A DNA stretch of 64,000 nt from IMG/VR virus record IMGVR_UViG_3300028888_000051, positions 163,384-227,383 of that record; one strand, given 5' to 3'. The notes below the pieces were generated by a model. The model ran no database searches. It was given only the letters and a program-made list of their open reading frames with translations, and was not told where the DNA came from. Source of the stretch: a virus (Duplodnaviria; Heunggongvirae; Uroviricota; Caudoviricetes). Below are positions 1 to 64,000 of the stretch, piece after piece. The position numbers and the translations under genes are program-made. Positions within the stretch are counted from its first letter, which is position 1, and each line of letters starts with the position of its first letter.

Positions 1-14
1 ATAGTATAAATAAA

Positions 15-2039
15 ATGAGTCGTGAACAAGAAAAAGATGCACGTAGAATGAATGATATTAAATTAGTTAAAAATATTTTTGGTGATGGACCTAATATGGT
101 ATATAATGATTTACATTCTTATATGGGTCAATTTGCTAATAATGAAAAAGCATATAAAGATGCTATTGAACAATTAAAACAAAATAAAGCTGAAAAAAAT
201 AAGGAAAATACAGATAAAGAACAAACAAAAACAGAAGCTTTTGATGATAATCAATTAGATAATGATGAAGTATGGTATTTAGAATATCAAACTAATATTC
301 CGGGAGAAACTTCTTATCTAAATAAAGCTTGGAGAGAAGCTGATTTACTTTCTGATAATTTAGATCAAGCTGCTAAATTTATTTCTCGTGATAATGCAAT
401 GACTGAATTACAAGAATTATATGCATCTAAACAAACTTCTTTTCCATTTAAACCGATAATTGGAGGAGCTTTTGAAGAATGTGGAGCATGTGCTACAACA
501 AATGCGAGTTTAGGTTCAGCTGTACAATATGTTAGTAATAAGAAAAAAGAAGAAAGTTTCGATGAAGAAAAATTAACTGAAGATCAAAGACTTGATGTAA
601 AAGATCGCTCAAAATTAAACAAAGAACTAATTAAAATAGCTAATATTAAAGATTTTGCTGGTAACGTTATTGGCAAAGCAGGTAAAACATTCCAAGAATA
701 TGCTGATAATAATGAATTAGGCTTTAATTATGATGAAAACGGTAATATAATATTTAACCAAAATGATAAAACATTAAGAGTTGCGGATGAATTGGCTAAT
801 CGTAGAATAGCTTTAGATTATGTTACTAATCAACCAATAGGTATGATTGACACTATTGGTAAAGTAAGAGATTTACATGGTAAACAAATTGGCTATTCAG
901 ATACTCGTGAAGCTGCAAAAAATCGTGGTATAGATTTAGATAAGCTTGACATAATATCTACTCATGATGATAATTGGCAATATACACAAAAAGCAGGTTC
1001 ACATTGGCGTAATGATGCAAATGCTATAAAATTTATGGATAAAGAAGGTAACATTAGAGATAAATATGCAGATGCTTGGCAAACTATAGCGAAAGATAAT
1101 AAAAAATTAAGAGATAATCCAGAATTATTACAAACAATGTTTGGTGGTTATTTCGAAAAAGGACAAATCTTAGATCCAAAATCATTTAAACAGCGTGTAT
1201 TAGAAATAAATGATACTTTTGGATTAGAATTAAATCCTGATGAACCAATGATTCCAAGTCAAATGAAAGCAGGTGGAAAACAACAGCAGGAATTTTATAA
1301 ATGGCGTGATAATTACTATAAACCTTTATTTAATGCTTCTCGTAGAAAAAATAAAGCTGCTGATAAAATTAATGCTGATAGAGAAAATTTTAGTAAAGAA
1401 CAAGATGAGTGGAGAGCTTCAGCTAATGATCGTGCTGAACAAGAACAAAGTATTCAGTATTTTATAAATGATATGCAAGATGCTAATAAACAATTTATGG
1501 ATGGTAAAATAAGTGGAAAAGATTTAAAAAATAAATTTATGTCCATTGCCTCAAATGATGCTATTCCAACATATATTAAAAGTAAATTAGCTAAAGATAC
1601 TTATAATGCATTCGCTTCTTATGATGAAGATATGGCTGATATGTGGAAAGAATTGAATAATCAATATTTTACTCAACAAGAATCTGTATTAACTGAAGAT
1701 GATTCTCCTGCTGATTTTGCAGATGGTCCTATATCATCAAATATGACTGGAACTATATCAACTACAGATCAAACAATAGATCAAACAGATACAATTTCAG
1801 ATGGAATAGATGATTATGGATTAGAAGAACCTAATATGAGTGGAGGAGCCAGTTTCGGTGATATAAATATTAATGCTGGGCCAGGAGAAAATGATGAAGC
1901 TCCTATTCAATCTACTGAAAACAAAAGAATTATAGATGTATTAGTAAATGAAAATGATCCATCTCAAATTAAATTAAAAATAAAAGATATGGATACAAAT
2001 AAAATTGAATTAAAAGATTTATCTGAAATTGATGTTTAA
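15..2039 (+). CDS. hypothetical protein (674 aa), Asn/Asp/Glu/Lys-rich with acidic Thr/Asp-rich C-terminal part; possible virion or internal protein
   Basis: Long uninterrupted ORF with ATG at 15; ends 4 nt inside convergent ORF 2036..2410; no catalytic motif recognised by eye. Confidence 0.6.
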   Translation: MSREQEKDARRMNDIKLVKNIFGDGPNMVYNDLHSYMGQFANNEKAYKDAIEQLKQNKAEKNKENTDKEQTKTEAFDDNQLDNDEVWYLEYQTNIPGETSYLNKAWREADLLSDNLDQAAKFISRDNAMTELQELYASKQTSFPFKPIIGGAFEECGACATTNASLGSAVQYVSNKKKEESFDEEKLTEDQRLDVKDRSKLNKELIKIANIKDFAGNVIGKAGKTFQEYADNNELGFNYDENGNIIFNQNDKTLRVADELANRRIALDYVTNQPIGMIDTIGKVRDLHGKQIGYSDTREAAKNRGIDLDKLDIISTHDDNWQYTQKAGSHWRNDANAIKFMDKEGNIRDKYADAWQTIAKDNKKLRDNPELLQTMFGGYFEKGQILDPKSFKQRVLEINDTFGLELNPDEPMIPSQMKAGGKQQQEFYKWRDNYYKPLFNASRRKNKAADKINADRENFSKEQDEWRASANDRAEQEQSIQYFINDMQDANKQFMDGKISGKDLKNKFMSIASNDAIPTYIKSKLAKDTYNAFASYDEDMADMWKELNNQYFTQQESVLTEDDSPADFADGPISSNMTGTISTTDQTIDQTDTISDGIDDYGLEEPNMSGGASFGDININAGPGENDEAPIQSTENKRIIDVLVNENDPSQIKLKIKDMDTNKIELKDLSEIDV

Positions 2040-2410
2040 TCTTTTTTAGCTAATTTTTTATTTTCAATCATTTTAGTAAAAATAAATTTACCTATGTCTG
2101 CTGATAATCGGCAGACATATTCTTTCTGTAAACCAATCGTACTATTTGTTTTTAAATTTTTTATATAAAAATATCTAGAATTATAACTTAAATTAAACAC
2201 ATCTTTTTTATCATTTTTAATAAAATTAAATTCTAAAAGATCTTTTAACTTTTTATGTAAAATTAATAAATTTGTATAATTACCTATATGAAGTGTATAG
2301 TCTTTTTTACGTAAAGCGTAAGTATCGAATTTAACTATACTGTGTTTAGATTTATCAGCTTTAGTTTCAACTATACTAATATCATAATCTTTAGCTGCAG
2401 CCATTGTCAT
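2036..2410 (-). CDS. hypothetical protein (124 aa)
   Basis: ORF with AAAGGAG Shine-Dalgarno sequence (reverse strand of 2415-2425) and a TTCTATAT box about 30 nt upstream. Confidence 0.5.
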   Translation of the reverse strand: MTMAAAKDYDISIVETKADKSKHSIVKFDTYALRKKDYTLHIGNYTNLLILHKKLKDLLEFNFIKNDKKDVFNLSYNSRYFYIKNLKTNSTIGLQKEYVCRLSADIGKFIFTKMIENKKLAKKD

Positions 2411-2437
2411 ATTAAAATCTCCTTTTTAATTTCATCA

Positions 2438-2445
2438 TATAGAAT
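2438..2445 (-). promoter_or_regulatory. GTTCTA-type box (ATTCTATA on minus strand) upstream of 2036..2410
   Basis: Member of the recurrent TTCTA(T/A)A intergenic motif, about 30 nt from the start codon; coordinates by eye. Confidence 0.35.
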
Positions 2446-2587
2446 ATAAGTTTTAATAAAAAAGTAAATAATAATTTTTCCAAAGTTAAGAAATCGCCTA
2501 ACTACAAAGAATTTAGCTCGGCTAATCTTAGCTATACATTTTTTATTTTTAACAAAACAAAAAATATAATATAATAATATATAATTA

Positions 2588-2612
2588 ATAATATAATATA
2601 ATATAATATAAT
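2588..2612. repeat. (ATAAT)5 pentanucleotide microsatellite followed by an A8 run
   Basis: Five perfect tandem ATAAT units read directly in the 330-bp ORF-free divergent intergenic region 2411..2740. Confidence 0.8.
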
Positions 2613-2713
2613 AAAAAAAAACAAAAAATTATTTTAACTTTTGCATTAACACTAACTTTGGCTTTTTATTTTTAAAATTTTTTAAATTTAAATATTTATG
2701 TTTTTTTGAAATA

Positions 2714-2730
2714 AGTTCTAAATTCTAAAA
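2714..2730 (+). promoter_or_regulatory. tandem AGTTCTAAATTCTAAAA box immediately upstream of the RBS of 2741..3298
   Basis: Two overlapping TTCTAAA copies followed by GGAGA and ATG at 2741. Confidence 0.35.
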
Positions 2731-2740
2731 GGAGAAAATT

Positions 2741-3298
2741 ATGCAAATTTATGGTAATCCTAATTTATCTGATAAATTTTTTGTTTATTTAGAAGATAAT
2801 AGTATTAATTATGTAAGAGATTTTGAAACAGCTAAGGGTTATATTCAAAATCCAAATTATAAAAAATGGTTTGGAAAAACTTTATATTGTACAAATGAAG
2901 ATATAGTAAAAGCTTATGATGGTAAATTGTACTTAAAAAGCAAAGTTCCAGAAAATCCAAATGAAATAAAAATATATGATAATAAATCTTTTTTTATTAA
3001 TAATTGTAAAAAATATATTGAAAATACATTAAATGATTTGAGTATTGAATATGGTTATGTATCTTTTTATCAATTAATATCTTGGAAAGATTCAAAAATA
3101 TTAAAAAACAAACAATTAGCTGAAAAAATGTTAAATTATCGTGATAAATTATATAATTTCTATTCAAAAATATACAATAAACATAAAAAACAACTAGAAA
3201 ATACATCAGAATTATTAGATTTATCAAATATTTACACAGAATTTTTAGAAAATATTCCAAAATTTAAAAAAGTTAAAGAAAATGAAACAAACAATTAG
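2741..3298 (+). CDS. hypothetical protein (185 aa)
   Basis: ORF with strong AAAGGAGA RBS; overlaps the next gene by 17 nt. Confidence 0.55.
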   Translation: MQIYGNPNLSDKFFVYLEDNSINYVRDFETAKGYIQNPNYKKWFGKTLYCTNEDIVKAYDGKLYLKSKVPENPNEIKIYDNKSFFINNCKKYIENTLNDLSIEYGYVSFYQLISWKDSKILKNKQLAEKMLNYRDKLYNFYSKIYNKHKKQLENTSELLDLSNIYTEFLENIPKFKKVKENETNN

Positions 3299-4184
3299 AT
3301 TATATATAATACCTACTTATAAAAATCCTTATGTAGATGAATATTATCTATTTGATCAAAATAATAAAAATACACTAGATGTAGTATGGTTAGATAATGC
3401 TTTAATTGAATTAAAAAATAATTATAATATTTTACAAACAGAAATTTGTGGGGGAGAAATAACAGTATTATCTGATTTTTATTTTAATATTTTGTTTCAA
3501 TTAATAAAAATGAATTGTAATAAAATTATTGTATCTACAAATTTTATAGATTTTAATAAATCTATAATAAATCTTTGTGATATAATTAATGTAAAATATA
3601 ATTTTAATGGTTATAGTAAATATAAAACTATTGTTTATAACAATATAAAGGCAGCAATAGCTGAAAATAAAATTATTAATTTAAAATCACTAGATATATC
3701 TTGTAAAAACAATCATAAATTAATTATTGAAGACTTAAATAGATTAAAAATAAAATCTTGGGAAATTATTCCATATCATCAATCTATTTATTCAAAAGCT
3801 ATTCCATTAAATTATACTGAATATGAAGAATTAATAAGAAAATATTTATTTTCAGCAAAAGATATGAAGTTTGCTTTTCAAAATAAACTTCAATTAGATG
3901 AAATCTTACCAATAGATAACTATAATATTAAAAATATTTATATTACACCGAATAATAAATTTGCCATAACAGAATTTAACAAAAACAATAAATTTAAATT
4001 CGTTGAATATGATAATTTATCTAATTTACAGAAAAAAATAGAAGAAATGGAAAATTTACGTGATAATTTTTGTTATAATTGTGATTCTAAATTACGATGT
4101 CTAGCAAATAGATTAATAAATTTAAATTATACTGGTAAAAGTTGTAGTGGTTTTAAAGATTTAATAAAATATTATAACAAATAA
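3282..4184 (+). CDS. radical-SAM-like paralogue lacking the Cys triad (possible pseudo-enzyme)
   Basis: GGE motif (EICGGEIT) and the following STNF segment sit at the same distance from the N-terminus as in the four rSAM paralogues at 21.7-25.5 kb. CxxxCxxC is replaced by YKNPYVDE. Cys-rich C-terminus CYNCDSKLRC..SC. Confidence 0.35.
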   Translation: MKQTIRLYIIPTYKNPYVDEYYLFDQNNKNTLDVVWLDNALIELKNNYNILQTEICGGEITVLSDFYFNILFQLIKMNCNKIIVSTNFIDFNKSIINLCDIINVKYNFNGYSKYKTIVYNNIKAAIAENKIINLKSLDISCKNNHKLIIEDLNRLKIKSWEIIPYHQSIYSKAIPLNYTEYEELIRKYLFSAKDMKFAFQNKLQLDEILPIDNYNIKNIYITPNNKFAITEFNKNNKFKFVEYDNLSNLQKKIEEMENLRDNFCYNCDSKLRCLANRLINLNYTGKSCSGFKDLIKYYNK

Positions 4185-4205
4185 ATATCCTTATGGAGTA
4201 GATAG

Positions 4206-4772
4206 ATGAATTTTATGTCAGTAATTTTAGAAGAGCGGAAATTAACAGCAAAAGATACTAAAAAGTTTGGTTCAACTATAGAAAATTTAAAAAACATAAT
4301 AAAAAAAGAAAAAGTTAAAATTAGCAAAAATATTAAAAAAGTAGGTAATTCAATGTATTGTGTAAATGCTTTACCTTATATTGCAAGTACTAGAGATGTA
4401 TTAAAAAAACCAGATATTGTATGTTCTATACGTGTAAATTGGAAACAAAAATCATATATTGGTATGTCTACAAATGATATTATTAATGAATTAAAAGAAC
4501 AATGGTGTTGGTATACTTCTATTGTTGATGAAGAGCATAGTCGTAATAAATTTAAAAATAAAGATATTATTTGTGTTGTATTTGATTCAAAAGAACAAGC
4601 TGAAAAAAATATGGAAATTTTTAAAAAATTGTTTATGACAGCTATTGAACAAGATTGTGTAGAAGAATACAAAAAGTTTAAACAAAATCCAGATAAAAGA
4701 GTTCTTAGTTTTGATAAACTTGTAGATAATGCATATGAATTATACGAAAAAGTTGATAAAGGTGAATTATAA
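4206..4772 (+). CDS. hypothetical protein (188 aa)
   Basis: ORF preceded by GGAG; no motif recognised. Confidence 0.5.
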   Translation: MNFMSVILEERKLTAKDTKKFGSTIENLKNIIKKEKVKISKNIKKVGNSMYCVNALPYIASTRDVLKKPDIVCSIRVNWKQKSYIGMSTNDIINELKEQWCWYTSIVDEEHSRNKFKNKDIICVVFDSKEQAEKNMEIFKKLFMTAIEQDCVEEYKKFKQNPDKRVLSFDKLVDNAYELYEKVDKGEL

Positions 4773-4793
4773 TTTTAATTCAAGGAGATACTA

Positions 4794-5114
4794 ATGACAA
4801 AAGAAATTAAAATTTTAGTTAAAGGTAAATATGGTATTGGTAAAACTACATTTATAAATACTATACGAGATATTTTAAAAAAGAATAAAAAATTTAAAGA
4901 ATTATTTGAAGGTTATGAATTTGATGTTTATGAATTTACTACAGATGAAGAAAAAGAAAGTCAAGCGGCTACAAGTAAAAAATGGACCATTACAGAAGGT
5001 AAATTTGAAGAACAAGAATTTATGGTTGTAGCTTATAAAAAATCTTTTTTCAAAGGAATTTGGTTAGCTATAATTAAGATGTTTAAAGCAATTTTTAAAC
5101 TATTTATAAGATAA
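4794..5114 (+). CDS. small P-loop protein (106 aa) with hydrophobic C-terminus
   Basis: N-terminal Walker-A-like VKGKYGIGKTT; AAGGAGA RBS; C-terminal GIWLAIIKMFKAIFKLFI amphipathic/hydrophobic tail. Confidence 0.5.
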   Translation: MTKEIKILVKGKYGIGKTTFINTIRDILKKNKKFKELFEGYEFDVYEFTTDEEKESQAATSKKWTITEGKFEEQEFMVVAYKKSFFKGIWLAIIKMFKAIFKLFIR

Positions 5115-5115
5115 A

Positions 5116-5160
5116 TTGGAAATTTAAATAATATTTTTTGTTTATTTTAAGACTTCTATA
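5116..5160 (+). promoter_or_regulatory. bipartite TTGGAAA-N31-TTCTATA element upstream of the Rad50-like gene
   Basis: TGGAAA at 5117 and TTCTATA at 5154, the same 37-nt offset as at 8102/8139 and 20250/20287. Confidence 0.4.
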
Positions 5161-5195
5161 TTTGTGATAGTACAATTTAGAGGTCTTTTTATATT

Positions 5196-7061
5196 ATGAA
5201 ATTTAATATACGCCGGATAGAAATTGAAAATTTTAGAAGTATACAATCTAAGGTTACAATTAATATTAAACCTGGTCTATATTCTATTGAAGGTATAAAT
5301 AATGATGAAAAAACCAGTACGAATGGAGCGGGAAAATCTTCATTAATTTCAGCTTTATATTGGTGTTTAACTGGCAATGCTTTAACAAATGAAGCATTAG
5401 CCGATGATGTCATAAACGCTAAGGTTGGTAAGAATTGTAAAGTAAGTGTTTTTATTGAATCATTACAAGGTGATATAAAAATCACTAGGACAAGAGGAGA
5501 TTCTGAATTTGGTAATAATTTATTTCTTGAAATAGCAGATCAAGATTTAACTTGTCATAAAGTTGCGGATACTCAAACAAGAATTAATCAATTGTTTAAG
5601 ATTCCGTTTGATTTATTACATAGTACTATCATGATGACTCACGACATTAAGTCTGCTTTTTCTGAACTTACTCCACAACAACGTGTACAAACTTTAGAAA
5701 GTATACGTGATTATTCTATTTGGGATAAAGTTAGAGATGAAGCAAATAAAGATATCAAAATATATAACAAAGAAATACAGGAGCTTAATTTGAAATTAAG
5801 TAACATGAATGGTAGTAAGCAAACATATGAAAAAATGATTGCTGCTGCGGGAGAAAACTATAAAGTAGTTGTTAAATCTTTTGATAAAATCGAAATTGAT
5901 AATAAAATTAATAGTCTAATAGAAGAAAATAAAAACTATGCTATTGAAATAGCAAATTTAGAATCTGATATTAAGGAATTTAATAATTTTATTGAAAAAA
6001 ATACAGATAATTCTTTACAAAAAAGACTTAATGAGATTACTGATACTGCTAGCAATATTAAACTTTCACTTCAGAGTGCGGAATACGAACGGAAAGAGAA
6101 AGTAAAGGATATTGATATTATCAATGCTTGGTTTAAAAATGATAAATGTCCTACCTGCGGTCATTTATTGGATAGAACAGAAGAAGAAAAAGCTGTAAAA
6201 TCTAGCCATCGTGATGAATTAAATAAACAGCTCAATCTAATTGATGAAAAAGTAAAAAAATTAAATAATGATATTGCTTTAAAGCGAGAAGAGTGGGCAC
6301 AAGTAAATACTCAATTGAAGGTTAGTGAAAAAACTTTAACAGATTTTAGAGCTAAATTGAGTGAAAGTAATAATAAGATAAATATTCTTAAGAGTAAAGA
6401 GCTTGCAAATACGCGAGAGTTAGCTAAGCTTGAGTTAGAAAAAAATACTCACTCTTCTCAAGTAGATAAGTTAGACAAAGATATTATCTCTTATAAAAAA
6501 GAAATAGAGTCAATCTCAGCTGGCGAAGCTATCATCAATGAACAACTTAAGTTACTTGAAAATAAAAAAGAGTTATCTGATTACTTTTTTAAGTTACTTG
6601 GTAGTAAAGGTGAGTTAAGGCCTTATCTTTTAAAACAAGATATTTGTTATTTAAATAACTGTATGCAAACATATATACATCAATTTTTTGAAAATACTGA
6701 AGTTGAATTACGTTTAGAAGGTCCAAATATAGAGATTTTAATAAATAGTAATGGTATTAAGAAAAAAGTAACAAGCTTATCGGGTGGTGAAAAAAAGCGC
6801 CTTAATATTGCTATTCAACTTGGTCTATATGATTTAATACAAGCTACTTCACAAGTATGTTTTAATGTACTTTGGTTAGATGAAATTGAATCAGAATTAG
6901 ATCAAGCAGGTGTAAATCAATTAATTAATATAATTGAAGATAAATCTAATGATGCTGAAACTGTATTTTGGATTACAAATCATCCAAACGTTAAGGAAAG
7001 TATTACAAATAAAATTATATGTACTAAATCTTTAGGTGTAACAACTATTGAGGAGAGATAA
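5196..7061 (+). CDS. Rad50/SbcC-type recombination ATPase (T4 gp46-like)
   Basis: Walker A NGAGKSS; long coiled coil with central zinc hook CPTCGH; ABC signature LSGGEKKR; Walker B LWLDEIE. Confidence 0.9.
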   Translation: MKFNIRRIEIENFRSIQSKVTINIKPGLYSIEGINNDEKTSTNGAGKSSLISALYWCLTGNALTNEALADDVINAKVGKNCKVSVFIESLQGDIKITRTRGDSEFGNNLFLEIADQDLTCHKVADTQTRINQLFKIPFDLLHSTIMMTHDIKSAFSELTPQQRVQTLESIRDYSIWDKVRDEANKDIKIYNKEIQELNLKLSNMNGSKQTYEKMIAAAGENYKVVVKSFDKIEIDNKINSLIEENKNYAIEIANLESDIKEFNNFIEKNTDNSLQKRLNEITDTASNIKLSLQSAEYERKEKVKDIDIINAWFKNDKCPTCGHLLDRTEEEKAVKSSHRDELNKQLNLIDEKVKKLNNDIALKREEWAQVNTQLKVSEKTLTDFRAKLSESNNKINILKSKELANTRELAKLELEKNTHSSQVDKLDKDIISYKKEIESISAGEAIINEQLKLLENKKELSDYFFKLLGSKGELRPYLLKQDICYLNNCMQTYIHQFFENTEVELRLEGPNIEILINSNGIKKKVTSLSGGEKKRLNIAIQLGLYDLIQATSQVCFNVLWLDEIESELDQAGVNQLINIIEDKSNDAETVFWITNHPNVKESITNKIICTKSLGVTTIEER

Positions 7062-7064
7062 TTA

Positions 7065-8099
7065 ATGAAAATAATGGTTTTTGGAGATATACATTTTCAT
7101 AATTCACATCGTTTTTCAAATATTGAACCTCAAGGATATACAACTAGAGAAATTGAACAATATAATTGTGCAAATACATTAATTAAAATAGCCAAAGAAG
7201 AAAATATTGATAAAGTTGTATTTTTAGGTGATGCTTGGCAAGCTGTTGGAGATACAATTTCTGCTGAAACGCAATCAATTATGATTGAATTTTTTGCTCA
7301 ATTGAGAAGATATTTACCAAATTTAGCAGTAATTCTTGGTAATCATGATTTAATTAATAATGATCCAACTATAAATAAACTTAATTTTCTTAAATATATG
7401 CCTCCAATTGAATTTTTTTCAAAACCTGAGGTAAAAAATGAGTTTGTTTATATGCCTTATTGTTTAAATGACGATGAAGCTATTCGTTTTTTAGAAAATA
7501 TTTCAGAAAAACAAAATAAAATAGTTTTTTCACATTTAGAATTAGGAGGAATAAATTTGGGTAATGGTATTTTTACTCAAAAAGGCGTTCCATTAGATTT
7601 ACTTAAACAATTTAAAATGACTTTACAAGGACACTATCATTCAGGTGGAAGTTATGGTCATAAAATTCAAATAGCTGGTTCTACACAAAGGCTTTCTTTT
7701 AAAGATAAAGGTATTTCACGTAATAATATTATTATTTATAATACTGATACTGATAAAATTATTAGAAAAAGTTTTGAAAGTCCAGATTGGTTAGTATTTG
7801 ATGATGATAACATAGAGAATATTCTTAAAATAGACAATAATAATTACGTTAAGGTTGATTTAACCAGTGATATTTTATTAACATCTGAAATAAAAACTAA
7901 ATTAGAACAAGTAAAAAATAAAACAGTACATATAGATTTAACACGTATATCTATAAATAAACAAATTACAGAAGAAATATCAGAAAAAGAAGATAATTTA
8001 GATGTAATAAGAAAATTTATTATTAAATCTAATAATACAGATGATAAAAAAGAACAATTAATACAAGAAGGAGTAAGATTATTAAATAAAATTAGTTAA
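7065..8099 (+). CDS. Mre11/SbcD-type nuclease (T4 gp47-like)
   Basis: Calcineurin-like phosphoesterase motifs GDIH, LGDAW, GNHD, SHLE, GHYH; directly follows the Rad50-like gene. Confidence 0.9.
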   Translation: MKIMVFGDIHFHNSHRFSNIEPQGYTTREIEQYNCANTLIKIAKEENIDKVVFLGDAWQAVGDTISAETQSIMIEFFAQLRRYLPNLAVILGNHDLINNDPTINKLNFLKYMPPIEFFSKPEVKNEFVYMPYCLNDDEAIRFLENISEKQNKIVFSHLELGGINLGNGIFTQKGVPLDLLKQFKMTLQGHYHSGGSYGHKIQIAGSTQRLSFKDKGISRNNIIIYNTDTDKIIRKSFESPDWLVFDDDNIENILKIDNNNYVKVDLTSDILLTSEIKTKLEQVKNKTVHIDLTRISINKQITEEISEKEDNLDVIRKFIIKSNNTDDKKEQLIQEGVRLLNKIS

Positions 8100-8100
8100 A

Positions 8101-8145
8101 TTGGAAAATTTATTTAAATATTTTATGGATTATTTAACTTCTATA
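8101..8145 (+). promoter_or_regulatory. bipartite TTGGAAAA-N31-TTCTATA element upstream of the gp32-like gene
   Basis: Same spacing and sequence classes as 5116..5160. Confidence 0.4.
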
Positions 8146-8202
8146 AAATGTAAAGTTTAATTTTTTGAATATAAACATGTTTATTTAAAAGGAAAATGTA
8201 AA

Positions 8203-9027
8203 ATGGAAAAAAGTTATAATGAAGAATGGATGAAAGATATTTTAAGTAGGAGTAAAGAAGCAATGGATGATTCATCTGGTTCATATCCTTCAACTGAATG
8301 GGTACAATATAAAAAAGGTTTCAAAAAGAGTATTACTTTTAAATTGATGCCTGCAAATAGTAAAGAAAACAATGTTTTTAGTCATATAGTTGCTCAACAT
8401 TGGATTCAAACATCAGATGGTAAAACAAAAAGATTCGTTTGTCCAGAAGAAACTGTACATTTGAAAGGTCAACATGTAAAATGCCCAGTTTGTGAAGCTA
8501 AACGTAAATTAAAAGCATTAGGTTTTACTGATGAGCAATTGAGTGTTGAAGGTAAATTTGGTTTAGTACCTGTATTTGATCCTAAATTTACTTCTAATGC
8601 AAAAGTTGTAGTTCTTCAGTCTGATGAAAAACAAGATTGGGATAGAGCTCATATTTCTGTATTACAACAGAATGGTACTTTCATGACTGTTTGGTTAGCT
8701 CAAAAATATGCTAGTAACGAAATTCCTAATTTTACTGAATTAGCATCTAGTAATCCTATTAAATTTTCTCGTCCAACAGATTCAGGTAAATGGGAACGTG
8801 AATTTAGTTTTAATGTATTTAATCCTTCTAGTGATGTTTTAGCAAAATTAAAAGAAGAAAATGAAGCATTAACTTTACCTGATTTGTGGAAAATGCCTTC
8901 AGATCAAGAGTTTATTGAAATTAGTCAATTGATGGAAGATATGCAAAAAAATTATCTTGCTGCTAGAGATACAATGACTAATACTTCTACTGATACTTCT
9001 ACTGTAGAGGATGACATTCCATTCTAA
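8203..9027 (+). CDS. gp32-like single-stranded DNA-binding protein with bacterial-SSB-like DDIPF C-terminal tip
   Basis: Collinear with T4 gp32 by eye (ITFKLMPANSKEN..; zinc site H..C..CPVCEA). Acidic Thr/Ser/Asp tail ends in VEDDIPF. Confidence 0.8.
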   Translation: MEKSYNEEWMKDILSRSKEAMDDSSGSYPSTEWVQYKKGFKKSITFKLMPANSKENNVFSHIVAQHWIQTSDGKTKRFVCPEETVHLKGQHVKCPVCEAKRKLKALGFTDEQLSVEGKFGLVPVFDPKFTSNAKVVVLQSDEKQDWDRAHISVLQQNGTFMTVWLAQKYASNEIPNFTELASSNPIKFSRPTDSGKWEREFSFNVFNPSSDVLAKLKEENEALTLPDLWKMPSDQEFIEISQLMEDMQKNYLAARDTMTNTSTDTSTVEDDIPF

Positions 9028-9044
9028 GTCATCCTAATTGTGGT

Positions 9045-9088
9045 GGTGTGGCTGGTTTTTTACATGAGAGTTTCCTTCCAGCCACACC
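9045..9088 (+). promoter_or_regulatory. G+C-rich perfect 11-bp inverted repeat (GGTGTGGCTGG / CCAGCCACACC, 22-nt loop) abutting the RBS of the HNH gene
   Basis: Read directly; the 3' arm is followed immediately by AGAGGAA and ATG 9101; composition is atypical for this genome. Confidence 0.5.
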
Positions 9089-9100
9089 AGAGGAATTTAA

Positions 9101-9538
9101 ATGTTAAAAAAAGTACCTTTAAAAAATAAAAATAATCAATTGAAAAAAACACCTTTAAAATCTAATTCAAAAGGATTAAAGGTGAATTCTTTTTTAAAGA
9201 AAAATAAGGAAACAACACTTAATAATAATTCAGAATTAAATAAACAAAACGAAAAAGCAAAAAAGAAATGGGAAAAGGTTCGCAATCAAGTATTAGAACG
9301 AGATAATTATAAATGTGTGGTTTGTGGAAAACCTGCAACTCAAGTACATCATATTCATCTTAGAAGTAAACGTAAAGATTTATTATATGAAATGAATAAT
9401 TTAATAAGTTTATGTGATAGACATCATTTTCATAAAAGTAATGAAAAATATGAAGAACAAAATGAAGTTATTGCTAAAGCTAAACATATAACTATTGAAG
9501 AATTGTTAAAATTTGCAGAAACAAGAAGTGAGGAATAA
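9101..9538 (+). CDS. free-standing HNH endonuclease
   Basis: CVVCGKPATQVHHIHLRS...NNLISLCDRHH = CxxC + HNH core; basic Lys/Asn-rich N-terminus. Confidence 0.8.
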   Translation: MLKKVPLKNKNNQLKKTPLKSNSKGLKVNSFLKKNKETTLNNNSELNKQNEKAKKKWEKVRNQVLERDNYKCVVCGKPATQVHHIHLRSKRKDLLYEMNNLISLCDRHHFHKSNEKYEEQNEVIAKAKHITIEELLKFAETRSEE

Positions 9539-9541
9539 GTT

Positions 9542-9952
9542 ATGAAAGAAGTGATTGTTTGGAAAGATTTTCAAGAAAATCATAAATGTCAATTGAGATT
9601 GGTAGACAGTCATTATGGTTTAGGTACTTATTTCAAAACTTGGAAAGAAGGATATTACAGTACAATTAAAGGTATAAATGTAGATTTTATAGTCTATGTA
9701 TATACTGGATATCCTTGTGGAGCTTCAGAAAAACATTATTGTAAAGAAAAAGAAACTTATGAAAAATATTTAGGTAAATGTTACAGTATTGAAGAATTGT
9801 ATGAAGATGCTGAATCTTTCGGATTCAATAGAGAACAAGTAGATGCTTTTATAAGTCAAGAAGAAAAAAGATGGGTTTATGATGATAATGGTCGTTTAAT
9901 AGAATTTAATGATGGCTGGAGTTGGAATGCTAATCAATTAGAAAAGGAATAG
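9542..9952 (+). CDS. hypothetical protein (136 aa)
   Basis: Tightly packed ORF (3-nt spacer on both sides). Confidence 0.5.
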   Translation: MKEVIVWKDFQENHKCQLRLVDSHYGLGTYFKTWKEGYYSTIKGINVDFIVYVYTGYPCGASEKHYCKEKETYEKYLGKCYSIEELYEDAESFGFNREQVDAFISQEEKRWVYDDNGRLIEFNDGWSWNANQLEKE

Positions 9953-9955
9953 ATT

Positions 9956-10408
9956 ATGGAAGAGTTTGATATTGAAAAGGTAGAAGCTTTAGATTATGAA
10001 GCCATTAAACAACAATTATATCTTATTTTTAAAGAAGAGAAGGATGTAGTTGCTTTTGTAAATTTTTTACAAAATGTTCAAAAATTTGCTAGTTTATCTA
10101 CAGATAAGCGTCATATGAATCTTGTTAATCTTGCATATTTTCGTTCTCAAATTCAACTTTATGAAAAAAAGATTCAGTCTCTGATAGATAAAAAAAAGAA
10201 TGAACAAACACGAGCTGCTATTAAAAAAGCTAAAGGTATTGGTGAAAAATTAACAGAAAGTGTTATTTTATATCATACTGAAGAAAATGAAATATTAGAT
10301 AGTTTAAATGAATTACATAATCTTGTATATGCTTGGTCTTTATATATGAGTGATTTATACTTTATTTGTGGTCAAACTAATAAAAATTTGGGAGATTTAA
10401 ATATATAA
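9956..10408 (+). CDS. hypothetical protein (150 aa)
   Basis: Tightly packed ORF. Confidence 0.5.
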   Translation: MEEFDIEKVEALDYEAIKQQLYLIFKEEKDVVAFVNFLQNVQKFASLSTDKRHMNLVNLAYFRSQIQLYEKKIQSLIDKKKNEQTRAAIKKAKGIGEKLTESVILYHTEENEILDSLNELHNLVYAWSLYMSDLYFICGQTNKNLGDLNI

Positions 10409-10516
10409 GATTATTTACTATTTGGAAATTTAATTTCTCAATGATTTTACAAATTAAAGTTTTTAAATTAATTTATTATTCATAAGTGTATTTTAATAAA
10501 AAGGGAATTATCATAG

Positions 10517-11551
10517 ATGCTAAATGGAATTAAAAAAGCTAAAATTTCTAAGCGCACAAATAGAAAGCAAAATTTTAAAAAGTTTATAGAATCTAATTAT
10601 ACTGATATTCAAGCTTTTTTAAATGCATGTCATAATGATGAAGATTTGCTTATTTATACATGTCTTAAGCCAAATGAATTACAAGAAATTATTGAAAAAA
10701 TTAAACCATTAAAAACATTAGAAGAAAAGATAGATTATTTAGTTAATAATCAGCCAATTATGAATTCTGATCCAGAACGATTTGATAGATGTGTACAATC
10801 ACTTGTAATGTATCTTAAAGGATATATTGAATATAATGGATATAAATTAGCTAATTCTAATGGTAATTATGAAGACCAGGCAGCTGAATTTTATCTTAAA
10901 TATGTAAAAATTTGTAATTTTTATCGTACTCGTTGGTTTTATCCAGAAACATTAAAAAAAGCATCAACTGTACAATATAATCCAATGCTTTATAAAGAGT
11001 TTTTATATATTATAAGACTTTCTATTTCTGGTGATAGAAAGCATAAAGCTTTTTTAGCAACACAAGATGAAAATGCTTCAATTTTTAAATTATCACTTGA
11101 TTCTAAGATAGATGATGGTAAAGGTGAAAAAAGATTAGGAGATGTTGTTCCAGATACACAGCATAGTATTGAATATACTCAAAATATAACAGAAGTGAAT
11201 AATATTTTAACAAAAGCATTAAGATTAATTAAAGAATATCCAGATGCTGTAAAAAACTATAGTAAAATAAAAGAGTTTTACGAAAAACAAGATCCAATAG
11301 GATTTGATAAAAAAACAGTATTACTCGGAAAAATATTTTTATATAAAGCTGGTTTAGTCAGTCCAAAAATTTTACAATTTATAAAATCATTATCTTCAAC
11401 ATATAAATTAAGATATAATATTTCACAAGCACGTATTAATGCACAGATTCAAGAACAAAAGAAGATAATGACAGGAAAACCAATAAAAAAAGTAAAGACT
11501 GAAGATTTGACTTATAAAGAATTAATTTTTAAGAAAAGAGGAGAGCTATAA
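10517..11551 (+). CDS. hypothetical protein with sigma-70-like features (candidate phage sigma factor)
   Basis: YEDQAAEFYLKYVKICNFY resembles region 2.1/2.2. FKLSLDSKIDDGKGEKRLGDVVPD resembles the SLD..(acidic)..LGD..D linker before region 4. By-eye match only. Confidence 0.35.
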   Translation: MLNGIKKAKISKRTNRKQNFKKFIESNYTDIQAFLNACHNDEDLLIYTCLKPNELQEIIEKIKPLKTLEEKIDYLVNNQPIMNSDPERFDRCVQSLVMYLKGYIEYNGYKLANSNGNYEDQAAEFYLKYVKICNFYRTRWFYPETLKKASTVQYNPMLYKEFLYIIRLSISGDRKHKAFLATQDENASIFKLSLDSKIDDGKGEKRLGDVVPDTQHSIEYTQNITEVNNILTKALRLIKEYPDAVKNYSKIKEFYEKQDPIGFDKKTVLLGKIFLYKAGLVSPKILQFIKSLSSTYKLRYNISQARINAQIQEQKKIMTGKPIKKVKTEDLTYKELIFKKRGEL

Positions 11552-11552
11552 T

Positions 11553-12092
11553 ATGACTAAAGTAAATATGATTGTTGCTATTGGTCCAGATAATATAATT
11601 GGATATAGTAATAAATTAGCTTGGCATTCAAAAAAAGATCTTGAGCATTTTAAAAATATAACTTTAAATAGACCAGTAATATTTGGAACAACAACTTTTT
11701 TTGGTTTACCTAAATATCCATTACCAAATAGATTAAATATTGTATTAGATAATAGTGAATATAAAGTATTTAATATCAATGCCATAAATGATAATAAAGG
11801 TGGTTGGATTGAAGCAACTTCAGTTGAAAGTGCCTTAGAATTTTGTAAAAATTTTGATAATATATTTATTTGTGGAGGAGCATCTATTTATAAATATTGT
11901 TTAGAAAAAAATTTAATAGATTGTGCATATATAACAAAAGTGAATTGTAAATTAGAAAATAGAGATGATTATATAAAATTTCCATTTGATATTAATAGAT
12001 ATTTAAATTATGAAAAATGGGATGCTAAATTAGAAGAAACAGTTTTTGATGAAGAAATTCAATTAGAATTCTGGAAATATATTAAAAAATAA
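11553..12092 (+). CDS. folA: dihydrofolate reductase
   Basis: MIVAIGPDNIIGYSNKLAWHSKKDLEHFKNIT, IFGTTTF and ICGGASIYKY match DHFR signature regions. Confidence 0.85.
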   Translation: MTKVNMIVAIGPDNIIGYSNKLAWHSKKDLEHFKNITLNRPVIFGTTTFFGLPKYPLPNRLNIVLDNSEYKVFNINAINDNKGGWIEATSVESALEFCKNFDNIFICGGASIYKYCLEKNLIDCAYITKVNCKLENRDDYIKFPFDINRYLNYEKWDAKLEETVFDEEIQLEFWKYIKK

Positions 12093-12096
12093 TCTA

Positions 12097-12110
12097 TAAG
12101 TTCTAAATAA
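12097..12110 (+). promoter_or_regulatory. TAAGTTCTAAATAA box, copy 1
   Basis: 14-nt string identical to 12251..12264; lies just after the folA stop. Confidence 0.3.
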
Positions 12111-12132
12111 TGTCAATTGTTTTATAATTGAT

Positions 12133-12184
12133 AGAAGAGTAATTAAGGTTTCCCCCTCCTTTCCCTGATTACTCTTCTTTTTTA
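12133..12184 (+). terminator. rho-independent-type terminator after folA
   Basis: 11-bp perfect stem AGAAGAGTAAT/ATTACTCTTCT with a C-rich 24-nt loop, followed by a T-run. Confidence 0.6.
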
Positions 12185-12250
12185 TATTATTATAGTCTTA
12201 TATACAGTTATTTTTGCATAGTTTTCTTATTTAATCTAAAAATAATCTTC

Positions 12251-12264
12251 TAAGTTCTAAATAA
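12251..12264 (+). promoter_or_regulatory. TAAGTTCTAAATAA box, copy 2, upstream of 12300..13250
   Basis: Identical 14-mer, about 40 nt upstream of ATG 12300. Confidence 0.4.
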
Positions 12265-12299
12265 ACAAGTAACATTTATAAAATTTTAAGTATGTTAAA

Positions 12300-13250
12300 A
12301 TGATAGTTGGACAAAAAAGAATAATACATCGTTTTATACGACCAATAGCTGATTATGAAGAAGGTGGAATTTATTATAATCAAGTTATACCTATTGATAC
12401 ACAAGCTTATGCACATTATCCTAAAGAATATGGTAGAGATTATAATTTATGGTATGTATTTGGCGATGGTGTTCATACCTATACTGAAATTAGAGACGGT
12501 AAAGGTCTTGTTGATACAGCTAAAGAATATCCAATCTTTACACAAGAATATATAGAATCATTTGTTACGTTTGATAAATTATATGAAATACTAGATGAAG
12601 AACTCGTTGCCGAAAATATAAAATATCAAAATGAATATGATGATTATAAAAACGTTAAAGAAGGTTTAGATGCACTTCTTTATAAAGAGCCTATTGTTAC
12701 ATTATCTGGTGGTAACATATATGAAAAAGGAACTGTAGTAGATACAGTTAATTTAACTTGGGAAATAACAAAACCAGTTCGTTCACAAATATTGTTACCA
12801 GATATTGGAGATATAGATAGTAATTTAAGAGAATATACAATTGAAAATGCAAATATTTCTGAAGATACAACATTTAGTTTAATCGTAAACGATGGACAAA
12901 CAGCAACAATTGGTGAAACATCAATTATTTTTAAAAAATATATTTATTATGGTAGTTCAGCTACATTAAATTTAACGAATGAAGAAATATTAACTTTTTC
13001 AAAAAGTTTTGAAACAATTACAGAAAATTTAATAACTTTTGATTGTTCTGGTGGAAAGTATTTATATATAGTTATTCCAACAGAATATTTGAATAATATT
13101 ATACTTAAAATAAATGGATTTATTTTCAATGATGTTACAAAATCTGAAATAAATCTTATAAATGAAAGTGGATATGAATCAAGCTATGTGATTTTAAAAT
13201 CGAATAATATTCAAACATATAGTAATCTTAAAATGGAGTATTGTATATGA
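12300..13250 (+). CDS. putative tail/baseplate-associated structural protein (316 aa)
   Basis: Heads an operon ending in a tail fibre gene; overlaps the next ORF by 10 nt; no specific motif. Confidence 0.45.
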   Translation: MIVGQKRIIHRFIRPIADYEEGGIYYNQVIPIDTQAYAHYPKEYGRDYNLWYVFGDGVHTYTEIRDGKGLVDTAKEYPIFTQEYIESFVTFDKLYEILDEELVAENIKYQNEYDDYKNVKEGLDALLYKEPIVTLSGGNIYEKGTVVDTVNLTWEITKPVRSQILLPDIGDIDSNLREYTIENANISEDTTFSLIVNDGQTATIGETSIIFKKYIYYGSSATLNLTNEEILTFSKSFETITENLITFDCSGGKYLYIVIPTEYLNNIILKINGFIFNDVTKSEINLINESGYESSYVILKSNNIQTYSNLKMEYCI

Positions 13251-13696
13251 GTGATCTTTTGGGAACAAATATAGCAACCGGCATAGTTCCTTTTACTACA
13301 GAAGATGTATACCCTACACATTACTCTGAATATGGAAAAGGTGGCTGGAAACAAGTAGCTACAATAGTAGAACGAGATGCAATTTCATTAGAAAGACGTG
13401 AACTTGGAATGGTAGTATATGTTTTAGAGGAAAATAAAACTTATACACTAAAAGAAGGTCTATCAAATGAATATTGGGTTTTAATGATGCCAGTAAACAG
13501 CGGTGGTACATATATTCATACACAAGGTATTGCTTCTGCAACATGGGTTATTGAACACAATCTAGAAAAGTATCCTAGTATTACAGTAGTTACATCTTCT
13601 GGAACAATTGTTGAAGGAGATGTAGCATATAATAGTAAAAATGTTATCACCGTAACATTTAATGGAGCTTTTAAAGGAAAAGCCTACTTAAACTAA
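13241..13696 (+). CDS. putative tail-associated protein (151 aa)
   Basis: C-terminal W.IEHNL..YPSITVV...G..V.GDV.Y...N.ITV.F pattern common in phage fibre-adjacent beta-sandwich proteins (from memory). Confidence 0.45.
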   Translation: MYMSDLLGTNIATGIVPFTTEDVYPTHYSEYGKGGWKQVATIVERDAISLERRELGMVVYVLEENKTYTLKEGLSNEYWVLMMPVNSGGTYIHTQGIASATWVIEHNLEKYPSITVVTSSGTIVEGDVAYNSKNVITVTFNGAFKGKAYLN

Positions 13697-13755
13697 TTTA
13701 TTAATATTGTATGTGCAATATTAATTAAACTTAAACAAAATGGAGAAAAAGACAA

Positions 13756-15501
13756 ATGTCTAAAAAGTTTTTAGTTGATATTGACCTTAACGGTAATGAA
13801 TTGCAAAATGCCGTAATACAAAATCTGGCTTCTGCTCCTGAAAATCCAAAAGAAGGTCAACATTATTTTAATACTGTAGATGAGGTAGAATATTATTGGA
13901 ATGGCACACAGTGGATTAATGTTGCTGGTGATTATACATTTAAAAATGGTATTGAACAAGTTTCTGGCACACGTGATGTTCAGATTAAAGTAGCCACTGG
14001 TAATGCTGCTGGTAATATTGCAATTACTGCTAATACAGATGGTTTAGCGGCAACAGTTGCAGATGCTTCAACTACTACAAAGGGTATTATTGAAATAGCA
14101 ACTGATCAAGAAGCTGCTACAGGTACTAGTGAAGTTTTAGCAGTTAATCCAAAACAATTGGCAACAAAAGTTGATAAATTGACTTCTGGACCAACTGCCG
14201 GTACATATACTAAAGTAACAGTTAATAGTGAAGGTCAGGTTACTGCTGGTACAACTATTACCTTATCTGATGTTACTGATATCACTGCAACTGCTGCTGA
14301 AGTTAATATTTTAGATGGTATTACAGCAAATACATCTGAATTAAATATTTTAGATGGGGCCACTTTAACTACAACTGAATTAAACTATGTTGATGGTGTT
14401 ACTTCATCAATTCAAGATCAATTAGATAGCAAAGTTGCAAAAAATGCTGATATTACAGCTTCTACGACTGGTAAAACAATAATTACATATGATGCAAAAG
14501 GTCTTGTTACTGGTGGATCAGAAATTAGTATTGATAGCAATTCAACAAATTATTTAGAATTTGATACAATAAATCATAATATTAAAGCTAAAGTTGATAC
14601 TACAGTTACAGATCAATCAACCAAATTAGTAACATCTGGAGCAGTTTATACGGCTATTACAAATGCTTTAGTCGGTGGTGTTATTTATCAAGGTACTTGG
14701 GATATTACATCAGCTACTGATTTTTCTGGTATTACTCTTCCTGTTAAAAAAGGATATTTATATTATGTAATTGGTACAGGTCCTAAAACTATTGGTGGAA
14801 TCGAATGGAATGCTGGTGACTATTTATTAGTTAATGATGATGTTGATGTAGGTGGATCATTAAGTGGAAAAATTGAAAAAATTGATAACTCTGAAGCCGC
14901 TGATATTGTAAGATTAAATGCCATTCAAACTTTAACTAATAAAACAATTGATGCTGATGATAATATAATTTCTGATTTAACGACTACTAATTTAAAATCT
15001 GGTGTATTACAAACAAGTATTCGTGATGCTTTGACTGCAACTGATACTTCTTTGGCTTCAGAAAAAGCAATTCGCACAGAATTGGATACAAAACAAGATA
15101 AAGTTACTACAGCTGTTGAAAATAATTTAGCCATATGGAATGCTTCGGGTAATACAAAAGATTCAGGTAAAGCATTTGTAACAAGTATTGGTCCTTCTAG
15201 TGGAACTGGAGCAGCTACTGATAATCAAATTCCAACAGCTTTAGCTACTAGATCTGCAGTTGATACAGCGATAAGTAATAGTAAAACAACAATTAGTTGT
15301 CCAACATTAACTGCTTCTTCTGGTGTTGCTACATGGTCAATAACAGGTTTAGCAAGTGATCCTTATGCAATTACTATATTAGATTCATTAAATAATGAAG
15401 TTATTGCAGATATAACTTATGGAACTAAAGCAGCTACTATTATGTTTAATACAACAACAAATATTGAAGCTGATAGTTTTGTTGCAAAAATACTCATGTA
15501 A
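13756..15501 (+). CDS. tail fibre protein (581 aa)
   Basis: TTKGIIEIATDQEAATGTSEVLAVNPKQL fibre motif; triple (S/A)ELN(I/Y)(L/V)DG repeats; Thr/Ser/Gly/Ala-rich. Confidence 0.75.
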   Translation: MSKKFLVDIDLNGNELQNAVIQNLASAPENPKEGQHYFNTVDEVEYYWNGTQWINVAGDYTFKNGIEQVSGTRDVQIKVATGNAAGNIAITANTDGLAATVADASTTTKGIIEIATDQEAATGTSEVLAVNPKQLATKVDKLTSGPTAGTYTKVTVNSEGQVTAGTTITLSDVTDITATAAEVNILDGITANTSELNILDGATLTTTELNYVDGVTSSIQDQLDSKVAKNADITASTTGKTIITYDAKGLVTGGSEISIDSNSTNYLEFDTINHNIKAKVDTTVTDQSTKLVTSGAVYTAITNALVGGVIYQGTWDITSATDFSGITLPVKKGYLYYVIGTGPKTIGGIEWNAGDYLLVNDDVDVGGSLSGKIEKIDNSEAADIVRLNAIQTLTNKTIDADDNIISDLTTTNLKSGVLQTSIRDALTATDTSLASEKAIRTELDTKQDKVTTAVENNLAIWNASGNTKDSGKAFVTSIGPSSGTGAATDNQIPTALATRSAVDTAISNSKTTISCPTLTASSGVATWSITGLASDPYAITILDSLNNEVIADITYGTKAATIMFNTTTNIEADSFVAKILM

Positions 15502-15526
15502 GAGTAATCTTTGTTTTTGTTATTTC

Positions 15527-15556
15527 AAGAGAGTCATATTTCAGACTCTCTTTTTA
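15527..15556 (+). terminator. rho-independent-type terminator after the tail fibre gene
   Basis: Stem AAGAGAGTC/GACTCTCTT, 8-nt loop, T-run. Confidence 0.65.
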
Positions 15557-15567
15557 TTATAATATAA

Positions 15568-15586
15568 AAGTTCTATAAAATAAATA
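15568..15586 (+). promoter_or_regulatory. AAGTTCTATAAAATAAATA box upstream of the prohead protease gene
   Basis: GTTCTA box fused to a TATAAATA-like string; about 45 nt upstream of ATG 15627. Confidence 0.45.
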
Positions 15587-15626
15587 TGTTTAAACAGTTT
15601 TTAATTAATAAAATTAGGATCCTATA

Positions 15627-18611
15627 ATGTCAGAAAAACAATTACTTATCGAATCTTCTGATTTTAATCTTACTTGTAATTTATCAGAAAAAGACAGAGA
15701 AAATTTAACTGAATCTTTAAAAATTTCTGCAGGTAAACATGGTAATTTGATTGTCAAAAATATTCCATGTACAATACTTGATAGACGTAATCAAAATGGA
15801 CGTATATATCCTACAGCTTTAATGCAAAAAGCAATTAATGAAGCTATGCCAAAAATGAAAGCTAAAATGTTAGTGTGTTCTGCTTCTGAGCATCCTTCTG
15901 GAAGTTTTTGTGAACCAGCTAATATTTCACACGCTGTTATTAATGCATATATAAAAAATGTTGAAATTGAAGTTGAAGGTAAAAAAGAAAGACATAATGT
16001 ACTTTTTAATGATTGGGAAGTATTAAATGAAAAAAGTCAAGTTGCAGCTCATGTTCAGCAATTAATTTTATCTGGATTTGGTATAGGTACATCTATTCGT
16101 TCACTAGGTTCTTGTGATCCAGATGGTACAGTAACAGAATTAGAATATTTAGGAACTGATATTGTAGGACAACCTTCATCTTCTACTTATGTTAATATGC
16201 CAATTAATGAATCAGTAGAAGTAACAACAATTCCTTTAACAGAAACTTATGTTGTATCAGCTTCTGCTACAAATGTTGTAAGAGATTTAGATTCTGCATT
16301 AGCATTATCTCAACAAATTGATTCTGCTAATTTTGGTACTGTAAAAAAGACTTCTACAAAACTTGATTCTGAGGTTGATCCTAAAACGGGTGCAGAAACA
16401 ACAATGGTTACATTAGAAACTGAAACAGAAGATGAAGTATCAGAATTAGATCAAGCATTAATGATGGCTAAACAAGCCATGTTAAATGGAAAAGCTGATA
16501 TTGATTCTGTTACAATAGAAAATATTAAAGAAGAACAACCAAAAGAATCTGTTGAAAACAAAGATGATGAAAAAGCATTAAATGAAGAGAATAAAATAAC
16601 AGAAAATCATTTTGCTCCTTTACCTCATATTACTTCAATTACAAATCATATTTTATTGAATTATCCAAAAGAAAGCGAAGCTTATAAAGTAGCTTTACAT
16701 ATTCAAAATGATTTAATTACTAATAGATTAAAAGATAGACAAGCAGCTTTAGAAGAATTAAAAAAATATGTAGATATAACTAAAGACGAATATGTACCTG
16801 AATCTGTTATGAATGAAGTAGGTGTTGATAAGTTAATGGATGAAATTCGTAACATTATGTATAATGAAGGTTTGTCTCTTGAACAGGCTTGTCGTAAATA
16901 TTGTGAACATCATGAAAATATTCCATATGAATATGTATTGGAATATATGAGAACAAATCCAGTTACTGAATCAATTACAGAAGCTAAAGAAGAAAAGCAA
17001 GAAGATCCAAATGAAGGTAAGCAATATGTTTTGAAAACTTCTCAGGGTTTTGTTGCTATGGATGGTAATGCTATTTCATTTGTAGATAATCCTAAAGAAG
17101 CTATTCATTTTATTAAGGGTAAAGAAGAATCAGGAGTTGTTCATTTATCTGGAATTAATAAAATTCTTGAAACAATGGGTATATATGATGTACAAAAATA
17201 TTTTAAAAAAGGTACAACAGATATTTCCGCACCAAATGATATAAATATACAAAATGCCAAAAATGCAGGCATCGAAGTTAAAGAGTGTGGTAATATAGAT
17301 ATGCCAATGACTGAAGATAATGGCTCAAATACACGTTTTAAAGCTACTGTAAAAATTACTGATGAAAATGGAGAGTCTTCTGAAGATATTCCTGTTTCAG
17401 CAATTGATATGGAAGGTATTAATGCTGAAATTTCTAATCTTTATGATATGAAAAAACAAAAAGGTAATCCAGTTATCACTGTTACAGATACTACTTCTGG
17501 TCAACAATTTACATATAATCCAGAGTCTCGTCAAATTGAATTAATGAATATACAAACTGAAGCGAGTGGTGATTTAGAGCAAGATGGAAATAAACTTTCT
17601 ATGGAAATTGATGATAACAATAAAGTAGAAAAAGAATTTAATTCACCGGTACAAGCCGCAGTTGCAAAAGCAGGTATTGAAGCAGGCAAACTTGGTGGTG
17701 ATGTTCTTTTGAGTGAAGATGATGAAGATTCAGATACAGCTAAATGTGCATGGTGTGGTGAAGAATTTGAAAAATCTGCATTACGTAAAGAGAAAGATTT
17801 AGGTTATCTTTGTAACACTTGTGCAAAAGGAATTCAATCAAGAGAAGGTTCATTAACATTTGAAGAAGATTTAGCAAATGATCCACATATTTATAATCAA
17901 GGAAAAGATGAAATAGATAATGGTCAAGAACCTAATATGAATAAAATTGCGGATTCTATTCGCTATATTGCTAAAAAAACTGATTGCTCACTAAAAGATG
18001 CAATGGATATCTATGAAAAGATTACAGGTTTTAAATTTGATGAAAAAGATTCTATTTCAGAAGAAGTTCATAGACCAAATTATGAAGATATAGAACCAGG
18101 ATGGTATGCAGGAGCTCAAAATATTGGTGTTACTGGACCTTATGAATCAAAAGAAACATTGCTTGCAGATTTAGGTGAAGTAGCAGATAAAATTGATATT
18201 GAATATATTTCACCAGAAGATTTAGGGCTTGCTGCTGAATCATCTAAAATAGATGAAGTATTATATAATAAACCTAGTAAGGCTTCTGATCCATTAATTA
18301 AAACACCATTAGAAGAAGATGATGATGAATCTCCAGCGGTAAATATTTTATTTAAAAATATTGATTGGAATACTAAAGACTTTATGAATTCTATGATGGC
18401 TAATATGGAAAATGATGATCCTGTTAATATAGAAGATATAAAGTCAAAAGTAAAAGATTTACCAGATGAAGCAACTATTACTGTTAAAGTTAATGAAATA
18501 CCTTTATCTGATGATAGTTTACTTGAAAAATTTTTATTTGATAAACTTGGTAAAAAGTATGCCATGAAAGTAAATAATGCAGAAATGGCAAATATAAGTT
18601 GGGCAGTATAA
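15627..18611 (+). CDS. T4 gp21-like prohead core protease fused to a roughly 800-aa acidic extension
   Basis: N-terminus aligns by eye with T4 gp21 (MSEKQLLIES; NQNGRIYP; SASEHP; GTSIRSLGS). The remainder is Glu/Asp-rich with an internal CAWCG..CNTC zinc ribbon. Confidence 0.75.
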   Translation: MSEKQLLIESSDFNLTCNLSEKDRENLTESLKISAGKHGNLIVKNIPCTILDRRNQNGRIYPTALMQKAINEAMPKMKAKMLVCSASEHPSGSFCEPANISHAVINAYIKNVEIEVEGKKERHNVLFNDWEVLNEKSQVAAHVQQLILSGFGIGTSIRSLGSCDPDGTVTELEYLGTDIVGQPSSSTYVNMPINESVEVTTIPLTETYVVSASATNVVRDLDSALALSQQIDSANFGTVKKTSTKLDSEVDPKTGAETTMVTLETETEDEVSELDQALMMAKQAMLNGKADIDSVTIENIKEEQPKESVENKDDEKALNEENKITENHFAPLPHITSITNHILLNYPKESEAYKVALHIQNDLITNRLKDRQAALEELKKYVDITKDEYVPESVMNEVGVDKLMDEIRNIMYNEGLSLEQACRKYCEHHENIPYEYVLEYMRTNPVTESITEAKEEKQEDPNEGKQYVLKTSQGFVAMDGNAISFVDNPKEAIHFIKGKEESGVVHLSGINKILETMGIYDVQKYFKKGTTDISAPNDINIQNAKNAGIEVKECGNIDMPMTEDNGSNTRFKATVKITDENGESSEDIPVSAIDMEGINAEISNLYDMKKQKGNPVITVTDTTSGQQFTYNPESRQIELMNIQTEASGDLEQDGNKLSMEIDDNNKVEKEFNSPVQAAVAKAGIEAGKLGGDVLLSEDDEDSDTAKCAWCGEEFEKSALRKEKDLGYLCNTCAKGIQSREGSLTFEEDLANDPHIYNQGKDEIDNGQEPNMNKIADSIRYIAKKTDCSLKDAMDIYEKITGFKFDEKDSISEEVHRPNYEDIEPGWYAGAQNIGVTGPYESKETLLADLGEVADKIDIEYISPEDLGLAAESSKIDEVLYNKPSKASDPLIKTPLEEDDDESPAVNILFKNIDWNTKDFMNSMMANMENDDPVNIEDIKSKVKDLPDEATITVKVNEIPLSDDSLLEKFLFDKLGKKYAMKVNNAEMANISWAV

Positions 18612-18614
18612 AAC

Positions 18615-18625
18615 AGTTCTAATTT
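18615..18625 (+). promoter_or_regulatory. AGTTCTAATTT box upstream of the scaffold-like gene
   Basis: GTTCTA box about 50 nt upstream of ATG 18673. Confidence 0.35.
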
Positions 18626-18672
18626 AATAGTAAATAATTTTTATTAATCTAGATTTTAAGGAAAAACATATT

Positions 18673-19386
18673 ATGACAAAAGAAGAATTTTTACGTCTTT
18701 TAAGTGAATCTGAAGTTAAAAATGCTGAAGATACGCTTTCTAATATTGAAACAAAAGAAGTTAAAGATGTTGAGCCTGCTGAAGGTATTAAAGGTTTAGA
18801 TTCTGAATTACCTACACAGAAAGATATCGAAAAAGAAGTAGCAAAAGATGAGGGTCCGGTTGTTCCAGCTGATAAAGATGGTGTTTCTAAAAACGGTGGT
18901 GAATGTGACTGTTTAGAAGCTGGTAAAATTGAAGCAGAACGCAAAAAAGAAGATAATAGCATGAAAGATGTTATTAACGTTTCTAGTCGTAAAGTTGAAG
19001 AAAATAGTGAAGTAAGTAATGAATTGTTAGCTCAACTGAAAGAAGCTGCTGCTCGTGAAGAAGCTATGAAAAATCAAATTACTGAAATGAAAAAACTTTG
19101 TGAAGAAGCTTTATTAGCTCAAGAAGCAGACTTAGTAAAGACTCACGCAAAAGAAATGAAAAAAGTATTTGAAGCAGTAATTGCTGAAGGCGAAAAATTT
19201 GAAAAAACTTTAACTGAATCTTCTGCTAAAAATGAAAAATTATATAAGAAAGCTCAAAAGATGTATGAAAGCTCTGCAAAATTAAATAAAATTTTGTTAG
19301 AAGCAGTAAAGAAATCTCAACCTGAACAAAAAATGGTTCGTTATCAATCTGCTACTGCAAGAGCTATGGCTTCTTTGCGTAAGTAA
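18673..19386 (+). CDS. prohead scaffold-like protein (gp22-like, 237 aa)
   Basis: Highly charged Glu/Lys/Ala-rich predicted coiled coil directly after the prohead protease gene. Confidence 0.55.
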   Translation: MTKEEFLRLLSESEVKNAEDTLSNIETKEVKDVEPAEGIKGLDSELPTQKDIEKEVAKDEGPVVPADKDGVSKNGGECDCLEAGKIEAERKKEDNSMKDVINVSSRKVEENSEVSNELLAQLKEAAAREEAMKNQITEMKKLCEEALLAQEADLVKTHAKEMKKVFEAVIAEGEKFEKTLTESSAKNEKLYKKAQKMYESSAKLNKILLEAVKKSQPEQKMVRYQSATARAMASLRK

Positions 19387-19416
19387 TATATTAAATATAT
19401 TGCATTTTATTTTCTT

Positions 19417-19450
19417 AAAAAAGGATCGGTTATTTTATCGATCCTTTTTT
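19417..19450 (+). terminator. rho-independent terminator
   Basis: Stem AAAAAAGGATCG/CGATCCTTTTTT with a 10-nt loop; T-run. Confidence 0.75.
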
Positions 19451-19472
19451 AAACTAATTTAAGGTATAATGT

Positions 19473-20246
19473 ATGTTTATAAAAATAATTAAATTCATGT
19501 TTAGTTGGTTTAATAAAAAAGAAAAGATCGAAGAATCAAAACCTGTTGAAGTACAAGAAAAACAGGAATCAAAACCAATTACAGTATCAATTGAAAAAGA
19601 AAATGAAAAAATTAAATTAACATGGTTATTTTTACGTGAAACATTATATAAAGTTAATAATAATCTTAATAAGAATGATTGTGATTATTATTATGAAGCT
19701 TTAAATAAAATACTTCCTCAATATGAAATTAATACTAAACTCAGAGTTTGTCATTTTTTGGCACAAATTTTACATGAAAGTGGGCATTTAAAATATAAAT
19801 CTGAAAATTTAAATTATTCTGCGAAAGCTTTACGTTCTGTTTTTGGCAAATATTTTAAAACAGATGAAATCGCAAAAGCATATGAAAGAAAGCCAGAAAA
19901 AATTGCTAATAGAGTATATGCTAATCGCATGGGTAATCGTAATGAAGCGAGTGGTGATGGGTATAAATTTCGTGGGCGTGGACTTATTCAACTCACTGGA
20001 GCTAACAATTATAAGATTTGTGGACAAGATTTAGGTTTAGACTTAGTAAAAAATCCAGATTTAATTATATCTGATCCAGAAATTTGTGTAAAAACAGCTT
20101 GTTGGTTCTGGAATAAGAACAAATTAAATGAATTAGCAGATAAAGATGATATAAATGCTATAACAAAATGTATTAATGGTGGCTTAAATGGAATCGATGA
20201 TCGCCGTAAAATATTAAATTTAGCTAAAGATAAAATAAATATATAA
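19473..20246 (+). CDS. endolysin, glycoside hydrolase family 19 (chitinase-like lysozyme)
   Basis: FLAQILHESGHLKYKSENLNYS and YKFRGRGLIQLTGANNY are GH19/COG3179-type signatures. About 60-aa Lys/Glu-rich N-terminal extension. Confidence 0.8.
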   Translation: MFIKIIKFMFSWFNKKEKIEESKPVEVQEKQESKPITVSIEKENEKIKLTWLFLRETLYKVNNNLNKNDCDYYYEALNKILPQYEINTKLRVCHFLAQILHESGHLKYKSENLNYSAKALRSVFGKYFKTDEIAKAYERKPEKIANRVYANRMGNRNEASGDGYKFRGRGLIQLTGANNYKICGQDLGLDLVKNPDLIISDPEICVKTACWFWNKNKLNELADKDDINAITKCINGGLNGIDDRRKILNLAKDKINI

Positions 20247-20249
20247 AAA

Positions 20250-20294
20250 TGGAAAAATTTTGAGCTATTTTTTTAAAATATATAAATTCTAATA
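20250..20294 (+). promoter_or_regulatory. bipartite TGGAAAAA-N31-TTCTAAT element
   Basis: Same 37-nt offset as at 5117/5154 and 8102/8139. Confidence 0.35.
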
Positions 20295-20336
20295 TAGAGA
20301 AATAGTTTATGTATAATAAAGGAAATAATTATAACT

Positions 20337-20813
20337 ATGGCGAATAGATTTATACCAGATGATTATGATCATAATTTAGAAAACGAACTATTTGATGAAG
20401 AATGGTACACTAAAGTTTCTAATGCTATAAATTATACTTTTGACATATTAGAAAATAATAATAAAAGAATTGTTATCAATAAAGAAACTATTGCAAAAGC
20501 TATTATTGATTATAATATAGAAAAAAAACTCAGTGAAAATATTGATAATTTACCAATTCCTACTTTATTAGATTGGTCTAAAGCAAATAGTGTACAAATA
20601 TTTGATGAATTTGCTTCTATAGTATGTCTTTGTAATAAAAATGATAAATTTAAAAGACATGTTGTTAAAATAATATGTAATAATAATAAATCAGCTATCG
20701 AACAATTTAAATTTTGGGAAAAAGTTAATAATGAAGAAAAAAATAATACAATAATTTTAGATAAAATTCAAAAAAATAATACAATAATTTGTATTATCAA
20801 AAGAAGGACTTAA
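20337..20813 (+). CDS. hypothetical protein (158 aa)
   Basis: ORF downstream of the bipartite element. Confidence 0.5.
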   Translation: MANRFIPDDYDHNLENELFDEEWYTKVSNAINYTFDILENNNKRIVINKETIAKAIIDYNIEKKLSENIDNLPIPTLLDWSKANSVQIFDEFASIVCLCNKNDKFKRHVVKIICNNNKSAIEQFKFWEKVNNEEKNNTIILDKIQKNNTIICIIKRRT

Positions 20814-20818
20814 ATTTT

Positions 20819-21715
20819 ATGTCAAATGAATTAGTATTAAATTCAGAATGGACGCCTTTTTTAATAGAAAACAGAGCTTCTATTACATTTGATAAATTTT
20901 TAGATTTAATTAAACAATTAGATAACAATAGTTCACCAAATTTATGGACAAAATGGAAAAATTATGCTAATCAAGTAGTTATAGAAACACCAAATTACTA
21001 TTTTAAGTTATATGAAGATGATTATTTATGTGGTTCATTTTGGTCATTAATTCGCTCTACTTTAGGAGAGATATATACAAAATATTTTAATATTTTGTGG
21101 GATGTTAATATTATAAAGCAAAATAGTAAAATATATACACTCGAAAGACGTCAAAAATTAAATGTATGTATACCGAATTCAATTTTATATACTGATTTAC
21201 TTCTTAATTGGTCAAATACACTTAAAAAACTAGAAAATGAACTTTTATTATCAGAAATATGTCAACAACTTAAACCATATATTCCAGAATTAGCAGAACT
21301 TAAGTTGATACGTAATTGTATAAATAAATATGCAGATTATGCTATTACTGAAGATAATAATATTGTACTTTTAGATGATTCCGATTGGTTTATAGCTATG
21401 GTTGATAAAAACGGTAAATGGTTAAATTCAAAATTTAAAGGTTATAATATAATTTCTAGTTTAGGAGAAACAATTTTTGCTCCAGAGGGTTATTTTGATA
21501 AAGGAAATATAACTAAACATGAAGAATTTACAAATAAATGGCAAATTTATATGGAAAATATTAAAACTACAGAAATAGAAGGAATTTTATTTGATCAACG
21601 TGAACAAATGCTCAAAGATAATATATCTTTGATATTTAATCAAAAACTTTTGCCTAATCAAAATATAAAATCTTTTGATTCAGTAGGTGATTTACTTAAA
21701 ATTGGTTTTGAATAA
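20819..21715 (+). CDS. hypothetical protein (298 aa from the internal ATG)
   Basis: Track ORF starts at 20789 inside the upstream gene. ATG at 20819 (MSNELVL) follows the upstream stop and is the more likely start. The 3' end overlaps the convergent rSAM gene by 20 nt. Confidence 0.5.
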   Translation: MSNELVLNSEWTPFLIENRASITFDKFLDLIKQLDNNSSPNLWTKWKNYANQVVIETPNYYFKLYEDDYLCGSFWSLIRSTLGEIYTKYFNILWDVNIIKQNSKIYTLERRQKLNVCIPNSILYTDLLLNWSNTLKKLENELLLSEICQQLKPYIPELAELKLIRNCINKYADYAITEDNNIVLLDDSDWFIAMVDKNGKWLNSKFKGYNIISSLGETIFAPEGYFDKGNITKHEEFTNKWQIYMENIKTTEIEGILFDQREQMLKDNISLIFNQKLLPNQNIKSFDSVGDLLKIGFE

Positions 21716-22742
21716 ATTCTCTATCACAGATAACACATTCATCAGAATCTATATAGGCGCAATAATTTAGTTGATGTCCACATTTAGCTGTAAGAAATTC
21801 TAAGCAATTACCTTCTTTTTCATTTAATTCATTTCGTGTATGTTTATTTCTATGATTTAATTGCATACGATGATTATCATCTGATTCATTGAAATTTCTA
21901 TACAAATCATCTGCACGATAAATTATATTAAAAAGTTTATCATATAAACCTGGGCAATCTTCTTTAAATTTAATTAAAAATTTTAAAAAATCTTCTCTTT
22001 TTGGAAAAAAACCCGGTAATCTTTTTTCCATTAATTGTTTAGCTTCCATGTATTGTTCAATTTTTGATAAGTTTTCATGAATAGGTTTAATTCCACCTGG
22101 AGAAGGTTGTTTAAAAAACATAGAAGTATGATATTTATTCATAAAATCATTAAAAGAAAATTCACCATTCAGATATTTGGTAATTATATCTTGAGTTAAA
22201 ATGGTACAAGTGTTAAAATTTAATGTTGGATATTTTTCATGTAAATTTAACATGTTATTTGACCAATTTTCTTGCATTTTTGGTAAATGAAAACGACCGA
22301 TCGTATCATAAGATGTAACAAGCCATACTTGATTTATTAATTCTGGTTTTCCGGCTTGAATATACATTTTTTTCATAATATCCAAAGAAGTATATAAATC
22401 TTTTTGTGAACCTATTGTAAGGGTACACATAATCCATACTTCACGTATTTTACCTGAAATTTGTAATTCTGCAGTTTTTTGCATAAGATTAAAAAATTTA
22501 TTTTTGACTTCATCTACATCAAGTTGACCTTGAAAAAATTCTCCACCTATATAAGATACTGTGTTATATGGAATCATTTTTTTGTTATCAGATAAAAAAT
22601 TATAAGCATCATCAAGTGCCTTAATTTTTAATTCTGTTGGTGTAAAGCTATTACTGTTTGCATTATAACAAAATACACATTTTTGATTACATTGATGCCA
22701 TAATTCAAACTGTAAACTCTTTTTTTCATTTATATCCATCAT
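21696..22742 (-). CDS. radical SAM enzyme, paralogue D (348 aa)
   Basis: CNQKCVFC (CxxxCxxC) at residues 18-25; YIGGEFF; C-terminal CGHQLNYCAYIDSDECVICD. Confidence 0.8.
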   Translation of the reverse strand: MMDINEKKSLQFELWHQCNQKCVFCYNANSNSFTPTELKIKALDDAYNFLSDNKKMIPYNTVSYIGGEFFQGQLDVDEVKNKFFNLMQKTAELQISGKIREVWIMCTLTIGSQKDLYTSLDIMKKMYIQAGKPELINQVWLVTSYDTIGRFHLPKMQENWSNNMLNLHEKYPTLNFNTCTILTQDIITKYLNGEFSFNDFMNKYHTSMFFKQPSPGGIKPIHENLSKIEQYMEAKQLMEKRLPGFFPKREDFLKFLIKFKEDCPGLYDKLFNIIYRADDLYRNFNESDDNHRMQLNHRNKHTRNELNEKEGNCLEFLTAKCGHQLNYCAYIDSDECVICDREFIQNQF

Positions 22743-23659
22743 TAGTCTCCTATCATTTCTAAAAAGTTTTCAACATCACTTCTTGGATGTATGTTAGAAT
22801 CAAAATATCCATAATTGTTTTCATCACAATAGGTATTCTTTTTATTTTCTGAATTATGTCTATCATTCATAATATAAAAATCTTTATCGTCAAATGAAGA
22901 ATAACATGTATCACTATGATTTACAATATTTATAAAATTTTCTAAATCATCTTTTGTAAACATTTTTGTTTCATAAGTATATTGTAAAAATTTAAGAAAG
23001 GTTTCTCTTCTCGGAAAAAAATTAGATAAAATTTTATTTTCGAAATCTTCAACATTTTTACATAGATGACCATAACCAGTCATTGGTAGCATATAATTTG
23101 TAAAGCAATTATAATTTTCATTGAATTCTTTTAAATTTAAACGATTAGACAACACTGCTTCTAACATAGCTTGAGTAACAATCATTTCAACATGAAGTTT
23201 TAAATTTGGATAATTTTTATGTAAAAATAACATATTATTTTGCCAATTTTTTAAAGTGTTATTATTAAATCTACCAATTATATCCCAAGAAGTACAAATC
23301 ATAAATTGATTCTGAAAGTTCTTTATATATTCACAAAATTCTAATAATTCAGAATTATCATCAAACATTAAAGCTGTTGTAATAAGACAGCGTTTAGCTA
23401 TTCCCATTTTAATTTTATTTATAAAACAGTCTATAATTTTATAAAAGTATTTTTTAACTTCAGCTGTATCTATTTCACCATTAAAAAATTCTCCACCGAT
23501 TATACCAAAATCAGAATATTTATCAGCTTCTTTTGTATTAAGAATATCTAAAACTTTTTTCATACATTTAACTTTATCTCTATGTCTAGGTATACCGTTA
23601 TTATAGCAAAATTTACATCCAAATGAACATTGTTTCCATAATTCAAATTGTAAAAACAT
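22742..23659 (-). CDS. radical SAM enzyme, paralogue C (305 aa), C-terminal Cys module degenerate
   Basis: CSFGCKFC; IIGGEFF; C-terminus YCDENNYGYFDSN lacks the EC..CD part. Confidence 0.8.
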   Translation of the reverse strand: MFLQFELWKQCSFGCKFCYNNGIPRHRDKVKCMKKVLDILNTKEADKYSDFGIIGGEFFNGEIDTAEVKKYFYKIIDCFINKIKMGIAKRCLITTALMFDDNSELLEFCEYIKNFQNQFMICTSWDIIGRFNNNTLKNWQNNMLFLHKNYPNLKLHVEMIVTQAMLEAVLSNRLNLKEFNENYNCFTNYMLPMTGYGHLCKNVEDFENKILSNFFPRRETFLKFLQYTYETKMFTKDDLENFINIVNHSDTCYSSFDDKDFYIMNDRHNSENKKNTYCDENNYGYFDSNIHPRSDVENFLEMIGD

Positions 23660-23660
23660 A

Positions 23661-24584
23661 TTACTCTCCTAGTATAAGTAAATCACAAAGCATACATTCA
23701 TCTGAATCTGCATAACATCTATATAATTCACTATGACCACATTCGGTAATATTTTCTTTACCATCAGATAAAATTGGTTGTTGAGTTATATCATTATTTT
23801 TATTACGTAAACCAGTATATTTATAAATCGCCGAAGCGTTAGTTGAACTATACATATTAGTATATATCTGTGGAAAGTTTTCTTTCAAATATATACAAAA
23901 ATTAAGAAAATCTTCACGTTTGAAGAAAAAGTCATTTAATTTAAAACCAGAATGTATTGGATGAGGATATAAAAAACAAAAATTACATCCTTTTAGTTCT
24001 TCTTCTAAAAAATATTTAAAATCAAATTTGTTAGACATAATATCATCAATAAGATATTGAGTTAAAATCATTTGAACTCCAACTGCATAATTATATCTAT
24101 CTCTAAATTTTTTGATATTTTCTAAAGCTAATAATCTTTTTTCTTCTGAAGGATATCTATATTTTATATCATAAGAAAAATTTACATCTATAAATCGCAT
24201 GTCTCCTGTTTTTTCTTTGATTCTGTCTATAACACGAAATAAAAATGCTGGATCATACATTCCATTAGTTACAGTTGAATAGCGACATCTATAAGAAGTA
24301 CTAACTAATAATATTTTATTTATGATGTCATCTATTAAAAGCATAAATTCATCTTGTATATCTTTATCGGTTATAAAATACAATTCACCACCTAAAAGAG
24401 ATATACCATCAGCAAATTTATCTTTCCAATCAATATAATCCAAATTTTTTCTTATTTTATGTATTTCTTCAATAAGTCTAGATTTATCCCAAACTTCACG
24501 ATTTTTTCGTAAACAGAATTTACAGTTATTGTTACAATTTGGCCAAAGTGAATATTGATTCATATAATGTTTAATTTCTAACAT
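23661..24584 (-). CDS. radical SAM enzyme, paralogue B (307 aa)
   Basis: CNNNCKFC; LLGGELY; C-terminal CGHSELYRCYADSDECMLCD. Confidence 0.8.
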   Translation of the reverse strand: MLEIKHYMNQYSLWPNCNNNCKFCLRKNREVWDKSRLIEEIHKIRKNLDYIDWKDKFADGISLLGGELYFITDKDIQDEFMLLIDDIINKILLVSTSYRCRYSTVTNGMYDPAFLFRVIDRIKEKTGDMRFIDVNFSYDIKYRYPSEEKRLLALENIKKFRDRYNYAVGVQMILTQYLIDDIMSNKFDFKYFLEEELKGCNFCFLYPHPIHSGFKLNDFFFKREDFLNFCIYLKENFPQIYTNMYSSTNASAIYKYTGLRNKNNDITQQPILSDGKENITECGHSELYRCYADSDECMLCDLLILGE

Positions 24585-25451
24585 TTACATTTTCTCCATT
24601 ATTTCTTTTAGCACTTTACAATCACAAACAAAACATTCATTTGAATCAGAATAACATTTTTTAAAATTTTCTGAATGACCACATTTACTTTTATTTGATG
24701 AGATATCAACTAGTTTTCCATTTTCAGATTTTTGTAAAATAATATTTTGATTTAAAAGAAAATTATTACAATATTCTGTACCATAACCTGGAAGTTGTTC
24801 ATTAAGTTTTAGAATAGTTTTAAAAACAGTTTCTCTTGTTGGAGCTTTTATGTCTTTTCCAAATTTTATATAGGGTATTGTATTTACTTTAACGTTATAG
24901 TTATTTTCATACTCAGCTATGTTAAATTTTTCAGATAATACATCATTACAAAAACTTCTGGTTAAAATAATATTGACATATATAAGTAACTCAGGAAATA
25001 AATTTCTAATTTCAGTGAGATTAAAATAAAATTGTTTCATAGAAAAAGAATTAGAAAATCTTCCATCTCCATCACCAGAAGTAGTAAAATGTATTCTATT
25101 TTCTAATTTATAATCTTTTATCATATTTAATATTGGTAAAAGAAGTTCATGAATATCATATAAAATATTTGTATTAATATAACATAATTCAATTTCATTT
25201 TTTAACATTTTTTCACAAGTTAATTTGAATAATTTAAATAATTGTGAATTTATTATTGTATTTTTTTCTGCAAATATTTCACCACCAACGAATAGTATAT
25301 GTGTATCAGTTAAGTCTTTTACTGCATTATATATTAATTTTATCGATTCAAGTTGTTCTTCATGAGTTTGTTGTTTTTCTCTTTTTTGCCAGCAAAATTT
25401 ACAATTATTTGGACAATTATTCCAAAGAATGAATTCATGTATAGGTAACAT
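24585..25451 (-). CDS. radical SAM enzyme, paralogue A (288 aa)
   Basis: CPNNCKFC; FVGGEIF; C-terminal CGHSENFKKCYSDSNECFVCDC; first gene of the four-gene operon. Confidence 0.8.
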   Translation of the reverse strand: MLPIHEFILWNNCPNNCKFCWQKREKQQTHEEQLESIKLIYNAVKDLTDTHILFVGGEIFAEKNTIINSQLFKLFKLTCEKMLKNEIELCYINTNILYDIHELLLPILNMIKDYKLENRIHFTTSGDGDGRFSNSFSMKQFYFNLTEIRNLFPELLIYVNIILTRSFCNDVLSEKFNIAEYENNYNVKVNTIPYIKFGKDIKAPTRETVFKTILKLNEQLPGYGTEYCNNFLLNQNIILQKSENGKLVDISSNKSKCGHSENFKKCYSDSNECFVCDCKVLKEIMEKM

Positions 25452-25474
25452 TTTAACTCCTCTTTAATTTATAT

Positions 25475-25500
25475 TTTAGAACTGAAATGAGTTCTATATA
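25475..25500. promoter_or_regulatory. divergent pair of GTTCTA boxes (TTTTAGAAC ... GAGTTCTATATA)
   Basis: The minus-strand copy faces the rSAM operon (start 25451). The plus-strand copy lies about 30 nt before ATG 25526. Confidence 0.45.
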
Positions 25501-25525
25501 TCATATAAAAAATAAAGGAGAAGTT

Positions 25526-26029
25526 ATGGAAAATATTAAACAATTAACTAAAGATGAAAAAATAGAAAAATTACGTGCTTATATGAAAGGTGAAATTTTA
25601 GATAATGATTTAGCCTTTAATGTATTTTTATTATTGTGTCCACCAAAAAATTTTGGTCAAGATTTTTTTGAACATGAAAAAGTAATGTATTCATCTATTA
25701 TTGAAATATGCTCTATAACAGGTTTATTAAAACAAGATATGATTGATTTTTGTAGTCAATTATTAGGTATATATGAAGCTTGTTTTAGATATTGTGTACC
25801 AATTAAAACAGAAAAACAAGAAACTAATGTACCAGAACAATATTTAAAAATTTTTGCATTATTAGATTTTCAAAGAATAGCCAAATTGTATGAAAAATAT
25901 GAGGCAGCTAATATAAATTGTAAGTATGGAGATGCTTATAAAGTAATTTATCCGTTTATGAGACAGTTTAATTTCTATGAAGATTTAATGTGTGAAAACG
26001 GATTTGAATTTGGAGATAATTGTGACTAA
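25526..26029 (+). CDS. hypothetical protein (167 aa from the revised start)
   Basis: Track start 25487 lies inside the promoter-like box. ATG 25526 (MENIKQL) has an AAAGGAG RBS at the right distance. Confidence 0.55.
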   Translation: MENIKQLTKDEKIEKLRAYMKGEILDNDLAFNVFLLLCPPKNFGQDFFEHEKVMYSSIIEICSITGLLKQDMIDFCSQLLGIYEACFRYCVPIKTEKQETNVPEQYLKIFALLDFQRIAKLYEKYEAANINCKYGDAYKVIYPFMRQFNFYEDLMCENGFEFGDNCD

Positions 26030-26816
26030 TAGTACAACAAATATTGATTCTAATGAAAAAATAACTTATGCTGTATTAACAACAAAATTTTTAGAATGGT
26101 TAAAAGCAAGTTGTAAAAATATAGGTACAGCATATGCATCAGATGTACCAGATGCAATGAAAAGTACAACATATCATAAAGATTATACCGGTACTATATC
26201 TGTTCCAGCTGATTGTAAGCCAAAATCAGCAAGTAGAAACACAAATTATAAAATGAGTATGAATATAAATAATACTTCATTACCAAATAGTTTTCCATTA
26301 GTTACTATCTCTGATATTGAAACAGATTTCAATAATTTTATGCAAGCTAGAGGTATATATACTAAATCAGATACTCCAGTTATAGCAACTGGTTTATTGG
26401 CTTTTTGGAATAATGTTGCATCATTTTGTTCAGCACGTATATATAATGTAGCTGGATTAAATGCTACAAAGGCATTACGTATGTATAAAAAATTAGGAAA
26501 AACAGTAGCTGAAATACAAGCTGCAGATAGTGGAAATAATCCATATTATAAAAAAGTTTCTACTATGACTCAAGGGTTTGTTCCAAATTCTTCACAAGGT
26601 AATTGTTTTAATAAAAATGATGTTACAAAATTATTAGATGAATTAGAAACAATTATTGGAGAGACAAATAGATTATATACTGTCACGTATGTTTTTTCAA
26701 ATAGTTTATGGTCATCATCTTGCTGTTCAAGTTCTTGTTCTTCTAGTTCATCATCTAGCTCAAGTAGTAGTTCATCATCTAGTTCAATGTTTATAGGATA
26801 TATGAAATTATATTAA
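26022..26816 (+). CDS. hypothetical protein with Ser/Cys-rich C-terminal tail; paralogue of 27969..28670
   Basis: GTG at 26022 follows GGAGA and aligns its N-terminus with the paralogue. Shared blocks IETDFNNF and GLLAFWNNV. Tail WSSSCCSSSCS(16)MFIGYMKLY. Confidence 0.6.
   Translation: MTNSTTNIDSNEKITYAVLTTKFLEWLKASCKNIGTAYASDVPDAMKSTTYHKDYTGTISVPADCKPKSASRNTNYKMSMNINNTSLPNSFPLVTISDIETDFNNFMQARGIYTKSDTPVIATGLLAFWNNVASFCSARIYNVAGLNATKALRMYKKLGKTVAEIQAADSGNNPYYKKVSTMTQGFVPNSSQGNCFNKNDVTKLLDELETIIGETNRLYTVTYVFSNSLWSSSCCSSSCSSSSSSSSSSSSSSSSMFIGYMKLY
26744..26781 (+). repeat. two 15-nt direct repeats (TAGTTCATCATCTAG) within the poly-Ser coding tract
   Basis: Copies at about 26744-26758 and 26767-26781, read directly. 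Confidence 0.6.
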
Positions 26817-26879
26817 AAATATTCTTTAATTGCTATATATAAATTAAGTTCAATAATATAAATCATTGGAGTTTATATT

Positions 26880-27920
26880 ATGAAAGACAAAAATTTAATA
26901 ATTAAAGAATGGTTTGATATAGATGGTTTTTCAGTTAATGAATTACAAATATTAAAAGCTCATCGTCCAGAAGTAATAAAAAATTATAATATCGATTTAG
27001 AAAAATCAATGATAGATAGATTTTCTAAATTATTACCTTATAGTCATATAAATTATGGCACACATGAAATTTCTTTTTTTGAACATGCTACAGATATAAT
27101 AAATTGTTTATTTTCACAAAAAGTTGATGATAATACTTTAGTTATTGTATCTAATAATGAGCATGAAAATGTAATAAAAAATTATACACAATGCAAGAAT
27201 ATTTATGTTTTAGATTTTGATACTGAAATAATACCATGTAAATTAGATAATTTATATGCAGAATGCAGTAAATATAGAAAAGTATTTGTATATATAATAG
27301 GCACACAAGTTTCAAATGGAATAATTACACCACAATTATTTTTTGAAACATTAAAAACTTGGCTAGTATCAAATCAAAAAGAGCATGTAATGATAATTGA
27401 TGATGTGCATGGCTTATTTATAGTACCTAGAGATTATACTATATTTGATTACATCATTTATACATGTCATGCTTTAATTACACAATTTGATATGGGAATT
27501 TTAATTGCAAAGAGACCTTCTGAATTAGTAGGATATCATTATTTAAATTGGGGAATGGCTTATTTAGATGCTATAGAAATAATATTTAATCATTTAATAA
27601 AATTTTATAATTTCAAAAATATAATGTGCCAATATTTTGAAGAAGAAATTGCTGAAAAAAAGTTGACATTAAATTCTAATACAGCTCCACATATTTTTGC
27701 ACCAGAAATTCATAGACTTAGATTAAATAAAAATGATTTTGATGAGATATTTTATGAATTAAAAAAGTATGATATGCGTATTGAGGGAGGATTTGATGAA
27801 AATGGTAAATGTAATTCTAGATTATATCTTCGAATAAGAGAAGGGCAATACTTTACACATCCAGAAAGATTAATTCCAGGTTTAGAAATAGCTAAGTCAA
27901 TTTTTAGTACAATAGAATAA
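26880..27920 (+). CDS. class-V aminotransferase / cysteine-desulfurase-like fold protein, canonical PLP lysine apparently absent
   Basis: Ordered by-eye matches to NifS/IscS-type blocks: HRPEV, SNNEHENV, GTQVSNGIITP, IIDDVHG, YTCHA...GILIAKR (HA where HK is expected). Confidence 0.35.
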   Translation: MKDKNLIIKEWFDIDGFSVNELQILKAHRPEVIKNYNIDLEKSMIDRFSKLLPYSHINYGTHEISFFEHATDIINCLFSQKVDDNTLVIVSNNEHENVIKNYTQCKNIYVLDFDTEIIPCKLDNLYAECSKYRKVFVYIIGTQVSNGIITPQLFFETLKTWLVSNQKEHVMIIDDVHGLFIVPRDYTIFDYIIYTCHALITQFDMGILIAKRPSELVGYHYLNWGMAYLDAIEIIFNHLIKFYNFKNIMCQYFEEEIAEKKLTLNSNTAPHIFAPEIHRLRLNKNDFDEIFYELKKYDMRIEGGFDENGKCNSRLYLRIREGQYFTHPERLIPGLEIAKSIFSTIE

Positions 27921-27933
27921 AGTTCTAAATTTA
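27921..27933 (+). promoter_or_regulatory. AGTTCTAAATTTA box upstream of 27969..28670
   Basis: Starts right after the upstream stop codon, about 40 nt before the ATG. Confidence 0.4.
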
Positions 27934-27968
27934 TATTAATATAAACAAATAATTTTAATGGTAATATT

Positions 27969-28670
27969 ATGGCAATTGATCCTACAAATACACTTACATA
28001 TAATGAATTAAAAACTGATACTTTAAATTGGATAAAAACTATTCCACAAAATGTTGGTTCATATAAAAGTACTGTACATGCATCTTTAAGAGATCCAAAT
28101 TGGAGTAAAACATTAACTCAATATAATTATAATTGGGAATATAGATATACATATAATAAACAAGGAAATCCAACAAAAGCTGATAGATATCGTACACATA
28201 TTGATTTGATTGCCAAAATAAATACAGCTACAATTATTCCAGTAGTAACAGCAACACAAATTGAAACAGATTTTAATAATTTTTTAACTACAGCTAATAT
28301 TAATTCACGTTTAAATGGAATAGTTACAACATCTGGACTTTTAAATTTTTGGGATAATGTAGTATGTTTTTTATATAAACATTTGGTTAGTGTTTCTAGT
28401 AATGATGCACCAAATGGTGTTTTAATGTATTGGTCAACTTCAACATATAATTATAAATATGTTACTAAATTATCAGATAACTATACTACAGTACCAAGTG
28501 AAACAAAAATTACAGCACAAGATATGTTAGATATGTTAACCACATTAGAAGAAACTTATAATTTTGCACATCGAACACATATTGTTACTTATTCGATAAC
28601 AAAAACGACAACTGTTACAAAATTAGCTACTGGTGTTGCACCTGGTACTTATGAATCACCTGAATCATAA
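27969..28670 (+). CDS. hypothetical protein with Thr-rich C-terminal tail; paralogue of 26022..26816
   Basis: Shares IETDFNNF, GLLNFWDNV and the ..L..LE(E)T.....H/Y.VTY.. blocks; ends TKTTTVTKLATGVAPGTYESPES. Confidence 0.6.
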   Translation: MAIDPTNTLTYNELKTDTLNWIKTIPQNVGSYKSTVHASLRDPNWSKTLTQYNYNWEYRYTYNKQGNPTKADRYRTHIDLIAKINTATIIPVVTATQIETDFNNFLTTANINSRLNGIVTTSGLLNFWDNVVCFLYKHLVSVSSNDAPNGVLMYWSTSTYNYKYVTKLSDNYTTVPSETKITAQDMLDMLTTLEETYNFAHRTHIVTYSITKTTTVTKLATGVAPGTYESPES

Positions 28671-28674
28671 AATT

Positions 28675-29259
28675 TTAAAATTCTTTTGTTTGTAACCAGT
28701 GTTTTCTACAAACAGATTTATACACTATATTATCTTTTTCGATTCCTATAACTTTATTTGAAGTATCTGGTTTTCTATTTACATAACGTAAATGATGTGT
28801 TGCTTTATTTGTACAATCTGGTTTTTCACATAACATTTCTATTTCTTGTATTTCATCTGCAAATTCAATAAAAGCTTTTGTACCTTCAAAAAGATTTCCA
28901 TTAATATCATTTTTTAGACCATATGCAATAATATTTATATTTTGTTGTTCAATTAACTTTGAAATAAAAATTACATCATCACGAGTAAAAAATTGTGCTT
29001 CATCAATAATAATTATTTTATCATAATTTATATTGTTTAATTCATTTTCAAAATTTTCAATATAATAAGCAGGTATTTTTTCTTTAATCAGTCTAGAAGT
29101 AGTATATCCCCAACCTTTTTGATTTCCATCTCGTGTATCTATAACTGGTTTTATTATAATAGGATTCATGTTTTTATATTTGTACATTTGATATGTTTTT
29201 ATTGCATTTACTGATTTACCTGCATTCATACATCCATAATAAAACTTTAATTTTGTCAT
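28675..29259 (-). CDS. tdk: thymidine kinase
   Basis: P-loop YGCMNAGKS; IIIDEAQFF; C-terminal zinc-site pattern C..C...H / C..H typical of type II TK. Confidence 0.85.
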   Translation of the reverse strand: MTKLKFYYGCMNAGKSVNAIKTYQMYKYKNMNPIIIKPVIDTRDGNQKGWGYTTSRLIKEKIPAYYIENFENELNNINYDKIIIIDEAQFFTRDDVIFISKLIEQQNINIIAYGLKNDINGNLFEGTKAFIEFADEIQEIEMLCEKPDCTNKATHHLRYVNRKPDTSNKVIGIEKDNIVYKSVCRKHWLQTKEF

Positions 29260-29280
29260 TTTAAAATTATCCTAATAAAA

Positions 29281-29324
29281 AATAAACACGCATATATAGA
29301 ATTCCTATAATACACGTGTTTATT
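29281..29324 (-). terminator. 10-bp perfect inverted repeat (AATAAACACG/CGTGTTTATT) with U-run on the minus strand; the loop carries an ATTCTATAT box
   Basis: Lies between the end of 29363..30163 and the start of tdk. The loop contains the TTCTATA motif about 35-43 nt from the tdk ATG. Confidence 0.5.
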
Positions 29325-29362
29325 AAAAAATTAAAAGTCAAGAGACAAGTTTTGTTTAACAC

Positions 29363-30163
29363 CTAAGAAAATAACTTTACAAGCTTTTGCCAGAATGTAT
29401 CTGGATTTTTAACTTTTGCAACTATTACCTCTTCTTTTTTATTTTTAATAATAGATTGGCCAGAGAGTAAATAGTTTTTAAGATCATCATACTCAGCATT
29501 ATACCTCGCTTTATATTCTGGATACTTGATCTTTCTATATGTATATAATTTTTCTAAAAATTTTTCTTTCGTAAGAATATTTTTATTAAAACATATACTT
29601 TGGAAGATTTTATAAGCACCACCTTGTCCATGTTGTATAATAGTAGACTTAACTGCTGCTTGAATAGCATTATCTTCAGAAGCCCAAGATGTTAATTTAT
29701 TAAAATTACTATTGCCGTTTTTATCCATACGAATATAAACAGGAATTATTTCTTTTTTTAATAAAAAATTATCATATGAATTTCTAAAAGATTTTTCAGT
29801 AGCTATTTTCTTCCATATATTTATAAAATTTTTATTACCAGCATATGCAGCTCTATAACCACCTGCTTGTATTAATATATCATAATACTTATAATTATTA
29901 TCTTTTAAATATGTTAAAAAGAAATCAAAAGTAGATGGTAAATTGTTCTTTCTCCAAGTAGATATTTGCCACTTTCCATAAGAATAACCACCATATCCAT
30001 CCTTACTTATTGCTTGATACCCTAATTTACCACATTCATATTTTGCTACAATATCATGCTTTGTATGAAGAGCATCATAATTTGTTTTGGCTTGAACTGT
30101 TACTATATTTCCAAAAATAACTAAAGTTATATAATAACTTAACCAAAAGATTTGTTTAATCAT
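29363..30163 (-). CDS. secreted protein, possibly lysozyme-like glycoside hydrolase
   Basis: N-terminal signal peptide (hydrophobic core, VQA cleavage-like site). DGYGGYSYGKWQIS resembles muramidase/VgrG3-type motifs (weak, from memory). Confidence 0.35.
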   Translation of the reverse strand: MIKQIFWLSYYITLVIFGNIVTVQAKTNYDALHTKHDIVAKYECGKLGYQAISKDGYGGYSYGKWQISTWRKNNLPSTFDFFLTYLKDNNYKYYDILIQAGGYRAAYAGNKNFINIWKKIATEKSFRNSYDNFLLKKEIIPVYIRMDKNGNSNFNKLTSWASEDNAIQAAVKSTIIQHGQGGAYKIFQSICFNKNILTKEKFLEKLYTYRKIKYPEYKARYNAEYDDLKNYLLSGQSIIKNKKEEVIVAKVKNPDTFWQKLVKLFS

Positions 30164-30233
30164 ATCTTAAATCCTAGTATCACTTGCCTCTTAGTTTGCT
30201 TGTTCAACTATTTTCATCAATAAAGATTAACTT

Positions 30234-30246
30234 TATATAGAACTAT
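30234..30246 (-). promoter_or_regulatory. AAATAGTTCTATA box (minus strand) upstream of 29363..30163
   Basis: GTTCTA box about 75 nt from the start codon. Confidence 0.3.
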
Positions 30247-30336
30247 TTAAAATTAATGTAAAGCCTTAAGTTAAAAAAACTATATTTTGTAAATAGTTAT
30301 CTAGAAACAAACTCTTATATATTTCTAAATAAAAAT

Positions 30337-30348
30337 AAGTTCTATAAA
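30337..30348 (+). promoter_or_regulatory. AAGTTCTATAAA box (preceded by TTTCTAAAT) upstream of the fibre cassette
   Basis: Two adjacent TTCTA motifs at about 30322 and 30340; 105-130 nt before ATG 30454. Confidence 0.3.
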
Positions 30349-30453
30349 TCAATGATTAATTTATTTAATTTCAATTTATTCATAGCTAAAAATTTATTTA
30401 TTATAAAATAATTAGTTAAATATAACTTTAACTTAAAGGATAAAATAATTACC

Positions 30454-31914
30454 ATGAGTACTACTGATACAGATGTTCAAAATTTAGTTGTTAATAAACT
30501 TACTCTTTCAAAATATACAGAATTAAAAAAAGCGGGTACAGTAAGTGCAACTGAATCTTATGAAATTACAGATATTGATTCAAAGATTTTAGATTTTTAT
30601 GGTACGTGTACTACAGCCGCAGGAACACAAGCTAAGGTAGTTACTTGTCCCGGATTTATTTTACAAGAAGGTATATCAATAAGAGTTAAATTTACAAATA
30701 ATCAAGATTATAATGGTGTACCTACTTTAAACGTTAATGGAACAGGAGCAAAAAATATTGTATCAAAGTCTGGTACAAATGCATTTAGATATTGTTGGAT
30801 GGCAGGTGAAGTTGTTGCTTTTACTTATGATGGTACAAATTGGATTATGCAAGATGGTGGAATTGCAACAACTACATATTATGGTACAACAAGATTACAA
30901 ACTTCTACAACTTCTACTAGTACAAGTTTAGCAGCAACTCCAGCTTCAATAAACAATTTAGTTCAAAATATGATTGAACCATATGATATTTATTCTACTT
31001 CAAGTACTTATGCTATTGGTGATAGAGTAAGATATAATAACAATGCTTGGGAATGTAATACAGCTATTAGTACAGCAGAAGCCTGGACTCAAGCTCATTG
31101 GACAATGTTAGATCCTATCCAAATACAATTGGATGATAAACAAGAAACACTTACTTCTGGTACAAATATAAAAACAATTAATGGTAATTCAATATTAGGT
31201 TCTGGAAATTTAATTATTGAAGGAACTGGAGGTAATGCTACTTGGGGTAGTATTAATGGTACTATTTCTAATCAAACGGACTTAGTTCATTCTGTTGCTG
31301 GAGCAATAAATAGTTATTGTGCAACAAATGGATCAACAAATGATAAACCATACAAAAAAATTGCTGAATGGATATTAACTGGAACATATCAATCAGTTAT
31401 TGTACCTTTTTTATATTGTTTTACAAATGTCGATGCAGCAAGTGCTTTATATTTAGGAAAAATAAATTCAAGGGTTGATGCAACTGCTGGTACTTCAAGT
31501 CAAGCAACTTCGAATATTGTATTGGAAACTTTTCCAATTGATATTCAAAATGAAAAAATTACTTTTTATTTATTATCTAAAAATAATACACCAAGTGCAG
31601 ATAGTGTTACCTATCAATTATGGATTTACATTAATAATACATATAGAGGTGTAGCAATTTTACCATTACGACAAGGAACAGGAGGATCAGGATATAATAT
31701 TTCTAATATTACATGGGGTAATAATTTAGTAGAAGCTAGTGCTTTACCTAGTGAATATGTTGCAAAAAGTCAAACATTAGCTTCTTTACATGCTTTAACT
31801 CCTACCACCAGTGATAATTCTACTAACGTGGCAACAACAGCTTTTGTAAAAAATCAAGGGTATTTATCTACGATGACATATGATTCATCTACAGAAACTT
31901 TAGCTTGGAGTTAA
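30454..31914 (+). CDS. tail fibre protein (486 aa)
   Basis: Thr/Ser/Gly/Asn-rich; conserved TSDNSTNVATTAFV motif near the C-terminus. Confidence 0.7.
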   Translation: MSTTDTDVQNLVVNKLTLSKYTELKKAGTVSATESYEITDIDSKILDFYGTCTTAAGTQAKVVTCPGFILQEGISIRVKFTNNQDYNGVPTLNVNGTGAKNIVSKSGTNAFRYCWMAGEVVAFTYDGTNWIMQDGGIATTTYYGTTRLQTSTTSTSTSLAATPASINNLVQNMIEPYDIYSTSSTYAIGDRVRYNNNAWECNTAISTAEAWTQAHWTMLDPIQIQLDDKQETLTSGTNIKTINGNSILGSGNLIIEGTGGNATWGSINGTISNQTDLVHSVAGAINSYCATNGSTNDKPYKKIAEWILTGTYQSVIVPFLYCFTNVDAASALYLGKINSRVDATAGTSSQATSNIVLETFPIDIQNEKITFYLLSKNNTPSADSVTYQLWIYINNTYRGVAILPLRQGTGGSGYNISNITWGNNLVEASALPSEYVAKSQTLASLHALTPTTSDNSTNVATTAFVKNQGYLSTMTYDSSTETLAWS

Positions 31915-31921
31915 AATATGA

Positions 31922-33181
31922 ATGTATAAATCAAGTTTTATTGGTATTTTAAGAAATTTACCACAGAATTTTACTCCAAATATCATTTGTGAATCTGCTA
32001 GTACAGAAGTACCTTATATTTTTGATTATACTGCAAATTATACAGATAATAATTGTTGGGATATTACATTAAATGTAAGACAAGATACTACTAATGCTAT
32101 TAATACCTCAACACCAATCTGGGGGCCGTTTACATTTATTATTACTGCAACAAATTATGCTCCCGCAATTTTAACTAGTTCAACGTATGAAGGAGTTTTT
32201 GATATTAAAATGGAACAATATGTTACAAGAATTTTAAATGAAAAAACTAATACTGGATATGTAATAAAAGACACAGAAGCTAGAAATAATATTACTACAT
32301 TAGATAGTAATGCAGTACATAAAACTGGTAATGAAACCATTAGTGGGACTAAGACATTTACCGATTCTATAGCGTCCCACAGTGGAGTTGATGAAACAAG
32401 CAGTTCTGCACAAGAAAAAGACTTTATTAAATTATACGATAATCAAACCAATACCGGATTTATTAGACAATATTGGTCGACAACACAAAACCAATTAAGA
32501 ATTAGAAATTTAGCAAGACACGGTGAAGCTGCAGGGGCTTGGGGAGATATACAGCAGATAATTGATGCTAACGGGAATTATAGAGTAAATATTGATTGTG
32601 CCGGAACATTAACCAATATGGCTCTCACAAGTGCTACAGGTAGCTCAACCGCCACTGATGTACCTACAAAAGGATGGGTAAATAACCCTGCTACAAGTAC
32701 GAATGTCGTGCATAGAACTGGTAATGAAACTATTGGCGGACAAAAAACTTTTACAGCTCAAGTTACTAAAACAAATAGCTCGACTGGAGCAGATACAATT
32801 TTTGTAAATAAAAATACAGCAATAACAAAAGGAACAGCTCCTAGTACAAATGTTGAATCAAGATGGAGATTAACAGATTCTTCTTCTGGAGATAGTAATT
32901 CTGCTTTGATAGCAGGTGTAGATTTTCAATATGATACAAGTAATAGAACATCTGCTTTTTTACAAGTAGGTAAACCAGAAGCAGGTTCAACAAGTACTGC
33001 CCGTATGGGTATTTTTTATCCAGCTACAGGTAATCCATATACAGAAGCTCCAACTCCTGCAACTTCTGATAACTCAACAAAAATAGCAACAACAGCATTT
33101 GTAAATAGTCACATACAGCAAGTAAGTGCACTTCCTGCTTCTCCGCTTTCTAATGTTTTATATGTAATACCAGAGGAATAG
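31922..33181 (+). CDS. tail fibre protein (419 aa)
   Basis: Two copies of (A/V)VH(K/R)TGNETI(S/G)G.KTFT; PTPATSDNSTKIATTAFVNS near the C-terminus. Confidence 0.7.
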   Translation: MYKSSFIGILRNLPQNFTPNIICESASTEVPYIFDYTANYTDNNCWDITLNVRQDTTNAINTSTPIWGPFTFIITATNYAPAILTSSTYEGVFDIKMEQYVTRILNEKTNTGYVIKDTEARNNITTLDSNAVHKTGNETISGTKTFTDSIASHSGVDETSSSAQEKDFIKLYDNQTNTGFIRQYWSTTQNQLRIRNLARHGEAAGAWGDIQQIIDANGNYRVNIDCAGTLTNMALTSATGSSTATDVPTKGWVNNPATSTNVVHRTGNETIGGQKTFTAQVTKTNSSTGADTIFVNKNTAITKGTAPSTNVESRWRLTDSSSGDSNSALIAGVDFQYDTSNRTSAFLQVGKPEAGSTSTARMGIFYPATGNPYTEAPTPATSDNSTKIATTAFVNSHIQQVSALPASPLSNVLYVIPEE

Positions 33182-33184
33182 AAG

Positions 33185-33847
33185 ATGCCAGTATATTTCG
33201 GAAACAGTAATAAAATAAAAGAAATGTATTATGGAAGGACTAAGATAAAAGAAGCTTATTATGGTTCTACGTTAGTTTATAAGAGTACACATTATAAACC
33301 AAATGAGGTAATCTATGAATCATCAACAGCTGGAAGCACTACACTTAATTTATTAGATAATGGTAAATATGAAGTCATTTGTATTGCAGGCGGAGGTGGT
33401 GGTAAGCAATTTAAATATGGTTCTGATATTACTGATCCAATAATTAATTACGGTGGTGGTTCAGGTTCTGGATTTGATTGTATTTTACAATTAACAAGTG
33501 GAAGTTATACAGTGACTGTAGGTGCAGCAGGTGTTAGAAATACGGATCACTCAACAACTTCATCTGGTTCTGGTGGCAATTCACGATTTGGAACATCTTA
33601 TGCTTATGGTGGAGGTGGTGGTAAATATAATGCAGTTGGACCAAAAGGAGAGGCTCCAAGTATAACTTACACAATAATATCTACTACTTTTAATAAAGCC
33701 GGTAATAACGGAACTAGAGATGTTGGTTCGACTGCCGCAGGTGGTGCTTCTGTTTATGATAATACAGCAACCGGCTATGGTGCAGGTGGTAGAAGCAATC
33801 AAAATGGCCATGCAGGTTATGTAAAAGTTATTTATAAAGGAAGTTAA
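33185..33847 (+). CDS. glycine-rich fibre-associated protein (220 aa)
   Basis: GGGGGK, GGGSGSG and GGGGGK runs ending in GHAGYVKVIYKG, a pattern seen in phage glycine-rich tail proteins. Confidence 0.55.
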   Translation: MPVYFGNSNKIKEMYYGRTKIKEAYYGSTLVYKSTHYKPNEVIYESSTAGSTTLNLLDNGKYEVICIAGGGGGKQFKYGSDITDPIINYGGGSGSGFDCILQLTSGSYTVTVGAAGVRNTDHSTTSSGSGGNSRFGTSYAYGGGGGKYNAVGPKGEAPSITYTIISTTFNKAGNNGTRDVGSTAAGGASVYDNTATGYGAGGRSNQNGHAGYVKVIYKGS

Positions 33848-33936
33848 ACAATTGTAAAAAAGTATATCAAAAGATTGTGTTTAATATACAAAAAACAGTG
33901 GATAGAAAACTAAAAAGTTTTAAGGATTTTTAATAA

Positions 33937-34911
33937 ATGGCCAATTATGTTAGTAAATTTTTAAATAATGATATAGAATATACATTAAAAGATTCGAACG
34001 CCGTTCATAAAACAGGTGATGAAAGTATTGCAGGTGATAAAACTTTTACTGGGTATATTAAAGGTCAAGCAGCTAATTATACAAACCATGCGATGAAACT
34101 CGGCACTAATGGTGTCGATTATATGGATTTCTATGAGTATGGCGGTTTATGGAATTTCTACAAGTCGAGAAGCGGAACTAATACCCTAGTGGCTAAGATT
34201 GCAGAATTGACAACTTCTACAAATGATGAAACGCTTGCTACCACAAATTGGGTTAATAGTAAAGGCTATGCATTAGATAGCGATGTTGTTAAAACTAGTG
34301 GTAGTCAGACCGTTGACGGGATTAAGAATTTTACAAGTGGTATTAATATAGGTGATTCAACAGAATACAGAGCACAACTTTACAAATTATCTGGAGGTTC
34401 TGGCAACCTTGCACTTGCAATTAATAAACAAGATAATTCTGGTTGGTTATCAAGCATAGTGTTGAATAAAGATGGAACAATCAATATCAATCCAAGCACT
34501 AGCGTAACCGCTCCAACACCTGCAACAAGCGACAACTCTACTAAAATTGCAACAACAGCATTTGTAAATAGTAGAGTACAAAATCTTTCTTGTGATTTTT
34601 CCTCTACTGGAAAAACGACACTATCTTTAGCTCTTAATACCCCATACGCCTTTGCTGTAAGTGGTTATCTAGTTATTACCATAAACGTAAAAGGGCAAAC
34701 AGACCCTACTGTTACTGTGTTAATGTCAAACACCAGTAATGCTTCTTCATCTTCATTTAAAGTGTGTAGTATAAGTAGTAATGGTGGAACGGCAGAACAC
34801 AATAATATACCGTTTTCAATATATGTAGAAAAAGGGCAGAGTATATATCTACATAAAACTGGTGGTGGTTCTGCTACTGTGGAAGACGCTTTTATTTTCG
34901 CAACAAGATAG
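33937..34911 (+). CDS. tail fibre protein (324 aa), G+C-richer module
   Basis: AVHKTGDESIAGDKTFTG and APTPATSDNSTKIATTAFVNS motifs followed by a distinct roughly 115-aa C-terminal domain. Confidence 0.7.
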   Translation: MANYVSKFLNNDIEYTLKDSNAVHKTGDESIAGDKTFTGYIKGQAANYTNHAMKLGTNGVDYMDFYEYGGLWNFYKSRSGTNTLVAKIAELTTSTNDETLATTNWVNSKGYALDSDVVKTSGSQTVDGIKNFTSGINIGDSTEYRAQLYKLSGGSGNLALAINKQDNSGWLSSIVLNKDGTININPSTSVTAPTPATSDNSTKIATTAFVNSRVQNLSCDFSSTGKTTLSLALNTPYAFAVSGYLVITINVKGQTDPTVTVLMSNTSNASSSSFKVCSISSNGGTAEHNNIPFSIYVEKGQSIYLHKTGGGSATVEDAFIFATR

Positions 34912-34921
34912 GAGATTTTAA

Positions 34922-35536
34922 ATGATAGAAGAAATTTTAGAAGAAAAATCACCAAAAGAGCAAGGGGAAGAAAAGCTTGCTAAAATGCTTGAACAACACC
35001 CCGAACTTAAAAACTATGCAAAGTTTATGGTGAATGATGAAGGCGAAATTGTATATAAAGTAATCATAGAGCCTAGTAAATTTGACATCGCCTTTGATGA
35101 TTATTTCTTTTTGAAAAATCACCCAGAAGATGAAAATGCTAAGTTTATTGATGACTTTTATGAATACGTTTACAACCTTGTATCTAAGTGGTGTGAAGAG
35201 AATAAGGATTATACTATTGACTGTTGGCAAAACCACTACACTGTTCGCAAGAGTGATGAGGTTGAAAAAATCCATTATGAGTCTATGAGTGAAGATGAGA
35301 AAAAATCATATGATGAAAGAAAACTACAAGAAAAGATAGATTCTAAACGTGCTGAACGTGATAATTTACTCACTATGGTTGTTGACCCAATTGTTACAAA
35401 TCCACTACGTTGGGAAGAACTTTCAGACGCTGAGAAGTCAAAATATCGTGCTTATCGGTTGTATTTATTAGATATTCCACAGCAAGAGGAATTTCCTGAT
35501 ATTGAGATTAAGTCTTTCGAGGAGTTTAACGCATGA
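34922..35536 (+). CDS. tail fibre assembly chaperone (Tfa-like)
   Basis: C-terminal RDNLLTMVVDPIVTNPLRWEELSDAEKSKYRAYRLYLLDIPQQEEFPD matches the lambda/P2/Mu Tfa pattern; immediately follows a fibre gene. Confidence 0.6.
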   Translation: MIEEILEEKSPKEQGEEKLAKMLEQHPELKNYAKFMVNDEGEIVYKVIIEPSKFDIAFDDYFFLKNHPEDENAKFIDDFYEYVYNLVSKWCEENKDYTIDCWQNHYTVRKSDEVEKIHYESMSEDEKKSYDERKLQEKIDSKRAERDNLLTMVVDPIVTNPLRWEELSDAEKSKYRAYRLYLLDIPQQEEFPDIEIKSFEEFNA

Positions 35537-36171
35537 TTTGGTTATACAGTATTATAAGTGCACTTACTTTTAGAATAAGAGGCGGGTTAAGAATACTATT
35601 TACAGATAAGAAATTTCCTCTATGCAAATGGTGGTTTGCAACAGCTTTTGCTACATTAGCTTGGTTTTTGAAATATAATAATTTTACTTTTGAAAGTTTT
35701 AATTATTGGTTAGTGTTATTAATAGCAAGTAGATTATCTACACAAATGGCTGGTTGGGGTGAATATTGTGGTTGTGTACTTGGTATAGGCAAACCTAATC
35801 CAGAAAGAAAAGACTTCCCTAAAGTAGATGATTTTCTAGACAATCTTAAATGGGATGCTCATGATATTAAAATATGGAAATGGACAATTCATATTCCAGC
35901 TTTTAATTTATTAGATCATCCTATTTTATTCGGATGGTTAGGCTTATCAGCTAGAGGTTTATATTTATCATTTATTATTGGATTAGCCTTAAATTCTGTA
36001 ATATTTATGCTTTGTGGAATTATGATGGGTACAATTTATTGGTTATGTGGATTATTTGCACGCAAAGTACTAAAGAAAATGGATAAAACAGGATGGAATA
36101 TTTCTGAATGGGTATTTGGAGGTTATCTTGGCTTATTCTTATATATTTGTATTAAAATAACTATATTTTAA
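35533..36171 (+). CDS. polytopic membrane protein (212 aa)
   Basis: Five or six hydrophobic segments; 4-nt overlap with the tfa-like gene. Confidence 0.55.
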   Translation: MIWLYSIISALTFRIRGGLRILFTDKKFPLCKWWFATAFATLAWFLKYNNFTFESFNYWLVLLIASRLSTQMAGWGEYCGCVLGIGKPNPERKDFPKVDDFLDNLKWDAHDIKIWKWTIHIPAFNLLDHPILFGWLGLSARGLYLSFIIGLALNSVIFMLCGIMMGTIYWLCGLFARKVLKKMDKTGWNISEWVFGGYLGLFLYICIKITIF

Positions 36172-36199
36172 ATCTGTTAGTATTAATTATATATAAAAT

Positions 36200-36226
36200 A
36201 AAAGGTACTCATAGTAAGTACCTTTT
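36200..36226. terminator. bidirectional terminator between convergent operons
   Basis: Stem AAAAGGTACT/AGTACCTTTT, 7-nt loop, A-run before and T-run after. Confidence 0.75.
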
Positions 36227-36250
36227 ATTATTTTTATCTATTAAAATTTT

Positions 36251-37018
36251 TTATTTTACACTGTTTATAAATGGAATTGGAGCTGAGCCATAAATATTTA
36301 CTGGTAATTTTCCATCCCATTTTTGTACAGCTTCATAAGCAACTAAATTTTGATTTTTACTTAGGGCTTCAGAACGAATAGCCATTGACTTAGCCTCTGC
36401 TTCAGCAGCAAGAACTTTTTGTTTAGCTTCTTCTTGGACTTCAGCTGTTCTATTCCTTGCTTCTTCAGCCTTTTGTGTTGCTACAACTTTAGCTTCAATT
36501 GCTCTTTCAAAAGCATCTGTATATTCAATATTATTTAAAGAAACTGAACTTATTTTTATATAAAAAGCTGTCAAAGTTGTATTTAAATCTCTTTTAATTT
36601 CATCTGTAGCTTTTTCACGATTAGCAACAAGATTTGCAGCATCCCATTTACCAATCACATCTTTAACAACAGCCTCAGCATTAGGACGTAATACTTTTTC
36701 TTCATAATTTTTACCAATTTCACGATGTAAATTAATAATATTATCTAAATCAAGACGATAATTGAGAGTAATTTTCATATTAGCCGTTTGAATATCTTTT
36801 GTATAGGTCTCTATTTCCATTGTATATTTTTGAGTTTTACCTTCATATTCAATTACATTACCACCAAATGGCATATAAAAATATAAACCTTCTTCTAATG
36901 GCTTTTCTGAAGTAATTTCACCCCACATTGTCTTCAAACCACGATTACCTGTATCAATTTGCTCACCACATCCAGTTAATGAGCAAACAATAAATAAAAC
37001 AGTAAAAATTTTTTTCAT
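36251..37018 (-). CDS. SPFH/band-7 (prohibitin-like) lipoprotein
   Basis: Lipobox SLTGC after a signal peptide; SPFH core; Ala/Glu-rich coiled coil QKAEEARNRTAEVQEEAKQKVLAAEAEAK; WDGKLP ending typical of the prohibitin/HflKC class. Confidence 0.8.
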   Translation of the reverse strand: MKKIFTVLFIVCSLTGCGEQIDTGNRGLKTMWGEITSEKPLEEGLYFYMPFGGNVIEYEGKTQKYTMEIETYTKDIQTANMKITLNYRLDLDNIINLHREIGKNYEEKVLRPNAEAVVKDVIGKWDAANLVANREKATDEIKRDLNTTLTAFYIKISSVSLNNIEYTDAFERAIEAKVVATQKAEEARNRTAEVQEEAKQKVLAAEAEAKSMAIRSEALSKNQNLVAYEAVQKWDGKLPVNIYGSAPIPFINSVK

Positions 37019-37034
37019 TTGTATCCCCTTTAAT

Positions 37035-37229
37035 TTATTTATCTTTTTGTGAATAAAGTTTATTTATTATCTTTTTTCTACCATTACTAGTTAAAAATAA
37101 TATTGGTGAAAAAAGAATAATAAGTAATTTTGTTTTTGGTTTAAACATTCGATTAAATTGCATAATAATTATAAATGCCCATATTGTAATAAAATAAGCA
37201 CATAAAATACGTAAAATTAAAATACTCAT
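37035..37229 (-). CDS. small membrane protein (64 aa, two hydrophobic segments)
   Basis: Sits directly upstream of the SPFH gene in the same operon. Confidence 0.5.
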   Translation of the reverse strand: MSILILRILCAYFITIWAFIIIMQFNRMFKPKTKLLIILFSPILFLTSNGRKKIINKLYSQKDK

Positions 37230-37244
37230 TTATTATTTTCTCCT

Positions 37245-37871
37245 TTAAAATCCAGTAGCAACTAAAACTAAAGCATTTTCTTTAACTTCAACTGGTATTT
37301 CACCAATTGTATGATATTTAAGTGTATGTAATTCATAATAAGCATTAAATTTTCTTTCAGCAATTACATGATAACCGTTAATTGTTTCAAATGTTGCTTT
37401 ATAATATTTATCACAAAGATTAATAACTTTATCTAATAAAGCTTTACTTTTACTATCTATATCAAATAACCAATATCTACTCTTTTTATCAGAAGAAGTA
37501 TCTTTCATACAATTACTTGTTAATAATTTTGCATAATTTTTTGCTGAAAATTCAATTCTTTGATTACATAAAGCTGGATCTAATAATTTAGTTATATCAT
37601 CACGTAAAGTAACCATAGATTTAATATATGATTTTCTATCAGTACACATATAAAGTCTACATTTATTATCTTCTATTACTTTTTTCATTTCAGGTATGTA
37701 CCAATATAAATCTTTAATACTAGATATTACCCAAGTTTGTATGATTTTACTTTCTTTTTCTAAATAAATTTTTGGATCATCTTTTCTACGCTTTAAAGCA
37801 ATAAAAAAGTAATAAGAATGACCAATATTGTATTTCATTATGAAATCTAATTTATCAAAGTTATTAATCAT
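37245..37871 (-). CDS. hypothetical protein (208 aa) with DxD and G-Y-H motifs
   Basis: YWLFDIDSK ... TINGYHVIA is reminiscent of AEP primase-polymerase motifs I/II; unverified. Confidence 0.45.
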   Translation of the reverse strand: MINNFDKLDFIMKYNIGHSYYFFIALKRRKDDPKIYLEKESKIIQTWVISSIKDLYWYIPEMKKVIEDNKCRLYMCTDRKSYIKSMVTLRDDITKLLDPALCNQRIEFSAKNYAKLLTSNCMKDTSSDKKSRYWLFDIDSKSKALLDKVINLCDKYYKATFETINGYHVIAERKFNAYYELHTLKYHTIGEIPVEVKENALVLVATGF

Positions 37872-37882
37872 TAAAGGTCTCT

Positions 37883-38470
37883 TTATTGATGGTTTTTAAC
37901 TATTTCATCAGTAACACCATAATCAATTGCTTCTTCTGCTGACATCCAAAAATCACGTTCACAATCTTTTTTAACTTGATTAATATCTTTATTTGTAGCA
38001 TTAGCGATCATTTGCATTAACATATCTTGTAATCTGCTAACTTCTTCTAATGTAATTTTCATATCATGAACATTTGCTTGCATACCACTACTAACAGAAT
38101 GAAGCATATATCTAGCATGAGGCATTATTTTACGCATACCTTTTGTACCAGATAATGCAATCATAGCATCCATAGAGGCAACTTCACCTGATACAATAGT
38201 TGATACAGGACATGAAATCATATTCATAGTATCAATAATCTGTAAACCAGCTGTTACACTTCCACCTGGTCCACTAACAATCATTGTAATAGGTTTATCT
38301 TTATCTTCTGCTTCTAAATATAAAAGTTGAGCAACAACACTTTCGGCTAATTCATCATCAACTTTACCACAACATAAAATTAATCTATCACGAATTAATC
38401 TTGAAGTAATATCAACTTGACGTTCGTTACCATTAGAATCTTTATAAATAACTGATGGAATTCCTATCAT
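37883..38470 (-). CDS. clpP: ATP-dependent Clp protease proteolytic subunit
   Basis: GPGGSVTAGLQIIDTM, GEVASMDAM (catalytic Ser context), MLHSVSSG (His) and WMSAEEAIDYGVTDEI are collinear with ClpP. Confidence 0.85.
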   Translation of the reverse strand: MIGIPSVIYKDSNGNERQVDITSRLIRDRLILCCGKVDDELAESVVAQLLYLEAEDKDKPITMIVSGPGGSVTAGLQIIDTMNMISCPVSTIVSGEVASMDAMIALSGTKGMRKIMPHARYMLHSVSSGMQANVHDMKITLEEVSRLQDMLMQMIANATNKDINQVKKDCERDFWMSAEEAIDYGVTDEIVKNHQ

Positions 38471-38491
38471 TTTATATATTTTCCTTTCTTT

Positions 38492-39310
38492 TTAATTTGC
38501 TTTGAAACATCTTTTATTAAAACCTTTAGGCATAAGACCTTTATAAAAATTTTCACCTATGTGAGTTTTTTTACCATGTTTTACTATAGAATCAATTGTA
38601 CCATTTGATATATAATATTCACAAGGTGTTTGTTCATGTGTAACATACATCTTAACTAATTTATGAGTTAAAAATTGCATAGTACTCCAAAGAGATACAC
38701 ATTTATAAACACTTCCGCCGCCTTTACCGGCTTCACGACGAGCTCTGTTTTTAACTCCTCCTGATTCACAAAAGTATTGTACTTTAATTTTCCATTCGCC
38801 TTTTTCATTTAAACTAAATACTTCACCGTCTTCTCGTATTACATATTTAGTTTTTTTACCAACATAGGCTAAAATCGTGTGTTTTAAACCATTTATTGTA
38901 AAGCAATCCACTACACTAATATTATTATATTTTGTAGTTTGATGTCCAGTATATTTATTCAATTTAACGGTTTCTATTTCACCTGTTTCTTTATCAGTTA
39001 TTTTTTTGTTAATAACATATTTAATATCTAATGTATCATGTTCAGTGTTATTAATATCTTTTTTATCTTTTTGATAAATAAGACATGCATATACACCGTT
39101 ATCTATTTCTATATATGAAAAATTAATACGTTTATCCCAAGATGTAATAATTTTTCTTAAATCTTCTAAAAATTGTTCTCGCTCAATCTGAGAAAAAGTT
39201 ATAAAAGATATACCAGGAACTAACCAATCTTTGGAATTAATTTTAATTTCATGAGCAAAAGTATCTTTACCTAAATTAGTTAAAATTAAGTCTCTCAAAT
39301 CTCGTTGCAT
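38492..39310 (-). CDS. hypothetical protein (272 aa); C-terminal part weakly HNH_3/AP2-like
   Basis: SVYKCVSLWSTMQFLTHKLVKMYV resembles the Y..V.L....F.VH.LV pattern of homing-endonuclease DNA-binding modules (weak). Confidence 0.45.
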   Translation of the reverse strand: MQRDLRDLILTNLGKDTFAHEIKINSKDWLVPGISFITFSQIEREQFLEDLRKIITSWDKRINFSYIEIDNGVYACLIYQKDKKDINNTEHDTLDIKYVINKKITDKETGEIETVKLNKYTGHQTTKYNNISVVDCFTINGLKHTILAYVGKKTKYVIREDGEVFSLNEKGEWKIKVQYFCESGGVKNRARREAGKGGGSVYKCVSLWSTMQFLTHKLVKMYVTHEQTPCEYYISNGTIDSIVKHGKKTHIGENFYKGLMPKGFNKRCFKAN

Positions 39311-39365
39311 TTAAAATTCCTTTCTTAATTAAATTAAACTATGTATTTAATATAGTATTTAATTT

Positions 39366-39782
39366 TTATTTTGTAAAGCCGTTAAATGTTATTTTATCAT
39401 TTTTATATAGCATTAAATATTGTTGTTTAGCTAATAAAAGATTTTCATTGTCTTCTTCAGTTGCTTGTTTAGTAGAAAGATTAATATTTAATAATTTTTT
39501 AATATTTCTAATATATCTATCTTCTTCCAATCGTAAATTTATCCATCTTTCTTCATCTGTAGAAAAAATACAAACAATTTCATTATCTGTCTTATTATTA
39601 AATCTAACATTTTTTATAAAGCTTAAAGCTCTTTTTATACCAAATATATGTCCTTCAGATTCTTCCGTATTTACTACTCTAAAAGCTGATTGAAAACATA
39701 TTTCATTATTTTCATTAAGCATTACTATACCAACATCATTACTCGTATAATGTTTATTTATTGCTGTATATATTTTTAACAT
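39366..39782 (-). CDS. hypothetical protein (138 aa), possibly a degenerate RNase H-like fold
   Basis: MLKIYTAIN..VGIVM..EESEGHIFGIKRAL loosely follows the RNase HI order, but the first catalytic Asp position is Ala. Confidence 0.4.
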   Translation of the reverse strand: MLKIYTAINKHYTSNDVGIVMLNENNEICFQSAFRVVNTEESEGHIFGIKRALSFIKNVRFNNKTDNEIVCIFSTDEERWINLRLEEDRYIRNIKKLLNINLSTKQATEEDNENLLLAKQQYLMLYKNDKITFNGFTK

Positions 39783-39849
39783 ATGATTAATTCCTATAAT
39801 TAATTGATATAATTAATATAAATATATACTTTAGATAGTAAAGCCATTT

Positions 39850-40407
39850 TTAAATATTATTTTCTTGTAATTTAAATAATGTGTAATATTCTATTGGATT
39901 ATCATGACCATAAAAATATAATATATTAAAAGATTTATCTTTTCTTATTCCTTTTAGTCCTTCGTATTTATAGCCATAATAATCTGTTAACTTTTTATCT
40001 ATTTCAGAGGTCATAAGATCATCAGTTAAAACTAAAAAATTTTTTATTATTTTGGCATCAGATAAGTATTCTTTATCTTTAACATAAGAGCTTAAACATA
40101 TCATATAAGCTTCTACTGGAATTTGCATTTGTTGTATTTCTTTTATAATTATTGGATCATTGATTATAAAACTATCAAAATTAACAAATTCTATAGATTC
40201 TTTTAATTTTTTATATGAAGAAGATTCTGCGAGGGCAGTGTCTATCCATGGTTCAGTATCTCCTTTCACACAATTAAACATTTGAAAAGCTACAGAATTT
40301 TTGTAATAACCAACGTCAATCCATTCATAGTCTTTTTGTAAAGGAAAATGTTCTTTTAACCATTTAATGCCATTTAAACCAAAAGTTTTTTCATTTAGAG
40401 AATACAT
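39850..40407 (-). CDS. hypothetical protein (185 aa)
   Basis: ORF in the minus-strand operon; overlaps the upstream gene by 17 nt. Confidence 0.5.
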   Translation of the reverse strand: MYSLNEKTFGLNGIKWLKEHFPLQKDYEWIDVGYYKNSVAFQMFNCVKGDTEPWIDTALAESSSYKKLKESIEFVNFDSFIINDPIIIKEIQQMQIPVEAYMICLSSYVKDKEYLSDAKIIKNFLVLTDDLMTSEIDKKLTDYYGYKYEGLKGIRKDKSFNILYFYGHDNPIEYYTLFKLQENNI

Positions 40408-40981
40408 CTATTTCTCCAGCTAATTTGAGATAAGTATATATTTCTTTAGCGTTATCTGTAAAATTGAAATGAGTATATTTTGAATTTTTTGTAAAACTTA
40501 TACCTGCTTTTGATAATTTATCAATTATAATATCATTTAAAATATTATTTTTAATACAAATTTTTTTAAATGCTACTTGTGGAAGTTTTAAATTACCTAT
40601 TTTATTATCAGGTGTTTTATATGTATAAATTAAATATACTATATAATTAAGTATAATATGTTTATAAGTGTCTGTATCTATTTTACGTTTTCTAAAATAA
40701 TTTATTAAAGAAGGTTTAAATTCATAATATTGTTCATTTATATTACTAAAAGTTTCAATTTTTAGTTGTTTATAATACTTTTTATTTATTGTTTGAAATA
40801 ATTTTTCATTAAAAATTCTAAAATAAAATCTATTATACTTATTATCTATTGTTTCAAATGATGATATTTCAAAAAATTCATTTTTCTGTAATAAATATTT
40901 ATATTTTCGCTCTAAATATTTCAGAGCTAATACATATATATTTGATATTTCTAAATTTACGTGTAACATTTTTACTCTCAT
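40391..40981 (-). CDS. hypothetical protein (196 aa)
   Basis: ORF in the minus-strand operon downstream of glyA. Confidence 0.5.
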   Translation of the reverse strand: MRVKMLHVNLEISNIYVLALKYLERKYKYLLQKNEFFEISSFETIDNKYNRFYFRIFNEKLFQTINKKYYKQLKIETFSNINEQYYEFKPSLINYFRKRKIDTDTYKHIILNYIVYLIYTYKTPDNKIGNLKLPQVAFKKICIKNNILNDIIIDKLSKAGISFTKNSKYTHFNFTDNAKEIYTYLKLAGEIDVFSK

Positions 40982-41027
40982 TAATTAAATGTATTATAAC
41001 AAAATAATCAATGAGAGTAAAACCTTT

Positions 41028-42377
41028 TTAAGCTATAATATTATCTGGTCCATTATTAATTGATAAATCATATTTTTGTTTATAAAAAGGACCTACTTTA
41101 TTTAGCATTTTTTTAACCGTAGAGTGAATACTTTCATTTTCTAAATCAATTATGCCTTCAGGAACCTCTTGCTTACCACGAAGTAAAATACGAGCAATAA
41201 GTTGACCTAATTCAAAGCACATAGATTCATCAAAACCCCGAGTTGTAATCGCTGGAGTACCAATTCTAATTGCAGAAGATTCAGATGGTTTAGTATCACC
41301 CGGCATCATGTTTTTATTACAAATAATATGATATGATGTTAATAAGTCTTCAGCCTGTTTACCATTTATACCAGAATTTCTAAGGTCTACTAATACCATA
41401 TGATTTTCTGAGCCATTACTAATGAATCCTATTTTATTTTCTTTATCGAAATCTCTTATACCATTGATAAGTGCTTGCATATTACAATATACTTGTTCTA
41501 TATAATCTTTAAATTCTGGTTTGAGAGCTTCAATAAAACATTGTGCTTTAGCAGCAACAAGTGCTTCATTTGGACCACCTTGAATTTTTGGAAAACACCC
41601 ACTGTTAATTTTACTACAAAGTTTTTGGTCATTCCAAAGAATTATACCACCACGAGGTCCTCTTAAAGTTTTGTGTGTTGTAGAAGTGATCACATCACAC
41701 CATTTAGTTGGATCATATTTATCTTTCCATAAATGAGCAGCAATAAATCCCATTACATGAGCTGAATCAGACATAAGATAACATTTTGTTTCTTCATCCC
41801 TACCAAGATTATATACATCTACCAATTTCCTTATATATTCATAATTAATTCGTTTAGAATAAGCTGAAGCTCCAACAACTAACATTCTTGGATGATATTG
41901 AAGTAATTTTTGTTTAATTTCTTCATAATTCAATTCACCATTTTCATCAAGACCATAATATACAGGATTATATATATGACCTGTTAATGAAGCTTTAGAG
42001 TAGTGTGTCAAATGTCCGCCATATTCTATGCCCATTCCAAGTACTGTATCACCTGGTTTTAAAAGACCTGCATATACAGCTTGATTAGCCTGAGAGCCAG
42101 AATGAGGTTGAACACAAGCAAAATTTACATTAAATAATTCTTTAGCTTTTTCTATAGCATAATTTTCTACTTCATTTATTACTTCACATCCAGCATAATG
42201 ACGTCCCTGTTTAGAAACTTCATTTGGAAATCCTTCTGCATACTTTACAGATAAATGACTTCCCAAAAGATCAAGAATATCTTGACTTGGATAGTTTTCT
42301 GAAGCTATTAATTCAATACCATCATTAAGACGATTTGTCTCTTTGCTTTCTAATTGTTGTAATTTTTGATCAATCAT
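41028..42377 (-). CDS. glyA: serine hydroxymethyltransferase
   Basis: LIASENY, YAEGFP, VQPHSGSQAN, GGHLTH and TTHKTLRGPRGG (PLP-Lys context) are all present in order. Confidence 0.95.
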   Translation of the reverse strand: MIDQKLQQLESKETNRLNDGIELIASENYPSQDILDLLGSHLSVKYAEGFPNEVSKQGRHYAGCEVINEVENYAIEKAKELFNVNFACVQPHSGSQANQAVYAGLLKPGDTVLGMGIEYGGHLTHYSKASLTGHIYNPVYYGLDENGELNYEEIKQKLLQYHPRMLVVGASAYSKRINYEYIRKLVDVYNLGRDEETKCYLMSDSAHVMGFIAAHLWKDKYDPTKWCDVITSTTHKTLRGPRGGIILWNDQKLCSKINSGCFPKIQGGPNEALVAAKAQCFIEALKPEFKDYIEQVYCNMQALINGIRDFDKENKIGFISNGSENHMVLVDLRNSGINGKQAEDLLTSYHIICNKNMMPGDTKPSESSAIRIGTPAITTRGFDESMCFELGQLIARILLRGKQEVPEGIIDLENESIHSTVKKMLNKVGPFYKQKYDLSINNGPDNIIA

Positions 42378-42391
42378 TTATATCTCCTTTT

Positions 42392-42493
42392 CTATTTTCT
42401 TAAATACGTATACCATAACAATAATCCACAAGCACATGATAAACATAATGCTAGAACAAATATTCCTAAGTTATTTGTTATATCTTCTATCAT
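42392..42493 (-). CDS. small membrane peptide (33 aa), not in the ORF track
   Basis: Hand translation MIEDITNNLGIFVLALCLSCACGLLLWYTYLRK. ATGA start/stop overlap with the upstream small ORF; ends 15 nt before glyA. Confidence 0.35.
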   Translation of the reverse strand: MIEDITNNLGIFVLALCLSCACGLLLWYTYLRK

Positions 42494-42618
42494 TCTTCTT
42501 TTATATTTAAATCAATATCATCATTTTCAATTAACTCTTTAATACGTCTGGCAATAGTATATCTACCATATCCTAATACTCTATCTATAATAATATTTAT
42601 GTTATATCTTTTAGTCAT
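42490..42618 (-). CDS. small protein (42 aa), possible helix-turn-helix, not in the ORF track
   Basis: Hand translation MTKRYNINIIIDRVLGYGRYTIARRIKELIENDDIDLNIKEE; 8-nt overlap with 42611..42826. Confidence 0.35.
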   Translation of the reverse strand: MTKRYNINIIIDRVLGYGRYTIARRIKELIENDDIDLNIKEE

Positions 42619-42826
42619 TTAGAACTCTATCTTCTATTAGAGTATTTTTTAATTTATTAAGCTCTTGTTTTAGTTCATCTAAAGTCAAATTTTTATCATT
42701 AGTCATATTAATTCTACCAAGATGCTTATACCAAGTGATTAACAAACCTGTTTCAGTGTCTAAAATGTAAAAATCATCCTCATATCTAGTTAAAATAAAC
42801 TCATAACTATTATACCCAGATGTCAA
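42611..42826 (-). CDS. hypothetical protein (71 aa), TTG start
   Basis: The TTG start overlaps the TGA stop of the upstream 34-aa ORF (TTGA), consistent with translational coupling. Confidence 0.45.
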   Translation of the reverse strand: MTSGYNSYEFILTRYEDDFYILDTETGLLITWYKHLGRINMTNDKNLTLDELKQELNKLKNTLIEDRVLND

Positions 42827-42927
42827 TAAATCAAAAGTTTACCATATTGTTCATTTGTAAATACTTCATTAAAAGTATTACAAAAATCTTCTCTTTCAAA
42901 ATGATACTGTTCCATGCTATCAAACAT
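42823..42927 (-). CDS. small protein (34 aa), not in the ORF track
   Basis: Hand translation MFDSMEQYHFEREDFCNTFNEVFTNEQYGKLLIY; AAGGAAG RBS right after the stop of the QueC-like gene. Confidence 0.35.
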   Translation of the reverse strand: MFDSMEQYHFEREDFCNTFNEVFTNEQYGKLLIY

Positions 42928-42943
42928 TATTTTCTTCCTTTCA

Positions 42944-43663
42944 TCATAAAGCGAAAAATTCCCACTTCTTCTTTTTACAATACTCTAATGCACTATTATG
43001 TAAATTGCAAGAAGAACAATTGTTACATGGTTTTTTATCAACACAACCTGGAGATTGACAATATGAACAATATTTTAATATTTTATGCTCATGTAAATAC
43101 CACAAAATATATTTCTTTTCAACCCACTCAAATGGTAAATATAAACTAGCATTAGCTTTACTCATTGAGTTTATAGTTTCAAAAAGATTATTAAATTTAT
43201 CTATAAAGTGCCATATATCATCATTTTTTATATATCCACATGAGATTAAACGGTTATTACCCCTAATTAAATTCGATATCATACTTAAAAACAATTGTGG
43301 CTGACTAATACCTCCTCCATTACAATAATCATCACAATCACCATTTTCTTTAATTTCAAATGTAATGTGATTAACTAATATTTTTTGCTTTTTAAATATC
43401 TTAAGTAATTGTTTTTGAGCAATTATATCAGCAGGATAACTTCCGAATCGGTCATAATTTATAGAAACAAGATTGATAGTTTTATGGAACTTTTCCCACA
43501 AATATAATACTAAAGCTGTAGAATCACATCCACCACTCCATAAAACAAAAATGTCTGAAATATTTTCTGGTATTTTTATATAATTACTATACAAATCATT
43601 TACCCAATTAAAAAATTCTGAACCGATTATATCTTCTCGTATATCCATGACTTTCCTATTCAA
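42944..43663 (-). CDS. QueC-like PP-loop ATP pyrophosphatase (7-cyano-7-deazaguanine synthase family, divergent)
   Basis: SGGCDS PP-loop motif near the N-terminus. C-terminal Cys cluster CSYCQSPGC...CNNCSSCNLH sits where QueC has its zinc site. Length 239 aa. Confidence 0.5.
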   Translation of the reverse strand: MNRKVMDIREDIIGSEFFNWVNDLYSNYIKIPENISDIFVLWSGGCDSTALVLYLWEKFHKTINLVSINYDRFGSYPADIIAQKQLLKIFKKQKILVNHITFEIKENGDCDDYCNGGGISQPQLFLSMISNLIRGNNRLISCGYIKNDDIWHFIDKFNNLFETINSMSKANASLYLPFEWVEKKYILWYLHEHKILKYCSYCQSPGCVDKKPCNNCSSCNLHNSALEYCKKKKWEFFAL

Positions 43664-43750
43664 TATTAATCTTTTTCTTTTGTTTCAAATCAACCGTGTT
43701 TTAAAGCAAATTTACTAAAAGTAATTAGAATATTTTGTGTTAGTATTTCT

Positions 43751-43996
43751 TCATTCTCTATCTTTATGGACTGCTTTTATTGCTTGGTTATATAACCACT
43801 CTTTATAGCCATCTATACTCATCGAATAAAAGTTTCCTAGACGAGTATTTATAGAGTATTGTTTATTGTTATACTTAAAAGATACATCTATTCCTTTATT
43901 TAAATCTTCCCAAGTTGCATTATCAGGAATAGCATCCCAAAAACTATCAATGATGTTGTAGATTTGAAAGTGTTCATCTTCGTAGTCTTTAGTCAT
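43751..43996 (-). CDS. hypothetical protein (81 aa)
   Basis: Member of the minus-strand chain of small ORFs; 4-nt overlap with the upstream ORF. Confidence 0.45.
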   Translation of the reverse strand: MTKDYEDEHFQIYNIIDSFWDAIPDNATWEDLNKGIDVSFKYNNKQYSINTRLGNFYSMSIDGYKEWLYNQAIKAVHKDRE

Positions 43997-44199
43997 TTCA
44001 ATACCTCATCTATTTTGGTTAAAAGTTCTGCTTTGTTTTTAAAAATATCTACATACCAACAAACTGGTCTTCTACACTCTTTCAGAAGTTCTTTGAGCTG
44101 TTTGTTTTCTAAAATAATTTTATCAATATCCTTTATAATAATAGTTCGTTTAAGTTGTGATTCTTTAAGTATTGCCATATAATCATCTACATCAGTCAT
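43993..44199 (-). CDS. hypothetical protein (68 aa)
   Basis: Member of the small-ORF chain. Confidence 0.45.
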   Translation of the reverse strand: MTDVDDYMAILKESQLKRTIIIKDIDKIILENKQLKELLKECRRPVCWYVDIFKNKAELLTKIDEVLK

Positions 44200-44230
44200 T
44201 CTTCATTCTCCAAACGTGCTTTTAAAATAT

Positions 44231-44533
44231 TTAATCCTTATCTAAAAATTTCTTTTCTGTTTGCATTCTTTCTGGAATTATTTTCCATAATTTATTAATC
44301 GCATACGAAGTAAATGCATCAATAACTTTAGCAGTTTGCTTTTTAGTATCAATGACATAAATATCATCTTTTATTTTTACGTATAAAATATTTTCATTAG
44401 TCATTTCATATATAAAGTATCCTTTTTTAAGATATCCTAAAGCTTCTTCAAAATTTACGGTAAAATTAAAATCTATTTTTAGATCATTACCCCAAATAAG
44501 AACTTTAAATAACCACCAAAATAATTTAATCAT
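44231..44533 (-). CDS. hypothetical protein (100 aa)
   Basis: Member of the small-ORF chain; 8-nt overlap with the upstream ORF. Confidence 0.45.
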   Translation of the reverse strand: MIKLFWWLFKVLIWGNDLKIDFNFTVNFEEALGYLKKGYFIYEMTNENILYVKIKDDIYVIDTKKQTAKVIDAFTSYAINKLWKIIPERMQTEKKFLDKD

Positions 44534-44951
44534 CTTGTTTGTCCTTTATATGTGTGATTGATATGCTCCAACCTTTATTTTCTAATTCGACATGATAACT
44601 TTCCCAATATTCTCTATCTGTTTCACGAGTCGATTTATCAGTAATTTTTCCTTTTAATACATTATCATTAATAAGTATTTCTATATTATCATTCAGATTC
44701 ATTTGTTTTAACTCCAACATTACTTCATTTTGAATATTATTAACATCAGTCTCGTTTTCAAAGATTTCGGTAGATTGATTTATTTTTTCTTTTAACTCAT
44801 TATTTTCTTCTTTTAATTCTTTTATTTCATTTTTCTCTTTTGTACAAGAACAATTACTATGACCAATTGTATATCCTAAAAGGAAACCTGCATTTGCATT
44901 AAAAGAAATTGTCATCAAAACTGTTAAAGTTATTAATAGTTTAATCATCAT
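44526..44951 (-). CDS. secreted coiled-coil protein (141 aa)
   Basis: Signal peptide MMIKLLITLTVLMTISFNANA followed by a Glu/Lys/Asn-rich helix. Confidence 0.5.
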   Translation of the reverse strand: MMIKLLITLTVLMTISFNANAGFLLGYTIGHSNCSCTKEKNEIKELKEENNELKEKINQSTEIFENETDVNNIQNEVMLELKQMNLNDNIEILINDNVLKGKITDKSTRETDREYWESYHVELENKGWSISITHIKDKQDD

Positions 44952-45325
44952 CTATTTCTTTCAATCCTATTAGCTAGCTTCTTGATTTCTTTGCATACAT
45001 CATCATAATTTATACTTTTACTTTTTAAACACAAAATCAAGTAGTCTTGATTTCTATTAATATTGTTTTCTATTTCGAAACGCCAATTATAAAAGGGATT
45101 TAAGTAATTAAAACAAAAATCACGTATAATATCTAAATTCTTAACAGCCATATAGATTTCACATGGTGTTTTTCCATGTCCACAACAACACGAAAGTGTT
45201 TTTATACCACTCAATGTATTTAAAATAAAAATTAAATTATGTAATTCTTTATCTATTTCTTTATAAGGAATATTTATATTATCTATTTTATCAAATTCTA
45301 TTTTTTGCATAATATTAATCCTCAA
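44948..45325 (-). CDS. hypothetical Cys-cluster protein (125 aa)
   Basis: LSCCCGHGKTPC motif; 4-nt overlap with the downstream ORF. Confidence 0.45.
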   Translation of the reverse strand: MRINIMQKIEFDKIDNINIPYKEIDKELHNLIFILNTLSGIKTLSCCCGHGKTPCEIYMAVKNLDIIRDFCFNYLNPFYNWRFEIENNINRNQDYLILCLKSKSINYDDVCKEIKKLANRIERNR

Positions 45326-45551
45326 ACCAACAACCTGTTTCTTCAGCTAATTCTAAAAATCTTTTTGTTATTTTTAAAGCTTTTTTCACTTCTAATACAT
45401 CATATTCATTAGCTAGAATTTCCTCAGGATGTAAGGATTCTTCTGTTTGATATATCATTTGCTCAACACTACAAACTTTAAATGGAATAATTTGGCCAAG
45501 CTCTTCATTATATCCAATATTTTCTTTTAACTTATATTCATCTTCTAACAT
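45315..45551 (-). CDS. small acidic protein (78 aa)
   Basis: Glu-rich; 1-nt overlap with the upstream ORF. Confidence 0.45.
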   Translation of the reverse strand: MLEDEYKLKENIGYNEELGQIIPFKVCSVEQMIYQTEESLHPEEILANEYDVLEVKKALKITKRFLELAEETGCWFED

Positions 45552-45832
45552 TATTTCACCTCACAAGAAATCGGTTTGCCATTAAAATCCAAATTATTCG
45601 CTAATCTTGAAGCCCCTTCTATATATTCTTTTCCATCAATACAAACTATTTTATATTGATACATAGAATTTGTTTTAAGATATTCTATTTTTTCTTGACA
45701 TTTAGAATCATTTGTATGAGCACATGGATTATCACAACCTGTTATCAATAAACATATAAATAATATTCCGATAAAAATATTATCGAACCATCCATATTTT
45801 AGTCTTTTTCTTAAATATTCTTCATTGAACAT
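45551..45832 (-). CDS. putative lipoprotein (93 aa)
   Basis: Hydrophobic segment ending in lipobox LITGC. Confidence 0.5.
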   Translation of the reverse strand: MFNEEYLRKRLKYGWFDNIFIGILFICLLITGCDNPCAHTNDSKCQEKIEYLKTNSMYQYKIVCIDGKEYIEGASRLANNLDFNGKPISCEVK

Positions 45833-46049
45833 TTTCTAATTCCTTTTCAATAAATTCGTCACAAGCTCTTTTCATATGAAACTGACTTCTTTTATTAGTT
45901 GGTAAATATACAATTTCATCGTCTTTTATAACAAACATTATTGTTTTATTTATACCTATATCTAATTTATGCTTAGGAATAGTATAGTATATCTTATAAC
46001 CTTCTTTTTCACTTAATAGATCAAATATTAGCTTTTGTTGAAGATTCAT
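45822..46049 (-). CDS. hypothetical protein (75 aa)
   Basis: Member of the small-ORF chain; abuts the upstream ORF. Confidence 0.45.
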   Translation of the reverse strand: MNLQQKLIFDLLSEKEGYKIYYTIPKHKLDIGINKTIMFVIKDDEIVYLPTNKRSQFHMKRACDEFIEKELENVQ

Positions 46050-46262
46050 TTATTCATCCCTATATCTTAAACGGTTATAATCAATCCATTTACTGTTTTC
46101 TTGTTTAACCATACAGCCTTGAATCGGTCCATATGACCATTCCATTTCTTGCATAATAGCTTTAGATTTACATTTATAGGCATTAAACCCTACGGTAAAA
46201 GCAGAAAATATTATTAAACATATTATTGTAACAATTACTACTATCCATTCATCTTTATCCAT
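46050..46262 (-). CDS. small membrane protein (70 aa)
   Basis: One N-terminal transmembrane segment WIVVIVTIICLIIFSAFTVGF. Confidence 0.5.
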   Translation of the reverse strand: MDKDEWIVVIVTIICLIIFSAFTVGFNAYKCKSKAIMQEMEWSYGPIQGCMVKQENSKWIDYNRLRYRDE

Positions 46263-46272
46263 TTTATTTCTC

Positions 46273-46800
46273 CTAAGTTATATTTAAGTGATCTATAAAT
46301 GGCCAATCTTCATTATCGTATGTGATAACAAATGGCCAATTTAAAAGCATACCAATACGTTTTATTGGAAATTCTTTTTGTAATTCATCAAAAATTAATT
46401 GATTCTTTTTGTGTACTTTATTTAAATAATACCACCATTCTTGTGGCAACCACATTCTAGCATTAGGCATTGTAACTCTTGTATCATCTTCAAACAAATA
46501 ATGATCTCTATCAAAATACAAACCCATTTTATCATAGGATGTATGTCCTTTAGTATCTGTATAAGGTAAATGTATACAAAGTTCTGGTCTAATATTAGAA
46601 TATTCTTTTATAATAACAATATGACCTTTTACTTTTAAATTATCTAAAAATCTTTTTATTTGTTCGATTAAAAGATGACAAGCTATTTTACGAGCATCTA
46701 TAATATGATGTTCTTCCCAGTCCCAATCTTTTTGTTTACCAGCATATTTTAAAGCATTTTCATATATTTCTTTTGCTGCTATTTCATTATATTGACTCAT
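46273..46800 (-). CDS. hypothetical protein (175 aa)
   Basis: Member of the minus-strand chain. Confidence 0.5.
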   Translation of the reverse strand: MSQYNEIAAKEIYENALKYAGKQKDWDWEEHHIIDARKIACHLLIEQIKRFLDNLKVKGHIVIIKEYSNIRPELCIHLPYTDTKGHTSYDKMGLYFDRDHYLFEDDTRVTMPNARMWLPQEWWYYLNKVHKKNQLIFDELQKEFPIKRIGMLLNWPFVITYDNEDWPFIDHLNIT

Positions 46801-46803
46801 ATC

Positions 46804-47268
46804 TTAAAATCCTCTTTCATTAAAATATGTTATCAGCTTTTCCCACACTTCATCAGATTCCGTATTGTCATCATTTAAATCAAATGTTATTTTTCTTATT
46901 TCCTCTATATCCAAAGCGTTTATATCACAAGGATTATATGAACAAATACCATAATTGATTTCTTCTTTTCTTGTATATGCTTGTCTTATTGGTTTAAATT
47001 CTTCATAAGTAAGAAATTTTAATTTAAATCCATTTCTATCTACAAAACAATCCTTTTCAGCACTCCACTCAGCTTTCTTTGTTTCATACCTTGTAAACCA
47101 ACTTTCACTTCTAAATCCATTCCATTTATGAGAAAAATCAAATGTTTCATAATATTCATGATCTATTAATAGACTTTTAGGCATAACTGGAATTACAAAA
47201 CATTCTTCTTTAGTAATATGATTTTTCTTTTTATATTCAATATATTTGTTTTTTAACCATTTAAACAT
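46804..47268 (-). CDS. hypothetical protein (154 aa)
   Basis: Member of the minus-strand chain; 1-nt overlap with the upstream ORF. Confidence 0.5.
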   Translation of the reverse strand: MFKWLKNKYIEYKKKNHITKEECFVIPVMPKSLLIDHEYYETFDFSHKWNGFRSESWFTRYETKKAEWSAEKDCFVDRNGFKLKFLTYEEFKPIRQAYTRKEEINYGICSYNPCDINALDIEEIRKITFDLNDDNTESDEVWEKLITYFNERGF

Positions 47269-47684
47269 TATTCTTTATCCTTGTTTTCTTTAATGTTCAT
47301 GTCTTTTTCGGTTAAAATGATCATTTTTCCATTTTCTGGACTAATTTGCAATACAGCTTGTCTGATGATACAATCGTTACCTAAACTTTGCGGAATATTA
47401 TACCACCAGTCAATAACGCTTTGACAATCTTCTTCATCAAAATCTCTCAAATCACCAAATAAAGCAATAGTTCGCATATAATCAGAAGCGTCATCATCAG
47501 CTCTATCTATGAACTCTATATCAATACTTCCTTCTGATCCTGTTGGTAAATTACCATTATCATTTGGATGATACCAAGTATTTCTCACAAAGATTTTAGA
47601 GAAATCAGTTTTGCTGTTTGGTTGTAAAATCATTTTCATATCGTCTACTCTGATACAGCCTGTAATATGTGTCCAAATGCTCAT
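47268..47684 (-). CDS. hypothetical protein (138 aa)
   Basis: Member of the minus-strand chain; 1-nt overlap with the upstream ORF. Confidence 0.5.
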   Translation of the reverse strand: MSIWTHITGCIRVDDMKMILQPNSKTDFSKIFVRNTWYHPNDNGNLPTGSEGSIDIEFIDRADDDASDYMRTIALFGDLRDFDEEDCQSVIDWWYNIPQSLGNDCIIRQAVLQISPENGKMIILTEKDMNIKENKDKE

Positions 47685-48028
47685 TATTTTGTTTCCTTAT
47701 ATCCTTCAAAATTCCAAAAATCTATCATATTTTCACCATGTAAATATTCAATAGCAAATTTAGGAAAGTGACACCAAGTATTGTCATCAAGCATAATGGC
47801 TATGTCATTCTCATCACTTCTTTTTCTTGCAAACAATTTTGAAGATTCACACCAACCAATTATTTTGCTCTTTATAAATTCCTTGTTTTCGTACATATCA
47901 TAAAAATTTGTACAAAATTCACGATTCCAATTTTCAAAAAGAAATTTATTACTTGATAATTTCGGAATACTATTACTCATACTTTTACTTTCAAATGTGA
48001 TAAAATATACATAACATGTATAATTCAA
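47684..48028 (-). CDS. hypothetical protein (114 aa), first gene of the minus-strand chain
   Basis: Faces the 350-bp divergent intergenic region 48029..48380. Confidence 0.5.
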   Translation of the reverse strand: MNYTCYVYFITFESKSMSNSIPKLSSNKFLFENWNREFCTNFYDMYENKEFIKSKIIGWCESSKLFARKRSDENDIAIMLDDNTWCHFPKFAIEYLHGENMIDFWNFEGYKETK

Positions 48029-48302
48029 ACATACTTTCTATAAGTCCAGCCATACATAAAGCTCCTGAATCTTTTATGATTTCTTTAAATCCAAAAGATT
48101 TTAGCCATAAATTTACCATTAAAACTAAAAATCCAATCATTAAAAACCTTACAAATGTGAATAATTTACTTTTAAATACAAAATATAATAAACATTTTGA
48201 ATTGTAAAACCATATTTTAATAAAAGTTTTATTTATGATATGAATATATTAAGAGGTCAAAAATAATACTTAAAATTTTTTAAAATATTATTATAATTAA
48301 CT

Positions 48303-48312
48303 GGTTCTAATT
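48303..48312 (+). promoter_or_regulatory. GGTTCTAATT box upstream of 48381..48791
   Basis: GTTCTA box about 70 nt upstream of the ATG. Confidence 0.3.
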
Positions 48313-48380
48313 AATAGTTATCAAGTTCCACTAATTTAATATTTCTATTTTATTTAACATTTAACTATTAAGATATAAAA

Positions 48381-48791
48381 ATGGATATAACAAATAAACC
48401 AAAATTAGATCCAGAGATAAAAGTAGAATTATTAATAAAATTAGCTTTTGGTATATCAATGGATGAATTAGCAAAAGAATATGATTTAACTCGTGCTAAA
48501 ATAATAAATTTACGTAAAAACAATTATTTAATGTATAATGATTTTTTAGAGCATTGGAAAATTGATAAAGAGGTAGCAGTATTAGGTCTAGTGCCAAAAT
48601 ATGAAAGAGCTTTATCTATTGTCAAAAAATTTTATAAAAATAAAATAAAAATAATATCTATTAATGATATTCTATATAATAATAAACCTTGTACTATGAA
48701 TAATATTATAGATATGGCTGATGAAATTCTTAAAAAAGATGATATTAATAATTTTAAATCAATGTCTATAAATTTAAAAAACAATTATTAA
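48381..48791 (+). CDS. putative helix-turn-helix DNA-binding protein (136 aa)
   Basis: N-terminal LIKLAFGISMDELAKEYDLTRAKIINLRKN resembles an HTH (sigma region 4 / small-terminase-like). Confidence 0.45.
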   Translation: MDITNKPKLDPEIKVELLIKLAFGISMDELAKEYDLTRAKIINLRKNNYLMYNDFLEHWKIDKEVAVLGLVPKYERALSIVKKFYKNKIKIISINDILYNNKPCTMNNIIDMADEILKKDDINNFKSMSINLKNNY

Positions 48792-48815
48792 AAATTAAAA
48801 AAGGAGAAAACTATA

Positions 48816-49232
48816 ATGTCTATTTCAGTAAAAAATGTAGACTTAACAGAAACAGAATATAATTCAGAATTAGACTGGGCAGCAGATAAAGGATATTGGA
48901 TGAATATGCTTGGTGGTATTCGTTATGATTATATTAGACACAAATATATCATGGCACCAATTAAATATTCTGATGTATCTCTTGAAGGAGAATCTATTAA
49001 ATTTGCTTCTGGACAGGAATTTCAAGTAATTTATGCATGTTTAGCAGCTGAATATAAAAATAAAAAAGAAGTAAGAGATGCTTGGTGGGAAAGGGCTCAA
49101 AAAGTTGTTGAAGATTTTAAAGAACAACAAAAAATTCAATCACATATTGATTCAACTAATACTGATTTGAAAAAATTACGTAAAGAAGGGGCTCTTTTAG
49201 ATAAAGAAGATATAACTGACGGAATGGAATAA
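48816..49232 (+). CDS. hypothetical protein (138 aa)
   Basis: AAGGAGAA RBS; tightly packed operon. Confidence 0.5.
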   Translation: MSISVKNVDLTETEYNSELDWAADKGYWMNMLGGIRYDYIRHKYIMAPIKYSDVSLEGESIKFASGQEFQVIYACLAAEYKNKKEVRDAWWERAQKVVEDFKEQQKIQSHIDSTNTDLKKLRKEGALLDKEDITDGME

Positions 49233-49234
49233 TA

Positions 49235-49522
49235 ATGGTGGCAACAGCAGGTAAAGTAAAATCGATATCAGAAGATACAGGTTTATCAGAAGCCAATGTT
49301 GCTGCTGTATTATATTTATATCTTACATATTGTCTTCAGGAAGCTTTGATTGATGGACAAACAAGAACATTATTTGGTACACTTAAAATTAATCAAAATA
49401 ATCGTTTTGAATTAGAAACCGATAAGCAAGGTCTTATTGATTTAATAGATAAACGAGATATCAAATTAATTTATAAAATAGCTGAAAATGGACCAGATGC
49501 TTCAATATTTGGAAATTTATAA
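49235..49522 (+). CDS. hypothetical protein (95 aa), possibly HU/IHF-like
   Basis: ISEDTGLSEANVAAVL...EALIDGQTRTLFGTLKI follows the HU N-terminal helix-helix-strand pattern, but the Arg/Pro beta-arm is not evident. Confidence 0.3.
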   Translation: MVATAGKVKSISEDTGLSEANVAAVLYLYLTYCLQEALIDGQTRTLFGTLKINQNNRFELETDKQGLIDLIDKRDIKLIYKIAENGPDASIFGNL

Positions 49523-49761
49523 TGCCAAAAGTATATTCAAATAAGCATATTGAAGAAGATATTAAAAATTTAATTGAAGAAACATTTAATACTTGCTTAT
49601 CTAATAGAGAAGAAATATACTGGTTAATTACTTTATTGCGTGGATTTATGAAAGTACCAAACAAAAATACAAAATTAACTCCAGATAATATGCAATTAAA
49701 TAAATGGCAATATGAAATGACTCCAATTATTGAGAGTTTCATGAAAAAGTGGAAGTTGTAA
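49522..49761 (+). CDS. hypothetical protein (79 aa)
   Basis: ATGA-type overlap with the upstream ORF. Confidence 0.45.
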   Translation: MPKVYSNKHIEEDIKNLIEETFNTCLSNREEIYWLITLLRGFMKVPNKNTKLTPDNMQLNKWQYEMTPIIESFMKKWKL

Positions 49762-50253
49762 ATGGCTGAGCATAAAAAAAGAGGCACATATGAATTAACA
49801 TCTGAAGAATTAGCATCATCTGAAATGGTATTTATTGCCTGTACTTTATTAGAAAGTCGTGGTTATCCAGGATTTATGGAAATGCTAAATGTTTTGGACA
49901 ATCCTTCACTTGTAATAAAATTAATTCGTCTTTTTTATGGTATGACTATAAAATTTCCATCGATACAAGAATTTCAAGATTGTCTAAAAGCTTCAGAATA
50001 TATATTTACAGATTTTCATAAAAAAGTAAATGACATGCTTGTTGTAAAACCACTAGATATACGTAATCATATGCATATAACAGAGGAAGAAGAAGATAAA
50101 TTACTAAAATTATTTGATGAATGGGTACTTTATATGCATAAAGCTGGTTATCCAATTGAAAAATTGATGCATATTAATAGAAATATAACAAAAAAACGTA
50201 TTGAATCAGTTGTAACAGGTAAAAGAGCAAAAAAGAGTAAAAAGATTAGCTAG
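49762..50253 (+). CDS. hypothetical protein (163 aa)
   Basis: Abuts the upstream ORF; basic C-terminus. Confidence 0.5.
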   Translation: MAEHKKRGTYELTSEELASSEMVFIACTLLESRGYPGFMEMLNVLDNPSLVIKLIRLFYGMTIKFPSIQEFQDCLKASEYIFTDFHKKVNDMLVVKPLDIRNHMHITEEEEDKLLKLFDEWVLYMHKAGYPIEKLMHINRNITKKRIESVVTGKRAKKSKKIS

Positions 50254-50264
50254 TTCTATAATAT
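50251..50264 (+). promoter_or_regulatory. TAGTTCTATAATAT box overlapping the stop codon of 49762..50253
   Basis: About 30 nt upstream of ATG 50290. Confidence 0.4.
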
Positions 50265-50289
50265 AGTTTAAAATTTAAGGATATATACA

Positions 50290-50967
50290 ATGGATTTTAA
50301 AGATACTCCTAAGATTTGGGTTGAAGATACAAATGAAAATGAAATATATGATAATACAACTCAACTTATGCCAATAGAAGAGACTATTCCTTTGCCCACT
50401 ATTCAAGAACAGCATGATATGTTAGCAGAAAGTACATTATCTGAAGAAGATAAGGGAATTTTAGGTGGTATAATTGAGGTTAATAAAGTTTGTCAATTGT
50501 TAGACCAAATTAAAATGGCTGAAACCGCTGATAAACGTCAAGCAGTATTAAATGTATATGCTGAAAATTTTATAATGTCTCATTTACGTAATAATATAAG
50601 AGCAGAAACACTTAAAGATAAATTATTACAAAGATTAGCAGATCATATTGATGATTTAGATTTAGAATTAACTTCTAGAATTTTCTTAGATCTACAACAA
50701 ACTATGGCTCCAGATGTTGCAATTATGAATGCTCGTTCACAAGGAGACAGTGGTATGAATGCTGCAATGGGTAATGGACCGAGTATTAATTTAACAGTTA
50801 ATAATGCAACTACTGAAGGTGCTAGTATAACTAATAATACATTAGCTGTAAATAATAATCCACAACAATTAAAAGACGTTACATCATTAAATTATGCTAT
50901 GAAAAATATGCAAAAAATTCAAATGCCTAGACAAAAATCTGAGCTTATAATAAATCAAAATGAATAA
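50290..50967 (+). CDS. hypothetical protein (225 aa)
   Basis: AAGGA RBS; acidic N-terminus, Asn-rich C-terminus. Confidence 0.5.
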   Translation: MDFKDTPKIWVEDTNENEIYDNTTQLMPIEETIPLPTIQEQHDMLAESTLSEEDKGILGGIIEVNKVCQLLDQIKMAETADKRQAVLNVYAENFIMSHLRNNIRAETLKDKLLQRLADHIDDLDLELTSRIFLDLQQTMAPDVAIMNARSQGDSGMNAAMGNGPSINLTVNNATTEGASITNNTLAVNNNPQQLKDVTSLNYAMKNMQKIQMPRQKSELIINQNE

Positions 50968-50991
50968 ATTTGTTAACGAAAGGAAAATATT

Positions 50992-51210
50992 ATGTATGAA
51001 AAATTAATAGATCTTAAAGATAATTTTTTATTTTGTATTGCAACTACATTTGTTGGAATTTTAATTATGATAATAGCTAGTGTTATTATAATTATAACAC
51101 TTCCAATGTATTATTTATTTTGGATAAATCCAGTATTTGAAATTTATCAAAATTTAATTTGGAAAATATATGATATATTATTTCAAATTGGATCAGATGA
51201 TGAAATTTAA
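50992..51210 (+). CDS. small membrane protein (72 aa, two hydrophobic segments); holin-like topology
   Basis: FLFCIATTFVGILIMIIASVIIIITLPMYYLFWINPVF; AAAGGAAA RBS. Confidence 0.45.
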   Translation: MYEKLIDLKDNFLFCIATTFVGILIMIIASVIIIITLPMYYLFWINPVFEIYQNLIWKIYDILFQIGSDDEI

Positions 51211-54200
51211 ATTAAGTCTTGCAATTCTTCAGAAGATTGATCTATAAAATTTGAATAATCATTTACTTTTTCTTTTATTTGATTAGAAGAAATATATTCA
51301 TATTGCGGAAAATCTGAATAATTAAGCTGTGCATTATATATAAAACCAACAATTACATCAGCTAAATCTTTTAATTCAGTAGTTCGAGTTACTTTTCCTC
51401 TATCAAAAACAAGAGCCGATAATTCTTTTCTGAGTTTTGGACATATTCCTACTTTTACCTGTCCTAATTCCATTAAAGTAGATGCATTAACATAAGGTTC
51501 AAGTTTTATATCGACTGAAACTTTATTTACTACTTCGAAACATCCCGATTTAGCTAAATTTTGTTGAAAAATTTCTCCATTCCATTGATCGCTTGATACT
51601 GTATGAATTAGCATATTACGTTCAATTACTAAATTTATTAAAAAAGTTTCTATTGCATGTATATCTATTTTATTTCTTGCATTCACAGCTATAAGTAAAT
51701 CAACTACATATATTGTTTCATTTTCTTTTTTATTTTCATTATAACGCCATTCTTTATGACCAATACATATACCAGCATCACATTGTCCAGAATCACCACC
51801 TCCTGCTAAATCTACATGACAATAACGTTTTGCAAAAGGAGCTCTTTTAAATATCCATCTACCATCTGTTAATTGTTCCCATAAATTATATTCATCTAGT
51901 AAAGCTAATATATCATTATTATCACTTATATCAGCTTTAATATTAAATTCTGGAGGCAATTCAGCATCTTCAATTTTTGATATATCTTTAAAGACTGTAC
52001 TGTTATCTACAGTTGTCATTCCTGCAATATCTTGAATAGACTGATCTAATTGTAATTCAAATTTTTCTTTATATACAGTTGGAACATTTATTACTTCACA
52101 TCCAATGGGTGGTATATAATTTCCATCTTCTAAAGCTTTCAATTCACCAGGATCGGTAAATATTTTAGAAGGAATTGAGCCATTACCAACAAGAACAGGA
52201 AATGTAGAGCCATCACCTAAAAACTCAGGATCTTCTTTAACTTCCCAAAGCCGAGGCATAAGAATAAGAATAGATGGATCATTTTTTGGCAATCGACGTA
52301 TGTATTCACCAATAGGACTATTTGTTGTACGAGCTGATGATACAACTGACTGAAATACTAAAGGACTTCCTTGAAAACGTGAACTAAAACGATTATCAAC
52401 TGAATTAAGAAGTGCCAAAGCTTCATCTACACCTTTTTCATTGATCTCATCCATAAAGCTATTTACTATATTCAAACCTATAGTATGAGTTATACCTGAA
52501 CCAGATGTAATAATAATATTGTCTGGAAAATATATCGTGCCTGTCGATTTTTCCACATTAAATGGTATTGGACAATGTGGATCCGATAAATCAAAATTTT
52601 CAAAAGATTGCATTCGCATAACTCTTTGAAAACACGGCATTGTTTCCATAAGTTTAACAAATGGTAATAAATTTGTTTCATAAACTTGTTTTAAAGTCAT
52701 AGAAATAATAACATTTGCTATTGTTGCATCACTATCTATATTAAATACTGCTCTAGGATAACGTAAACATAATATACGATATAAAACATATAAAAAAGCT
52801 TTACGAGCAATTGTTGACTTACCACAATTATGTGCAATTATACCAGCCTTTAAAGCAAAATTATGATTTTTTTCTGTAGTTATATCATAAACTTGTTGTT
52901 TACCTATATATTCTATAGAAATTATTTTATGATTGTATATTTTTTTACGCTTGTAATTTTCTTTAGCCCCTAAAGTAGGATCATACCAAGGCTCTCTTGT
53001 ATGAATAAATGCTAATAATTCAATGTATTTTTGATTTTCTTTTCCATGGAATCTTGCAATAGTAGCTAATACTTGTTTAGCCAATATAATTGCTTTTTCT
53101 TCAGGACTTTTGTTGGCTTTTAAATTACGCATATTTTCAGCCATTTTTTTAGAAATATTTCTAGCCTTTTCTGTTTTATTTCTTTCTATTAAAGTTTTAC
53201 TTGCTCTTTGTCTATATTCTTCACTATGTGGACCATTCCAACCGGCAAGCGAAGCTTTTCTTTGGTGTTCTGAATCTTGATGTAGTTTATTCCATCCAAT
53301 TTTTCTTTTTGCTTCTATCTCTTCATAATCTAAGCGAGCTTTATAGGTAATATGACTTTTTATTCCTTTTTGTCTTCTGTATTCTTTAAATTCATCACCT
53401 CTAATTGAAGCATTATATTCTTTCCATCTTCTACCTCCAACTTTAGCGTGATATTCCCAATGATATTTGTGAGGTATAATAGCTAAATTTTGAGGTCTAT
53501 CATCTAATTTATTAAAATTTTTATGGTGAACAACTTGTCCAGTTTTATATAAAGTTTTCCATTTACCTACTATTTGATATCTTTTTTCCCATTTTTCAGT
53601 AGTATTATTTTTTATTTGAATATATCCTTTATCACTAATTTTTGAATAATAAGGCATCATAGATTCACCAGATTTTAATCCAGTATCTATACTTTTCCAT
53701 TTATTTTTTCTTGTTAAAAATCTATGATCTGATGTACATTTAATTATTTCACCATTGTCTAAAGTTATTTTATACACATCTTTTATACCACTACAAAATA
53801 CATTAATTATCTTATCTGGTTCCCAAGTTTTATTAAATGTATTAAATGATAATACCCATTCATTATTATAATTATTAAGTAATTCATAAATTGTTTTATT
53901 ACCATTTAAAGTAGCTACTATCGTATCACCGGTTAAGCAACCAATACTTCCACCAAATATAGTTTTTCTTACTGGTGAGCCTTCCCTAAACATATATTCA
54001 AGTTGTTGTCGCCAATAAGGATATAATGTAGCATTACTATTATACATATAAAATTTACCAGATAAAAATTCTTCAATATTAGGCATAGGTCGTCTATATA
54101 AAAGATTATCAATTTGATCTGTTAAATCAGAATCCTGATTTGTTAATGTCAAATATAAAGCAATACGTTTTTGTATTTCTTGTTGCTTTTTAAATTCATC

Positions 54201-54344
54201 TGGCATATAATGCTCTTCATAATATGCTAAAATGTCTATAAAATCTTGTGACATAATAACATTTTGAAGTTCATTTGCATTATTAAATGAAACTATTGGA
54301 AGATTTTCTAATTTTTTTGCAATATCAGTAGGAAGTTGTTCCAT
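51207..54344 (-). CDS. terL: terminase large subunit, interrupted by an intein in the Walker A motif
   Basis: The exteins join to FGGSIG|CGKST (P-loop). Walker B-like SFMDEINE. Nuclease-domain pattern CHVDLAGGGD...DAGICIGH. Confidence 0.85.
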   Translation of the reverse strand: MEQLPTDIAKKLENLPIVSFNNANELQNVIMSQDFIDILAYYEEHYMPDEFKKQQEIQKRIALYLTLTNQDSDLTDQIDNLLYRRPMPNIEEFLSGKFYMYNSNATLYPYWRQQLEYMFREGSPVRKTIFGGSIGCLTGDTIVATLNGNKTIYELLNNYNNEWVLSFNTFNKTWEPDKIINVFCSGIKDVYKITLDNGEIIKCTSDHRFLTRKNKWKSIDTGLKSGESMMPYYSKISDKGYIQIKNNTTEKWEKRYQIVGKWKTLYKTGQVVHHKNFNKLDDRPQNLAIIPHKYHWEYHAKVGGRRWKEYNASIRGDEFKEYRRQKGIKSHITYKARLDYEEIEAKRKIGWNKLHQDSEHQRKASLAGWNGPHSEEYRQRASKTLIERNKTEKARNISKKMAENMRNLKANKSPEEKAIILAKQVLATIARFHGKENQKYIELLAFIHTREPWYDPTLGAKENYKRKKIYNHKIISIEYIGKQQVYDITTEKNHNFALKAGIIAHNCGKSTIARKAFLYVLYRILCLRYPRAVFNIDSDATIANVIISMTLKQVYETNLLPFVKLMETMPCFQRVMRMQSFENFDLSDPHCPIPFNVEKSTGTIYFPDNIIITSGSGITHTIGLNIVNSFMDEINEKGVDEALALLNSVDNRFSSRFQGSPLVFQSVVSSARTTNSPIGEYIRRLPKNDPSILILMPRLWEVKEDPEFLGDGSTFPVLVGNGSIPSKIFTDPGELKALEDGNYIPPIGCEVINVPTVYKEKFELQLDQSIQDIAGMTTVDNSTVFKDISKIEDAELPPEFNIKADISDNNDILALLDEYNLWEQLTDGRWIFKRAPFAKRYCHVDLAGGGDSGQCDAGICIGHKEWRYNENKKENETIYVVDLLIAVNARNKIDIHAIETFLINLVIERNMLIHTVSSDQWNGEIFQQNLAKSGCFEVVNKVSVDIKLEPYVNASTLMELGQVKVGICPKLRKELSALVFDRGKVTRTTELKDLADVIVGFIYNAQLNYSDFPQYEYISSNQIKEKVNDYSNFIDQSSEELQDLI
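52827..53939 (-). mobile_element. class-1 intein (371 aa) with HNH endonuclease domain
   Basis: Starts CLTGDTIV; block B CTSDHRF; HNH core VVHHKNFNKLDDRPQNLAIIPHKYHWEYH; ends VYDITTEKNHNFALKAGIIAHN followed by the +1 Cys. Coordinates derived from residues 136-506 of the track ORF. Confidence 0.8.
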
Positions 54345-54380
54345 TAATGTAATTATCCCTCTAAACTTTTTTAGATATTA

Positions 54381-54390
54381 TATAGAACAT
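54381..54390 (-). promoter_or_regulatory. ATGTTCTATA box (minus strand) upstream of terL
   Basis: About 40 nt from the terL start at 54344. Confidence 0.4.
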
Positions 54391-54410
54391 AATCAAAAGT
54401 AAATATATAA

Positions 54411-54476
54411 AGTTCTATTTAAAATAGAAAAGTATTAACAGAAAAAAGAACTTAAAATAGCATTGTTCTAATTTAT
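54411..54476 (+). promoter_or_regulatory. two GTTCTA boxes (AGTTCTATTTAAAATAG and TTGTTCTAATTTATAAAG) upstream of the tail tube gene
   Basis: At about 54411 and 54464; ATG at 54527. Confidence 0.4.
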
Positions 54477-54526
54477 AAAGAATTAATCCCCTATTAAGAC
54501 ATTATATTTATAAGGAATAATAACAC

Positions 54527-55084
54527 ATGTTAAAGCCATTAAGTGCCGTTAGAAATCTTAAAGACCCATTAAAACAATTTGTATGTAACTTTAGTTTAGC
54601 ATTTCCGGCAAATAGCCCATTAAATCAATATATTGATACAGAAGATCTTATTTTACGTGCAACTAGTTATGGTTTACCAGGTTTTAAAGCTGATGAAACA
54701 GTAGTTACTTGGTCTGGTTTTGAAAGACATTATGGTGGTAAACAAACACGTCAAGGTAGTTGGCAATGTACAATTGTTGAAGTATGGGATGCTCGTATTA
54801 CAGAAATATTTAAACAATGGTTTAATGCATACCATCGTTATAAAGAAGGTACAATCGCATTATTAGAATCATATACAGGTACAGTTAATTTAGCATTAGT
54901 TGATCCTGATGTATATGATCCAAAACCAGATGGAATTGGTAAATATGATTTACGTTTATATGACGTATTTCCTGTATCTTGTGATATGCCAACTATTGAC
55001 GCTTCTAGTTCAGAGACTATTAATATTAATATTAATTTGAATTACAACTACTTCTTAGCAGGCAGTGAAATAGATGGTCAATAA
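54527..55084 (+). CDS. tail tube protein (T4 gp19-like)
   Basis: Pattern F.CNFSL..P......L.LRA.S..LPG......V.W.G......G...R.G.W..T..E.WD..I...F..W.N resembles the gp19 family (from memory); size 185 aa. Confidence 0.5.
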   Translation: MLKPLSAVRNLKDPLKQFVCNFSLAFPANSPLNQYIDTEDLILRATSYGLPGFKADETVVTWSGFERHYGGKQTRQGSWQCTIVEVWDARITEIFKQWFNAYHRYKEGTIALLESYTGTVNLALVDPDVYDPKPDGIGKYDLRLYDVFPVSCDMPTIDASSSETINININLNYNYFLAGSEIDGQ

Positions 55085-55114
55085 TTAGACTTTTACATTT
55101 TGTTATTCTTTTTG

Positions 55115-55145
55115 AGGGACTTGAAATATAGTCCCTTATTTATTT
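55115..55145 (+). terminator. rho-independent-type terminator after the tail tube gene
   Basis: Stem AGGGACT/AGTCCCT, 8-nt loop, T-rich tail. Confidence 0.6.
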
Positions 55146-55149
55146 TTAC

Positions 55150-55161
55150 GGTTTTACATTT
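55150..55161 (+). repeat. GGTTTTACATTT direct repeat, left copy
   Basis: Identical 12-mer at 57170..57181; a related CTTTTACATTTT at 55090..55101. Confidence 0.6.
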
Positions 55162-55170
55162 TTTATATTT

Positions 55171-55189
55171 AGTTCTATTATATATAAAG
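55171..55189 (+). promoter_or_regulatory. AGTTCTATTATATATAAAG box upstream of the homing-endonuclease-like gene
   Basis: About 40 nt upstream of ATG 55218. Confidence 0.4.
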
Positions 55190-55217
55190 TTTAAATTAAT
55201 ATTGATAAAGTGAGAAT

Positions 55218-57167
55218 ATGAAAAATATTTGTAAAAATTGCGGCAAAGAATATGAATTTGAACCAAAGCATGGAACCTATAAATTTAAGTATTGTTCTCA
55301 AGAATGTAAACATGCCTTTGCGAAAAAAGATGAAGAACCACAATATAGGATTTGTGAATATTGTGGTAAAGAATATTGGTGGAGTAATTCGTTTAAAAAT
55401 TATAAAGAATATGTACATATAGATACAAAACGTTTTTGTTCTGCTGAGTGTAGTAAAAATTATAAAAAAGAAAAAATTAAACAAACATGTTTAAAAAAAT
55501 ATGGTGTTGAATATATTTCACAAACTGCAGATGTTAAAGAAAAAATGAAAAATGCATGGAAAAATAAATCAGAAAAAGAATTAAAATTGCGTCAAGAAAG
55601 TAGAAAGCAAACTAATTTAAAAAAATATGGTGTTGAACATGTATCTAAATTATCTGAAATTAAAGAAAAAGTAAAGCAAACAAATTTAAAAAAATTTGGT
55701 GCTGAATTTTATACACAAACAGATGAATATAAAGAAAAATATAAACAAACCAATCTTAAAAAGTATGGTGTAGAGCATTGTTCACAAGTACCAAAAATAG
55801 CAGAAAAAATAAAAAATAGTCTATTAAATAAATCTAAAGAAGAATGGGTTAAAATTATAGATAAGAGAAAGCATACTAATTTAGAGAAGTATGGTACAGA
55901 AAGTGCTTCTCAGAATAATGATATAAAACAAAAAGTAAAACAAACTAATTTAAAAAAATTTGGAAACGAAATAGCAATTCAATCAGATATTATACAATCT
56001 AAAATTAAACAAAATAATCTTGAAAAATATGGTGTAAAATATAGTATAGCATCTAATGAAGTACAAGAAAAAATTCGTACTACAAATTTGAAAAGATATA
56101 ATTATGAATATCCATTTCAATCTGAAGAATTAAGAAAAATTATGGAAGAAAATAGAAAAAAGACGAATCTTAAAAAATATGGTACAGAAAACATTAGTCA
56201 AGTTAAAGAATTTAAAGAAAAAGCAAAAAATACATGTTTGAAGAAATATGGTGTACCATATAATTGTATGACTGAAAATTGTTTAGAAGTAGGACATAGT
56301 ACTATATCTAAAATAAATTTGGCTTTTAAAAATAAATTAGATAAATTAAATATTCAAAATAAACTAGAATTTCATATTGATAAATGGAGTTATGATTTTT
56401 TATGTAATGATAAGTTTTTAATTGAAATTAATCCTAGCTATACACATAATTCATCTAATACTAAAAAACGATTGGAATTTATGAAGCCAAAAGATAAATA
56501 CTATCATTTTAACAAAACTAAATTAGCTTATGAAAATGGTTATCAGTGTATTCATATATGGGATTGGGATGATAAAGAAAAAATTTTAAATATACTTGTT
56601 GATAAAAAGAAAATATATGCTAGAAAATTAATATTAAAAAATGTATCAAATGAAGAATGTAATGAGTTTTTAAATTCATATCATTTACAAAATACATGTA
56701 AAGGACAAACTATTAGATTAGGTTTATATAAAGATAATGAATTGATACAATTAATGACATTTGGAAAAGCGAGATATACAAAAAATTATGAATATGAATT
56801 ATTAAGATTATGTACAAAAGCAGAATATAAAGTTATCGGAGGAGCAGAAAAATTATTTAAACATTTTTTAATTATATATAATCCAAAATCTATAATTTCT
56901 TATTGTGATAATTCAAAATTTTCAGGAGAAGTATACAAAAGATTAAATATGAATTTGAAAGATTATGGAACACCAAGAAAGCATTGGTATCATATAGAAA
57001 AAAATAAACATATTACAGAAGCACTTTTACTTCAAAGAGGTTATTCACAATTACACGGTGATAAAGAACATATAAAAGGTGAAAATAATGAAAAACTGAT
57101 GTTAGAAGCAGGATATGTAGAAATATATGATTCTGGTCAAAGTACATATGTTTGGCATAAAAACTAA
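55218..57167 (+). CDS. free-standing homing-endonuclease-like protein (649 aa): two Zn ribbons, ten tandem repeats, nuclease-like core, C-terminal domain
   Basis: CKNCG..CSQEC and CEYCG..CSAEC. Ten copies of K.TNLKKYG.E..SQ...(I/V)KEK.KQ. YDFLCNDKFLIEINPSYTHN resembles the DUF559/Vsr-like PD-(D/E)xK core. ARKL..KNVS..E...FL..YHLQ tail. Confidence 0.55.
   Translation: MKNICKNCGKEYEFEPKHGTYKFKYCSQECKHAFAKKDEEPQYRICEYCGKEYWWSNSFKNYKEYVHIDTKRFCSAECSKNYKKEKIKQTCLKKYGVEYISQTADVKEKMKNAWKNKSEKELKLRQESRKQTNLKKYGVEHVSKLSEIKEKVKQTNLKKFGAEFYTQTDEYKEKYKQTNLKKYGVEHCSQVPKIAEKIKNSLLNKSKEEWVKIIDKRKHTNLEKYGTESASQNNDIKQKVKQTNLKKFGNEIAIQSDIIQSKIKQNNLEKYGVKYSIASNEVQEKIRTTNLKRYNYEYPFQSEELRKIMEENRKKTNLKKYGTENISQVKEFKEKAKNTCLKKYGVPYNCMTENCLEVGHSTISKINLAFKNKLDKLNIQNKLEFHIDKWSYDFLCNDKFLIEINPSYTHNSSNTKKRLEFMKPKDKYYHFNKTKLAYENGYQCIHIWDWDDKEKILNILVDKKKIYARKLILKNVSNEECNEFLNSYHLQNTCKGQTIRLGLYKDNELIQLMTFGKARYTKNYEYELLRLCTKAEYKVIGGAEKLFKHFLIIYNPKSIISYCDNSKFSGEVYKRLNMNLKDYGTPRKHWYHIEKNKHITEALLLQRGYSQLHGDKEHIKGENNEKLMLEAGYVEIYDSGQSTYVWHKN
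55476..56282 (+). repeat. ten tandem coding repeats of about 23-43 codons inside 55218..57167
   Basis: Repeat cores TCLKKYGVEY, TNLKKYGVEH, TNLKKFGAEF, TNLKKYGVEH, TNLEKYGTES, TNLKKFGNEI, NNLEKYGVKY, TNLKRYNYEY, TNLKKYGTEN, TCLKKYGVPY. Confidence 0.8.
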
Positions 57168-57169
57168 AA

Positions 57170-57190
57170 GGTTTTACATTTCTATATAAA
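57170..57190 (+). promoter_or_regulatory. GGTTTTACATTT right repeat copy fused to a TTCTATATAAA box upstream of 57233..57601
   Basis: 12-mer identical to 55150..55161; the box is about 45 nt from ATG 57233. Confidence 0.45.
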
Positions 57191-57232
57191 TGATATATAT
57201 TTAATTAAGTATTAAATAGTGGCAAATATAAT

Positions 57233-57601
57233 ATGAATAGAATATATAATCTTGTACGTGATGATTTTAATTTAAATGATAGTAGTATTTTGTGTAGGCA
57301 AAGTACTTTATTTTGTATCTTAGAAGAAATAGCTACTAATGATTATTTTTCTGCTAAAGAATTTTTTATTAAACCTCAGGATGGTTATTATGGAAGTCGT
57401 GTCACATTAAGAAGAGAATCATGGGGTTATAAAATAGCAATAAAGCATAGTACTTTACCAGAAGATCCAACACAAACGTATAGACTTTATATGACTAGAA
57501 AAGAAATCGTAGAATTATATACATATTTTAAGTTATTTAATTTAAAAGTTATTAATCTTATTAATCATATTCATATTAATACTAGAGAGGCATATTTTTA
57601 A
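57233..57601 (+). CDS. hypothetical protein (122 aa)
   Basis: ORF following the promoter-like box; 1-nt overlap with the next gene. Confidence 0.5.
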   Translation: MNRIYNLVRDDFNLNDSSILCRQSTLFCILEEIATNDYFSAKEFFIKPQDGYYGSRVTLRRESWGYKIAIKHSTLPEDPTQTYRLYMTRKEIVELYTYFKLFNLKVINLINHIHINTREAYF

Positions 57602-58440
57602 TGAAAAATTTAAGAGAAATTGCTAATGATATAGCTGATAATCTAGGCATTTTAAGACCGACAGATAAACTTTTAAACAAAAATAGTTTATGGTATGATG
57701 TTTTATATAATACTTTAAAAACTTTAAATAAAGAATTTTCTGAAGAACTTGAATATTCTGAAACTATTGTTTTTGATAGTGAAACTTTTGAAGAAAAATG
57801 TATATTAGAAAAAGAAACAGATTATCCAGTTTTTGATGAATATTTATGTTTTTTATGTGGAATATATTTTTATTTACGTTATACAGCTCAGCCTTATGCT
57901 AAAGCTTGGGCTGAATATAATAATGAATTAGAAAAAAGAAAAGGTCCAAAAAAGCTTTGCTTGCAAGAAAATCATCTCTATAAGCATGGTACTAAACTTT
58001 ATTATGTTTCAGAATGGACATCTGGTAATGAAAAGGAGCTTGATGTTGAGGTATTTGAACAATGTAAGAAACCAAATGAAAATATTTATGAAGATACATT
58101 GTTTGATGATGATGTACAAATTAAAAGTGTTGAAGATTTTGAAAAATATATTGGAGACAGAAAGCTTGTTGATTTAGGTTTACTTGAAAATACAGTATAT
58201 AAATTCAAAGAGGTTCCAGGATTTGGACGTTGTACAAATAAAGTGCTTGTATATACATGTAGTTATGATAAAGATGATCTATGGAGAGCAAAATTAGAAA
58301 AACAAGAAATGCTTGAAATATTAGAAAAATGTAAACCTTTAATTACATCATATATTCAAGAGCTTTATTCAAAAAATGATGTGAATTATAAAGATTGGGA
58401 AAACGTACTTAAGGAGATAAATAAATGGATAAAAAAATAA
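57601..58440 (+). CDS. hypothetical protein (279 aa)
   Basis: Operon member. Confidence 0.5.
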   Translation: MKNLREIANDIADNLGILRPTDKLLNKNSLWYDVLYNTLKTLNKEFSEELEYSETIVFDSETFEEKCILEKETDYPVFDEYLCFLCGIYFYLRYTAQPYAKAWAEYNNELEKRKGPKKLCLQENHLYKHGTKLYYVSEWTSGNEKELDVEVFEQCKKPNENIYEDTLFDDDVQIKSVEDFEKYIGDRKLVDLGLLENTVYKFKEVPGFGRCTNKVLVYTCSYDKDDLWRAKLEKQEMLEILEKCKPLITSYIQELYSKNDVNYKDWENVLKEINKWIKK

Positions 58441-58856
58441 ATGTATGGATGTCTCCAAAGTGTGGTGAAAATTGTTCAATATCAATTAATAATAGTATAT
58501 TGTTTACATTATATGATCCTAAAGAAATGTTTTTAATTAATTTAGCTAATATAATTGAAATGAAAAATAATAATAAAGAACAAGAAATTAAAGATAATAC
58601 AATAATTACTCTTCAAAATATTAAAGATGATATACAAATAAAATATTGGTTATTAAATGAAGATAACAATATAGCAACAGCTTTTGTTGAAATGGTAATT
58701 AAACAAAAAAATTATAATGAACTTTATGATATGTATAGTTTATTTAAAATGAATAAAAATTATATAAATAAATATATAAATATTATAGAATCTGATAATT
58801 TTAAATATAATGAATTAAGACGGTTATTTCAAAATGGATGTCTTATTTTAAATTGA
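58425..58856 (+). CDS. hypothetical protein (143 aa)
   Basis: Operon member; 16-nt overlap with the upstream gene. Confidence 0.5.
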   Translation: MDKKINVWMSPKCGENCSISINNSILFTLYDPKEMFLINLANIIEMKNNNKEQEIKDNTIITLQNIKDDIQIKYWLLNEDNNIATAFVEMVIKQKNYNELYDMYSLFKMNKNYINKYINIIESDNFKYNELRRLFQNGCLILN

Positions 58857-58866
58857 GTTCTATGAA
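58855..58866 (+). promoter_or_regulatory. GAGTTCTATGAA box overlapping the stop of 58425..58856
   Basis: About 30 nt upstream of ATG 58893. Confidence 0.35.
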
Positions 58867-58892
58867 AAGTTAGTTAAGTTAAGGGTGATAAA

Positions 58893-59129
58893 ATGACAGA
58901 ACAAGAAGAAATTGAAGAAAAAATTAAACAAACAGCTATTAGAAATAATTTTGATTTATCTGATAATTTACATAAAATTGCTAAAGGTAAATTAATGTTT
59001 TTTGGAACAAAAATGTGGATGAAATGTCCATGTGATCCAGATAGTGATAGAGCTTGTATAAGTAAACATTGTAAACAAGATATTGAAAATGATGGTATTT
59101 GTCATTGTCAGTTATATAAAAAAAGATAA
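58893..59129 (+). CDS. small Cys-rich protein resembling the ferredoxin-thioredoxin reductase catalytic subunit
   Basis: CPC-x8-C-x4-C-x9-CHC-x-LY compares with the FTR CPC...CPC...CHC.LF arrangement (from memory). Confidence 0.4.
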   Translation: MTEQEEIEEKIKQTAIRNNFDLSDNLHKIAKGKLMFFGTKMWMKCPCDPDSDRACISKHCKQDIENDGICHCQLYKKR

Positions 59130-59155
59130 CTGATTAGAGTGTTATTTTTTATAAA

Positions 59156-59200
59156 TGGAAAAATAATTCAGTAGAATATTTTTATTACTTTTATTCTATA
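59156..59200 (+). promoter_or_regulatory. TGGAAAAATAATT ... GTAGAATA hairpin ... TTCTATATAAT element upstream of recA
   Basis: Shares ATAAATGGAAAAATAATT and GTAGAAT with the element at 60971..61034. Weak 7-bp stem TAGAATA/TATTCTA. Confidence 0.4.
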
Positions 59201-59231
59201 TAATACTTTTAATTATAAAAAGGAAATTAAA

Positions 59232-60326
59232 ATGGCTAAAAAAATAGAAAAAAAAGTTCAAAAGGAAAATTCTCGTGTAACTTCAGCATTATCATTACTT
59301 CGTAAAAAATTTGGTGATGATGCAGCAATGACTTTTAATGACATAGGTGTTACAAAAGTAGATGTAATTCCTTCTGGTTCTTTAAAATTAGACAAGATAT
59401 TAGGAATTGGTGGATGGCCACGTGGCAGAGTTACGCTTTTATGGGGTGATTATAGTTCTGGTAAATCAACGATATGTTTACAAGCCGTAGCTAATGCACA
59501 AAAAGAAAATTTAGTTTGTGCTTATGTTGATATGGAACATGCTTTAGATCCTATTTATGCTGAAGCACTAGGTTGTGATATGTCTGAATTAATTTTACTT
59601 CAACCAGATGGTGGTGAACAAGCACTAGAAGCTATTAAATTATTAGCACAAGAAAAAGCAGCTGATTTAATTATTCTTGATTCAATTGTTGCATGTGTAC
59701 CAGCAAGTGAATTAGATGGTGAATTATCTGATATGAATATTGGACGTCAAGCAAAGTTATTTAGTTCATTTTTTAAACAAGTTACTCCAGCACTTGAAAT
59801 AGCAAATTGTGCTTTAATTTGTACAAATCAAGTTCGCCAAGCTCCAGGTAAATATGGAGATGCATCTGTTTTACCTTGTGGAGAAGCTCAAAAATTCTTT
59901 GCTTCTATTATTTGCCGTACTCGTAGACAACAATCTCAAAAAGAAGAAAGTAAAGAAGGTGATATTATTGCAAATCAAATTAGTGTAACTACAGAAAAGA
60001 ATAAATTGGCCCCTCCATTCAGAAAAGCAGAATTAATGATTTATTATGGTAAAGGTTTTTCAGCAGATAATGAAATGTTAGATTTAGCTGTAGAATTTGG
60101 TATATTAACAAAAGCTGGAGCATTTTATAAATATAAAGGAGAAACTATTGGACAAGGATCTGCTAAAACTAAAATTTGGTTAGAAGAACATAAAGATATT
60201 AAAAATAATATAATGGAACAAGTTAAAGAAATTCTTATGAAGCCTAATAATGAAAAAATGATTTTAGAAAAAGAAGCAGAGTCAGAGTTAAATTATGATC
60301 CGGATACAGGTGAAATAATAGAATAA
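59232..60326 (+). CDS. recA: RecA recombinase (bacterial type)
   Basis: IPSGSLKLDKILGIGGWPRGRVTLLWGDYSSGKSTICLQ, AYVDMEHALDPIYAEALG, LIILDSIVA and CTNQVRQ are collinear with bacterial RecA. Confidence 0.9.
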   Translation: MAKKIEKKVQKENSRVTSALSLLRKKFGDDAAMTFNDIGVTKVDVIPSGSLKLDKILGIGGWPRGRVTLLWGDYSSGKSTICLQAVANAQKENLVCAYVDMEHALDPIYAEALGCDMSELILLQPDGGEQALEAIKLLAQEKAADLIILDSIVACVPASELDGELSDMNIGRQAKLFSSFFKQVTPALEIANCALICTNQVRQAPGKYGDASVLPCGEAQKFFASIICRTRRQQSQKEESKEGDIIANQISVTTEKNKLAPPFRKAELMIYYGKGFSADNEMLDLAVEFGILTKAGAFYKYKGETIGQGSAKTKIWLEEHKDIKNNIMEQVKEILMKPNNEKMILEKEAESELNYDPDTGEIIE

Positions 60327-60337
60327 GGAGAAATAAA

Positions 60338-60706
60338 ATGCTAGAATTTTTAAAAAAATTGTTAAGAATTGGCGAAAAATGTTATTGTGAAGGTATATGT
60401 CATTGTAAAAAGATTACATGTGATGGTCCAGATTTAGAAGAAGATTTTGATGAAACAATTACACGTAAAGATTATAAAATTACTATACCTTATAGTATAA
60501 ATGCAGAATTAAAAAAAGAAGGTATTTCGATTTCAGCTACAAAATATAATGGAAAACCTTCGTGTGTACAAATGTTTAAAGTAGTTGATGGAAAAGTAAA
60601 ATACATCGGTACATTAAAAACATATATGAACGTTAAATCTTTTAAAGATAACAACGTTTGTAATTTTAGTCGTGAAAACTTAATTTATAAAGAAAAGGAA
60701 AATTAA
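60338..60706 (+). CDS. hypothetical Cys-rich protein (122 aa)
   Basis: N-terminal CYCEGICHCKKITC cluster; lies between recA and the gapR-like gene. Confidence 0.5.
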   Translation: MLEFLKKLLRIGEKCYCEGICHCKKITCDGPDLEEDFDETITRKDYKITIPYSINAELKKEGISISATKYNGKPSCVQMFKVVDGKVKYIGTLKTYMNVKSFKDNNVCNFSRENLIYKEKEN

Positions 60707-60707
60707 A

Positions 60708-60965
60708 ATGACAGAACAAGTAGATGTTGAAGTCGGTGGTTTAAATACTGAAAGATTAAAATCTATTATTGAACGTATAGAAAATGTAGATAATGAGATT
60801 AATGCATTAAAAGAAGATAGAAAAGGTATAATGCTTGAAGCAAAATCTGCAGGTTTTGATACAAAAGCTATTACCCATGTTATTAAACAAAGAAAAAAGA
60901 ATAAAGCACAGCGAGATGAAGAGGAATTAGTTTTCGAAACCTATGAAAGAGCTGTTGGTTTATAA
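60708..60965 (+). CDS. gapR: GapR-like (DUF2312/UPF0335) DNA-binding protein
   Basis: LKSIIERIENVDNEINALKEDRKGIMLEAKSAGFDTKAITHVIKQRKKNKAQRDEEELVFETYERAVG is collinear with Caulobacter GapR as I recall it. Confidence 0.75.
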   Translation: MTEQVDVEVGGLNTERLKSIIERIENVDNEINALKEDRKGIMLEAKSAGFDTKAITHVIKQRKKNKAQRDEEELVFETYERAVGL

Positions 60966-60976
60966 TACATTATAAA

Positions 60977-61030
60977 TGGAAAAATAATTTAAATAATTTA
61001 GTAGAATCCATATAAAGTATGGATTCTATT
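60977..61030 (+). promoter_or_regulatory. TGGAAAAATAATT ... hairpin ... TTCTATTTTTATATTTA element upstream of polB
   Basis: Shares an 18-nt string with 59151..59168. The TTCTA box forms the 3' arm of the hairpin at 61002..61028. Confidence 0.4.
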
Positions 61031-61034
61031 TTTA
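61002..61034 (+). terminator. hairpin with T-run after the gapR-like gene
   Basis: Perfect 11-bp stem TAGAATCCATA/TATGGATTCTA, loop TAAAG, then TTTTT. Confidence 0.55.
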
Positions 61035-61059
61035 TATTTAAGTTAAAGGAGTCAATTTA

Positions 61060-64000
61060 ATGGAAAATATTATAAAGAATAGAAGTAAAGATGAATATAT
61101 TTGTACACTTGGTCCAAAATTATTATTAATTGCACTTAAACCTTTAGATAATGATAAAAAAGAAATATTTGATTCAATACAAGGTATTGAATATTTGAGT
61201 AATTGTTTCAAAAGTAAGTTTAAATCCGCAGAAACTCATGTTACATATTTATTAGATACTGATTCTAATTCTAATTTATTTCAAAATGGTTTTTATGATA
61301 TATTCAATTATTACAATAAAAAAGGTACTTTTGATCCTAAACAATTTATGATAGGATTTATAGGTCAAAAGTCTTTTGATGAATTCAAATATAAGTCTGA
61401 CTCCCTTGTATTTGATGGGGTATATAGTGTAGGGCTTCGTGAAATTACTTCAAGCATAAGAATTTATATATCTGGAATTAATGGAAATAAAGATTTTTAT
61501 GCTCCCTACATTATATTACCTGATGTAACTGAAGATTTTTCTAAAACTAATGTTTTATTAGATAATACAAAAATAGCCCAATCTATAACTACTTCACCAT
61601 ATAGTACAACAAAAGAAGTAATTGATCATTTTAAATTATTAATTGAAAAATATAATGCAGGTGATATAAAAGGGTTTAGATTTAATTCAAAAATAAATTT
61701 TGATTTACCTAAACCGAAAACCGAATATTTCAAAGTATATGATTATGGTACAACACATGAATTAGTTTATTGTCCTTCTGATATTATTTGTGAAAATGAT
61801 ACTTTAGAATTAAAAAATGAATTTAAAAAAAGTTTAATTGAATTATTTAAAACTGTACCAATTTGTGGAGATGATATAGAAAAAACACTTAGTTTATATA
61901 AATTTCCTGGACATGAACAAATAAAAATTGTTGAAGAAAAAGATATTATTCCTGATCCATATGAAATTATATTAGATAGACCTTATTTTAAAATCGTAGG
62001 AAGCAGAAATGGTACTCCTTCTAATTGGTATACTAAATGGAGAAATGAAGTATTCTATGGCTTAAATTTAGACAAAAAAACAATAAAGCGCGAAGGATAT
62101 GACGATAGTTTAAAATATGAATGGATTTATGATATAGAGGTTTTTAAAAATGATTGGCTGTTTGTTGCAAAATCAATAGATGGCGAAAGTAAAGTTGTTT
62201 GCTGGAATGATCCTATAAATTTAGCTAAATGGATTAAAAATAAAATTTTGATTGGTTTTAATAATGCTGGATATGATGATGCTGTTATTCATCATGCATT
62301 AGTTTATCCATATGCTGTAAAGGGTGCTTTAACAGTTAAAGAATTTTCTGATTTAATGATTTATGATGAATTAGATAATGTAAAAAGACGTCCTGAAATA
62401 AGAGAAGAATTTAAAAATCAAAGATTAGTTTTTGATCCTCCATTTTTGTCATGGGATTTAAGTTTTCATATGCCATTTGATATTAGACGTAATTCATTAA
62501 AAAAACTTACAATGTCTATACTCAATAAACGGAATTATGATTCAAATGTACCATTTGATACTCCTAGACCACTAACTAAAGAAGAGCGTAAAGAAGTAGA
62601 AAAGTATTGCGAAATGGACGTTGATAACACTCGTGATTTATTTTTACCAGATCCAGAAGATGTTAAGAAAAAAGAAGAAAATCCAAAATATAAAATGAGA
62701 GAATTTGCAAGAGATTCTTATGATATTAAATGGAATTTGATTGTTGAATATAAAATGACTGCAAAAACTCTTATTACAAAATCTTCATCTTTTGCTGGAA
62801 AAGTGTTATGTGGAGAAGACGCTAAACCAAATCTTCAAAATACCTTTAAGCTAGTAGATGGCAAAAGACAATATTATCTTATTCCAGAAATGGCATATAA
62901 AGAATTAGAAGGAACACCTGTTTTAAATTTTTATATTAAACATCAAAGTAATCCAGATTATATAAAAGAAAAATTTGAATATTATATGGGAGGAAATGAT
63001 GAAAGTCATAAATATCAATTTGGTTTTGGTGGACTTCATCAAGCTTTAGTTAATTTTGGATCTACTAATCTTTGTAATTTTGATGTAGCTAGCTTATATC
63101 CATCATTACTTATTCAATATAATCTAATGTCACGAGGTGCAGAAAAAAATCCAGATTCTTATAAAGAAGTGTATCATACACGTATAGCAGCTAAACATGA
63201 AGGTAAAACATTATTAAATCTTGGTTTAAAATTAGTATTAAATGGTGCTATAGGAGCAATGTTAAGTAACTATAATCCATTATATGATACTTGGTCTAAT
63301 TCGAGCATTTGTGTACATGGACAATTACTTTTATTTATTCTTTGCAAGCGTCTTTATGAAGCAGGATTTAATATTGTTCAAACTAATACAGATGGTATTA
63401 TGGTAGAGCGTAGAGAAGATATAGACTTTATGCCAATTTGTAAAAAATGGGAAGAAGAAACAAGACTTGTTCTCGAATATGATGACATTGCGATTTTACA
63501 ACAAAATAATGTTAACAACTATTATTGTCAATTTACAAATGGAAAGGTTAAGTCTAAAGGTTTTTATTTATCAAATGAAAAATATGGTAAAGCAACAAGT
63601 ATTATTCTTTGTAATATGGTAACAGGTAAACCATTATTAGAAGGAACAGAACCTAGAGACTATGTAATTTATAAACGTCATAGTATTGGTGAAATTTATG
63701 ATGGAAAAACTAATCAAAAATTAGAAGGTCGTAGTTTAGCATTTGTTGTTGGTTATCCAGAAGATTCTAGAACACAATCTTATTATAGTCGTAGTCGTAA
63801 TGAAAGAGAAGTAGTTAAAAAAGATGAAAATGGAAAAGCTATAGTAGATGAAAATGGAAATAATGTAATGGAAACAATAAATAGTATTTCTAAAATTAAT
63901 GGTTTTACTGAACATATGCTTTTGGTAGATGATACAAATACATTAACTTTTGATGAAATTAACACAAAAGAATATATAAATTTTGCTAAAAACTTACTTG
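61060..64000 (+). CDS. polB: family-B DNA polymerase with a roughly 345-aa extra N-terminal region (3'-truncated by the window edge; absent from the ORF track)
   Basis: Hand translation from ATG 61060 (RBS AAAGGAG) stays open to 64000. ExoI YDIEVF (codons 357-362), ExoII GFNNAGYDD, ExoIII YCEMDVDNT, motif A DVASLYPS, motif B KLVLNGAIGAM, motif C QTNTDGIMV. Confidence 0.85.
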   Translation, partial: MENIIKNRSKDEYICTLGPKLLLIALKPLDNDKKEIFDSIQGIEYLSNCFKSKFKSAETHVTYLLDTDSNSNLFQNGFYDIFNYYNKKGTFDPKQFMIGFIGQKSFDEFKYKSDSLVFDGVYSVGLREITSSIRIYISGINGNKDFYAPYIILPDVTEDFSKTNVLLDNTKIAQSITTSPYSTTKEVIDHFKLLIEKYNAGDIKGFRFNSKINFDLPKPKTEYFKVYDYGTTHELVYCPSDIICENDTLELKNEFKKSLIELFKTVPICGDDIEKTLSLYKFPGHEQIKIVEEKDIIPDPYEIILDRPYFKIVGSRNGTPSNWYTKWRNEVFYGLNLDKKTIKREGYDDSLKYEWIYDIEVFKNDWLFVAKSIDGESKVVCWNDPINLAKWIKNKILIGFNNAGYDDAVIHHALVYPYAVKGALTVKEFSDLMIYDELDNVKRRPEIREEFKNQRLVFDPPFLSWDLSFHMPFDIRRNSLKKLTMSILNKRNYDSNVPFDTPRPLTKEERKEVEKYCEMDVDNTRDLFLPDPEDVKKKEENPKYKMREFARDSYDIKWNLIVEYKMTAKTLITKSSSFAGKVLCGEDAKPNLQNTFKLVDGKRQYYLIPEMAYKELEGTPVLNFYIKHQSNPDYIKEKFEYYMGGNDESHKYQFGFGGLHQALVNFGSTNLCNFDVASLYPSLLIQYNLMSRGAEKNPDSYKEVYHTRIAAKHEGKTLLNLGLKLVLNGAIGAMLSNYNPLYDTWSNSSICVHGQLLLFILCKRLYEAGFNIVQTNTDGIMVERREDIDFMPICKKWEEETRLVLEYDDIAILQQNNVNNYYCQFTNGKVKSKGFYLSNEKYGKATSIILCNMVTGKPLLEGTEPRDYVIYKRHSIGEIYDGKTNQKLEGRSLAFVVGYPEDSRTQSYYSRSRNEREVVKKDENGKAIVDENGNNVMETINSISKINGFTEHMLLVDDTNTLTFDEINTKEYINFAKNLL

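Follow-up and report, generated by a model that had tools for sequence, protein, structure and literature searches.

GTTCTA as the probable core of a -10-type promoter in a clade of gut and rumen jumbo phages

The hexamer GTTCTA probably forms the core of a phage-specific -10-type promoter in a clade of gut and rumen phages with genomes of ~230-260 kb. In the window, i.e., the whole 64-kb stretch of DNA analysed here, which represents 28% of the ~227-kb genome of an uncultured phage, the boxes are enriched upstream of genes and oriented toward them; they are also conserved among relatives, divided into classes, and fixed in geometry. Judged by these sequence properties, promoter activity of the boxes is very likely.

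Placement and orientation of the box

Intergenic DNA lying upstream of a gene in the sense orientation accounts for 4% of the strand-space of the window, yet it holds 18 of the 32 GTTCTA copies found on both strands (binomial P 1.6e-17 for placement). The density there is 3.54 per kb, compared with 0.07 per kb on the sense strand of coding DNA, 0.17 per kb on its antisense strand, and 0 per kb in the other intergenic DNA of the window; within intergenic DNA, the orientation toward the downstream gene is 18:0 (P 7e-4). A preliminary description of this DNA had proposed a promoter-like box in the correct orientation upstream of start codons and had set comparison with coding sequence beforehand as a check; the position, the orientation, and the enrichment are all borne out by these values. 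A seed-free scan of all k-mers in the window returned GTTCTA as the top hexamer (17 observed vs 1.2 expected, P 3e-14) and AGTTCTA as the top heptamer. The raw count of GTTCTAWA is unremarkable (15 vs 9.1 expected from shuffles, with at least 15 in 4 of 100 shuffles); the signal is placement and orientation. Matches to the sigma-70-type consensus are not enriched (117 vs 144 expected; 110 vs 110 in a second count), and neither is the T4 sequence TATAAATA, of which 2 of 39 copies in the window are sense-upstream. No motif lies upstream of 33937, as previously noted, and the module there is indeed G+C-richer (0.34 vs about 0.25).

Two classes of boxes

The preliminary description treated 25 sites as one motif. 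The sequence it gave is present at every one within 1-2 nt, but the single class does not hold: 17 sites carry exact GTTCTA and are canonical a-GTTCTA-WAWA boxes without a -35 element, six G-less boxes with TGGAAA had been merged with them, and two sites (57180 and 29294) are doubtful. The exact hexamer is found at 2715, 12100, 12254, 15570, 18616, 25491, 27922, 30339, 48304, 50253, 54412, 54465, 55172, and 58857 on the plus strand and at 25477, 30238, and 54383 on the minus strand. These boxes, one possible addition, and the doubtful sites are as follows.

2715..2724, plus: canonical box aGTTCTAAAT; ATG at 2741, 26 nt on; predicted start about 2727
12100..12109, plus: canonical box; DHFR stop codon 7 nt upstream; ahead of the candidate small RNA from 12112
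12254..12263, plus: canonical box; small-RNA terminator ~70 nt upstream; ATG at 12300, 46 nt on
15570..15579, plus: canonical box, 18 nt past the intrinsic terminator 15527-15552; prohead-protease fusion gene at 15627, 57 nt on
18616..18625, plus: canonical box, 5 nt past the stop codon 18611; ATG at 18673, 57 nt on
25473..25482, minus: canonical box of a radical-SAM operon; ATG at 25451
25491..25500, plus: canonical box, half of a divergent pair; gene start 25526
27922..27931, plus: canonical box adjoining the stop codon 27920; ATG at 27969, 47 nt on
30234..30243, minus: canonical box overlapping a TTTACA-N17-TATATA match; VgrG3-C/lysozyme-like gene, ATG 30163, 80 nt on
30339..30348, plus: canonical box; CBM5/12 fibre-like gene at 30454, 115 nt on
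42616..42625, minus: possible extra canonical box GTTCTAAATG, absent from the earlier list; at the 3' terminus of a 71-aa ORF; a 33-aa hydrophobic ORF and the SHMT gene follow downstream
48304..48313, plus: canonical box; ATG at 48381, 77 nt on
50253..50262, plus: canonical box; its G doubles as the final base of the upstream TAG stop; ATG at 50290, 37 nt on
54379..54388, minus: canonical box; 1045-aa intein-containing, terminase-like gene, ATG 54344, 44 nt on
54412..54474, plus: tandem canonical boxes (54412 and 54465); tail-tube-like gene at 54527
55172..55181, plus: canonical box, 46 nt to the DUF7487 homing-endonuclease gene; terminator-like hairpin upstream
58857..58866, plus: canonical box adjoining the TGA stop 58856; ATG at 58893, 36 nt on
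57180..57189, plus: doubtful site TTTCTATATAA; lacks both the G and a TGGAAA box; located within the spacer of a TTTACA-N17-TATATT match
29285..29300, minus: doubtful site ATTCTATATA; as read from the sequence, it lies in the loop between AATAAACACG and CGTGTTTATT, the arms of a terminator-like hairpin with a T-run behind it

Overlap or abutment of upstream stop codons, also part of the earlier account, is seen at 27922, 50253, and 58857. Boxes directly follow intrinsic terminators as well, namely 15527-15552 and, in several lineages, the small-RNA terminator, and this order suggests re-initiation; the terminator-then-box arrangement of the 12254 site recurs in relatives. Divergent boxes stand back to back with 6-8 nt between them in the palindromic form TAGAAC-N6-8-GTTCTA, as in the pair at 25473..25482 and 25491 (TAGAAC-N8-GTTCTA).

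The six G-less sites are a distinct class despite the weak enrichment of the (C/A/T)TTCTAW pattern alone (1.77 per kb vs 0.3-1.07 per kb in coding DNA). At each, TGGAAA precedes the box by 37-38 nt (47 nt at one site). A GGAAA box at the fixed spacing accompanies 14 of 40 G-less boxes vs 1 of 62 G boxes (Fisher P 4e-6), and the spacing from TGGAAA to the box is 37 or 38 nt at 17 of 28 intergenic TGGAAA sites. Some second-class promoters also contain TAGAA-N18-TTCTA. The putative second-class promoters and a lone TGGAAA box are listed below.

2436..2482, minus: TGGAAA 2482-2477 and ATTCTATATG 2445-2436, spacing 38; 124-aa gene, ATG 2410
5117..5162, plus: TGGAAA 5117 and CTTCTATA 5153, spacing 37; upstream of the Rad50/gp46-like gene
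8102..8147, plus: TGGAAA 8102 and CTTCTATAAA 8138, spacing 37; upstream of the gp32-like gene
20250..20295, plus: TGGAAA 20250 and ATTCTAAT 20286, spacing 37
59156..59202, plus: TGGAAA 59156 and ATTCTATATAA 59193, spacing 38; upstream of RecA
60977..61032, plus: variant, TGGAAA 60977 and ATTCTATTT 61023, spacing 47; upstream of the DNA polymerase gene
10423..10428, plus: TGGAAA box ahead of the sigma-like gene 10517-11551, with no TTCTA box; also so arranged in relatives

Genes behind canonical boxes are mostly of the virion or lysis type (prohead protease, tail tube, terminase-like, fibre, and lysozyme-like), and such boxes also precede a homing endonuclease gene, the radical-SAM operon, and the small RNA. 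Many of the downstream genes are without known function; a temporal meaning of the two classes, late vs replication, which is drawn from few annotated genes, is a tentative reading that falls somewhat short of an even chance.

Conservation among relatives

In ten related contigs, whose genes were called crudely as longest ORFs, a seed-free scan likewise ranked GTTCTA first among hexamers (44 observed vs 3.5 expected, P 7e-33). It stands as a conserved island in otherwise diverged intergenic DNA, even across relatives whose version of the 344-aa protein (ORF 10517-11551 in the window) is only 49% identical. In an alignment of 12 lineages, the DNA ahead of the gp32-like gene keeps TCTA without a change, while its flanks diverge. 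Neither the outgroup loci L003-L005 nor about 200 unrelated low-GC viral loci show the GTTCTA signal. Every relative examined has both the motif and a member of the 344-aa protein family.

Transcription start and a candidate small RNA

Transcription likely starts 12 nt after the box G, i.e., 6 nt after the hexamer, a placement made because two comparative landmarks coincide there: a conserved leaderless gene in four lineages and the 5' hairpin of a candidate small RNA in ten. The gene (MTD..NSLRLS, in L015, L017, L019, and L020) has its ATG exactly 12 nt past the box G and lacks a Shine-Dalgarno sequence, with spacers that vary among the four. In the small RNA, pairing of the 5' hairpin opens with the G at motif index 12, and a purine occupies this index in 73% of 67 sites. 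With the start at G+12, GTTCTA would therefore occupy -12..-7 and the A/T string -6..-3, as a discriminator. Across these 67 sites, only about 10 positions are informative and no information lies upstream of -13, i.e., there is no -35 element.

12112..12183, plus: candidate 72-nt small RNA, putatively driven by box 12100; landmark for the transcription start

The 5' hairpin of this RNA, which begins at motif index 12, is followed by a terminator made up of a hairpin, whose loop is UUUCCCCCUCCUUU, and a T-run. Compensatory changes are present in 10 of 13 base pairs, the folding z is -6.45, and no Rfam family was matched. The phage-specific promoter element suggested earlier gains support, as one specific to this clade, from island conservation, siting after terminators, back-to-back pairs, and the fixed 6-nt distance to two RNA 5' landmarks.

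The candidate reader

10517..11551, plus: candidate sigma-like specificity factor, 344 aa, all-helical, two-lobed

The AlphaFold model of this protein (pLDDT 75) places a disordered linker between two helical lobes. In Foldseek searches against the PDB, the top 11 matches are all sigma-A chains (E 0.08-0.3), with phiEco32 gp36 (9m7y_F) also among the weak matches (E 2.9); no E-value falls below 0.07. In BFVD, the top matches include phage sigma factors. No sequence match was found in Pfam, NCBIfam, PHROG, or PDB, a broader profile included, and hhalign was negative for both T4 gp55 and E. coli RpoD. The gene order Rad50-Mre11-small ORFs-344 aa mirrors T4 46-47-...-55. The earlier suggestion that this ORF encodes the reading sigma factor is plausible in view of repeated sigma fold matches and T4-like synteny, but no sequence link to any sigma was found. 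A two-lobed sigma factor with a sigma-4-like lobe normally implies a -35 element; as none is seen, the sigma-like reading is weakened. On the weak fold matches and the synteny, the protein may read GTTCTA, an assignment that stands at an even balance.

Comparison with known promoters

T4 late promoters carry TATAAATA at -13..-6, and their reader is gp55, together with gp33 and the gp45 clamp. Like them, the canonical boxes are single short elements of the -10 region, without a -35 element, ahead of virion genes and often directly behind the stop codon or terminator of the preceding gene; the candidate reader gene comes after a Rad50/Mre11 pair, just as gene 55 comes after 46 and 47. However, GTTCTA at -12..-7 and TATAAATA at -13..-6 are unrelated in register, and the candidate reader, with 344 aa and two lobes, has no detectable similarity to gp55 (185 aa). 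The likeness is architectural, not one of sequence, and the earlier view of the box as an extended version of TATAAATA is not supported in that form, given also the few sense-upstream copies of the latter. T4 middle promoters combine a MotA box, (a/t)(a/t)(a/t)TGCTTtA, at -30 with the sigma-70 -10 element TAnnnT. The second class is similarly bipartite, with an upstream box at rigid spacing and replication/recombination genes downstream; unlike in T4, its TGGAAAWWT lies at about -48..-40 and its -10 part is the phage-specific TTCTA.

In phiEco32, middle/late promoters contain AATGTA centred at -11.5 and are read by the phage sigma factor gp36 with gp79 on the host core (PMC12276001). There, too, one hexamer near -10 defines the promoter, and gp36 is among the fold matches noted above; however, gp36 is a recognisable member of the sigma-70 family, whereas ORF 10517 lacks a sequence-level match, and the hexamers differ. 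Promoters of the AR9/phiKZ jumbo-phage RNA polymerases have the form AACA-N6-TA/G or AT-rich box-N6-G+1 (PMC5312081). The present phage, likewise a jumbo phage, shares with them the short motif, the 6-nt spacer, the purine start, and the lack of a -35 element, but the motif sequence is different and no RNA polymerase subunit genes are seen in the 64-kb window. Promoter recognition in AR9 depends on template-strand deoxyuridine.

Alternative explanations

A GTTCTA promoter read by a phage-encoded RNA polymerase, either multisubunit as in phiKZ/AR9 or single-subunit, with the 344-aa protein unrelated or serving as its sigma-like specificity subunit, is unlikely. Such an enzyme would fit a jumbo phage of ~227 kb, 28% of which is covered here, as well as boxes without a -35 element and the motif-6 nt-start geometry, which also occurs in AR9 late and phiKZ-type virion RNA polymerase promoters (PMC5312081). 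However, the scanned ORFs of the window (most of those of at least 270 aa) contain no RNA polymerase-like domain, and the T4-like gene set with its 46-47-55-like synteny points to use of the host core enzyme. Phages of the phiKZ type have about 9-10 scattered RNA polymerase genes, a scatter that would place 2-3 in 64 kb. For a T7-type polymerase, the roughly 10 informative positions are too few.

Slightly less probable is recognition by a host sigma factor, alternative or primary and remodelled by phage appropriators (as by T4 MotA/AsiA), with no phage sigma involved. This would suit the weak sigma-like assignment of ORF 10517 and the resemblance of the TGGAAA box to an activator site; moreover, the boxes at 55172 and 30238 overlap TTTACA-N17-TAWAWW, the TA of GTTCTA beginning the -10-like hexamer. 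However, primary sigma factors require A-11 and T-7 (PMC12276001), whereas a start at index 12 gives T at -11 and A at -7; and were TAWAWW the -10 element, transcription would begin at about index 16, within the conserved 5' hairpin and past the conserved leaderless ATG. The unenriched sigma-70-type matches, the lack of a -35-like box at most sites, and a motif that tracks the phage clade also argue against a host sigma factor. Most improbable is that the box is not a promoter: GUUCUA would be an RNA processing or cleavage signal with 5' ends 6 nt on, or GTTCTA an operator half-site of a dimeric regulator. Sense orientation and intergenic position would be expected of an RNA element too, and the small RNA could be cut from the DHFR 3' UTR; however, pairs 6-8 nt apart would need each transcript to begin within the opposite gene, and boxes follow strong terminators, where upstream transcripts should not reach. 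The palindromic divergent pairs and TAGAA-N18-TTCTA speak for an operator, but the majority of sites stand alone and strictly share the direction of the downstream gene (18:0), unlike symmetric operators. The motif also fills the -10 position, leaving no room for another core element before the predicted start.

Proposed mechanism and significance

In the favoured phage-specific promoter, a-GTTCTA-WAWA would suffice alone in the first class, with A preferred at -13, WAWA at -6..-3, and no need of a -35 element. In the second class, a (C/A)TTCTAT box would act with TGGAAAWWT at about -48..-40, ahead of Rad50, gp32-like, RecA, and DNA polymerase genes, and the TGGAAA box may be bound by an additional activator or the alpha C-terminal domain. 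The reader would be an RNA polymerase core, probably that of the host, programmed by the 344-aa sigma-like protein, in parallel to T4 gp55 or phiEco32 gp36. A phage-encoded beta/beta'-like or T7-like RNA polymerase, if present, would change the identity of the reader, not the promoter reading. As a promoter, the GTTCTA box would belong to a familiar type of phage gene control, with a sequence not described before.

Enrichment and orientation of the GTTCTA box

The bare count of GTTCTAWA in the window is unremarkable (15 versus 9.1 expected); the signal is positional. An unbiased comparison of k-mers between sense-oriented upstream regions and the whole window ranks GTTCTA at the top of the hexamers (17 versus 1.2 expected, P 3e-14) and AGTTCTA at the top of the heptamers. 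With curated gene calls, 18 of the 32 copies of GTTCTA are sense-upstream intergenic, in 4% of strand-space (binomial P 1.6e-17), which corresponds to 3.54 per kb; the density is 0 in the remaining intergenic DNA, and coding DNA has 0.07-0.17 per kb. The orientation is 18:0 (P 7e-4), on which a palindromic-operator reading was rejected.

The copy at 42452 probably falls within an unannotated 33-aa ORF, and the 17 that remain are exactly the exact-match sites among the 25 listed in the preliminary description, which had proposed the box as a candidate phage-specific promoter. Its coordinates are all correct to within 1-2 nt, but the list mixes two classes and includes doubtful sites at 57180 and 29294 (minus). 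The promoter idea stands, and sequence comparison supports GTTCTA as a real, conserved and clade-specific promoter motif. Nothing relevant on a phage promoter of the sequence GTTCTA came from a search of the literature.

The 33-aa ORF is hydrophobic (MIEDITNNLGIFVLALCLSCACGLLLWYTYLRK; ~42421-42522, minus) and lies between a 71-aa ORF and the SHMT gene; its GTTCTA is the one such "intergenic" copy in which the next base is G, not A/T. The minus-strand block of small genes at 36251-48028 is motif-free, with a possible exception at 42620.

Gene content, relatives and conservation

The window, with a G+C content of 26%, derives from a 227-kb metagenomic contig (ENA ERZ27257205 k141_5434835). In addition to the following features, it encodes fibre-like proteins, SHMT, RecA and a DNA polymerase.

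Principal annotated features of the window
5196-8099, Rad50/Mre11-like proteins
8203, gp32-like protein (weak match)
11553, DHFR
15627, prohead-protease fusion
21696-25451, minus strand, four radical-SAM paralogues
51207-54344, minus strand, intein-containing terminase-like protein
54527, tail-tube-like protein

The radical-SAM/4Fe-4S-like paralogues (~290-350 aa) stand in tandem and are served by a single GTTCTA box. The terminase-like protein (1045 aa) carries an intein at residues ~149-506 with an HNH endonuclease domain inside, and a separate DUF7487 homing-endonuclease gene nearby (55218-57167) has its own GTTCTA box. The fibre/baseplate-like module at 32000-36200 has a G+C of 0.34, as compared with ~0.25, and no GTTCTA box upstream of 33937; both features would fit a module of host-range genes that was recently acquired or exchanged. 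No tRNA genes or Rfam families were found in the window.

Near and distant DNA searches of INPHARED phages found no relative, no deposited phage is close, and the DNA polymerase shares just ~25% identity with those of known phages. The relatives lie on metagenomic contigs that reach 237-263 kb, with a G+C of 25-31%; from our own reading of the record names, these presumably come from rumen or gut studies. Samples in which the phage itself is present include ERZ27257205, SRR9006805, DRR855070 and DRR855100. The SHMT gene gave no host, its best match being of 46% identity amid mixed Bacillota, Mollicutes and archaeal MAGs.

Across the related loci, some of which are redundant, GTTCTA occurs at 4.26 per kb in sense-upstream intergenic DNA versus 0.19-0.36 per kb elsewhere, and in a seed-free analysis of ten relatives it is again the top hexamer (44 versus 3.5 expected, P 7e-33). 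When 12 lineages are aligned upstream of the gp32-like gene, the TCTA columns are invariant and the surrounding sequence has diverged. The hexamer is not enriched in three loci that are more distant and share just a structural protein. As a control for motif specificity, unrelated low-GC viral loci were taken from an IMG/VR scan for NADFDGD codons; the ~200 among the matches listed contain at most one intergenic GTTCTA each, and none has GTTCTA promoters.

Anatomy of the box and the predicted transcription start

From the aligned sites, 17 of the window and 67 non-redundant ones of the clade, the consensus is a-GTTCTA-W-A-T-A. Neither set holds information upstream of -13, so a -35 box is absent. 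Moreover, divergent intergenic boxes stand back to back (TAGAAC-N8-GTTCTA at 25477/25491 in the window; TAGAAC-N6-GTTCTA in four relatives), and the 6-8 nt between them leave no space for upstream elements. The window boxes begin 26-115 nt ahead of the start codon. An intrinsic terminator at 15527-15552 precedes the box at 15570, and a second box follows the terminator of a candidate small RNA in the window and in several relatives.

The position of the start can be approached through an orthologous gene of four relatives that is absent from the window. Its product begins MTD..NSLRLS, and exactly 12 nt separate the G of GTTCTA from its ATG in each of these loci:

L015 18864, plus strand, MTD..NSLRLS gene
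L017 12332, plus strand, MTD..NSLRLS gene
L019 12365, plus strand, MTD..NSLRLS gene
L020 12163, plus strand, MTD..NSLRLS gene

The four spacers differ and hold no Shine-Dalgarno sequence, whereas other genes there have strong AAAGGAG sites; the mRNA is probably leaderless, beginning at the A of the ATG. In the GTTCTA-N6 and non-coding unit that follows the DHFR gene in ten lineages, the first hairpin opens with a G at index 12 (counted from the G of the box) throughout, and at 73% of the 67 sites this index is occupied by a purine. From two independent landmarks in agreement, the leaderless ATG and the hairpin, and in addition from the purine, we infer a transcription start 12 nt after the G. 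GTTCTA would then span -12..-7, with its A/T tail covering -6..-3. In this register, starts are predicted, for example, at 2727, 12112, 12266, 15582, 18628 and 54477. If GTTC extended a TAWAWW -10 hexamer upstream, the start would be expected at about index 16, within the conserved 5' hairpin and past the leaderless ATG; that reading was therefore rejected.

A second class with an upstream TGGAAA box

Six sites of the preliminary list lack the G. Five of these have a TGGAAA box, its T 37-38 nt upstream of TTCTA, and the sixth (61024) has TGGAAA 47 nt upstream.

TGGAAAWWT boxes of the window
2477-2482, minus strand
5117, plus strand
8102, plus strand
10423, plus strand
20250, plus strand
59156, plus strand
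60977, plus strand

Over the window and relatives, TTCTA stands exactly 37 or 38 nt from the TGGAAA box in 17 of 28 intergenic cases, whereas the spacing in coding DNA is scattered; the box accompanies 14/40 G-less boxes versus 1/62 with the G (Fisher P 4e-6). In the start register it occupies ~-48..-40. By these associations, TGGAAA with G-less TTCTA looks like a second promoter class, which would be bound by some additional factor.

The G-less class precedes replication and recombination genes (those for Rad50, the gp32-like protein, RecA and DNA polymerase) and two genes of no assigned function. The stand-alone GTTCTA class precedes those for the prohead protease, the tail tube (two tandem boxes), and terminase-like, fibre-like and lysozyme-like proteins, as well as the homing-endonuclease gene, the radical-SAM operon and the small RNA. 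The candidate sigma-like gene (10517-11551) has a TGGAAA box without a TTCTA box, both in the window and in relatives. Together, the two classes and the TGGAAA box at the sigma-like gene tentatively suggest a transcription cascade.

A GGAAA-N32-TTCTA arrangement at promoter spacing also occurs inside the CDS 3282-4184 (4048-4090, plus), ~120 nt before the next gene, at 4206, and is kept in five lineages (also L013 1986, L015 3552, L016 3003 and L019 3471); it could be an internal promoter or mere coding conservation. The 5' UTR of the gp32-like gene (8150-8200; alignment columns ~85-125) holds, beginning right at the predicted transcription start, a conserved hairpin and a TAAAACAT box (TATATGACAG...CTGTATAAAACAT in relatives). 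By analogy with T4 gene 32, this element could serve as a translational operator.

A candidate small RNA after the DHFR gene

A conserved non-coding unit of ~70 nt lies directly after the DHFR gene.

Copies of the candidate small RNA
Window 12112-12183, plus strand
L015 11606-11672
L017 11643-11711
L013 11851-11923
L010 6468-6534
L019 11908-11976
L022 11653-11759

It consists of its own GTTCTA box, a 5' hairpin and an intrinsic terminator hairpin, the stem of which shows compensatory changes at 10/13 pairs and the loop of which carries a near-invariant UUUCCCCUCCUUU, similar to the anti-Shine-Dalgarno sequence (CCUCC). The fold of the window copy has an energy of -22.1 kcal/mol (z -6.45), and Rfam gave no match. 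The unit may act as a phage small RNA, sequestering Shine-Dalgarno sequences or mimicking the 16S rRNA 3' end.

Comparison with known promoter types

T4 late promoters carry TATAAATA at ~-13..-6, depend on gp55 and are activated by a sliding clamp and the co-activator gp33. The GTTCTA box shares with them a single -10-region element without a -35 element; however, its sequence is not that of TATAAATA, and the candidate reader of the box is no gp55 homologue by sequence. Within the window, neither a clamp nor a gp33 homologue was identified. The box had been regarded as an extended version of TATAAATA, which is not borne out, since TATAAATA is not enriched (just 2/39 copies are sense-upstream intergenic, and their density of 0.39 per kb equals that of coding DNA) and the core is GTTCTA. 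T4 and phiEco32 offer well-known examples of phage-specific promoters with a -10 element only; GTTCTA promoters are not a new principle, the sequence being new as a promoter element and the architecture already known. Promoters of the phage sigma-70-family factor gp36 of phiEco32 have AATGTA centred at -11.5 (PMC12276001). The GTTCTA box has the same architecture, one conserved hexamer near -10 of the inferred start and no -35 element.

The G-less class shares with the MotA-dependent T4 middle promoters an upstream box at a fixed distance from the -10 element, but the MotA box lies at ~-30 and has another sequence, as compared with ~-48 for TGGAAA; the likeness is thus an analogy, not membership.

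Recognition by a host primary sigma factor (TTGACA-N17-TATAAT) requires A at -11 and T at -7, plus either a -35 element or an extended -10. With the start placed as above, GTTCTA presents T at -11 and A at -7, which is incompatible with such recognition, and it has no -35 element. Sigma-70 consensus matches show no excess over shuffles; such scans are uninformative in 26% G+C DNA. Separately, a GG(C/T)TTTAC(A/T) box occurs five times, at the approximate positions 30250-30262, 39815-39825 and 41010-41021 (minus) and 55145-55156 and 57168-57180 (plus), each with a TAWAWW hexamer 17-18 nt downstream (e.g., TTTACT-N17-TATAAT before the gene at 40981); two overlap GTTCTA boxes. From their sequence, these may be host-type sigma-A promoters.

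In T7-type promoters, read by a single-subunit RNA polymerase of the phage, conservation is contiguous over ~19-23 bp (-17 to +6). The GTTCTA box does not fit this type: it has just ~10 informative positions, and the scanned window ORFs (most of the large ones) hold no RNA polymerase domain. That absence also weighs against the possible reading of GTTCTA by some other phage-encoded RNA polymerase, and no split beta/beta'-like subunits of the phiKZ/AR9 type occur in the 64-kb window; but the window covers 28% of the genome, and the motif-N6-start geometry fits the AR9/phiKZ enzymes as well (PMC5312081).

The candidate reader, ORF 10517-11551

The preliminary description had named ORF 10517-11551 (344 aa) as a candidate sigma factor for the box, and it is a plausible candidate. 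The protein has >130 close homologues on large contigs, and an exhaustive HMMER search of 1.84 billion clustered proteins found just 28 cluster representatives, a narrow family with no bridge to known sigma factors. A protein search found no relative in known phages. There was no sequence match in Pfam, PHROGs or NCBIfam, and neither the profile built for it nor a broader one matched solved structures in PDB profiles; hhalign against T4 gp55 gave a probability of 0.4% and against E. coli RpoD was also negative.

The AlphaFold model (pLDDT 75) consists of helices only, arranged as two lobes with a disordered linker between them. In a Foldseek search of the PDB, the first 11 matches are all sigma-A chains, at non-significant E values of 0.08-0.3, with phiEco32 gp36 further down the list; phage sigma factors recur among the top BFVD matches. 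The gene order Rad50-Mre11-small ORFs-344 aa, kept in all relatives, parallels T4 genes 46-47-...-55 and is the sole likeness to gp55. ORF 10517 probably encodes a sigma-like specificity factor; that this factor reads GTTCTA is an evenly balanced proposition. More tentatively, the 344-aa protein might found a sequence-orphan sigma-like family, restricted to one clade of gut/rumen jumbo phages, that alone directs RNA polymerase to the -10-only GTTCTA promoter, with the TGGAAA subclass added.

Significance

For a clade of uncultured gut/rumen phages of ~230-260 kb, the GTTCTA sites map the transcription units at sequence level, with ~17 stand-alone and 6 bipartite promoters in 64 kb and a start predicted for each. 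Gene annotation, timing classes and non-coding RNAs thereby become testable against metatranscriptomes, with no cultured host needed, and the very divergent, sigma-like product of ORF 10517 with its candidate DNA target is a handy pair for studying rewired -10 recognition. If the proposed role of the 344-aa protein is true, then with the TGGAAA-dependent G-less class and the TGGAAA box ahead of the sigma-like gene itself, a complete phage-encoded transcription cascade would be legible from sequence; the same GTTCTA promoter would also serve the small RNA with its loop resembling an anti-Shine-Dalgarno sequence.

What the first reader, a model, noticed from the sequence alone, without database searches (positions are those of the whole stretch)
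5116..5160. TGGAAA-N31-TTCTA bipartite arrangement restricted to replication and recombination genes
Upstream of the Rad50-like gene, the gp32-like gene and 20337..20813, a TGGAAA hexamer sits exactly 37 nt before the TTCTA box (TGGAAA/TTCTA at 5117/5154, 8102/8139 and 20250/20287). The offset is 38 nt upstream of recA (59156/59194). It is 47 nt upstream of polB (60977/61024), where a hairpin is inserted. A TTGGAAA without a clear TTCTA partner lies upstream of the sigma-like gene at 10422. Structural genes carry only the TTCTA box. This suggests a second promoter class, middle-like and activator-dependent, analogous in logic to T4 MotA boxes.
Basis: partly seen in the sequence, partly recalled or inferred. 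Interest (0 to 1): 0.5.

Follow-up and report, generated by a model that had tools for sequence, protein, structure and literature searches.

The report
Upstream TGGAAA box marks phage DNA-metabolism promoters
An uncultured, very AT-rich large phage places a conserved TGGAAA box at a fixed distance upstream of the promoters of its replication, recombination and nucleotide-metabolism genes, which marks them as a separate, probably "middle"-type promoter class; the logic is familiar from phage T4 but the sequence elements are new.

Summary
TGGAAA-N31/32-TTCTA occurs 5 times in 3.7 kb of intergenic DNA against 0.006 expected. All 7 non-coding TGGAAA copies in the window point at a downstream gene. 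The arrangement is conserved upstream of orthologous genes in up to 12 other lineages whose proteins are only 50-90% identical.

The architecture is tripartite, not bipartite: TGGAAA, then N9-10 (or N18-19), then a -35-like GTAGAAW, then N16-17, then TTCTAWA. GTAGAAW is degenerate in four window promoters.

The 47-nt offset at polB comes from a 9-nt tandem duplication upstream of GTAGAAT, not from a hairpin insertion. The hairpin fills the normal 17-nt spacer.

An exact match at 4048 is a coding coincidence.

The TTGGAAA at 10422 pairs with a sigma-70-like TTTACA-N17-TAATTT core promoter.

Structural and other promoters form a separate class (aGTTCTA, no upstream element; Fisher p = 7e-10).

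Downstream genes of the TGGAAA/GTAGAA class are Rad50/Mre11, gp32, RecA, PolB and, in relatives, dUTPase-like, SHMT and NrdG-like genes. That is a T4-middle-like regulon.

The activator is unknown, and TGGAAA sits near -50, not at the MotA-box position. I rate it a new variant of a known kind, of moderate interest.

The parts
5117..5122 (+). TGGAAA box of the Rad50/Mre11 (5196-8099) promoter
   Evidence: Conserved in orthologous promoters of L124, L002, L127, L134 and L135.
5154..5158 (+). TTCTA box (presumed extended -10, about -15..-11) of the Rad50 promoter. It is preceded by C, not G. The -35-like position (5132-5138, TATTTTT) is degenerate in the window, but is GTAGAAA in L124, L002, L127 and L134.
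8102..8107 (+). TGGAAA box of the gp32-like gene (8203-9027) promoter
   Evidence: TGGAAA is present in 9 of 12 other lineages, TGGAAG in 2 and TAGAAA in 1. L138 has TTGACA-N17-TATAGT instead.
8139..8143 (+). TTCTA box of the gp32-like gene promoter (N31 from TGGAAA)
20250..20255 (+). TGGAAA box upstream of ORFs 20337-20813 and 20819-21715 (function unknown; the C-terminal domain of the first has an Smr/Alba-like fold)
   Evidence: (N31 conserved in L128, L129, L131, L132, L133).
20287..20291 (+). TTCTA box of the 20337 promoter
59156..59161 (+). TGGAAA box of the recA (59232-60326) promoter
59171..59177 (+). GTAGAAT, the -35-like middle element of the recA promoter (N9 after TGGAAA, TAGAA-N17-TTCTA)
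   Evidence: The same element sits upstream of recA in L003 and L004, without TGGAAA.
59194..59198 (+). TTCTA box of the recA promoter (TTCTATATAAT)
60977..60982 (+). TGGAAA box of the polB (61066->) promoter
60983..61000 (+). Tandem duplication AATAATTTA x2. It moves TGGAAA 9 nt further upstream (N18 instead of N9 before GTAGAAT).
   Evidence: compare recA and L004 polB.
61001..61028 (+). GTAGAAT, a 17-nt spacer and TTCTA of the polB promoter. The spacer and both boxes form a perfect hairpin (TAGAATCCATA / TATGGATTCTA) followed by TTTTTAT.
   Evidence: RNA fold -15.5 kcal/mol, z = -6.5. Five pairs have compensatory changes in L004, and G.U pairs occur on the sense strand only.
2477..2482 (-).
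   Evidence: Conserved in L124, L127 and L134.
2440..2444 (-). TTCTA box of the same minus-strand promoter (N32)
10423..10474 (+). TGGAAA (10423-10428), N17, TTTACA (10446-10451), N17, TAATTT (10469-10474). This is a TGGAAA box combined with a sigma-70-like core promoter, upstream of the sigma-like gene.
   Evidence: TGGAAR-N17/18-gacTTTACA is conserved in L124, L002, L127, L134 and L135.
10517..11551 (+). Core gene of the phage clade, possibly a divergent sigma factor and a candidate reader of TTCTA-type promoters
4048..4089 (+). Exact TGGAAA-N31-TTCTA match inside ORF 3282-4184; judged coincidental (protein-coding conservation)
15570..15575 (+). Example of the contrasting class: aGTTCTA box with no upstream element (head-protease-like gene 15627-18611). 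Others have their TTCTA at 2716, 12255, 18617, 25481(-), 27923, 30242(-), 48305, 50254, 54387(-), 54466, 55173 and 58858.

Best explanation
TGGAAA is the distal upstream element of a distinct promoter class. That class drives the DNA replication, recombination and nucleotide-metabolism genes of an uncultured clade of AT-rich phages with contigs of about 160-260 kb.

The full promoter reads TGGAAA, N9-10 (or N18-19), GTAGAAW, N16-17, TTCTAWA. TTCTA is most likely an extended -10 element (TTC at -15..-13, TA at -12/-11). GTAGAAW then sits at about -38..-32 and TGGAAA at about -53..-47, or one helical turn further upstream.

I infer three things:
- TTCTA-type promoters are read by RNA polymerase carrying a phage-specified specificity factor, possibly the conserved 344-aa sigma-like protein.
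- The GTAGAAW and TGGAAA modules recruit polymerase earlier or more strongly than the bare aGTTCTA promoters of structural genes.
- TGGAAA is the site of a separate DNA-binding activator, or of the alpha-subunit C-terminal domain of polymerase, and not of sigma. This follows because it also sits upstream of the sigma-70-like promoter of the sigma-like gene itself.

Shown: the motif, its spacing, its conservation, the class separation and the gene-function bias. Inferred: promoter function, positions relative to the transcription start, temporal class, and the identity of the binding factor.
For: (1) Non-randomness: 5 intergenic TGGAAA-N31/32-TTCTA against 0.006 expected. All 7 non-coding TGGAAA copies are sense-oriented and each has a core promoter partner.

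(2) Phylogenetic footprint: TGGAAA and TTCTA are invariant or nearly so in orthologous gp32 promoters of 13 lineages, while the spacer diverges (mean column identity 52%). The same holds for the Rad50, 20337 and 2036 promoters.

(3) Quantised spacing: across the window and 17 loci, the distance from non-coding TGGAAA to TTCTA is 31 (14 times), 32 (10 times) or 40/41 (4 times), and never 33-39. The +9 variants arose independently at window polB, at L127/L135 Rad50 and at the L003 dUTPase-like gene. This fits a face-of-helix constraint on a protein contact.

(4) Class separation: a non-G base at -1 goes with upstream elements, and aGTTCTA goes without them (Fisher p = 7e-10). In 50 aGTTCTA promoters nothing else is conserved.

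(5) Function bias: Rad50/Mre11, gp32-like, RecA and PolB in the window; SHMT, dUTPase-like, NrdG-like and F420-ligase-like genes in relatives.

(6) Register: in promoters that combine the two types, TTTACA lies exactly 17 nt upstream of the TA of TTCTA (window 55153 and 30262; L129 8342).

(7) TGGAAR also precedes the sigma-70-like core promoter of the sigma-like gene in 6 lineages.

(8) Compensation: promoters with a degenerate GTAGAA always keep TGGAAA, and promoters without TGGAAA have a perfect (G)TAGAA.

(9) The sigma-like protein's best fold matches are ECF sigma factors.
Against: - There are no transcription start sites, RNA-seq data or binding data. Every position relative to +1 is inferred.
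- At the sigma-like gene, TGGAAA sits about 6 nt further from the -10 element than in the main class. That is not a whole helical turn, which weakens a strict phasing model.
- Two of the TGGAAA-headed units have unknown function.
- Relatives drive recA, and at least one lineage (L138) drives gp32, without TGGAAA, so the box is not obligatory.
- Orthologous promoters are not independent observations, so the Fisher test and the spacing histogram overstate the effective sample size.
- Only 64 kb of a genome likely to be 160-260 kb was examined.
Confidence: 0.6

Rival explanations
1. TGGAAA plus its A/T-rich 3' flank is an UP-like element contacted directly by the alpha-subunit C-terminal domains of host RNA polymerase. 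It only strengthens promoters that need high early output. No dedicated phage activator exists, and the temporal class is no different from other TTCTA promoters.
For: - The inferred location is about -47 to -62, which is the UP-element zone.
- TGGAAA is always followed by an A/T run (TGGAAAATTT or TGGAAAAATAATT).
- It works with two different core promoter types.
- Its spacing is somewhat flexible (N31/32, N41, and about +6 at the sigma-like gene).
- T4 PuvsX also combines a middle promoter with UP elements (PMC2988021).
Against: - UP elements are A/T tracts (from my own knowledge). Here the invariant core contains GG, and it is conserved to the base across lineages with about 50% protein identity. 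That is more typical of a sequence-specific protein site.
- The box is absent from all aGTTCTA promoters and from the other sigma-70-like early promoters.
Confidence: 0.2
2. TGGAAA, TAGAA and TTCTA are operator sites of a repressor or shut-off factor. One form would be a dimer recognising the inverted repeat TAGAA-N17-TTCTA, with an auxiliary TGGAAA site. It would switch DNA-metabolism genes off late in infection rather than activating them.
For: - TAGAA is the exact reverse complement of TTCTA, and the two lie 22 bp apart centre to centre, about two helical turns.
- At polB, and at gp32 in L139, the repeat extends to an 11-bp perfect or near-perfect palindrome.
Against: - Four of the six window promoters lack TAGAA but keep TGGAAA and TTCTA.
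- TTCTA alone, without a partner, is the common element of about 50 other promoters.
- The G.U pairs in the polB stems work only in sense-strand RNA. This argues for an RNA hairpin and against a protein-bound DNA palindrome.
Confidence: 0.1
3. TGGAAA belongs to the 3' end of the upstream transcription unit, as a termination, processing or 3'-end stability signal. It appears linked to TTCTA only because genes are tightly packed.
For: In 6 of 7 cases the box lies 2-27 nt after the stop codon of the upstream gene.
Against: - The minus-strand copy at 2482 has no co-oriented upstream gene.
- The distance to the stop codon varies (2-27 nt), while the distance to TTCTA is fixed at 31/32 or 40/41.
- No hairpin or T-run accompanies the box.
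- The box is absent after most other genes.
Confidence: 0.05
4. The pattern is chance or a compositional artefact of a genome with 25% GC.
For: Short A/T-rich words are frequent. TTCTA occurs 336 times in the window.
Against: Shuffle controls, strict strand orientation and conservation in orthologous promoters of distant relatives all argue against it.
Confidence: 0.01

Closest known systems
Phage T4 middle promoters (MotA box plus sigma-70 -10 element; MotA/AsiA sigma appropriation)
   Same: - A phage-specific upstream element is added to a -10-type element.
- It is used for prereplicative DNA replication, recombination and nucleotide-metabolism genes (uvsX, 32, 43, 46/47 in T4).
- It coexists with sigma-70-like early promoters and with late promoters that have only a -10 element.
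- T4 PuvsX also has upstream (UP) contacts (PMC2988021).
   Different: - The MotA box is (a/t)(a/t)(a/t)TGCTTtA, 12 +/- 1 bp from the -10 element and centred at -30.
- Here the nearer element is GTAGAAW, 20 bp from the presumed -12 TA.
- TGGAAA is 34-35 bp away, or 43-44 bp in the longer variants.
- The -10 region carries a phage-specific TTC extension that is shared with the presumed late class.
- No MotA or AsiA homologue was found among the window proteins scanned.
Phage Mu middle promoter Pm (Mor activator centred at -43.5 plus a partial UP element near -51)
   Same: It is an activator-dependent middle promoter with a poor or absent -35 element and functional DNA between about -40 and -60 (abstracts of PMC4390567 and PMC4287176).
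   Different: - Mor binds a 16-bp dyad.
- TGGAAA is asymmetric and is found at two quantised distances.
- Mu has one such promoter, whereas this clade uses the box as a regulon-wide signal.
Phage-encoded sigma cascades (SPO1 gp28 and gp33/34; phiEco32 and 7-11 gp36; T4 gp55)
   Same: - Phage-specific -35/-10 hexamers replace host ones for middle and late genes. GTAGAAW-N16-17-TTCTA has the two-block geometry of a sigma-dependent promoter.
- A conserved sigma-like gene lies next to the Rad50/Mre11/gp32 genes, as gene 55 lies next to genes 46/47 in T4 (the SPO1 and T4 details are from my own knowledge; phiEco32 and 7-11 from the abstract of PMC8948821).
   Different: - The consensus sequences differ.
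- The sigma assignment of the 344-aa protein rests only on a weak fold match.
- The third, distal TGGAAA module has no counterpart in those systems.
ECF sigma promoters (-35 GGAAC-type, spacer of about 16-17, short -10 element)
   Same: GGAA-containing upstream box, TCTA-containing downstream box, and a 16-17 nt spacer between GTAGAA and TTCTA. The sigma-like protein's best structural matches are ECF sigma factors (the promoter consensus is from my own knowledge).
   Different: The GGAA-containing TGGAAA box is 31-32 nt, not 16-17 nt, from TTCTA. The aGTTCTA class has no -35 element at all.

Membership tests
T4-type MotA-dependent middle promoter | MotA box (a/t)(a/t)(a/t)TGCTTtA, 12 +/- 1 bp upstream of the -10 element and centred at -30 (PMC2988021) | tested here: not met
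   No TGCTT-like box is present. GTAGAAW lies 16-17 nt upstream of TTCTA, and TGGAAA lies 31-32 or 40-41 nt upstream.
T4-type MotA-dependent middle promoter | Good sigma-70 -10 element (TAnnnT) | tested here: inconclusive
   The TA of TTCTA starts TATATT, TATAAA, TAATAT, TATATA, TATTTT and TATATG in the six window promoters. In promoters that combine the two types, it lies exactly 17 nt from a TTTACA -35 hexamer. No transcription start data exist.
T4-type MotA-dependent middle promoter | MotA and AsiA homologues are encoded | tested here: not met
   Pfam and/or PHROGs scans of about 65 of the roughly 80 window ORFs gave no MotA or AsiA family hit. The rest of the genome is outside the window, so absence is not proven.
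T4-type MotA-dependent middle promoter | The regulon consists of prereplicative DNA-metabolism genes | tested here: met
   Rad50/Mre11, gp32-like, RecA and PolB in the window; dUTPase-like, SHMT and NrdG-like genes in relatives.
UP element (alpha C-terminal domain site) | A/T-rich tract between about -40 and -60 without an invariant G/C core | tested here: inconclusive
   The inferred position fits and the 3' flank is A/T-rich. However, the GG of TGGAAA is invariant across lineages. Binding of the alpha C-terminal domain cannot be tested with these tools.
Class I activator-dependent promoter | The activator site is upstream of -35 and functions only at spacings that differ by whole helical turns | tested here: inconclusive
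   The spacing is bimodal, 31/32 against 40/41, with nothing in between. The copy at the sigma-like gene is offset by about 6 nt. The activator is unknown.
Sigma-factor-specific two-block promoter (phage or ECF sigma) | Conserved -35 and -10 blocks separated by 16-18 nt | tested here: met
   (G)TAGAA-N16/17-TTCTA occurs in 22 promoters of the window and relatives. The -35 block is degenerate in 4 of the 6 window promoters.
Sigma-factor-specific two-block promoter (phage or ECF sigma) | A cognate sigma factor is encoded by the phage | tested here: inconclusive
   [not shown]
Sigma-54 promoter | GG at -24 and GC at -12, with TGGCAC-N5-TTGCW spacing | tested here: not met
   No GC element lies 10 nt downstream of the GG. 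The partner is 31-32 nt away.

The most novel reading that the evidence does not exclude
TGGAAA is the binding site of a so far unrecognised phage-encoded activator that acts independently of sigma. From about -50 or about -60 it would switch on both the host-type promoter of the phage's own sigma-like gene and the phage-type (GTAGAA/TTCTA) promoters of the replication and recombination genes. A single box would then couple sigma production to the DNA-metabolism regulon. In addition, some of these promoters (polB; gp32 in L139) have evolved a spacer that folds, in read-through RNA, into a terminator-like hairpin whose stem base is made of the -35-like and -10-like boxes themselves. That would be a promoter-embedded insulator.
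Probability: 0.25. Interest if true: 0.65.

Novelty: new variant of a known kind. Interest (0 to 1): 0.45.

Why it matters
The clade is large: more than 130 protein clusters of its core 344-aa gene, on contigs of about 160-260 kb from rumen and gut metagenomes. It is entirely uncultured, and it has no DNA or core-gene match among 50,697 deposited phage genomes.

A conserved promoter grammar with three classes gives a sequence-only way to predict the temporal programme of these phages. It assigns unknown genes (for example 2036-2410 and 20337-21715) to the DNA-metabolism phase. It also names candidates for the regulators. It further shows that T4-like early/middle/late logic has been rebuilt with unrelated sequence elements in a distant lineage.

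The claims are testable with reporter constructs and in vitro transcription even before a host is isolated.

Tried and rejected
- A DNA pattern scan of IMG/VR for TGGAAA-N8-11-GTAGAA-N16-18-TTCTA returned over 100 loci. tblastn showed that only those from already known relatives share proteins with the window. The rest are chance matches in AT-rich DNA, so the pattern alone is not diagnostic outside the clade.
- The search for related loci with the head-protease-like protein and with the 346-aa protein found no relatives. The polB alignment scan only re-found L003 and L004.
- The generic sigma-70 consensus scan is uninformative at 25% GC: 117 hits against 144 in shuffles.
- Rfam gave no hit in the window.
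- INPHARED gave no DNA match and no match to the sigma-like protein. The PolB and Rad50 proteins match cultured phages at only about 25% identity.
- BFVD fold search of the sigma-like model gave nothing significant. A PDB profile search also gave nothing.
- Full-text literature searches for TGGAAA or GTTCTA as phage promoter elements found no paper using these motifs.
- Sigma-54 (spacing) and CodY-box (no dyad) readings of TGGAAA were considered and rejected. The hairpin-insertion explanation for the polB offset was rejected.
- The 4048 match was considered as an internal promoter and judged a coding coincidence.

Full report
**Context.** The window has 25% GC. It encodes SbcC/Rad50-like and SbcD/Mre11-like proteins, a weak gp32-like SSB, a bacterial-type RecA, a family-B DNA polymerase, DHFR, SHMT, ClpP, a GH19-family endolysin, a tail tube protein and an intein-containing terminase-like protein. 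Many ORFs have no family assignment. The window has no DNA match in INPHARED, and its PolB and Rad50 are only about 25% identical to those of cultured phages. Relatives exist in IMG/VR, JGI, ENA and Logan assemblies on contigs of about 160-260 kb. Two contigs of about 245-250 kb are deposited as 'Bacilli bacterium' MAGs.

**Observation check.** An exact TGGAAA-N31-TTCTA search gives 4 window hits against 0.18 expected. In the 3.7 kb of intergenic DNA, TGGAAA-N31/32-TTCTA occurs 5 times against a shuffle mean of 0.006. The window has only 7 non-coding TGGAAA copies. All are on the sense strand of the downstream gene. Six have TTCTA at N31 (5117, 8102, 20250), N32 (59156 and 2482 on the minus strand) or N41 (60977). 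The seventh (10423) has a TTTACA hexamer at N17.

The fourth exact N31 match, at 4048, lies inside ORF 3282-4184. Relatives conserve it as an E-N-L-R-D-x-x-C-x-x-C-D-S peptide with synonymous changes, so I treat it as coincidental.

**Conservation.** Orthologous promoters were recovered from lineages whose proteins are about 50-90% identical to the window's.
- gp32-like gene: TGGAAA (TGGAAG twice, TAGAAA once) and TTCTA are retained at N30-32 in 12 other lineages, while the spacer diverges. One lineage, L138, has TTGACA-N17-TATAGT instead.
- Rad50: the promoter is retained in L124, L002, L127, L134 and L135.
- 20337 gene: retained in L128, L129, L131, L132 and L133.
- 2036 gene: retained in L124, L127 and L134.
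- Across the window and 17 loci, the distance from non-coding TGGAAA to the next TTCTA is 31 (14 times), 32 (10 times), 40/41 (4 times) and otherwise only singletons.

**True architecture.** Relatives reveal a third element. (G)TAGAA(A/T) lies 16-17 nt upstream of TTCTA and 9-10 nt downstream of TGGAAA. In the window it is intact at recA (59171-59177) and polB (61001-61007). At Rad50, gp32, 20337 and 2036 it is degenerate (TAYTTTT-like).

The 47-nt offset at polB is caused by a tandem duplication, AATAATTTA x2 at 60983-61000, between TGGAAA and GTAGAAT. The hairpin (61002-61028) sits inside the ordinary 17-nt spacer. The same +9 displacement arose independently at Rad50 in L127 and L135 and at the dUTPase-like gene of L003.

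The absence of intermediate spacings suggests, by inference, a face-of-helix constraint. Promoters lacking TGGAAA have a perfect (G)TAGAA. These are recA, SHMT and the NrdG-like gene in L003 and L004, and Rad50 in L137. Promoters with a degenerate middle element always keep TGGAAA. The two modules therefore look partly redundant.

**Promoter classes.** Of 102 intergenic TTCTA(A/T) boxes lying 20-90 nt upstream of a start codon, 33 have TGGAAA and/or TAGAA upstream, and 30 of those 33 have a non-G base at -1. Of the 69 without an upstream element, 50 are preceded by G (Fisher p = 7e-10; orthologues are not independent). In those 50 only aGTTCTA is conserved. In the window this class heads the head-protease-like gene, the tail tube gene, the terminase-like gene, a cluster of four paralogous genes with radical-SAM-type cysteine motifs, and several unknown genes.

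A third class, GGYTTTAC(A/T)-N17-TATAWT, heads the small minus-strand ORFs between 36 and 48 kb and a few other genes. In two window promoters (55153 and 30262) and in L129, TTTACA lies exactly 17 nt from the TA of TTCTA. I therefore place TTCTA at about -15..-11, GTAGAAW at about -38..-32 and TGGAAA at about -53..-47. This is inference; no transcription start data exist.

**Gene functions.** In the window, the class with upstream elements heads:
- Rad50/Mre11;
- the gp32-like gene with an HNH gene and two unknown genes;
- RecA with an unknown gene and a GapR-like DNA-binding protein;
- PolB;
- ORFs 20337-21715;
- ORF 2036-2410.

**Mechanism and rivals.** I think the most likely reading (0.6) is as follows. 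TGGAAA is a distal upstream module of a middle-type promoter class. It is bound by an activator or by the alpha C-terminal domain of polymerase. It cooperates with a -35-like GTAGAAW and an extended -10 TTCTAWA. The four rivals carry these weights:
- a pure UP element, 0.2;
- an operator of a repressor using the TAGAA/TTCTA dyad, 0.1;
- a 3'-end signal of the upstream gene, 0.05;
- chance, 0.01.

**Comparison with known systems.** The logic matches T4 middle promoters. However, the MotA box sequence and position (12 +/- 1 bp from the -10 element, centred at -30; PMC2988021) are not met, and no MotA or AsiA homologue was seen. The position of TGGAAA is closer to that of the Mor site and partial UP element of Mu Pm (abstracts), or to a class I activator site. 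The two-block GTAGAA/TTCTA core resembles promoters of phage-encoded or ECF-type sigma factors. No paper in the library uses these motifs. I rate it a new variant of a known kind.

**The polB hairpin.** TAGAATCCATA-TAAAG-TATGGATTCTA folds at -15.5 kcal/mol (z = -6.5). The L003 and L004 orthologues fold equally well. Five pairs carry compensatory changes, and the G.U pairs are valid only in sense-strand RNA. The hairpin is followed by TTTTTAT. It probably acts as a terminator or attenuator for read-through from the recA operon, while its stem base doubles as the -35-like and -10-like boxes. A similar construction occurs in the gp32 promoter of L139.

Noticed in passing
window 61002-61035 (+); L003 8638-8670; L004 9935-9967: The spacer of the polB promoter, together with both boxes, forms an 11-15 bp hairpin followed by TTTTTAT. 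Five pairs show compensatory changes, and the G.U pairs are valid only in sense RNA. It looks like a terminator or attenuator embedded in a promoter.
   Followed up: partly
window 8144-8202 (+), palindrome AAACATGTTT at 8173-8182; gp32 leaders of L124, L002, L125, L134-L140, L143 and L145: The 5' leader of the gp32-like gene carries a small hairpin in most relatives (for example GACAGAGGATAACTGTC) and a conserved (A)TAAAACA / AAACATGTTTAT motif. This recalls the autoregulatory translational operator of the T4 gene 32 mRNA (the T4 comparison is from my own knowledge).
   Followed up: no
window 29284-29321 (-), upstream of the thymidine-kinase-like gene 28675-29259; L002 about 18950-18995; L129 about 9265-9310: A hairpin AAACACG...CGTGTTT plus a T-run encloses a TTCTA box in its loop. 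The stem is kept in relatives through G.U pairs. It could be a terminator, or a structured 5' end.
   Followed up: no
window 36251-47980 (-), 55150, 57170 and 30257-30265 (-): A third promoter class, GGYTTTAC(A/T)-N17-TATAWT (sigma-70-like), heads the cluster of small ORFs (which includes ClpP and an SPFH/Band7 protein). In two cases it overlaps an aGTTCTA box in exact register (TTTACA-N17-TA).
   Followed up: partly
window 25477-25496: Palindrome TAGAAC-N8-GTTCTA. It forms two back-to-back aGTTCTA boxes for the divergent genes 24585-25451 (-) and about 25526-26029 (+). The plus-strand gene probably starts at the internal ATG that follows AAAGGAG, not at 25487.
   Followed up: no
[not shown]
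   Followed up: partly
window 51207-54344 (-) and 55218-57167 (+): The terminase-large-subunit-like gene is interrupted by an intein with an HNH domain. Nearby lies a 649-aa DUF7487 / homing-endonuclease-like gene. Another HNH gene (9101-9538) sits in the gp32 operon.
   Followed up: no
window 21696-25451 (-), 42944-43648 (-), 41028-42377 (-), 11553-12092 (+): Four paralogous genes of about 300 aa have an N-terminal CxxxCxxC and a C-terminal cysteine cluster (weak radical-SAM hits in relatives). The window also has a QueC-like gene, SHMT and DHFR. Together these hint at a DNA base hypermodification pathway.
   Followed up: no
window 60708-60965 (+): A GapR-like DNA-binding protein (PF10073, E = 2e-23) is encoded in the recA operon immediately upstream of polB.
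   Followed up: no
window 26157-26816 (+): The ORF ends in a long serine/cysteine run (SSSCCSSSCSSSSSSSSSSSSSSSS). The start of the ORF is uncertain.
   Followed up: no
L143 (JAZNQD010000009.1, 249 kb), L145 (JAFZWP010000001.1, 245 kb), L144 (JBJFGR010000069.1): Contigs that are evidently genomes or fragments of this phage clade are deposited as bacterial MAG contigs ('Bacilli bacterium', 'Succinivibrionaceae bacterium'). The Bacilli label may hint at the host, or may simply be a binning artefact.
   Followed up: no
L138 7381-7452 and L138 1368-1500: In the most GC-rich relative (32% GC), gp32 is preceded by a consensus TTGACA-N17-TATAGT instead of the TGGAAA/TTCTA promoter. A TGGAAA-N31-TTCTA arrangement there precedes ClpP. 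Promoter class assignment of orthologous genes therefore shifts within the clade.
   Followed up: no

Follow-up and report, generated by a model that had tools for sequence, protein, structure and literature searches.

The tails of single-stranded DNA-binding proteins (SSBs) decide which enzymes gain access to single-stranded DNA (ssDNA). T7 gp2.5, a phage SSB of non-bacterial type, docks proteins and has an acidic tail with an essential terminal Phe, and this tail contacts the T7 polymerase and helicase. The C-terminus of T4 gp32 is ...DDTDLDDLLNDL and not IPF; the protein in its GenBank record ends ...ADDTDLDDLLNDL, in agreement with the preliminary description of the locus studied here, which had said that T4 gp32 does not end in the bacterial manner. 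The C-terminal motif of bacterial SSBs (SSB-Ct) recruits at least 12–17 partners (PMC3000357), and the linker of E. coli SSB is put at roughly 56 residues. In phage HK620, the six C-terminal residues of its SSB (NDYPPF) are needed to recruit the phage protein Sak4 onto SSB-coated ssDNA (PMC5928155). Another phage SSB-like protein, Bas52_0087 of Escherichia phage RudolfGeigy (Vequintavirus), has two OB folds and is a trigger of DRT10 (bioRxiv 10.64898/2026.04.29.721553), and the authors of the preprint propose that it interferes with host SbcB/ExoI (10.64898/2026.04.29.721553). The preprint gives its ending as FDDDIPF, and we found that its sequence (408 aa) ends ...YSFDDDIPF.

The gene described here lies in a stretch of 64,000 nucleotides (henceforth the window; positions 163,384 to 227,383 of the IMG/VR record IMGVR_UViG_3300028888_000051) with a GC content of about 25%. 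The window is clearly of phage origin, with genes for a head maturation protease and tail proteins and an intein-containing terminase-like ORF; no tRNAs were found in it. We infer that the gene encodes the replication and recombination SSB of an uncultured jumbo phage of ~227 kb (gut/rumen), and its product is presumed to bind ssDNA. The combination that it presents, a core of gp32 type with an SSB-Ct tip attached, is apparently undescribed for gp32-fold proteins; Bas52_0087 and the SSB tips already known from phages foreshadow the concept, and no established view is overturned by it.

Domain layout and predicted fold of the SSB

The SSB gene (8203..9027, + strand) is an ORF with an ATG start and encodes a predicted gp32-fold ssDNA-binding protein of 274 aa, whose C-terminus is ...DTMTNTSTDTSTVEDDIPF followed by the stop codon (9025–9027). 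Its last five residues, DDIPF (9010..9024, +; codons GAT GAC ATT CCA TTC), match the general consensus of the bacterial SSB-Ct. The end of the protein had been read as VEDDIPF and likened to that of bacterial SSBs in the preliminary description, and the ORF translation ends in just this way.

An AlphaFold2 (AF2) model divides the protein into an N-terminal helix (aa 7–15), a disordered stretch (aa 22–30), a beta-rich core, a long helix (aa 234–263) and a tail (aa 264–274). The N-terminal helix is part of a conserved element (aa 1–21; 8203..8265, +) in which N6 and W9 are invariant. Its placement is like that of the N-terminal cooperativity domain of gp32, to which it may also be functionally analogous. 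The KRKST or (K/R)3(S/T)2 ‘LAST’ motif was sought at the N-terminus and is absent there, the protein starting MEKSYNEEWMKDIL... where T4 gp32 has MFKRKSTAEL. A zinc-binding sub-domain (8398..8493, +) contains a putative metal site with the ligands H66, C80, C94 and C97, spaced H-x13-C-x13-C-x2-C and invariant in an alignment of 65 homologues; P273 and F274 of the tip are also among the invariant residues of this alignment.

Towards the C-terminus, the long helix (8902..8991, +) is confidently predicted (pLDDT about 89–95) and is followed by a short, disordered Thr/Ser-rich linker (aa 264–269; 8992..9009, +). The AF2 model leaves the entire tail disordered, with pLDDT below 50 for aa 266–271. 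The Thr/Ser/Asp-rich linker mentioned in the preliminary description is thus present, but it measures only ~7 residues, as the helix runs confidently to residue 263.

Membership of the gp32 family could not be established from sequence alone, since the protein stays below the cutoff of the gp32 profile (PF08804; 19.4 bits versus a gathering cutoff of 26.8, E 1.1e-3, only over aa 47–113), the other searches were empty and profile alignment gave a weak result. The most diverged close relative (L016) scored 20.9 bits against the same profile. The SSB matched none of the PHROGs families and nothing in NCBIfam, sequence searches of the PDB (single-sequence phmmer and profile) found no gp32, and a tblastn of the protein against the 50,697 phage genomes of INPHARED gave no match. 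Aligned by hhalign, the SSB family and T4 gp32 gave a non-significant E of 0.038 with the four zinc ligands in register, H66, C80, C94 and C97 falling on H64, C77, C87 and C90 of T4 gp32. It is the structure, as modelled, that settles the question. In the AF2 model, built on the alignment of 65 sequences (pLDDT 87, pTM 0.81), the protein has the gp32 core fold, an OB fold with an inserted zinc sub-domain, and this fold matches gp32 and not bacterial SSB; the OB domain of bacterial SSBs (PF00436) found no match on the protein at E <= 1. The initial reading of the body as gp32-like, with a zinc site H..C..CPVC, is therefore borne out by the motif, the invariant ligands and the modelled fold.

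Conservation and distribution of the tip

A word-indexed search retrieved 100 full-length close relatives (40–100% identity), all of them metagenomic, on contigs of up to 285 kb, and none from a cultured phage. The only matches in a genome collection were 245–249-kb contigs (L003, L005) in two Bacilli MAG bins and one of 52 kb in a Succinivibrionaceae bin. These are probably mis-binned phage genomes, brought there by composition-based binning, and those in the Bacilli bins are in all likelihood complete genomes of the same jumbo-phage lineage.

How widespread the tip is among homologues had been raised as a question in the preliminary description. It is kept throughout: down to 40% identity, all 100 relatives end in [ILVM]PF (IPF in 79, MPF in 14, VPF in 5 and LPF in 2). 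The Pro at –2 and the Phe at –1 are invariant and 94 of the 100 relatives have an Asp at –5, giving a family consensus of D(–5)-x-[IMVL]-P-F. Positions –1 and –2 accordingly have an entropy of 0 bits and position –5 one of 0.44, and values exceed 3 bits from –16 to –8. The tail is acidic (a mean of 2.9 Asp/Glu at positions –10 to –4, with nearly no Lys/Arg), while the individual acidic positions –4, –6 and –7 vary. Linker length is variable too, the distance from a conserved WKMP motif to the C-terminus ranging from 42 to 131 residues, and the linkers of relatives are up to ~90 residues longer than that of the window SSB. The codons of the tip differ synonymously among relatives (CCA/CCG/CCT/CCC, TTC/TTT, ATT/ATA, GAT/GAC), which indicates that selection acts at the level of the peptide; these comparisons place the tip under strong purifying selection throughout the close family. 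Neither a PF ending nor an acidic-aromatic tip occurs on any other ORF of the window.

Canonical gp32 proteins end differently. None of 120 T4-like gp32 proteins (58–98% identical to T4) has an IPF-type tip, nor has any of eight gp32 proteins taken from a diverse set of cultured phages (a Schizotequatrovirus, cyanophage S-PM2, a Campylobacter phage, three Ackermannviridae-type phages and two Stenotrophomonas phages), and the tip is also absent from orf54 of Lactobacillus phage LP65 (Herelleviridae), which has a gp32 fold. Given its absence from all these proteins, the DDIPF tip is not a generic gp32 feature. The T4-like proteins (P0164–P0283) have an extreme C-terminal motif of their own, D/E-L-L-x-G-L, found in more than 70 of the 120; this suggests that canonical gp32 also ends in a short linear docking motif, one of a different kind.

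When 1.84 billion representative proteins were searched exhaustively with a profile, only 65 matched at E <= 1e-3; these comprise the close family and a distant clade of proteins of 300–430 aa that retain the His-Cys3 site. In the distant clade (P0106–P0163) a conserved C-terminal Cys motif, AP.CFG...C..C...C, follows a long low-complexity linker. It resembles a small zinc-ribbon-type module carried on the tail of an SSB, and is uncharacterised. The only cultured member of the clade is CDS0140 of Pseudomonas phage QdP_Psa3, annotated as ‘hypothetical’ (PV055685.1 96129–97202; L002:6001–7074), a gp32-like protein without the core zinc ligands and without the tip, whose gene is placed between DnaB, primase and ligase genes and a UvsX-like recombinase gene.

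The frequency of the tip in the distant clade is based on the 65 matches of the representative-protein search. A crude neighbour-joining tree of the core region shows the tip on every member of the close family but only here and there in the distant clade: P0110, P0116 and P0130 fall together, P0154 and P0163 are separate, and another branch of the clade has VPLF-type variants of the tip. This patchy distribution suggests several gains or losses. The gp32-like clade as a whole is large and mostly unannotated (no Pfam or PHROG family), and appears to consist of SSBs with interchangeable C-terminal modules.

Bas52_0087 was considered as a further homologue of the SSB family and rejected, as hhalign aligns only the last six residues. 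With an unrelated body and an alignment confined to these residues, its tip must have been acquired independently.

Gene neighbourhood and candidate partners

The SSB gene is preceded by a gene for a Rad50/SbcC-like ATPase (5196..7061, +; Pfam SMC_N, AAA_23 and SbcC_Walker_B), two genes upstream, and by one for a Mre11/SbcD-like nuclease (7065..8099, +; Pfam Metallophos), directly upstream. The order is kept in 14 of 14 related loci: Rad50/SbcC-like, Mre11/SbcD-like, SSB, HNH endonuclease, two genes of unknown function and dihydrofolate reductase (DHFR). In B. subtilis, the localisation of SbcC at replication forks needs the C-terminus of SSB (PMC3000357), which makes the adjacent SbcCD-like pair of the phage a reasonable candidate partner of the tip. 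The conserved neighbouring ORFs at 3282, 4206, 9956 and 10517 have no Pfam or PHROG match, and profiles built from 10–13 orthologues of them found nothing in the PDB. The ORF at 3282 (3282–4184, +), upstream of the Rad50-like gene, has a C-terminal Cys cluster and is the fifth paralogue of a set of which four more, of ~300 aa each, stand in tandem at 21696–25451 (–), two of them with weak Radical_SAM matches.

Just past the stop codon of the SSB gene there is a GC-rich 12-bp hairpin (9044..9089, +; dG –28 kcal/mol, z –4.0). It is probably a terminator or an mRNA-stabilising element. In 11 of 13 related loci, a strong hairpin that differs in sequence stands at the corresponding place, often with a T-run after it.

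A second candidate partner or client would be the phage RecA, encoded at 59232..60326 (+), which is of bacterial type (PF00154 at 3.7e-77 plus RecA_C; TIGR02012 at 321 bits versus a cutoff of 325). A bacterial-type RecA is unusual beside T4-style gp46/47-like and gp32-like genes. It is followed by an ORF of 122 aa and by a GapR-like DNA-binding protein (PF10073), the three spanning 59232–60965 (+). In L016, which is 41% identical to the window SSB and ends ...AADEIPF, the RecA gene comes directly after the SSB gene. A RecA_N recombinase gene likewise follows the SSB gene in all four tip-bearing distant relatives, directly in three of them and with one gene in between in P0163, and genes for DnaB, primase, Pol A and SbcCD are found nearby. 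A direct tie between the tip and the neighbouring recombinase was nevertheless rejected, because the tip-less QdP_Psa3 and LP65 have the same pairing of SSB and recombinase; the tip is hence not simply a recombinase handle. No RecO, RecR, PriA, RecQ or PF00436 SSB was detected among the window ORFs scanned; with ~17 kb of flanks, the sequence inspected comes to ~81 of the 227 kb.

The rest of the window has further features of note. A terminase-large-subunit-like ORF of 1045 aa (51207–54344, –) has intein (PF14890) and HNH matches and is probably interrupted by an intein; a large homing/HNH endonuclease gene (55218–57167) adjoins it. Host-like accessory genes are numerous in this phage; those in the window encode DHFR (11553–12092), a GH19 lysin (19473–20246), a VgrG3-like_C/Ntox47 protein (29363–30163, –), an SPFH/Band 7 protein (36251–37018, –), ClpP (37883–38470, –) and SHMT (41028–42377, –). 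A thymidine kinase was detected without being mapped to an ORF, as was a match to QueC elsewhere in the window, which may be a sign of a pathway that modifies DNA or nucleotides. Left of the window (L032:913–5603) there are a second ClpP, GroEL, GroES and a glutaredoxin.

Possible roles of the tip and comparison with known systems

The DDIPF tip is very probably a protein-docking element that works as the SSB-Ct motif does. That its main clients are host SSB-interacting proteins, concentrated in this way on phage DNA, is a proposition to which we give an even chance. The SSB would coat phage ssDNA, and the exposed tip would lodge, by its terminal Phe and carboxylate, in the ‘SSB-Ct pocket’, hydrophobic and basic, of enzymes of genome maintenance, which would thereby be concentrated on the DNA of the phage. 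Leading candidates for such clients would be a RecO/RecFOR-type loader for the phage RecA, restart helicases and nucleases, and the same handle may also serve proteins that the phage encodes and that have a bacterial ancestry. We favour recruitment of host proteins because the tip is an exact match to the bacterial consensus, because the tip of canonical gp32 is different, and because a RecA-encoding phage without a visible mediator would gain from host RecO-type loaders. The data by themselves make partners encoded by the phage just as plausible. Speaking against it, the linker of the window SSB is so short after the long helix that its reach may be limited compared with that of E. coli SSB.

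It is possible, if rather unlikely, that the tip docks phage proteins only (Rad50/Mre11, RecA, helicase, primase or polymerase) and that it resembles the host tip by convergence or because it came in together with phage genes derived from bacteria. An acidic tail with a terminal aromatic residue can indeed serve purely phage-internal contacts, as that of T7 gp2.5 does. The unbroken Rad50–Mre11–SSB order in 14 of 14 loci fits such a role, and so do the RecA gene directly after the SSB gene in L016 and the RecA_N recombinase gene after it in the four tip-bearing distant relatives. Precedents are the dependence of B. subtilis SbcC on the SSB C-terminus at forks (PMC3000357), the requirement of phage Sak4 for the HK620 tip (PMC5928155) and the binding of T4 proteins by the C-terminal domain of T4 gp32, as cited in PMC5928155. 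The tip-less QdP_Psa3 and LP65 show, however, that the tip is not needed for the pairing with a recombinase in general, and an interface internal to the phage need not mirror the bacterial D-D-x-I-P-F so closely, canonical gp32 making do with DLLxGL.

We hold it to be quite improbable that the protein acts as a decoy, an abundant phage SSB titrating host SSB-interacting proteins (ExoI, RecJ, defence-linked factors) off the host SSB, so that phage ssDNA is protected or host repair and immunity are disabled, rather than the enzymes being used productively. The competition for SbcB/ExoI proposed for Bas52_0087 (10.64898/2026.04.29.721553) is a precedent, and the identity and conservation of the motif speak for a decoy as they do for host recruitment; the sequence data equally fit sequestration and recruitment, but a predicted DNA-binding scaffold encoded in a recombination gene cluster favours productive recruitment. 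Purely intramolecular regulation, in which the acidic tail folds onto its own ssDNA groove as in E. coli SSB, T7 gp2.5 and T4 gp32 and has no external partner, would agree with the acidity of the tail described above and with the self-interaction of SSB tails documented in PMC3936761 and discussed in PMC5928155, but is very improbable, as electrostatic back-binding needs no C-terminal Pro and Phe invariant in 100 of 100 relatives while –4, –6 and –7 vary, and the AF2 model leaves the low-confidence tail undocked from the core.

Returning to the recruitment of host proteins, host-type tips are found on the gp32-fold close family, on several branches of the sister clade that bears the Cys4 motif and on the Vequintavirus protein Bas52_0087. 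One may speculate, with considerable doubt, that convergence on the host tip has taken place repeatedly and independently among phage SSBs whose fold is not bacterial, that phages generally employ hijacking of the host's SSB interactome as a strategy and that this hijacking is a recurrent target or trigger of defence, and that in the present jumbo-phage lineage the tip lets a T4-style SSB pass ssDNA to loaders of RecFOR type in the host, which assemble the phage RecA. Together with Bas52_0087, the window SSB suggests that tip mimicry may be a recurrent trait of phages, which bears on recombineering tools and on SSB-sensing defence systems. A tip-bearing gp32-fold SSB is a chimera, made by nature, of the two SSB systems that have been studied best, and as such allows a clean test of whether a foreign SSB can be linked to the bacterial interactome by the tip alone.

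Compared with the gp32 of T4 and RB69 (PF08804), the window SSB shares the His-Cys3 zinc site, in register, the three-part layout of N-terminal element, core and disordered acidic C-terminus, and a replication and recombination neighbourhood with gp46/47-like genes and DHFR. It differs in its low identity (~15%, under the Pfam gathering score), in having an extra long C-terminal helix and no KRKST, and in a tail of ~11 residues as opposed to ~50 in T4 gp32; T4-type gp32 ends in the amphipathic acidic D-L-L-x-G-L where the window SSB ends in D-D-I-P-F. T7 gp2.5 does not end in D-D-I-P-F either, and its fold differs from that of the window SSB. The HK620 SSB is a homologue of bacterial SSB with a phage-encoded partner, Sak4, whereas the core of the window SSB has, in the model, the gp32 fold. 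Bas52_0087 resembles the window SSB in being an SSB-like phage protein whose architecture is not bacterial and which has a host-type tip after a disordered acidic region; for its phage the host (E. coli) is known and there are genetic data, and the window SSB is known from sequence alone. From bacterial SSB the window protein is set apart by its body, which is not the homotetrameric PF00436 OB domain, and by its very short linker. Its tip, on the other hand, is like the bacterial SSB-Ct (...DFDDDIPF in E. coli): the last five or six residues fit the pattern acidic, acidic, x, I/L, P, F-COOH, and they end a disordered segment of which they are the most conserved part.
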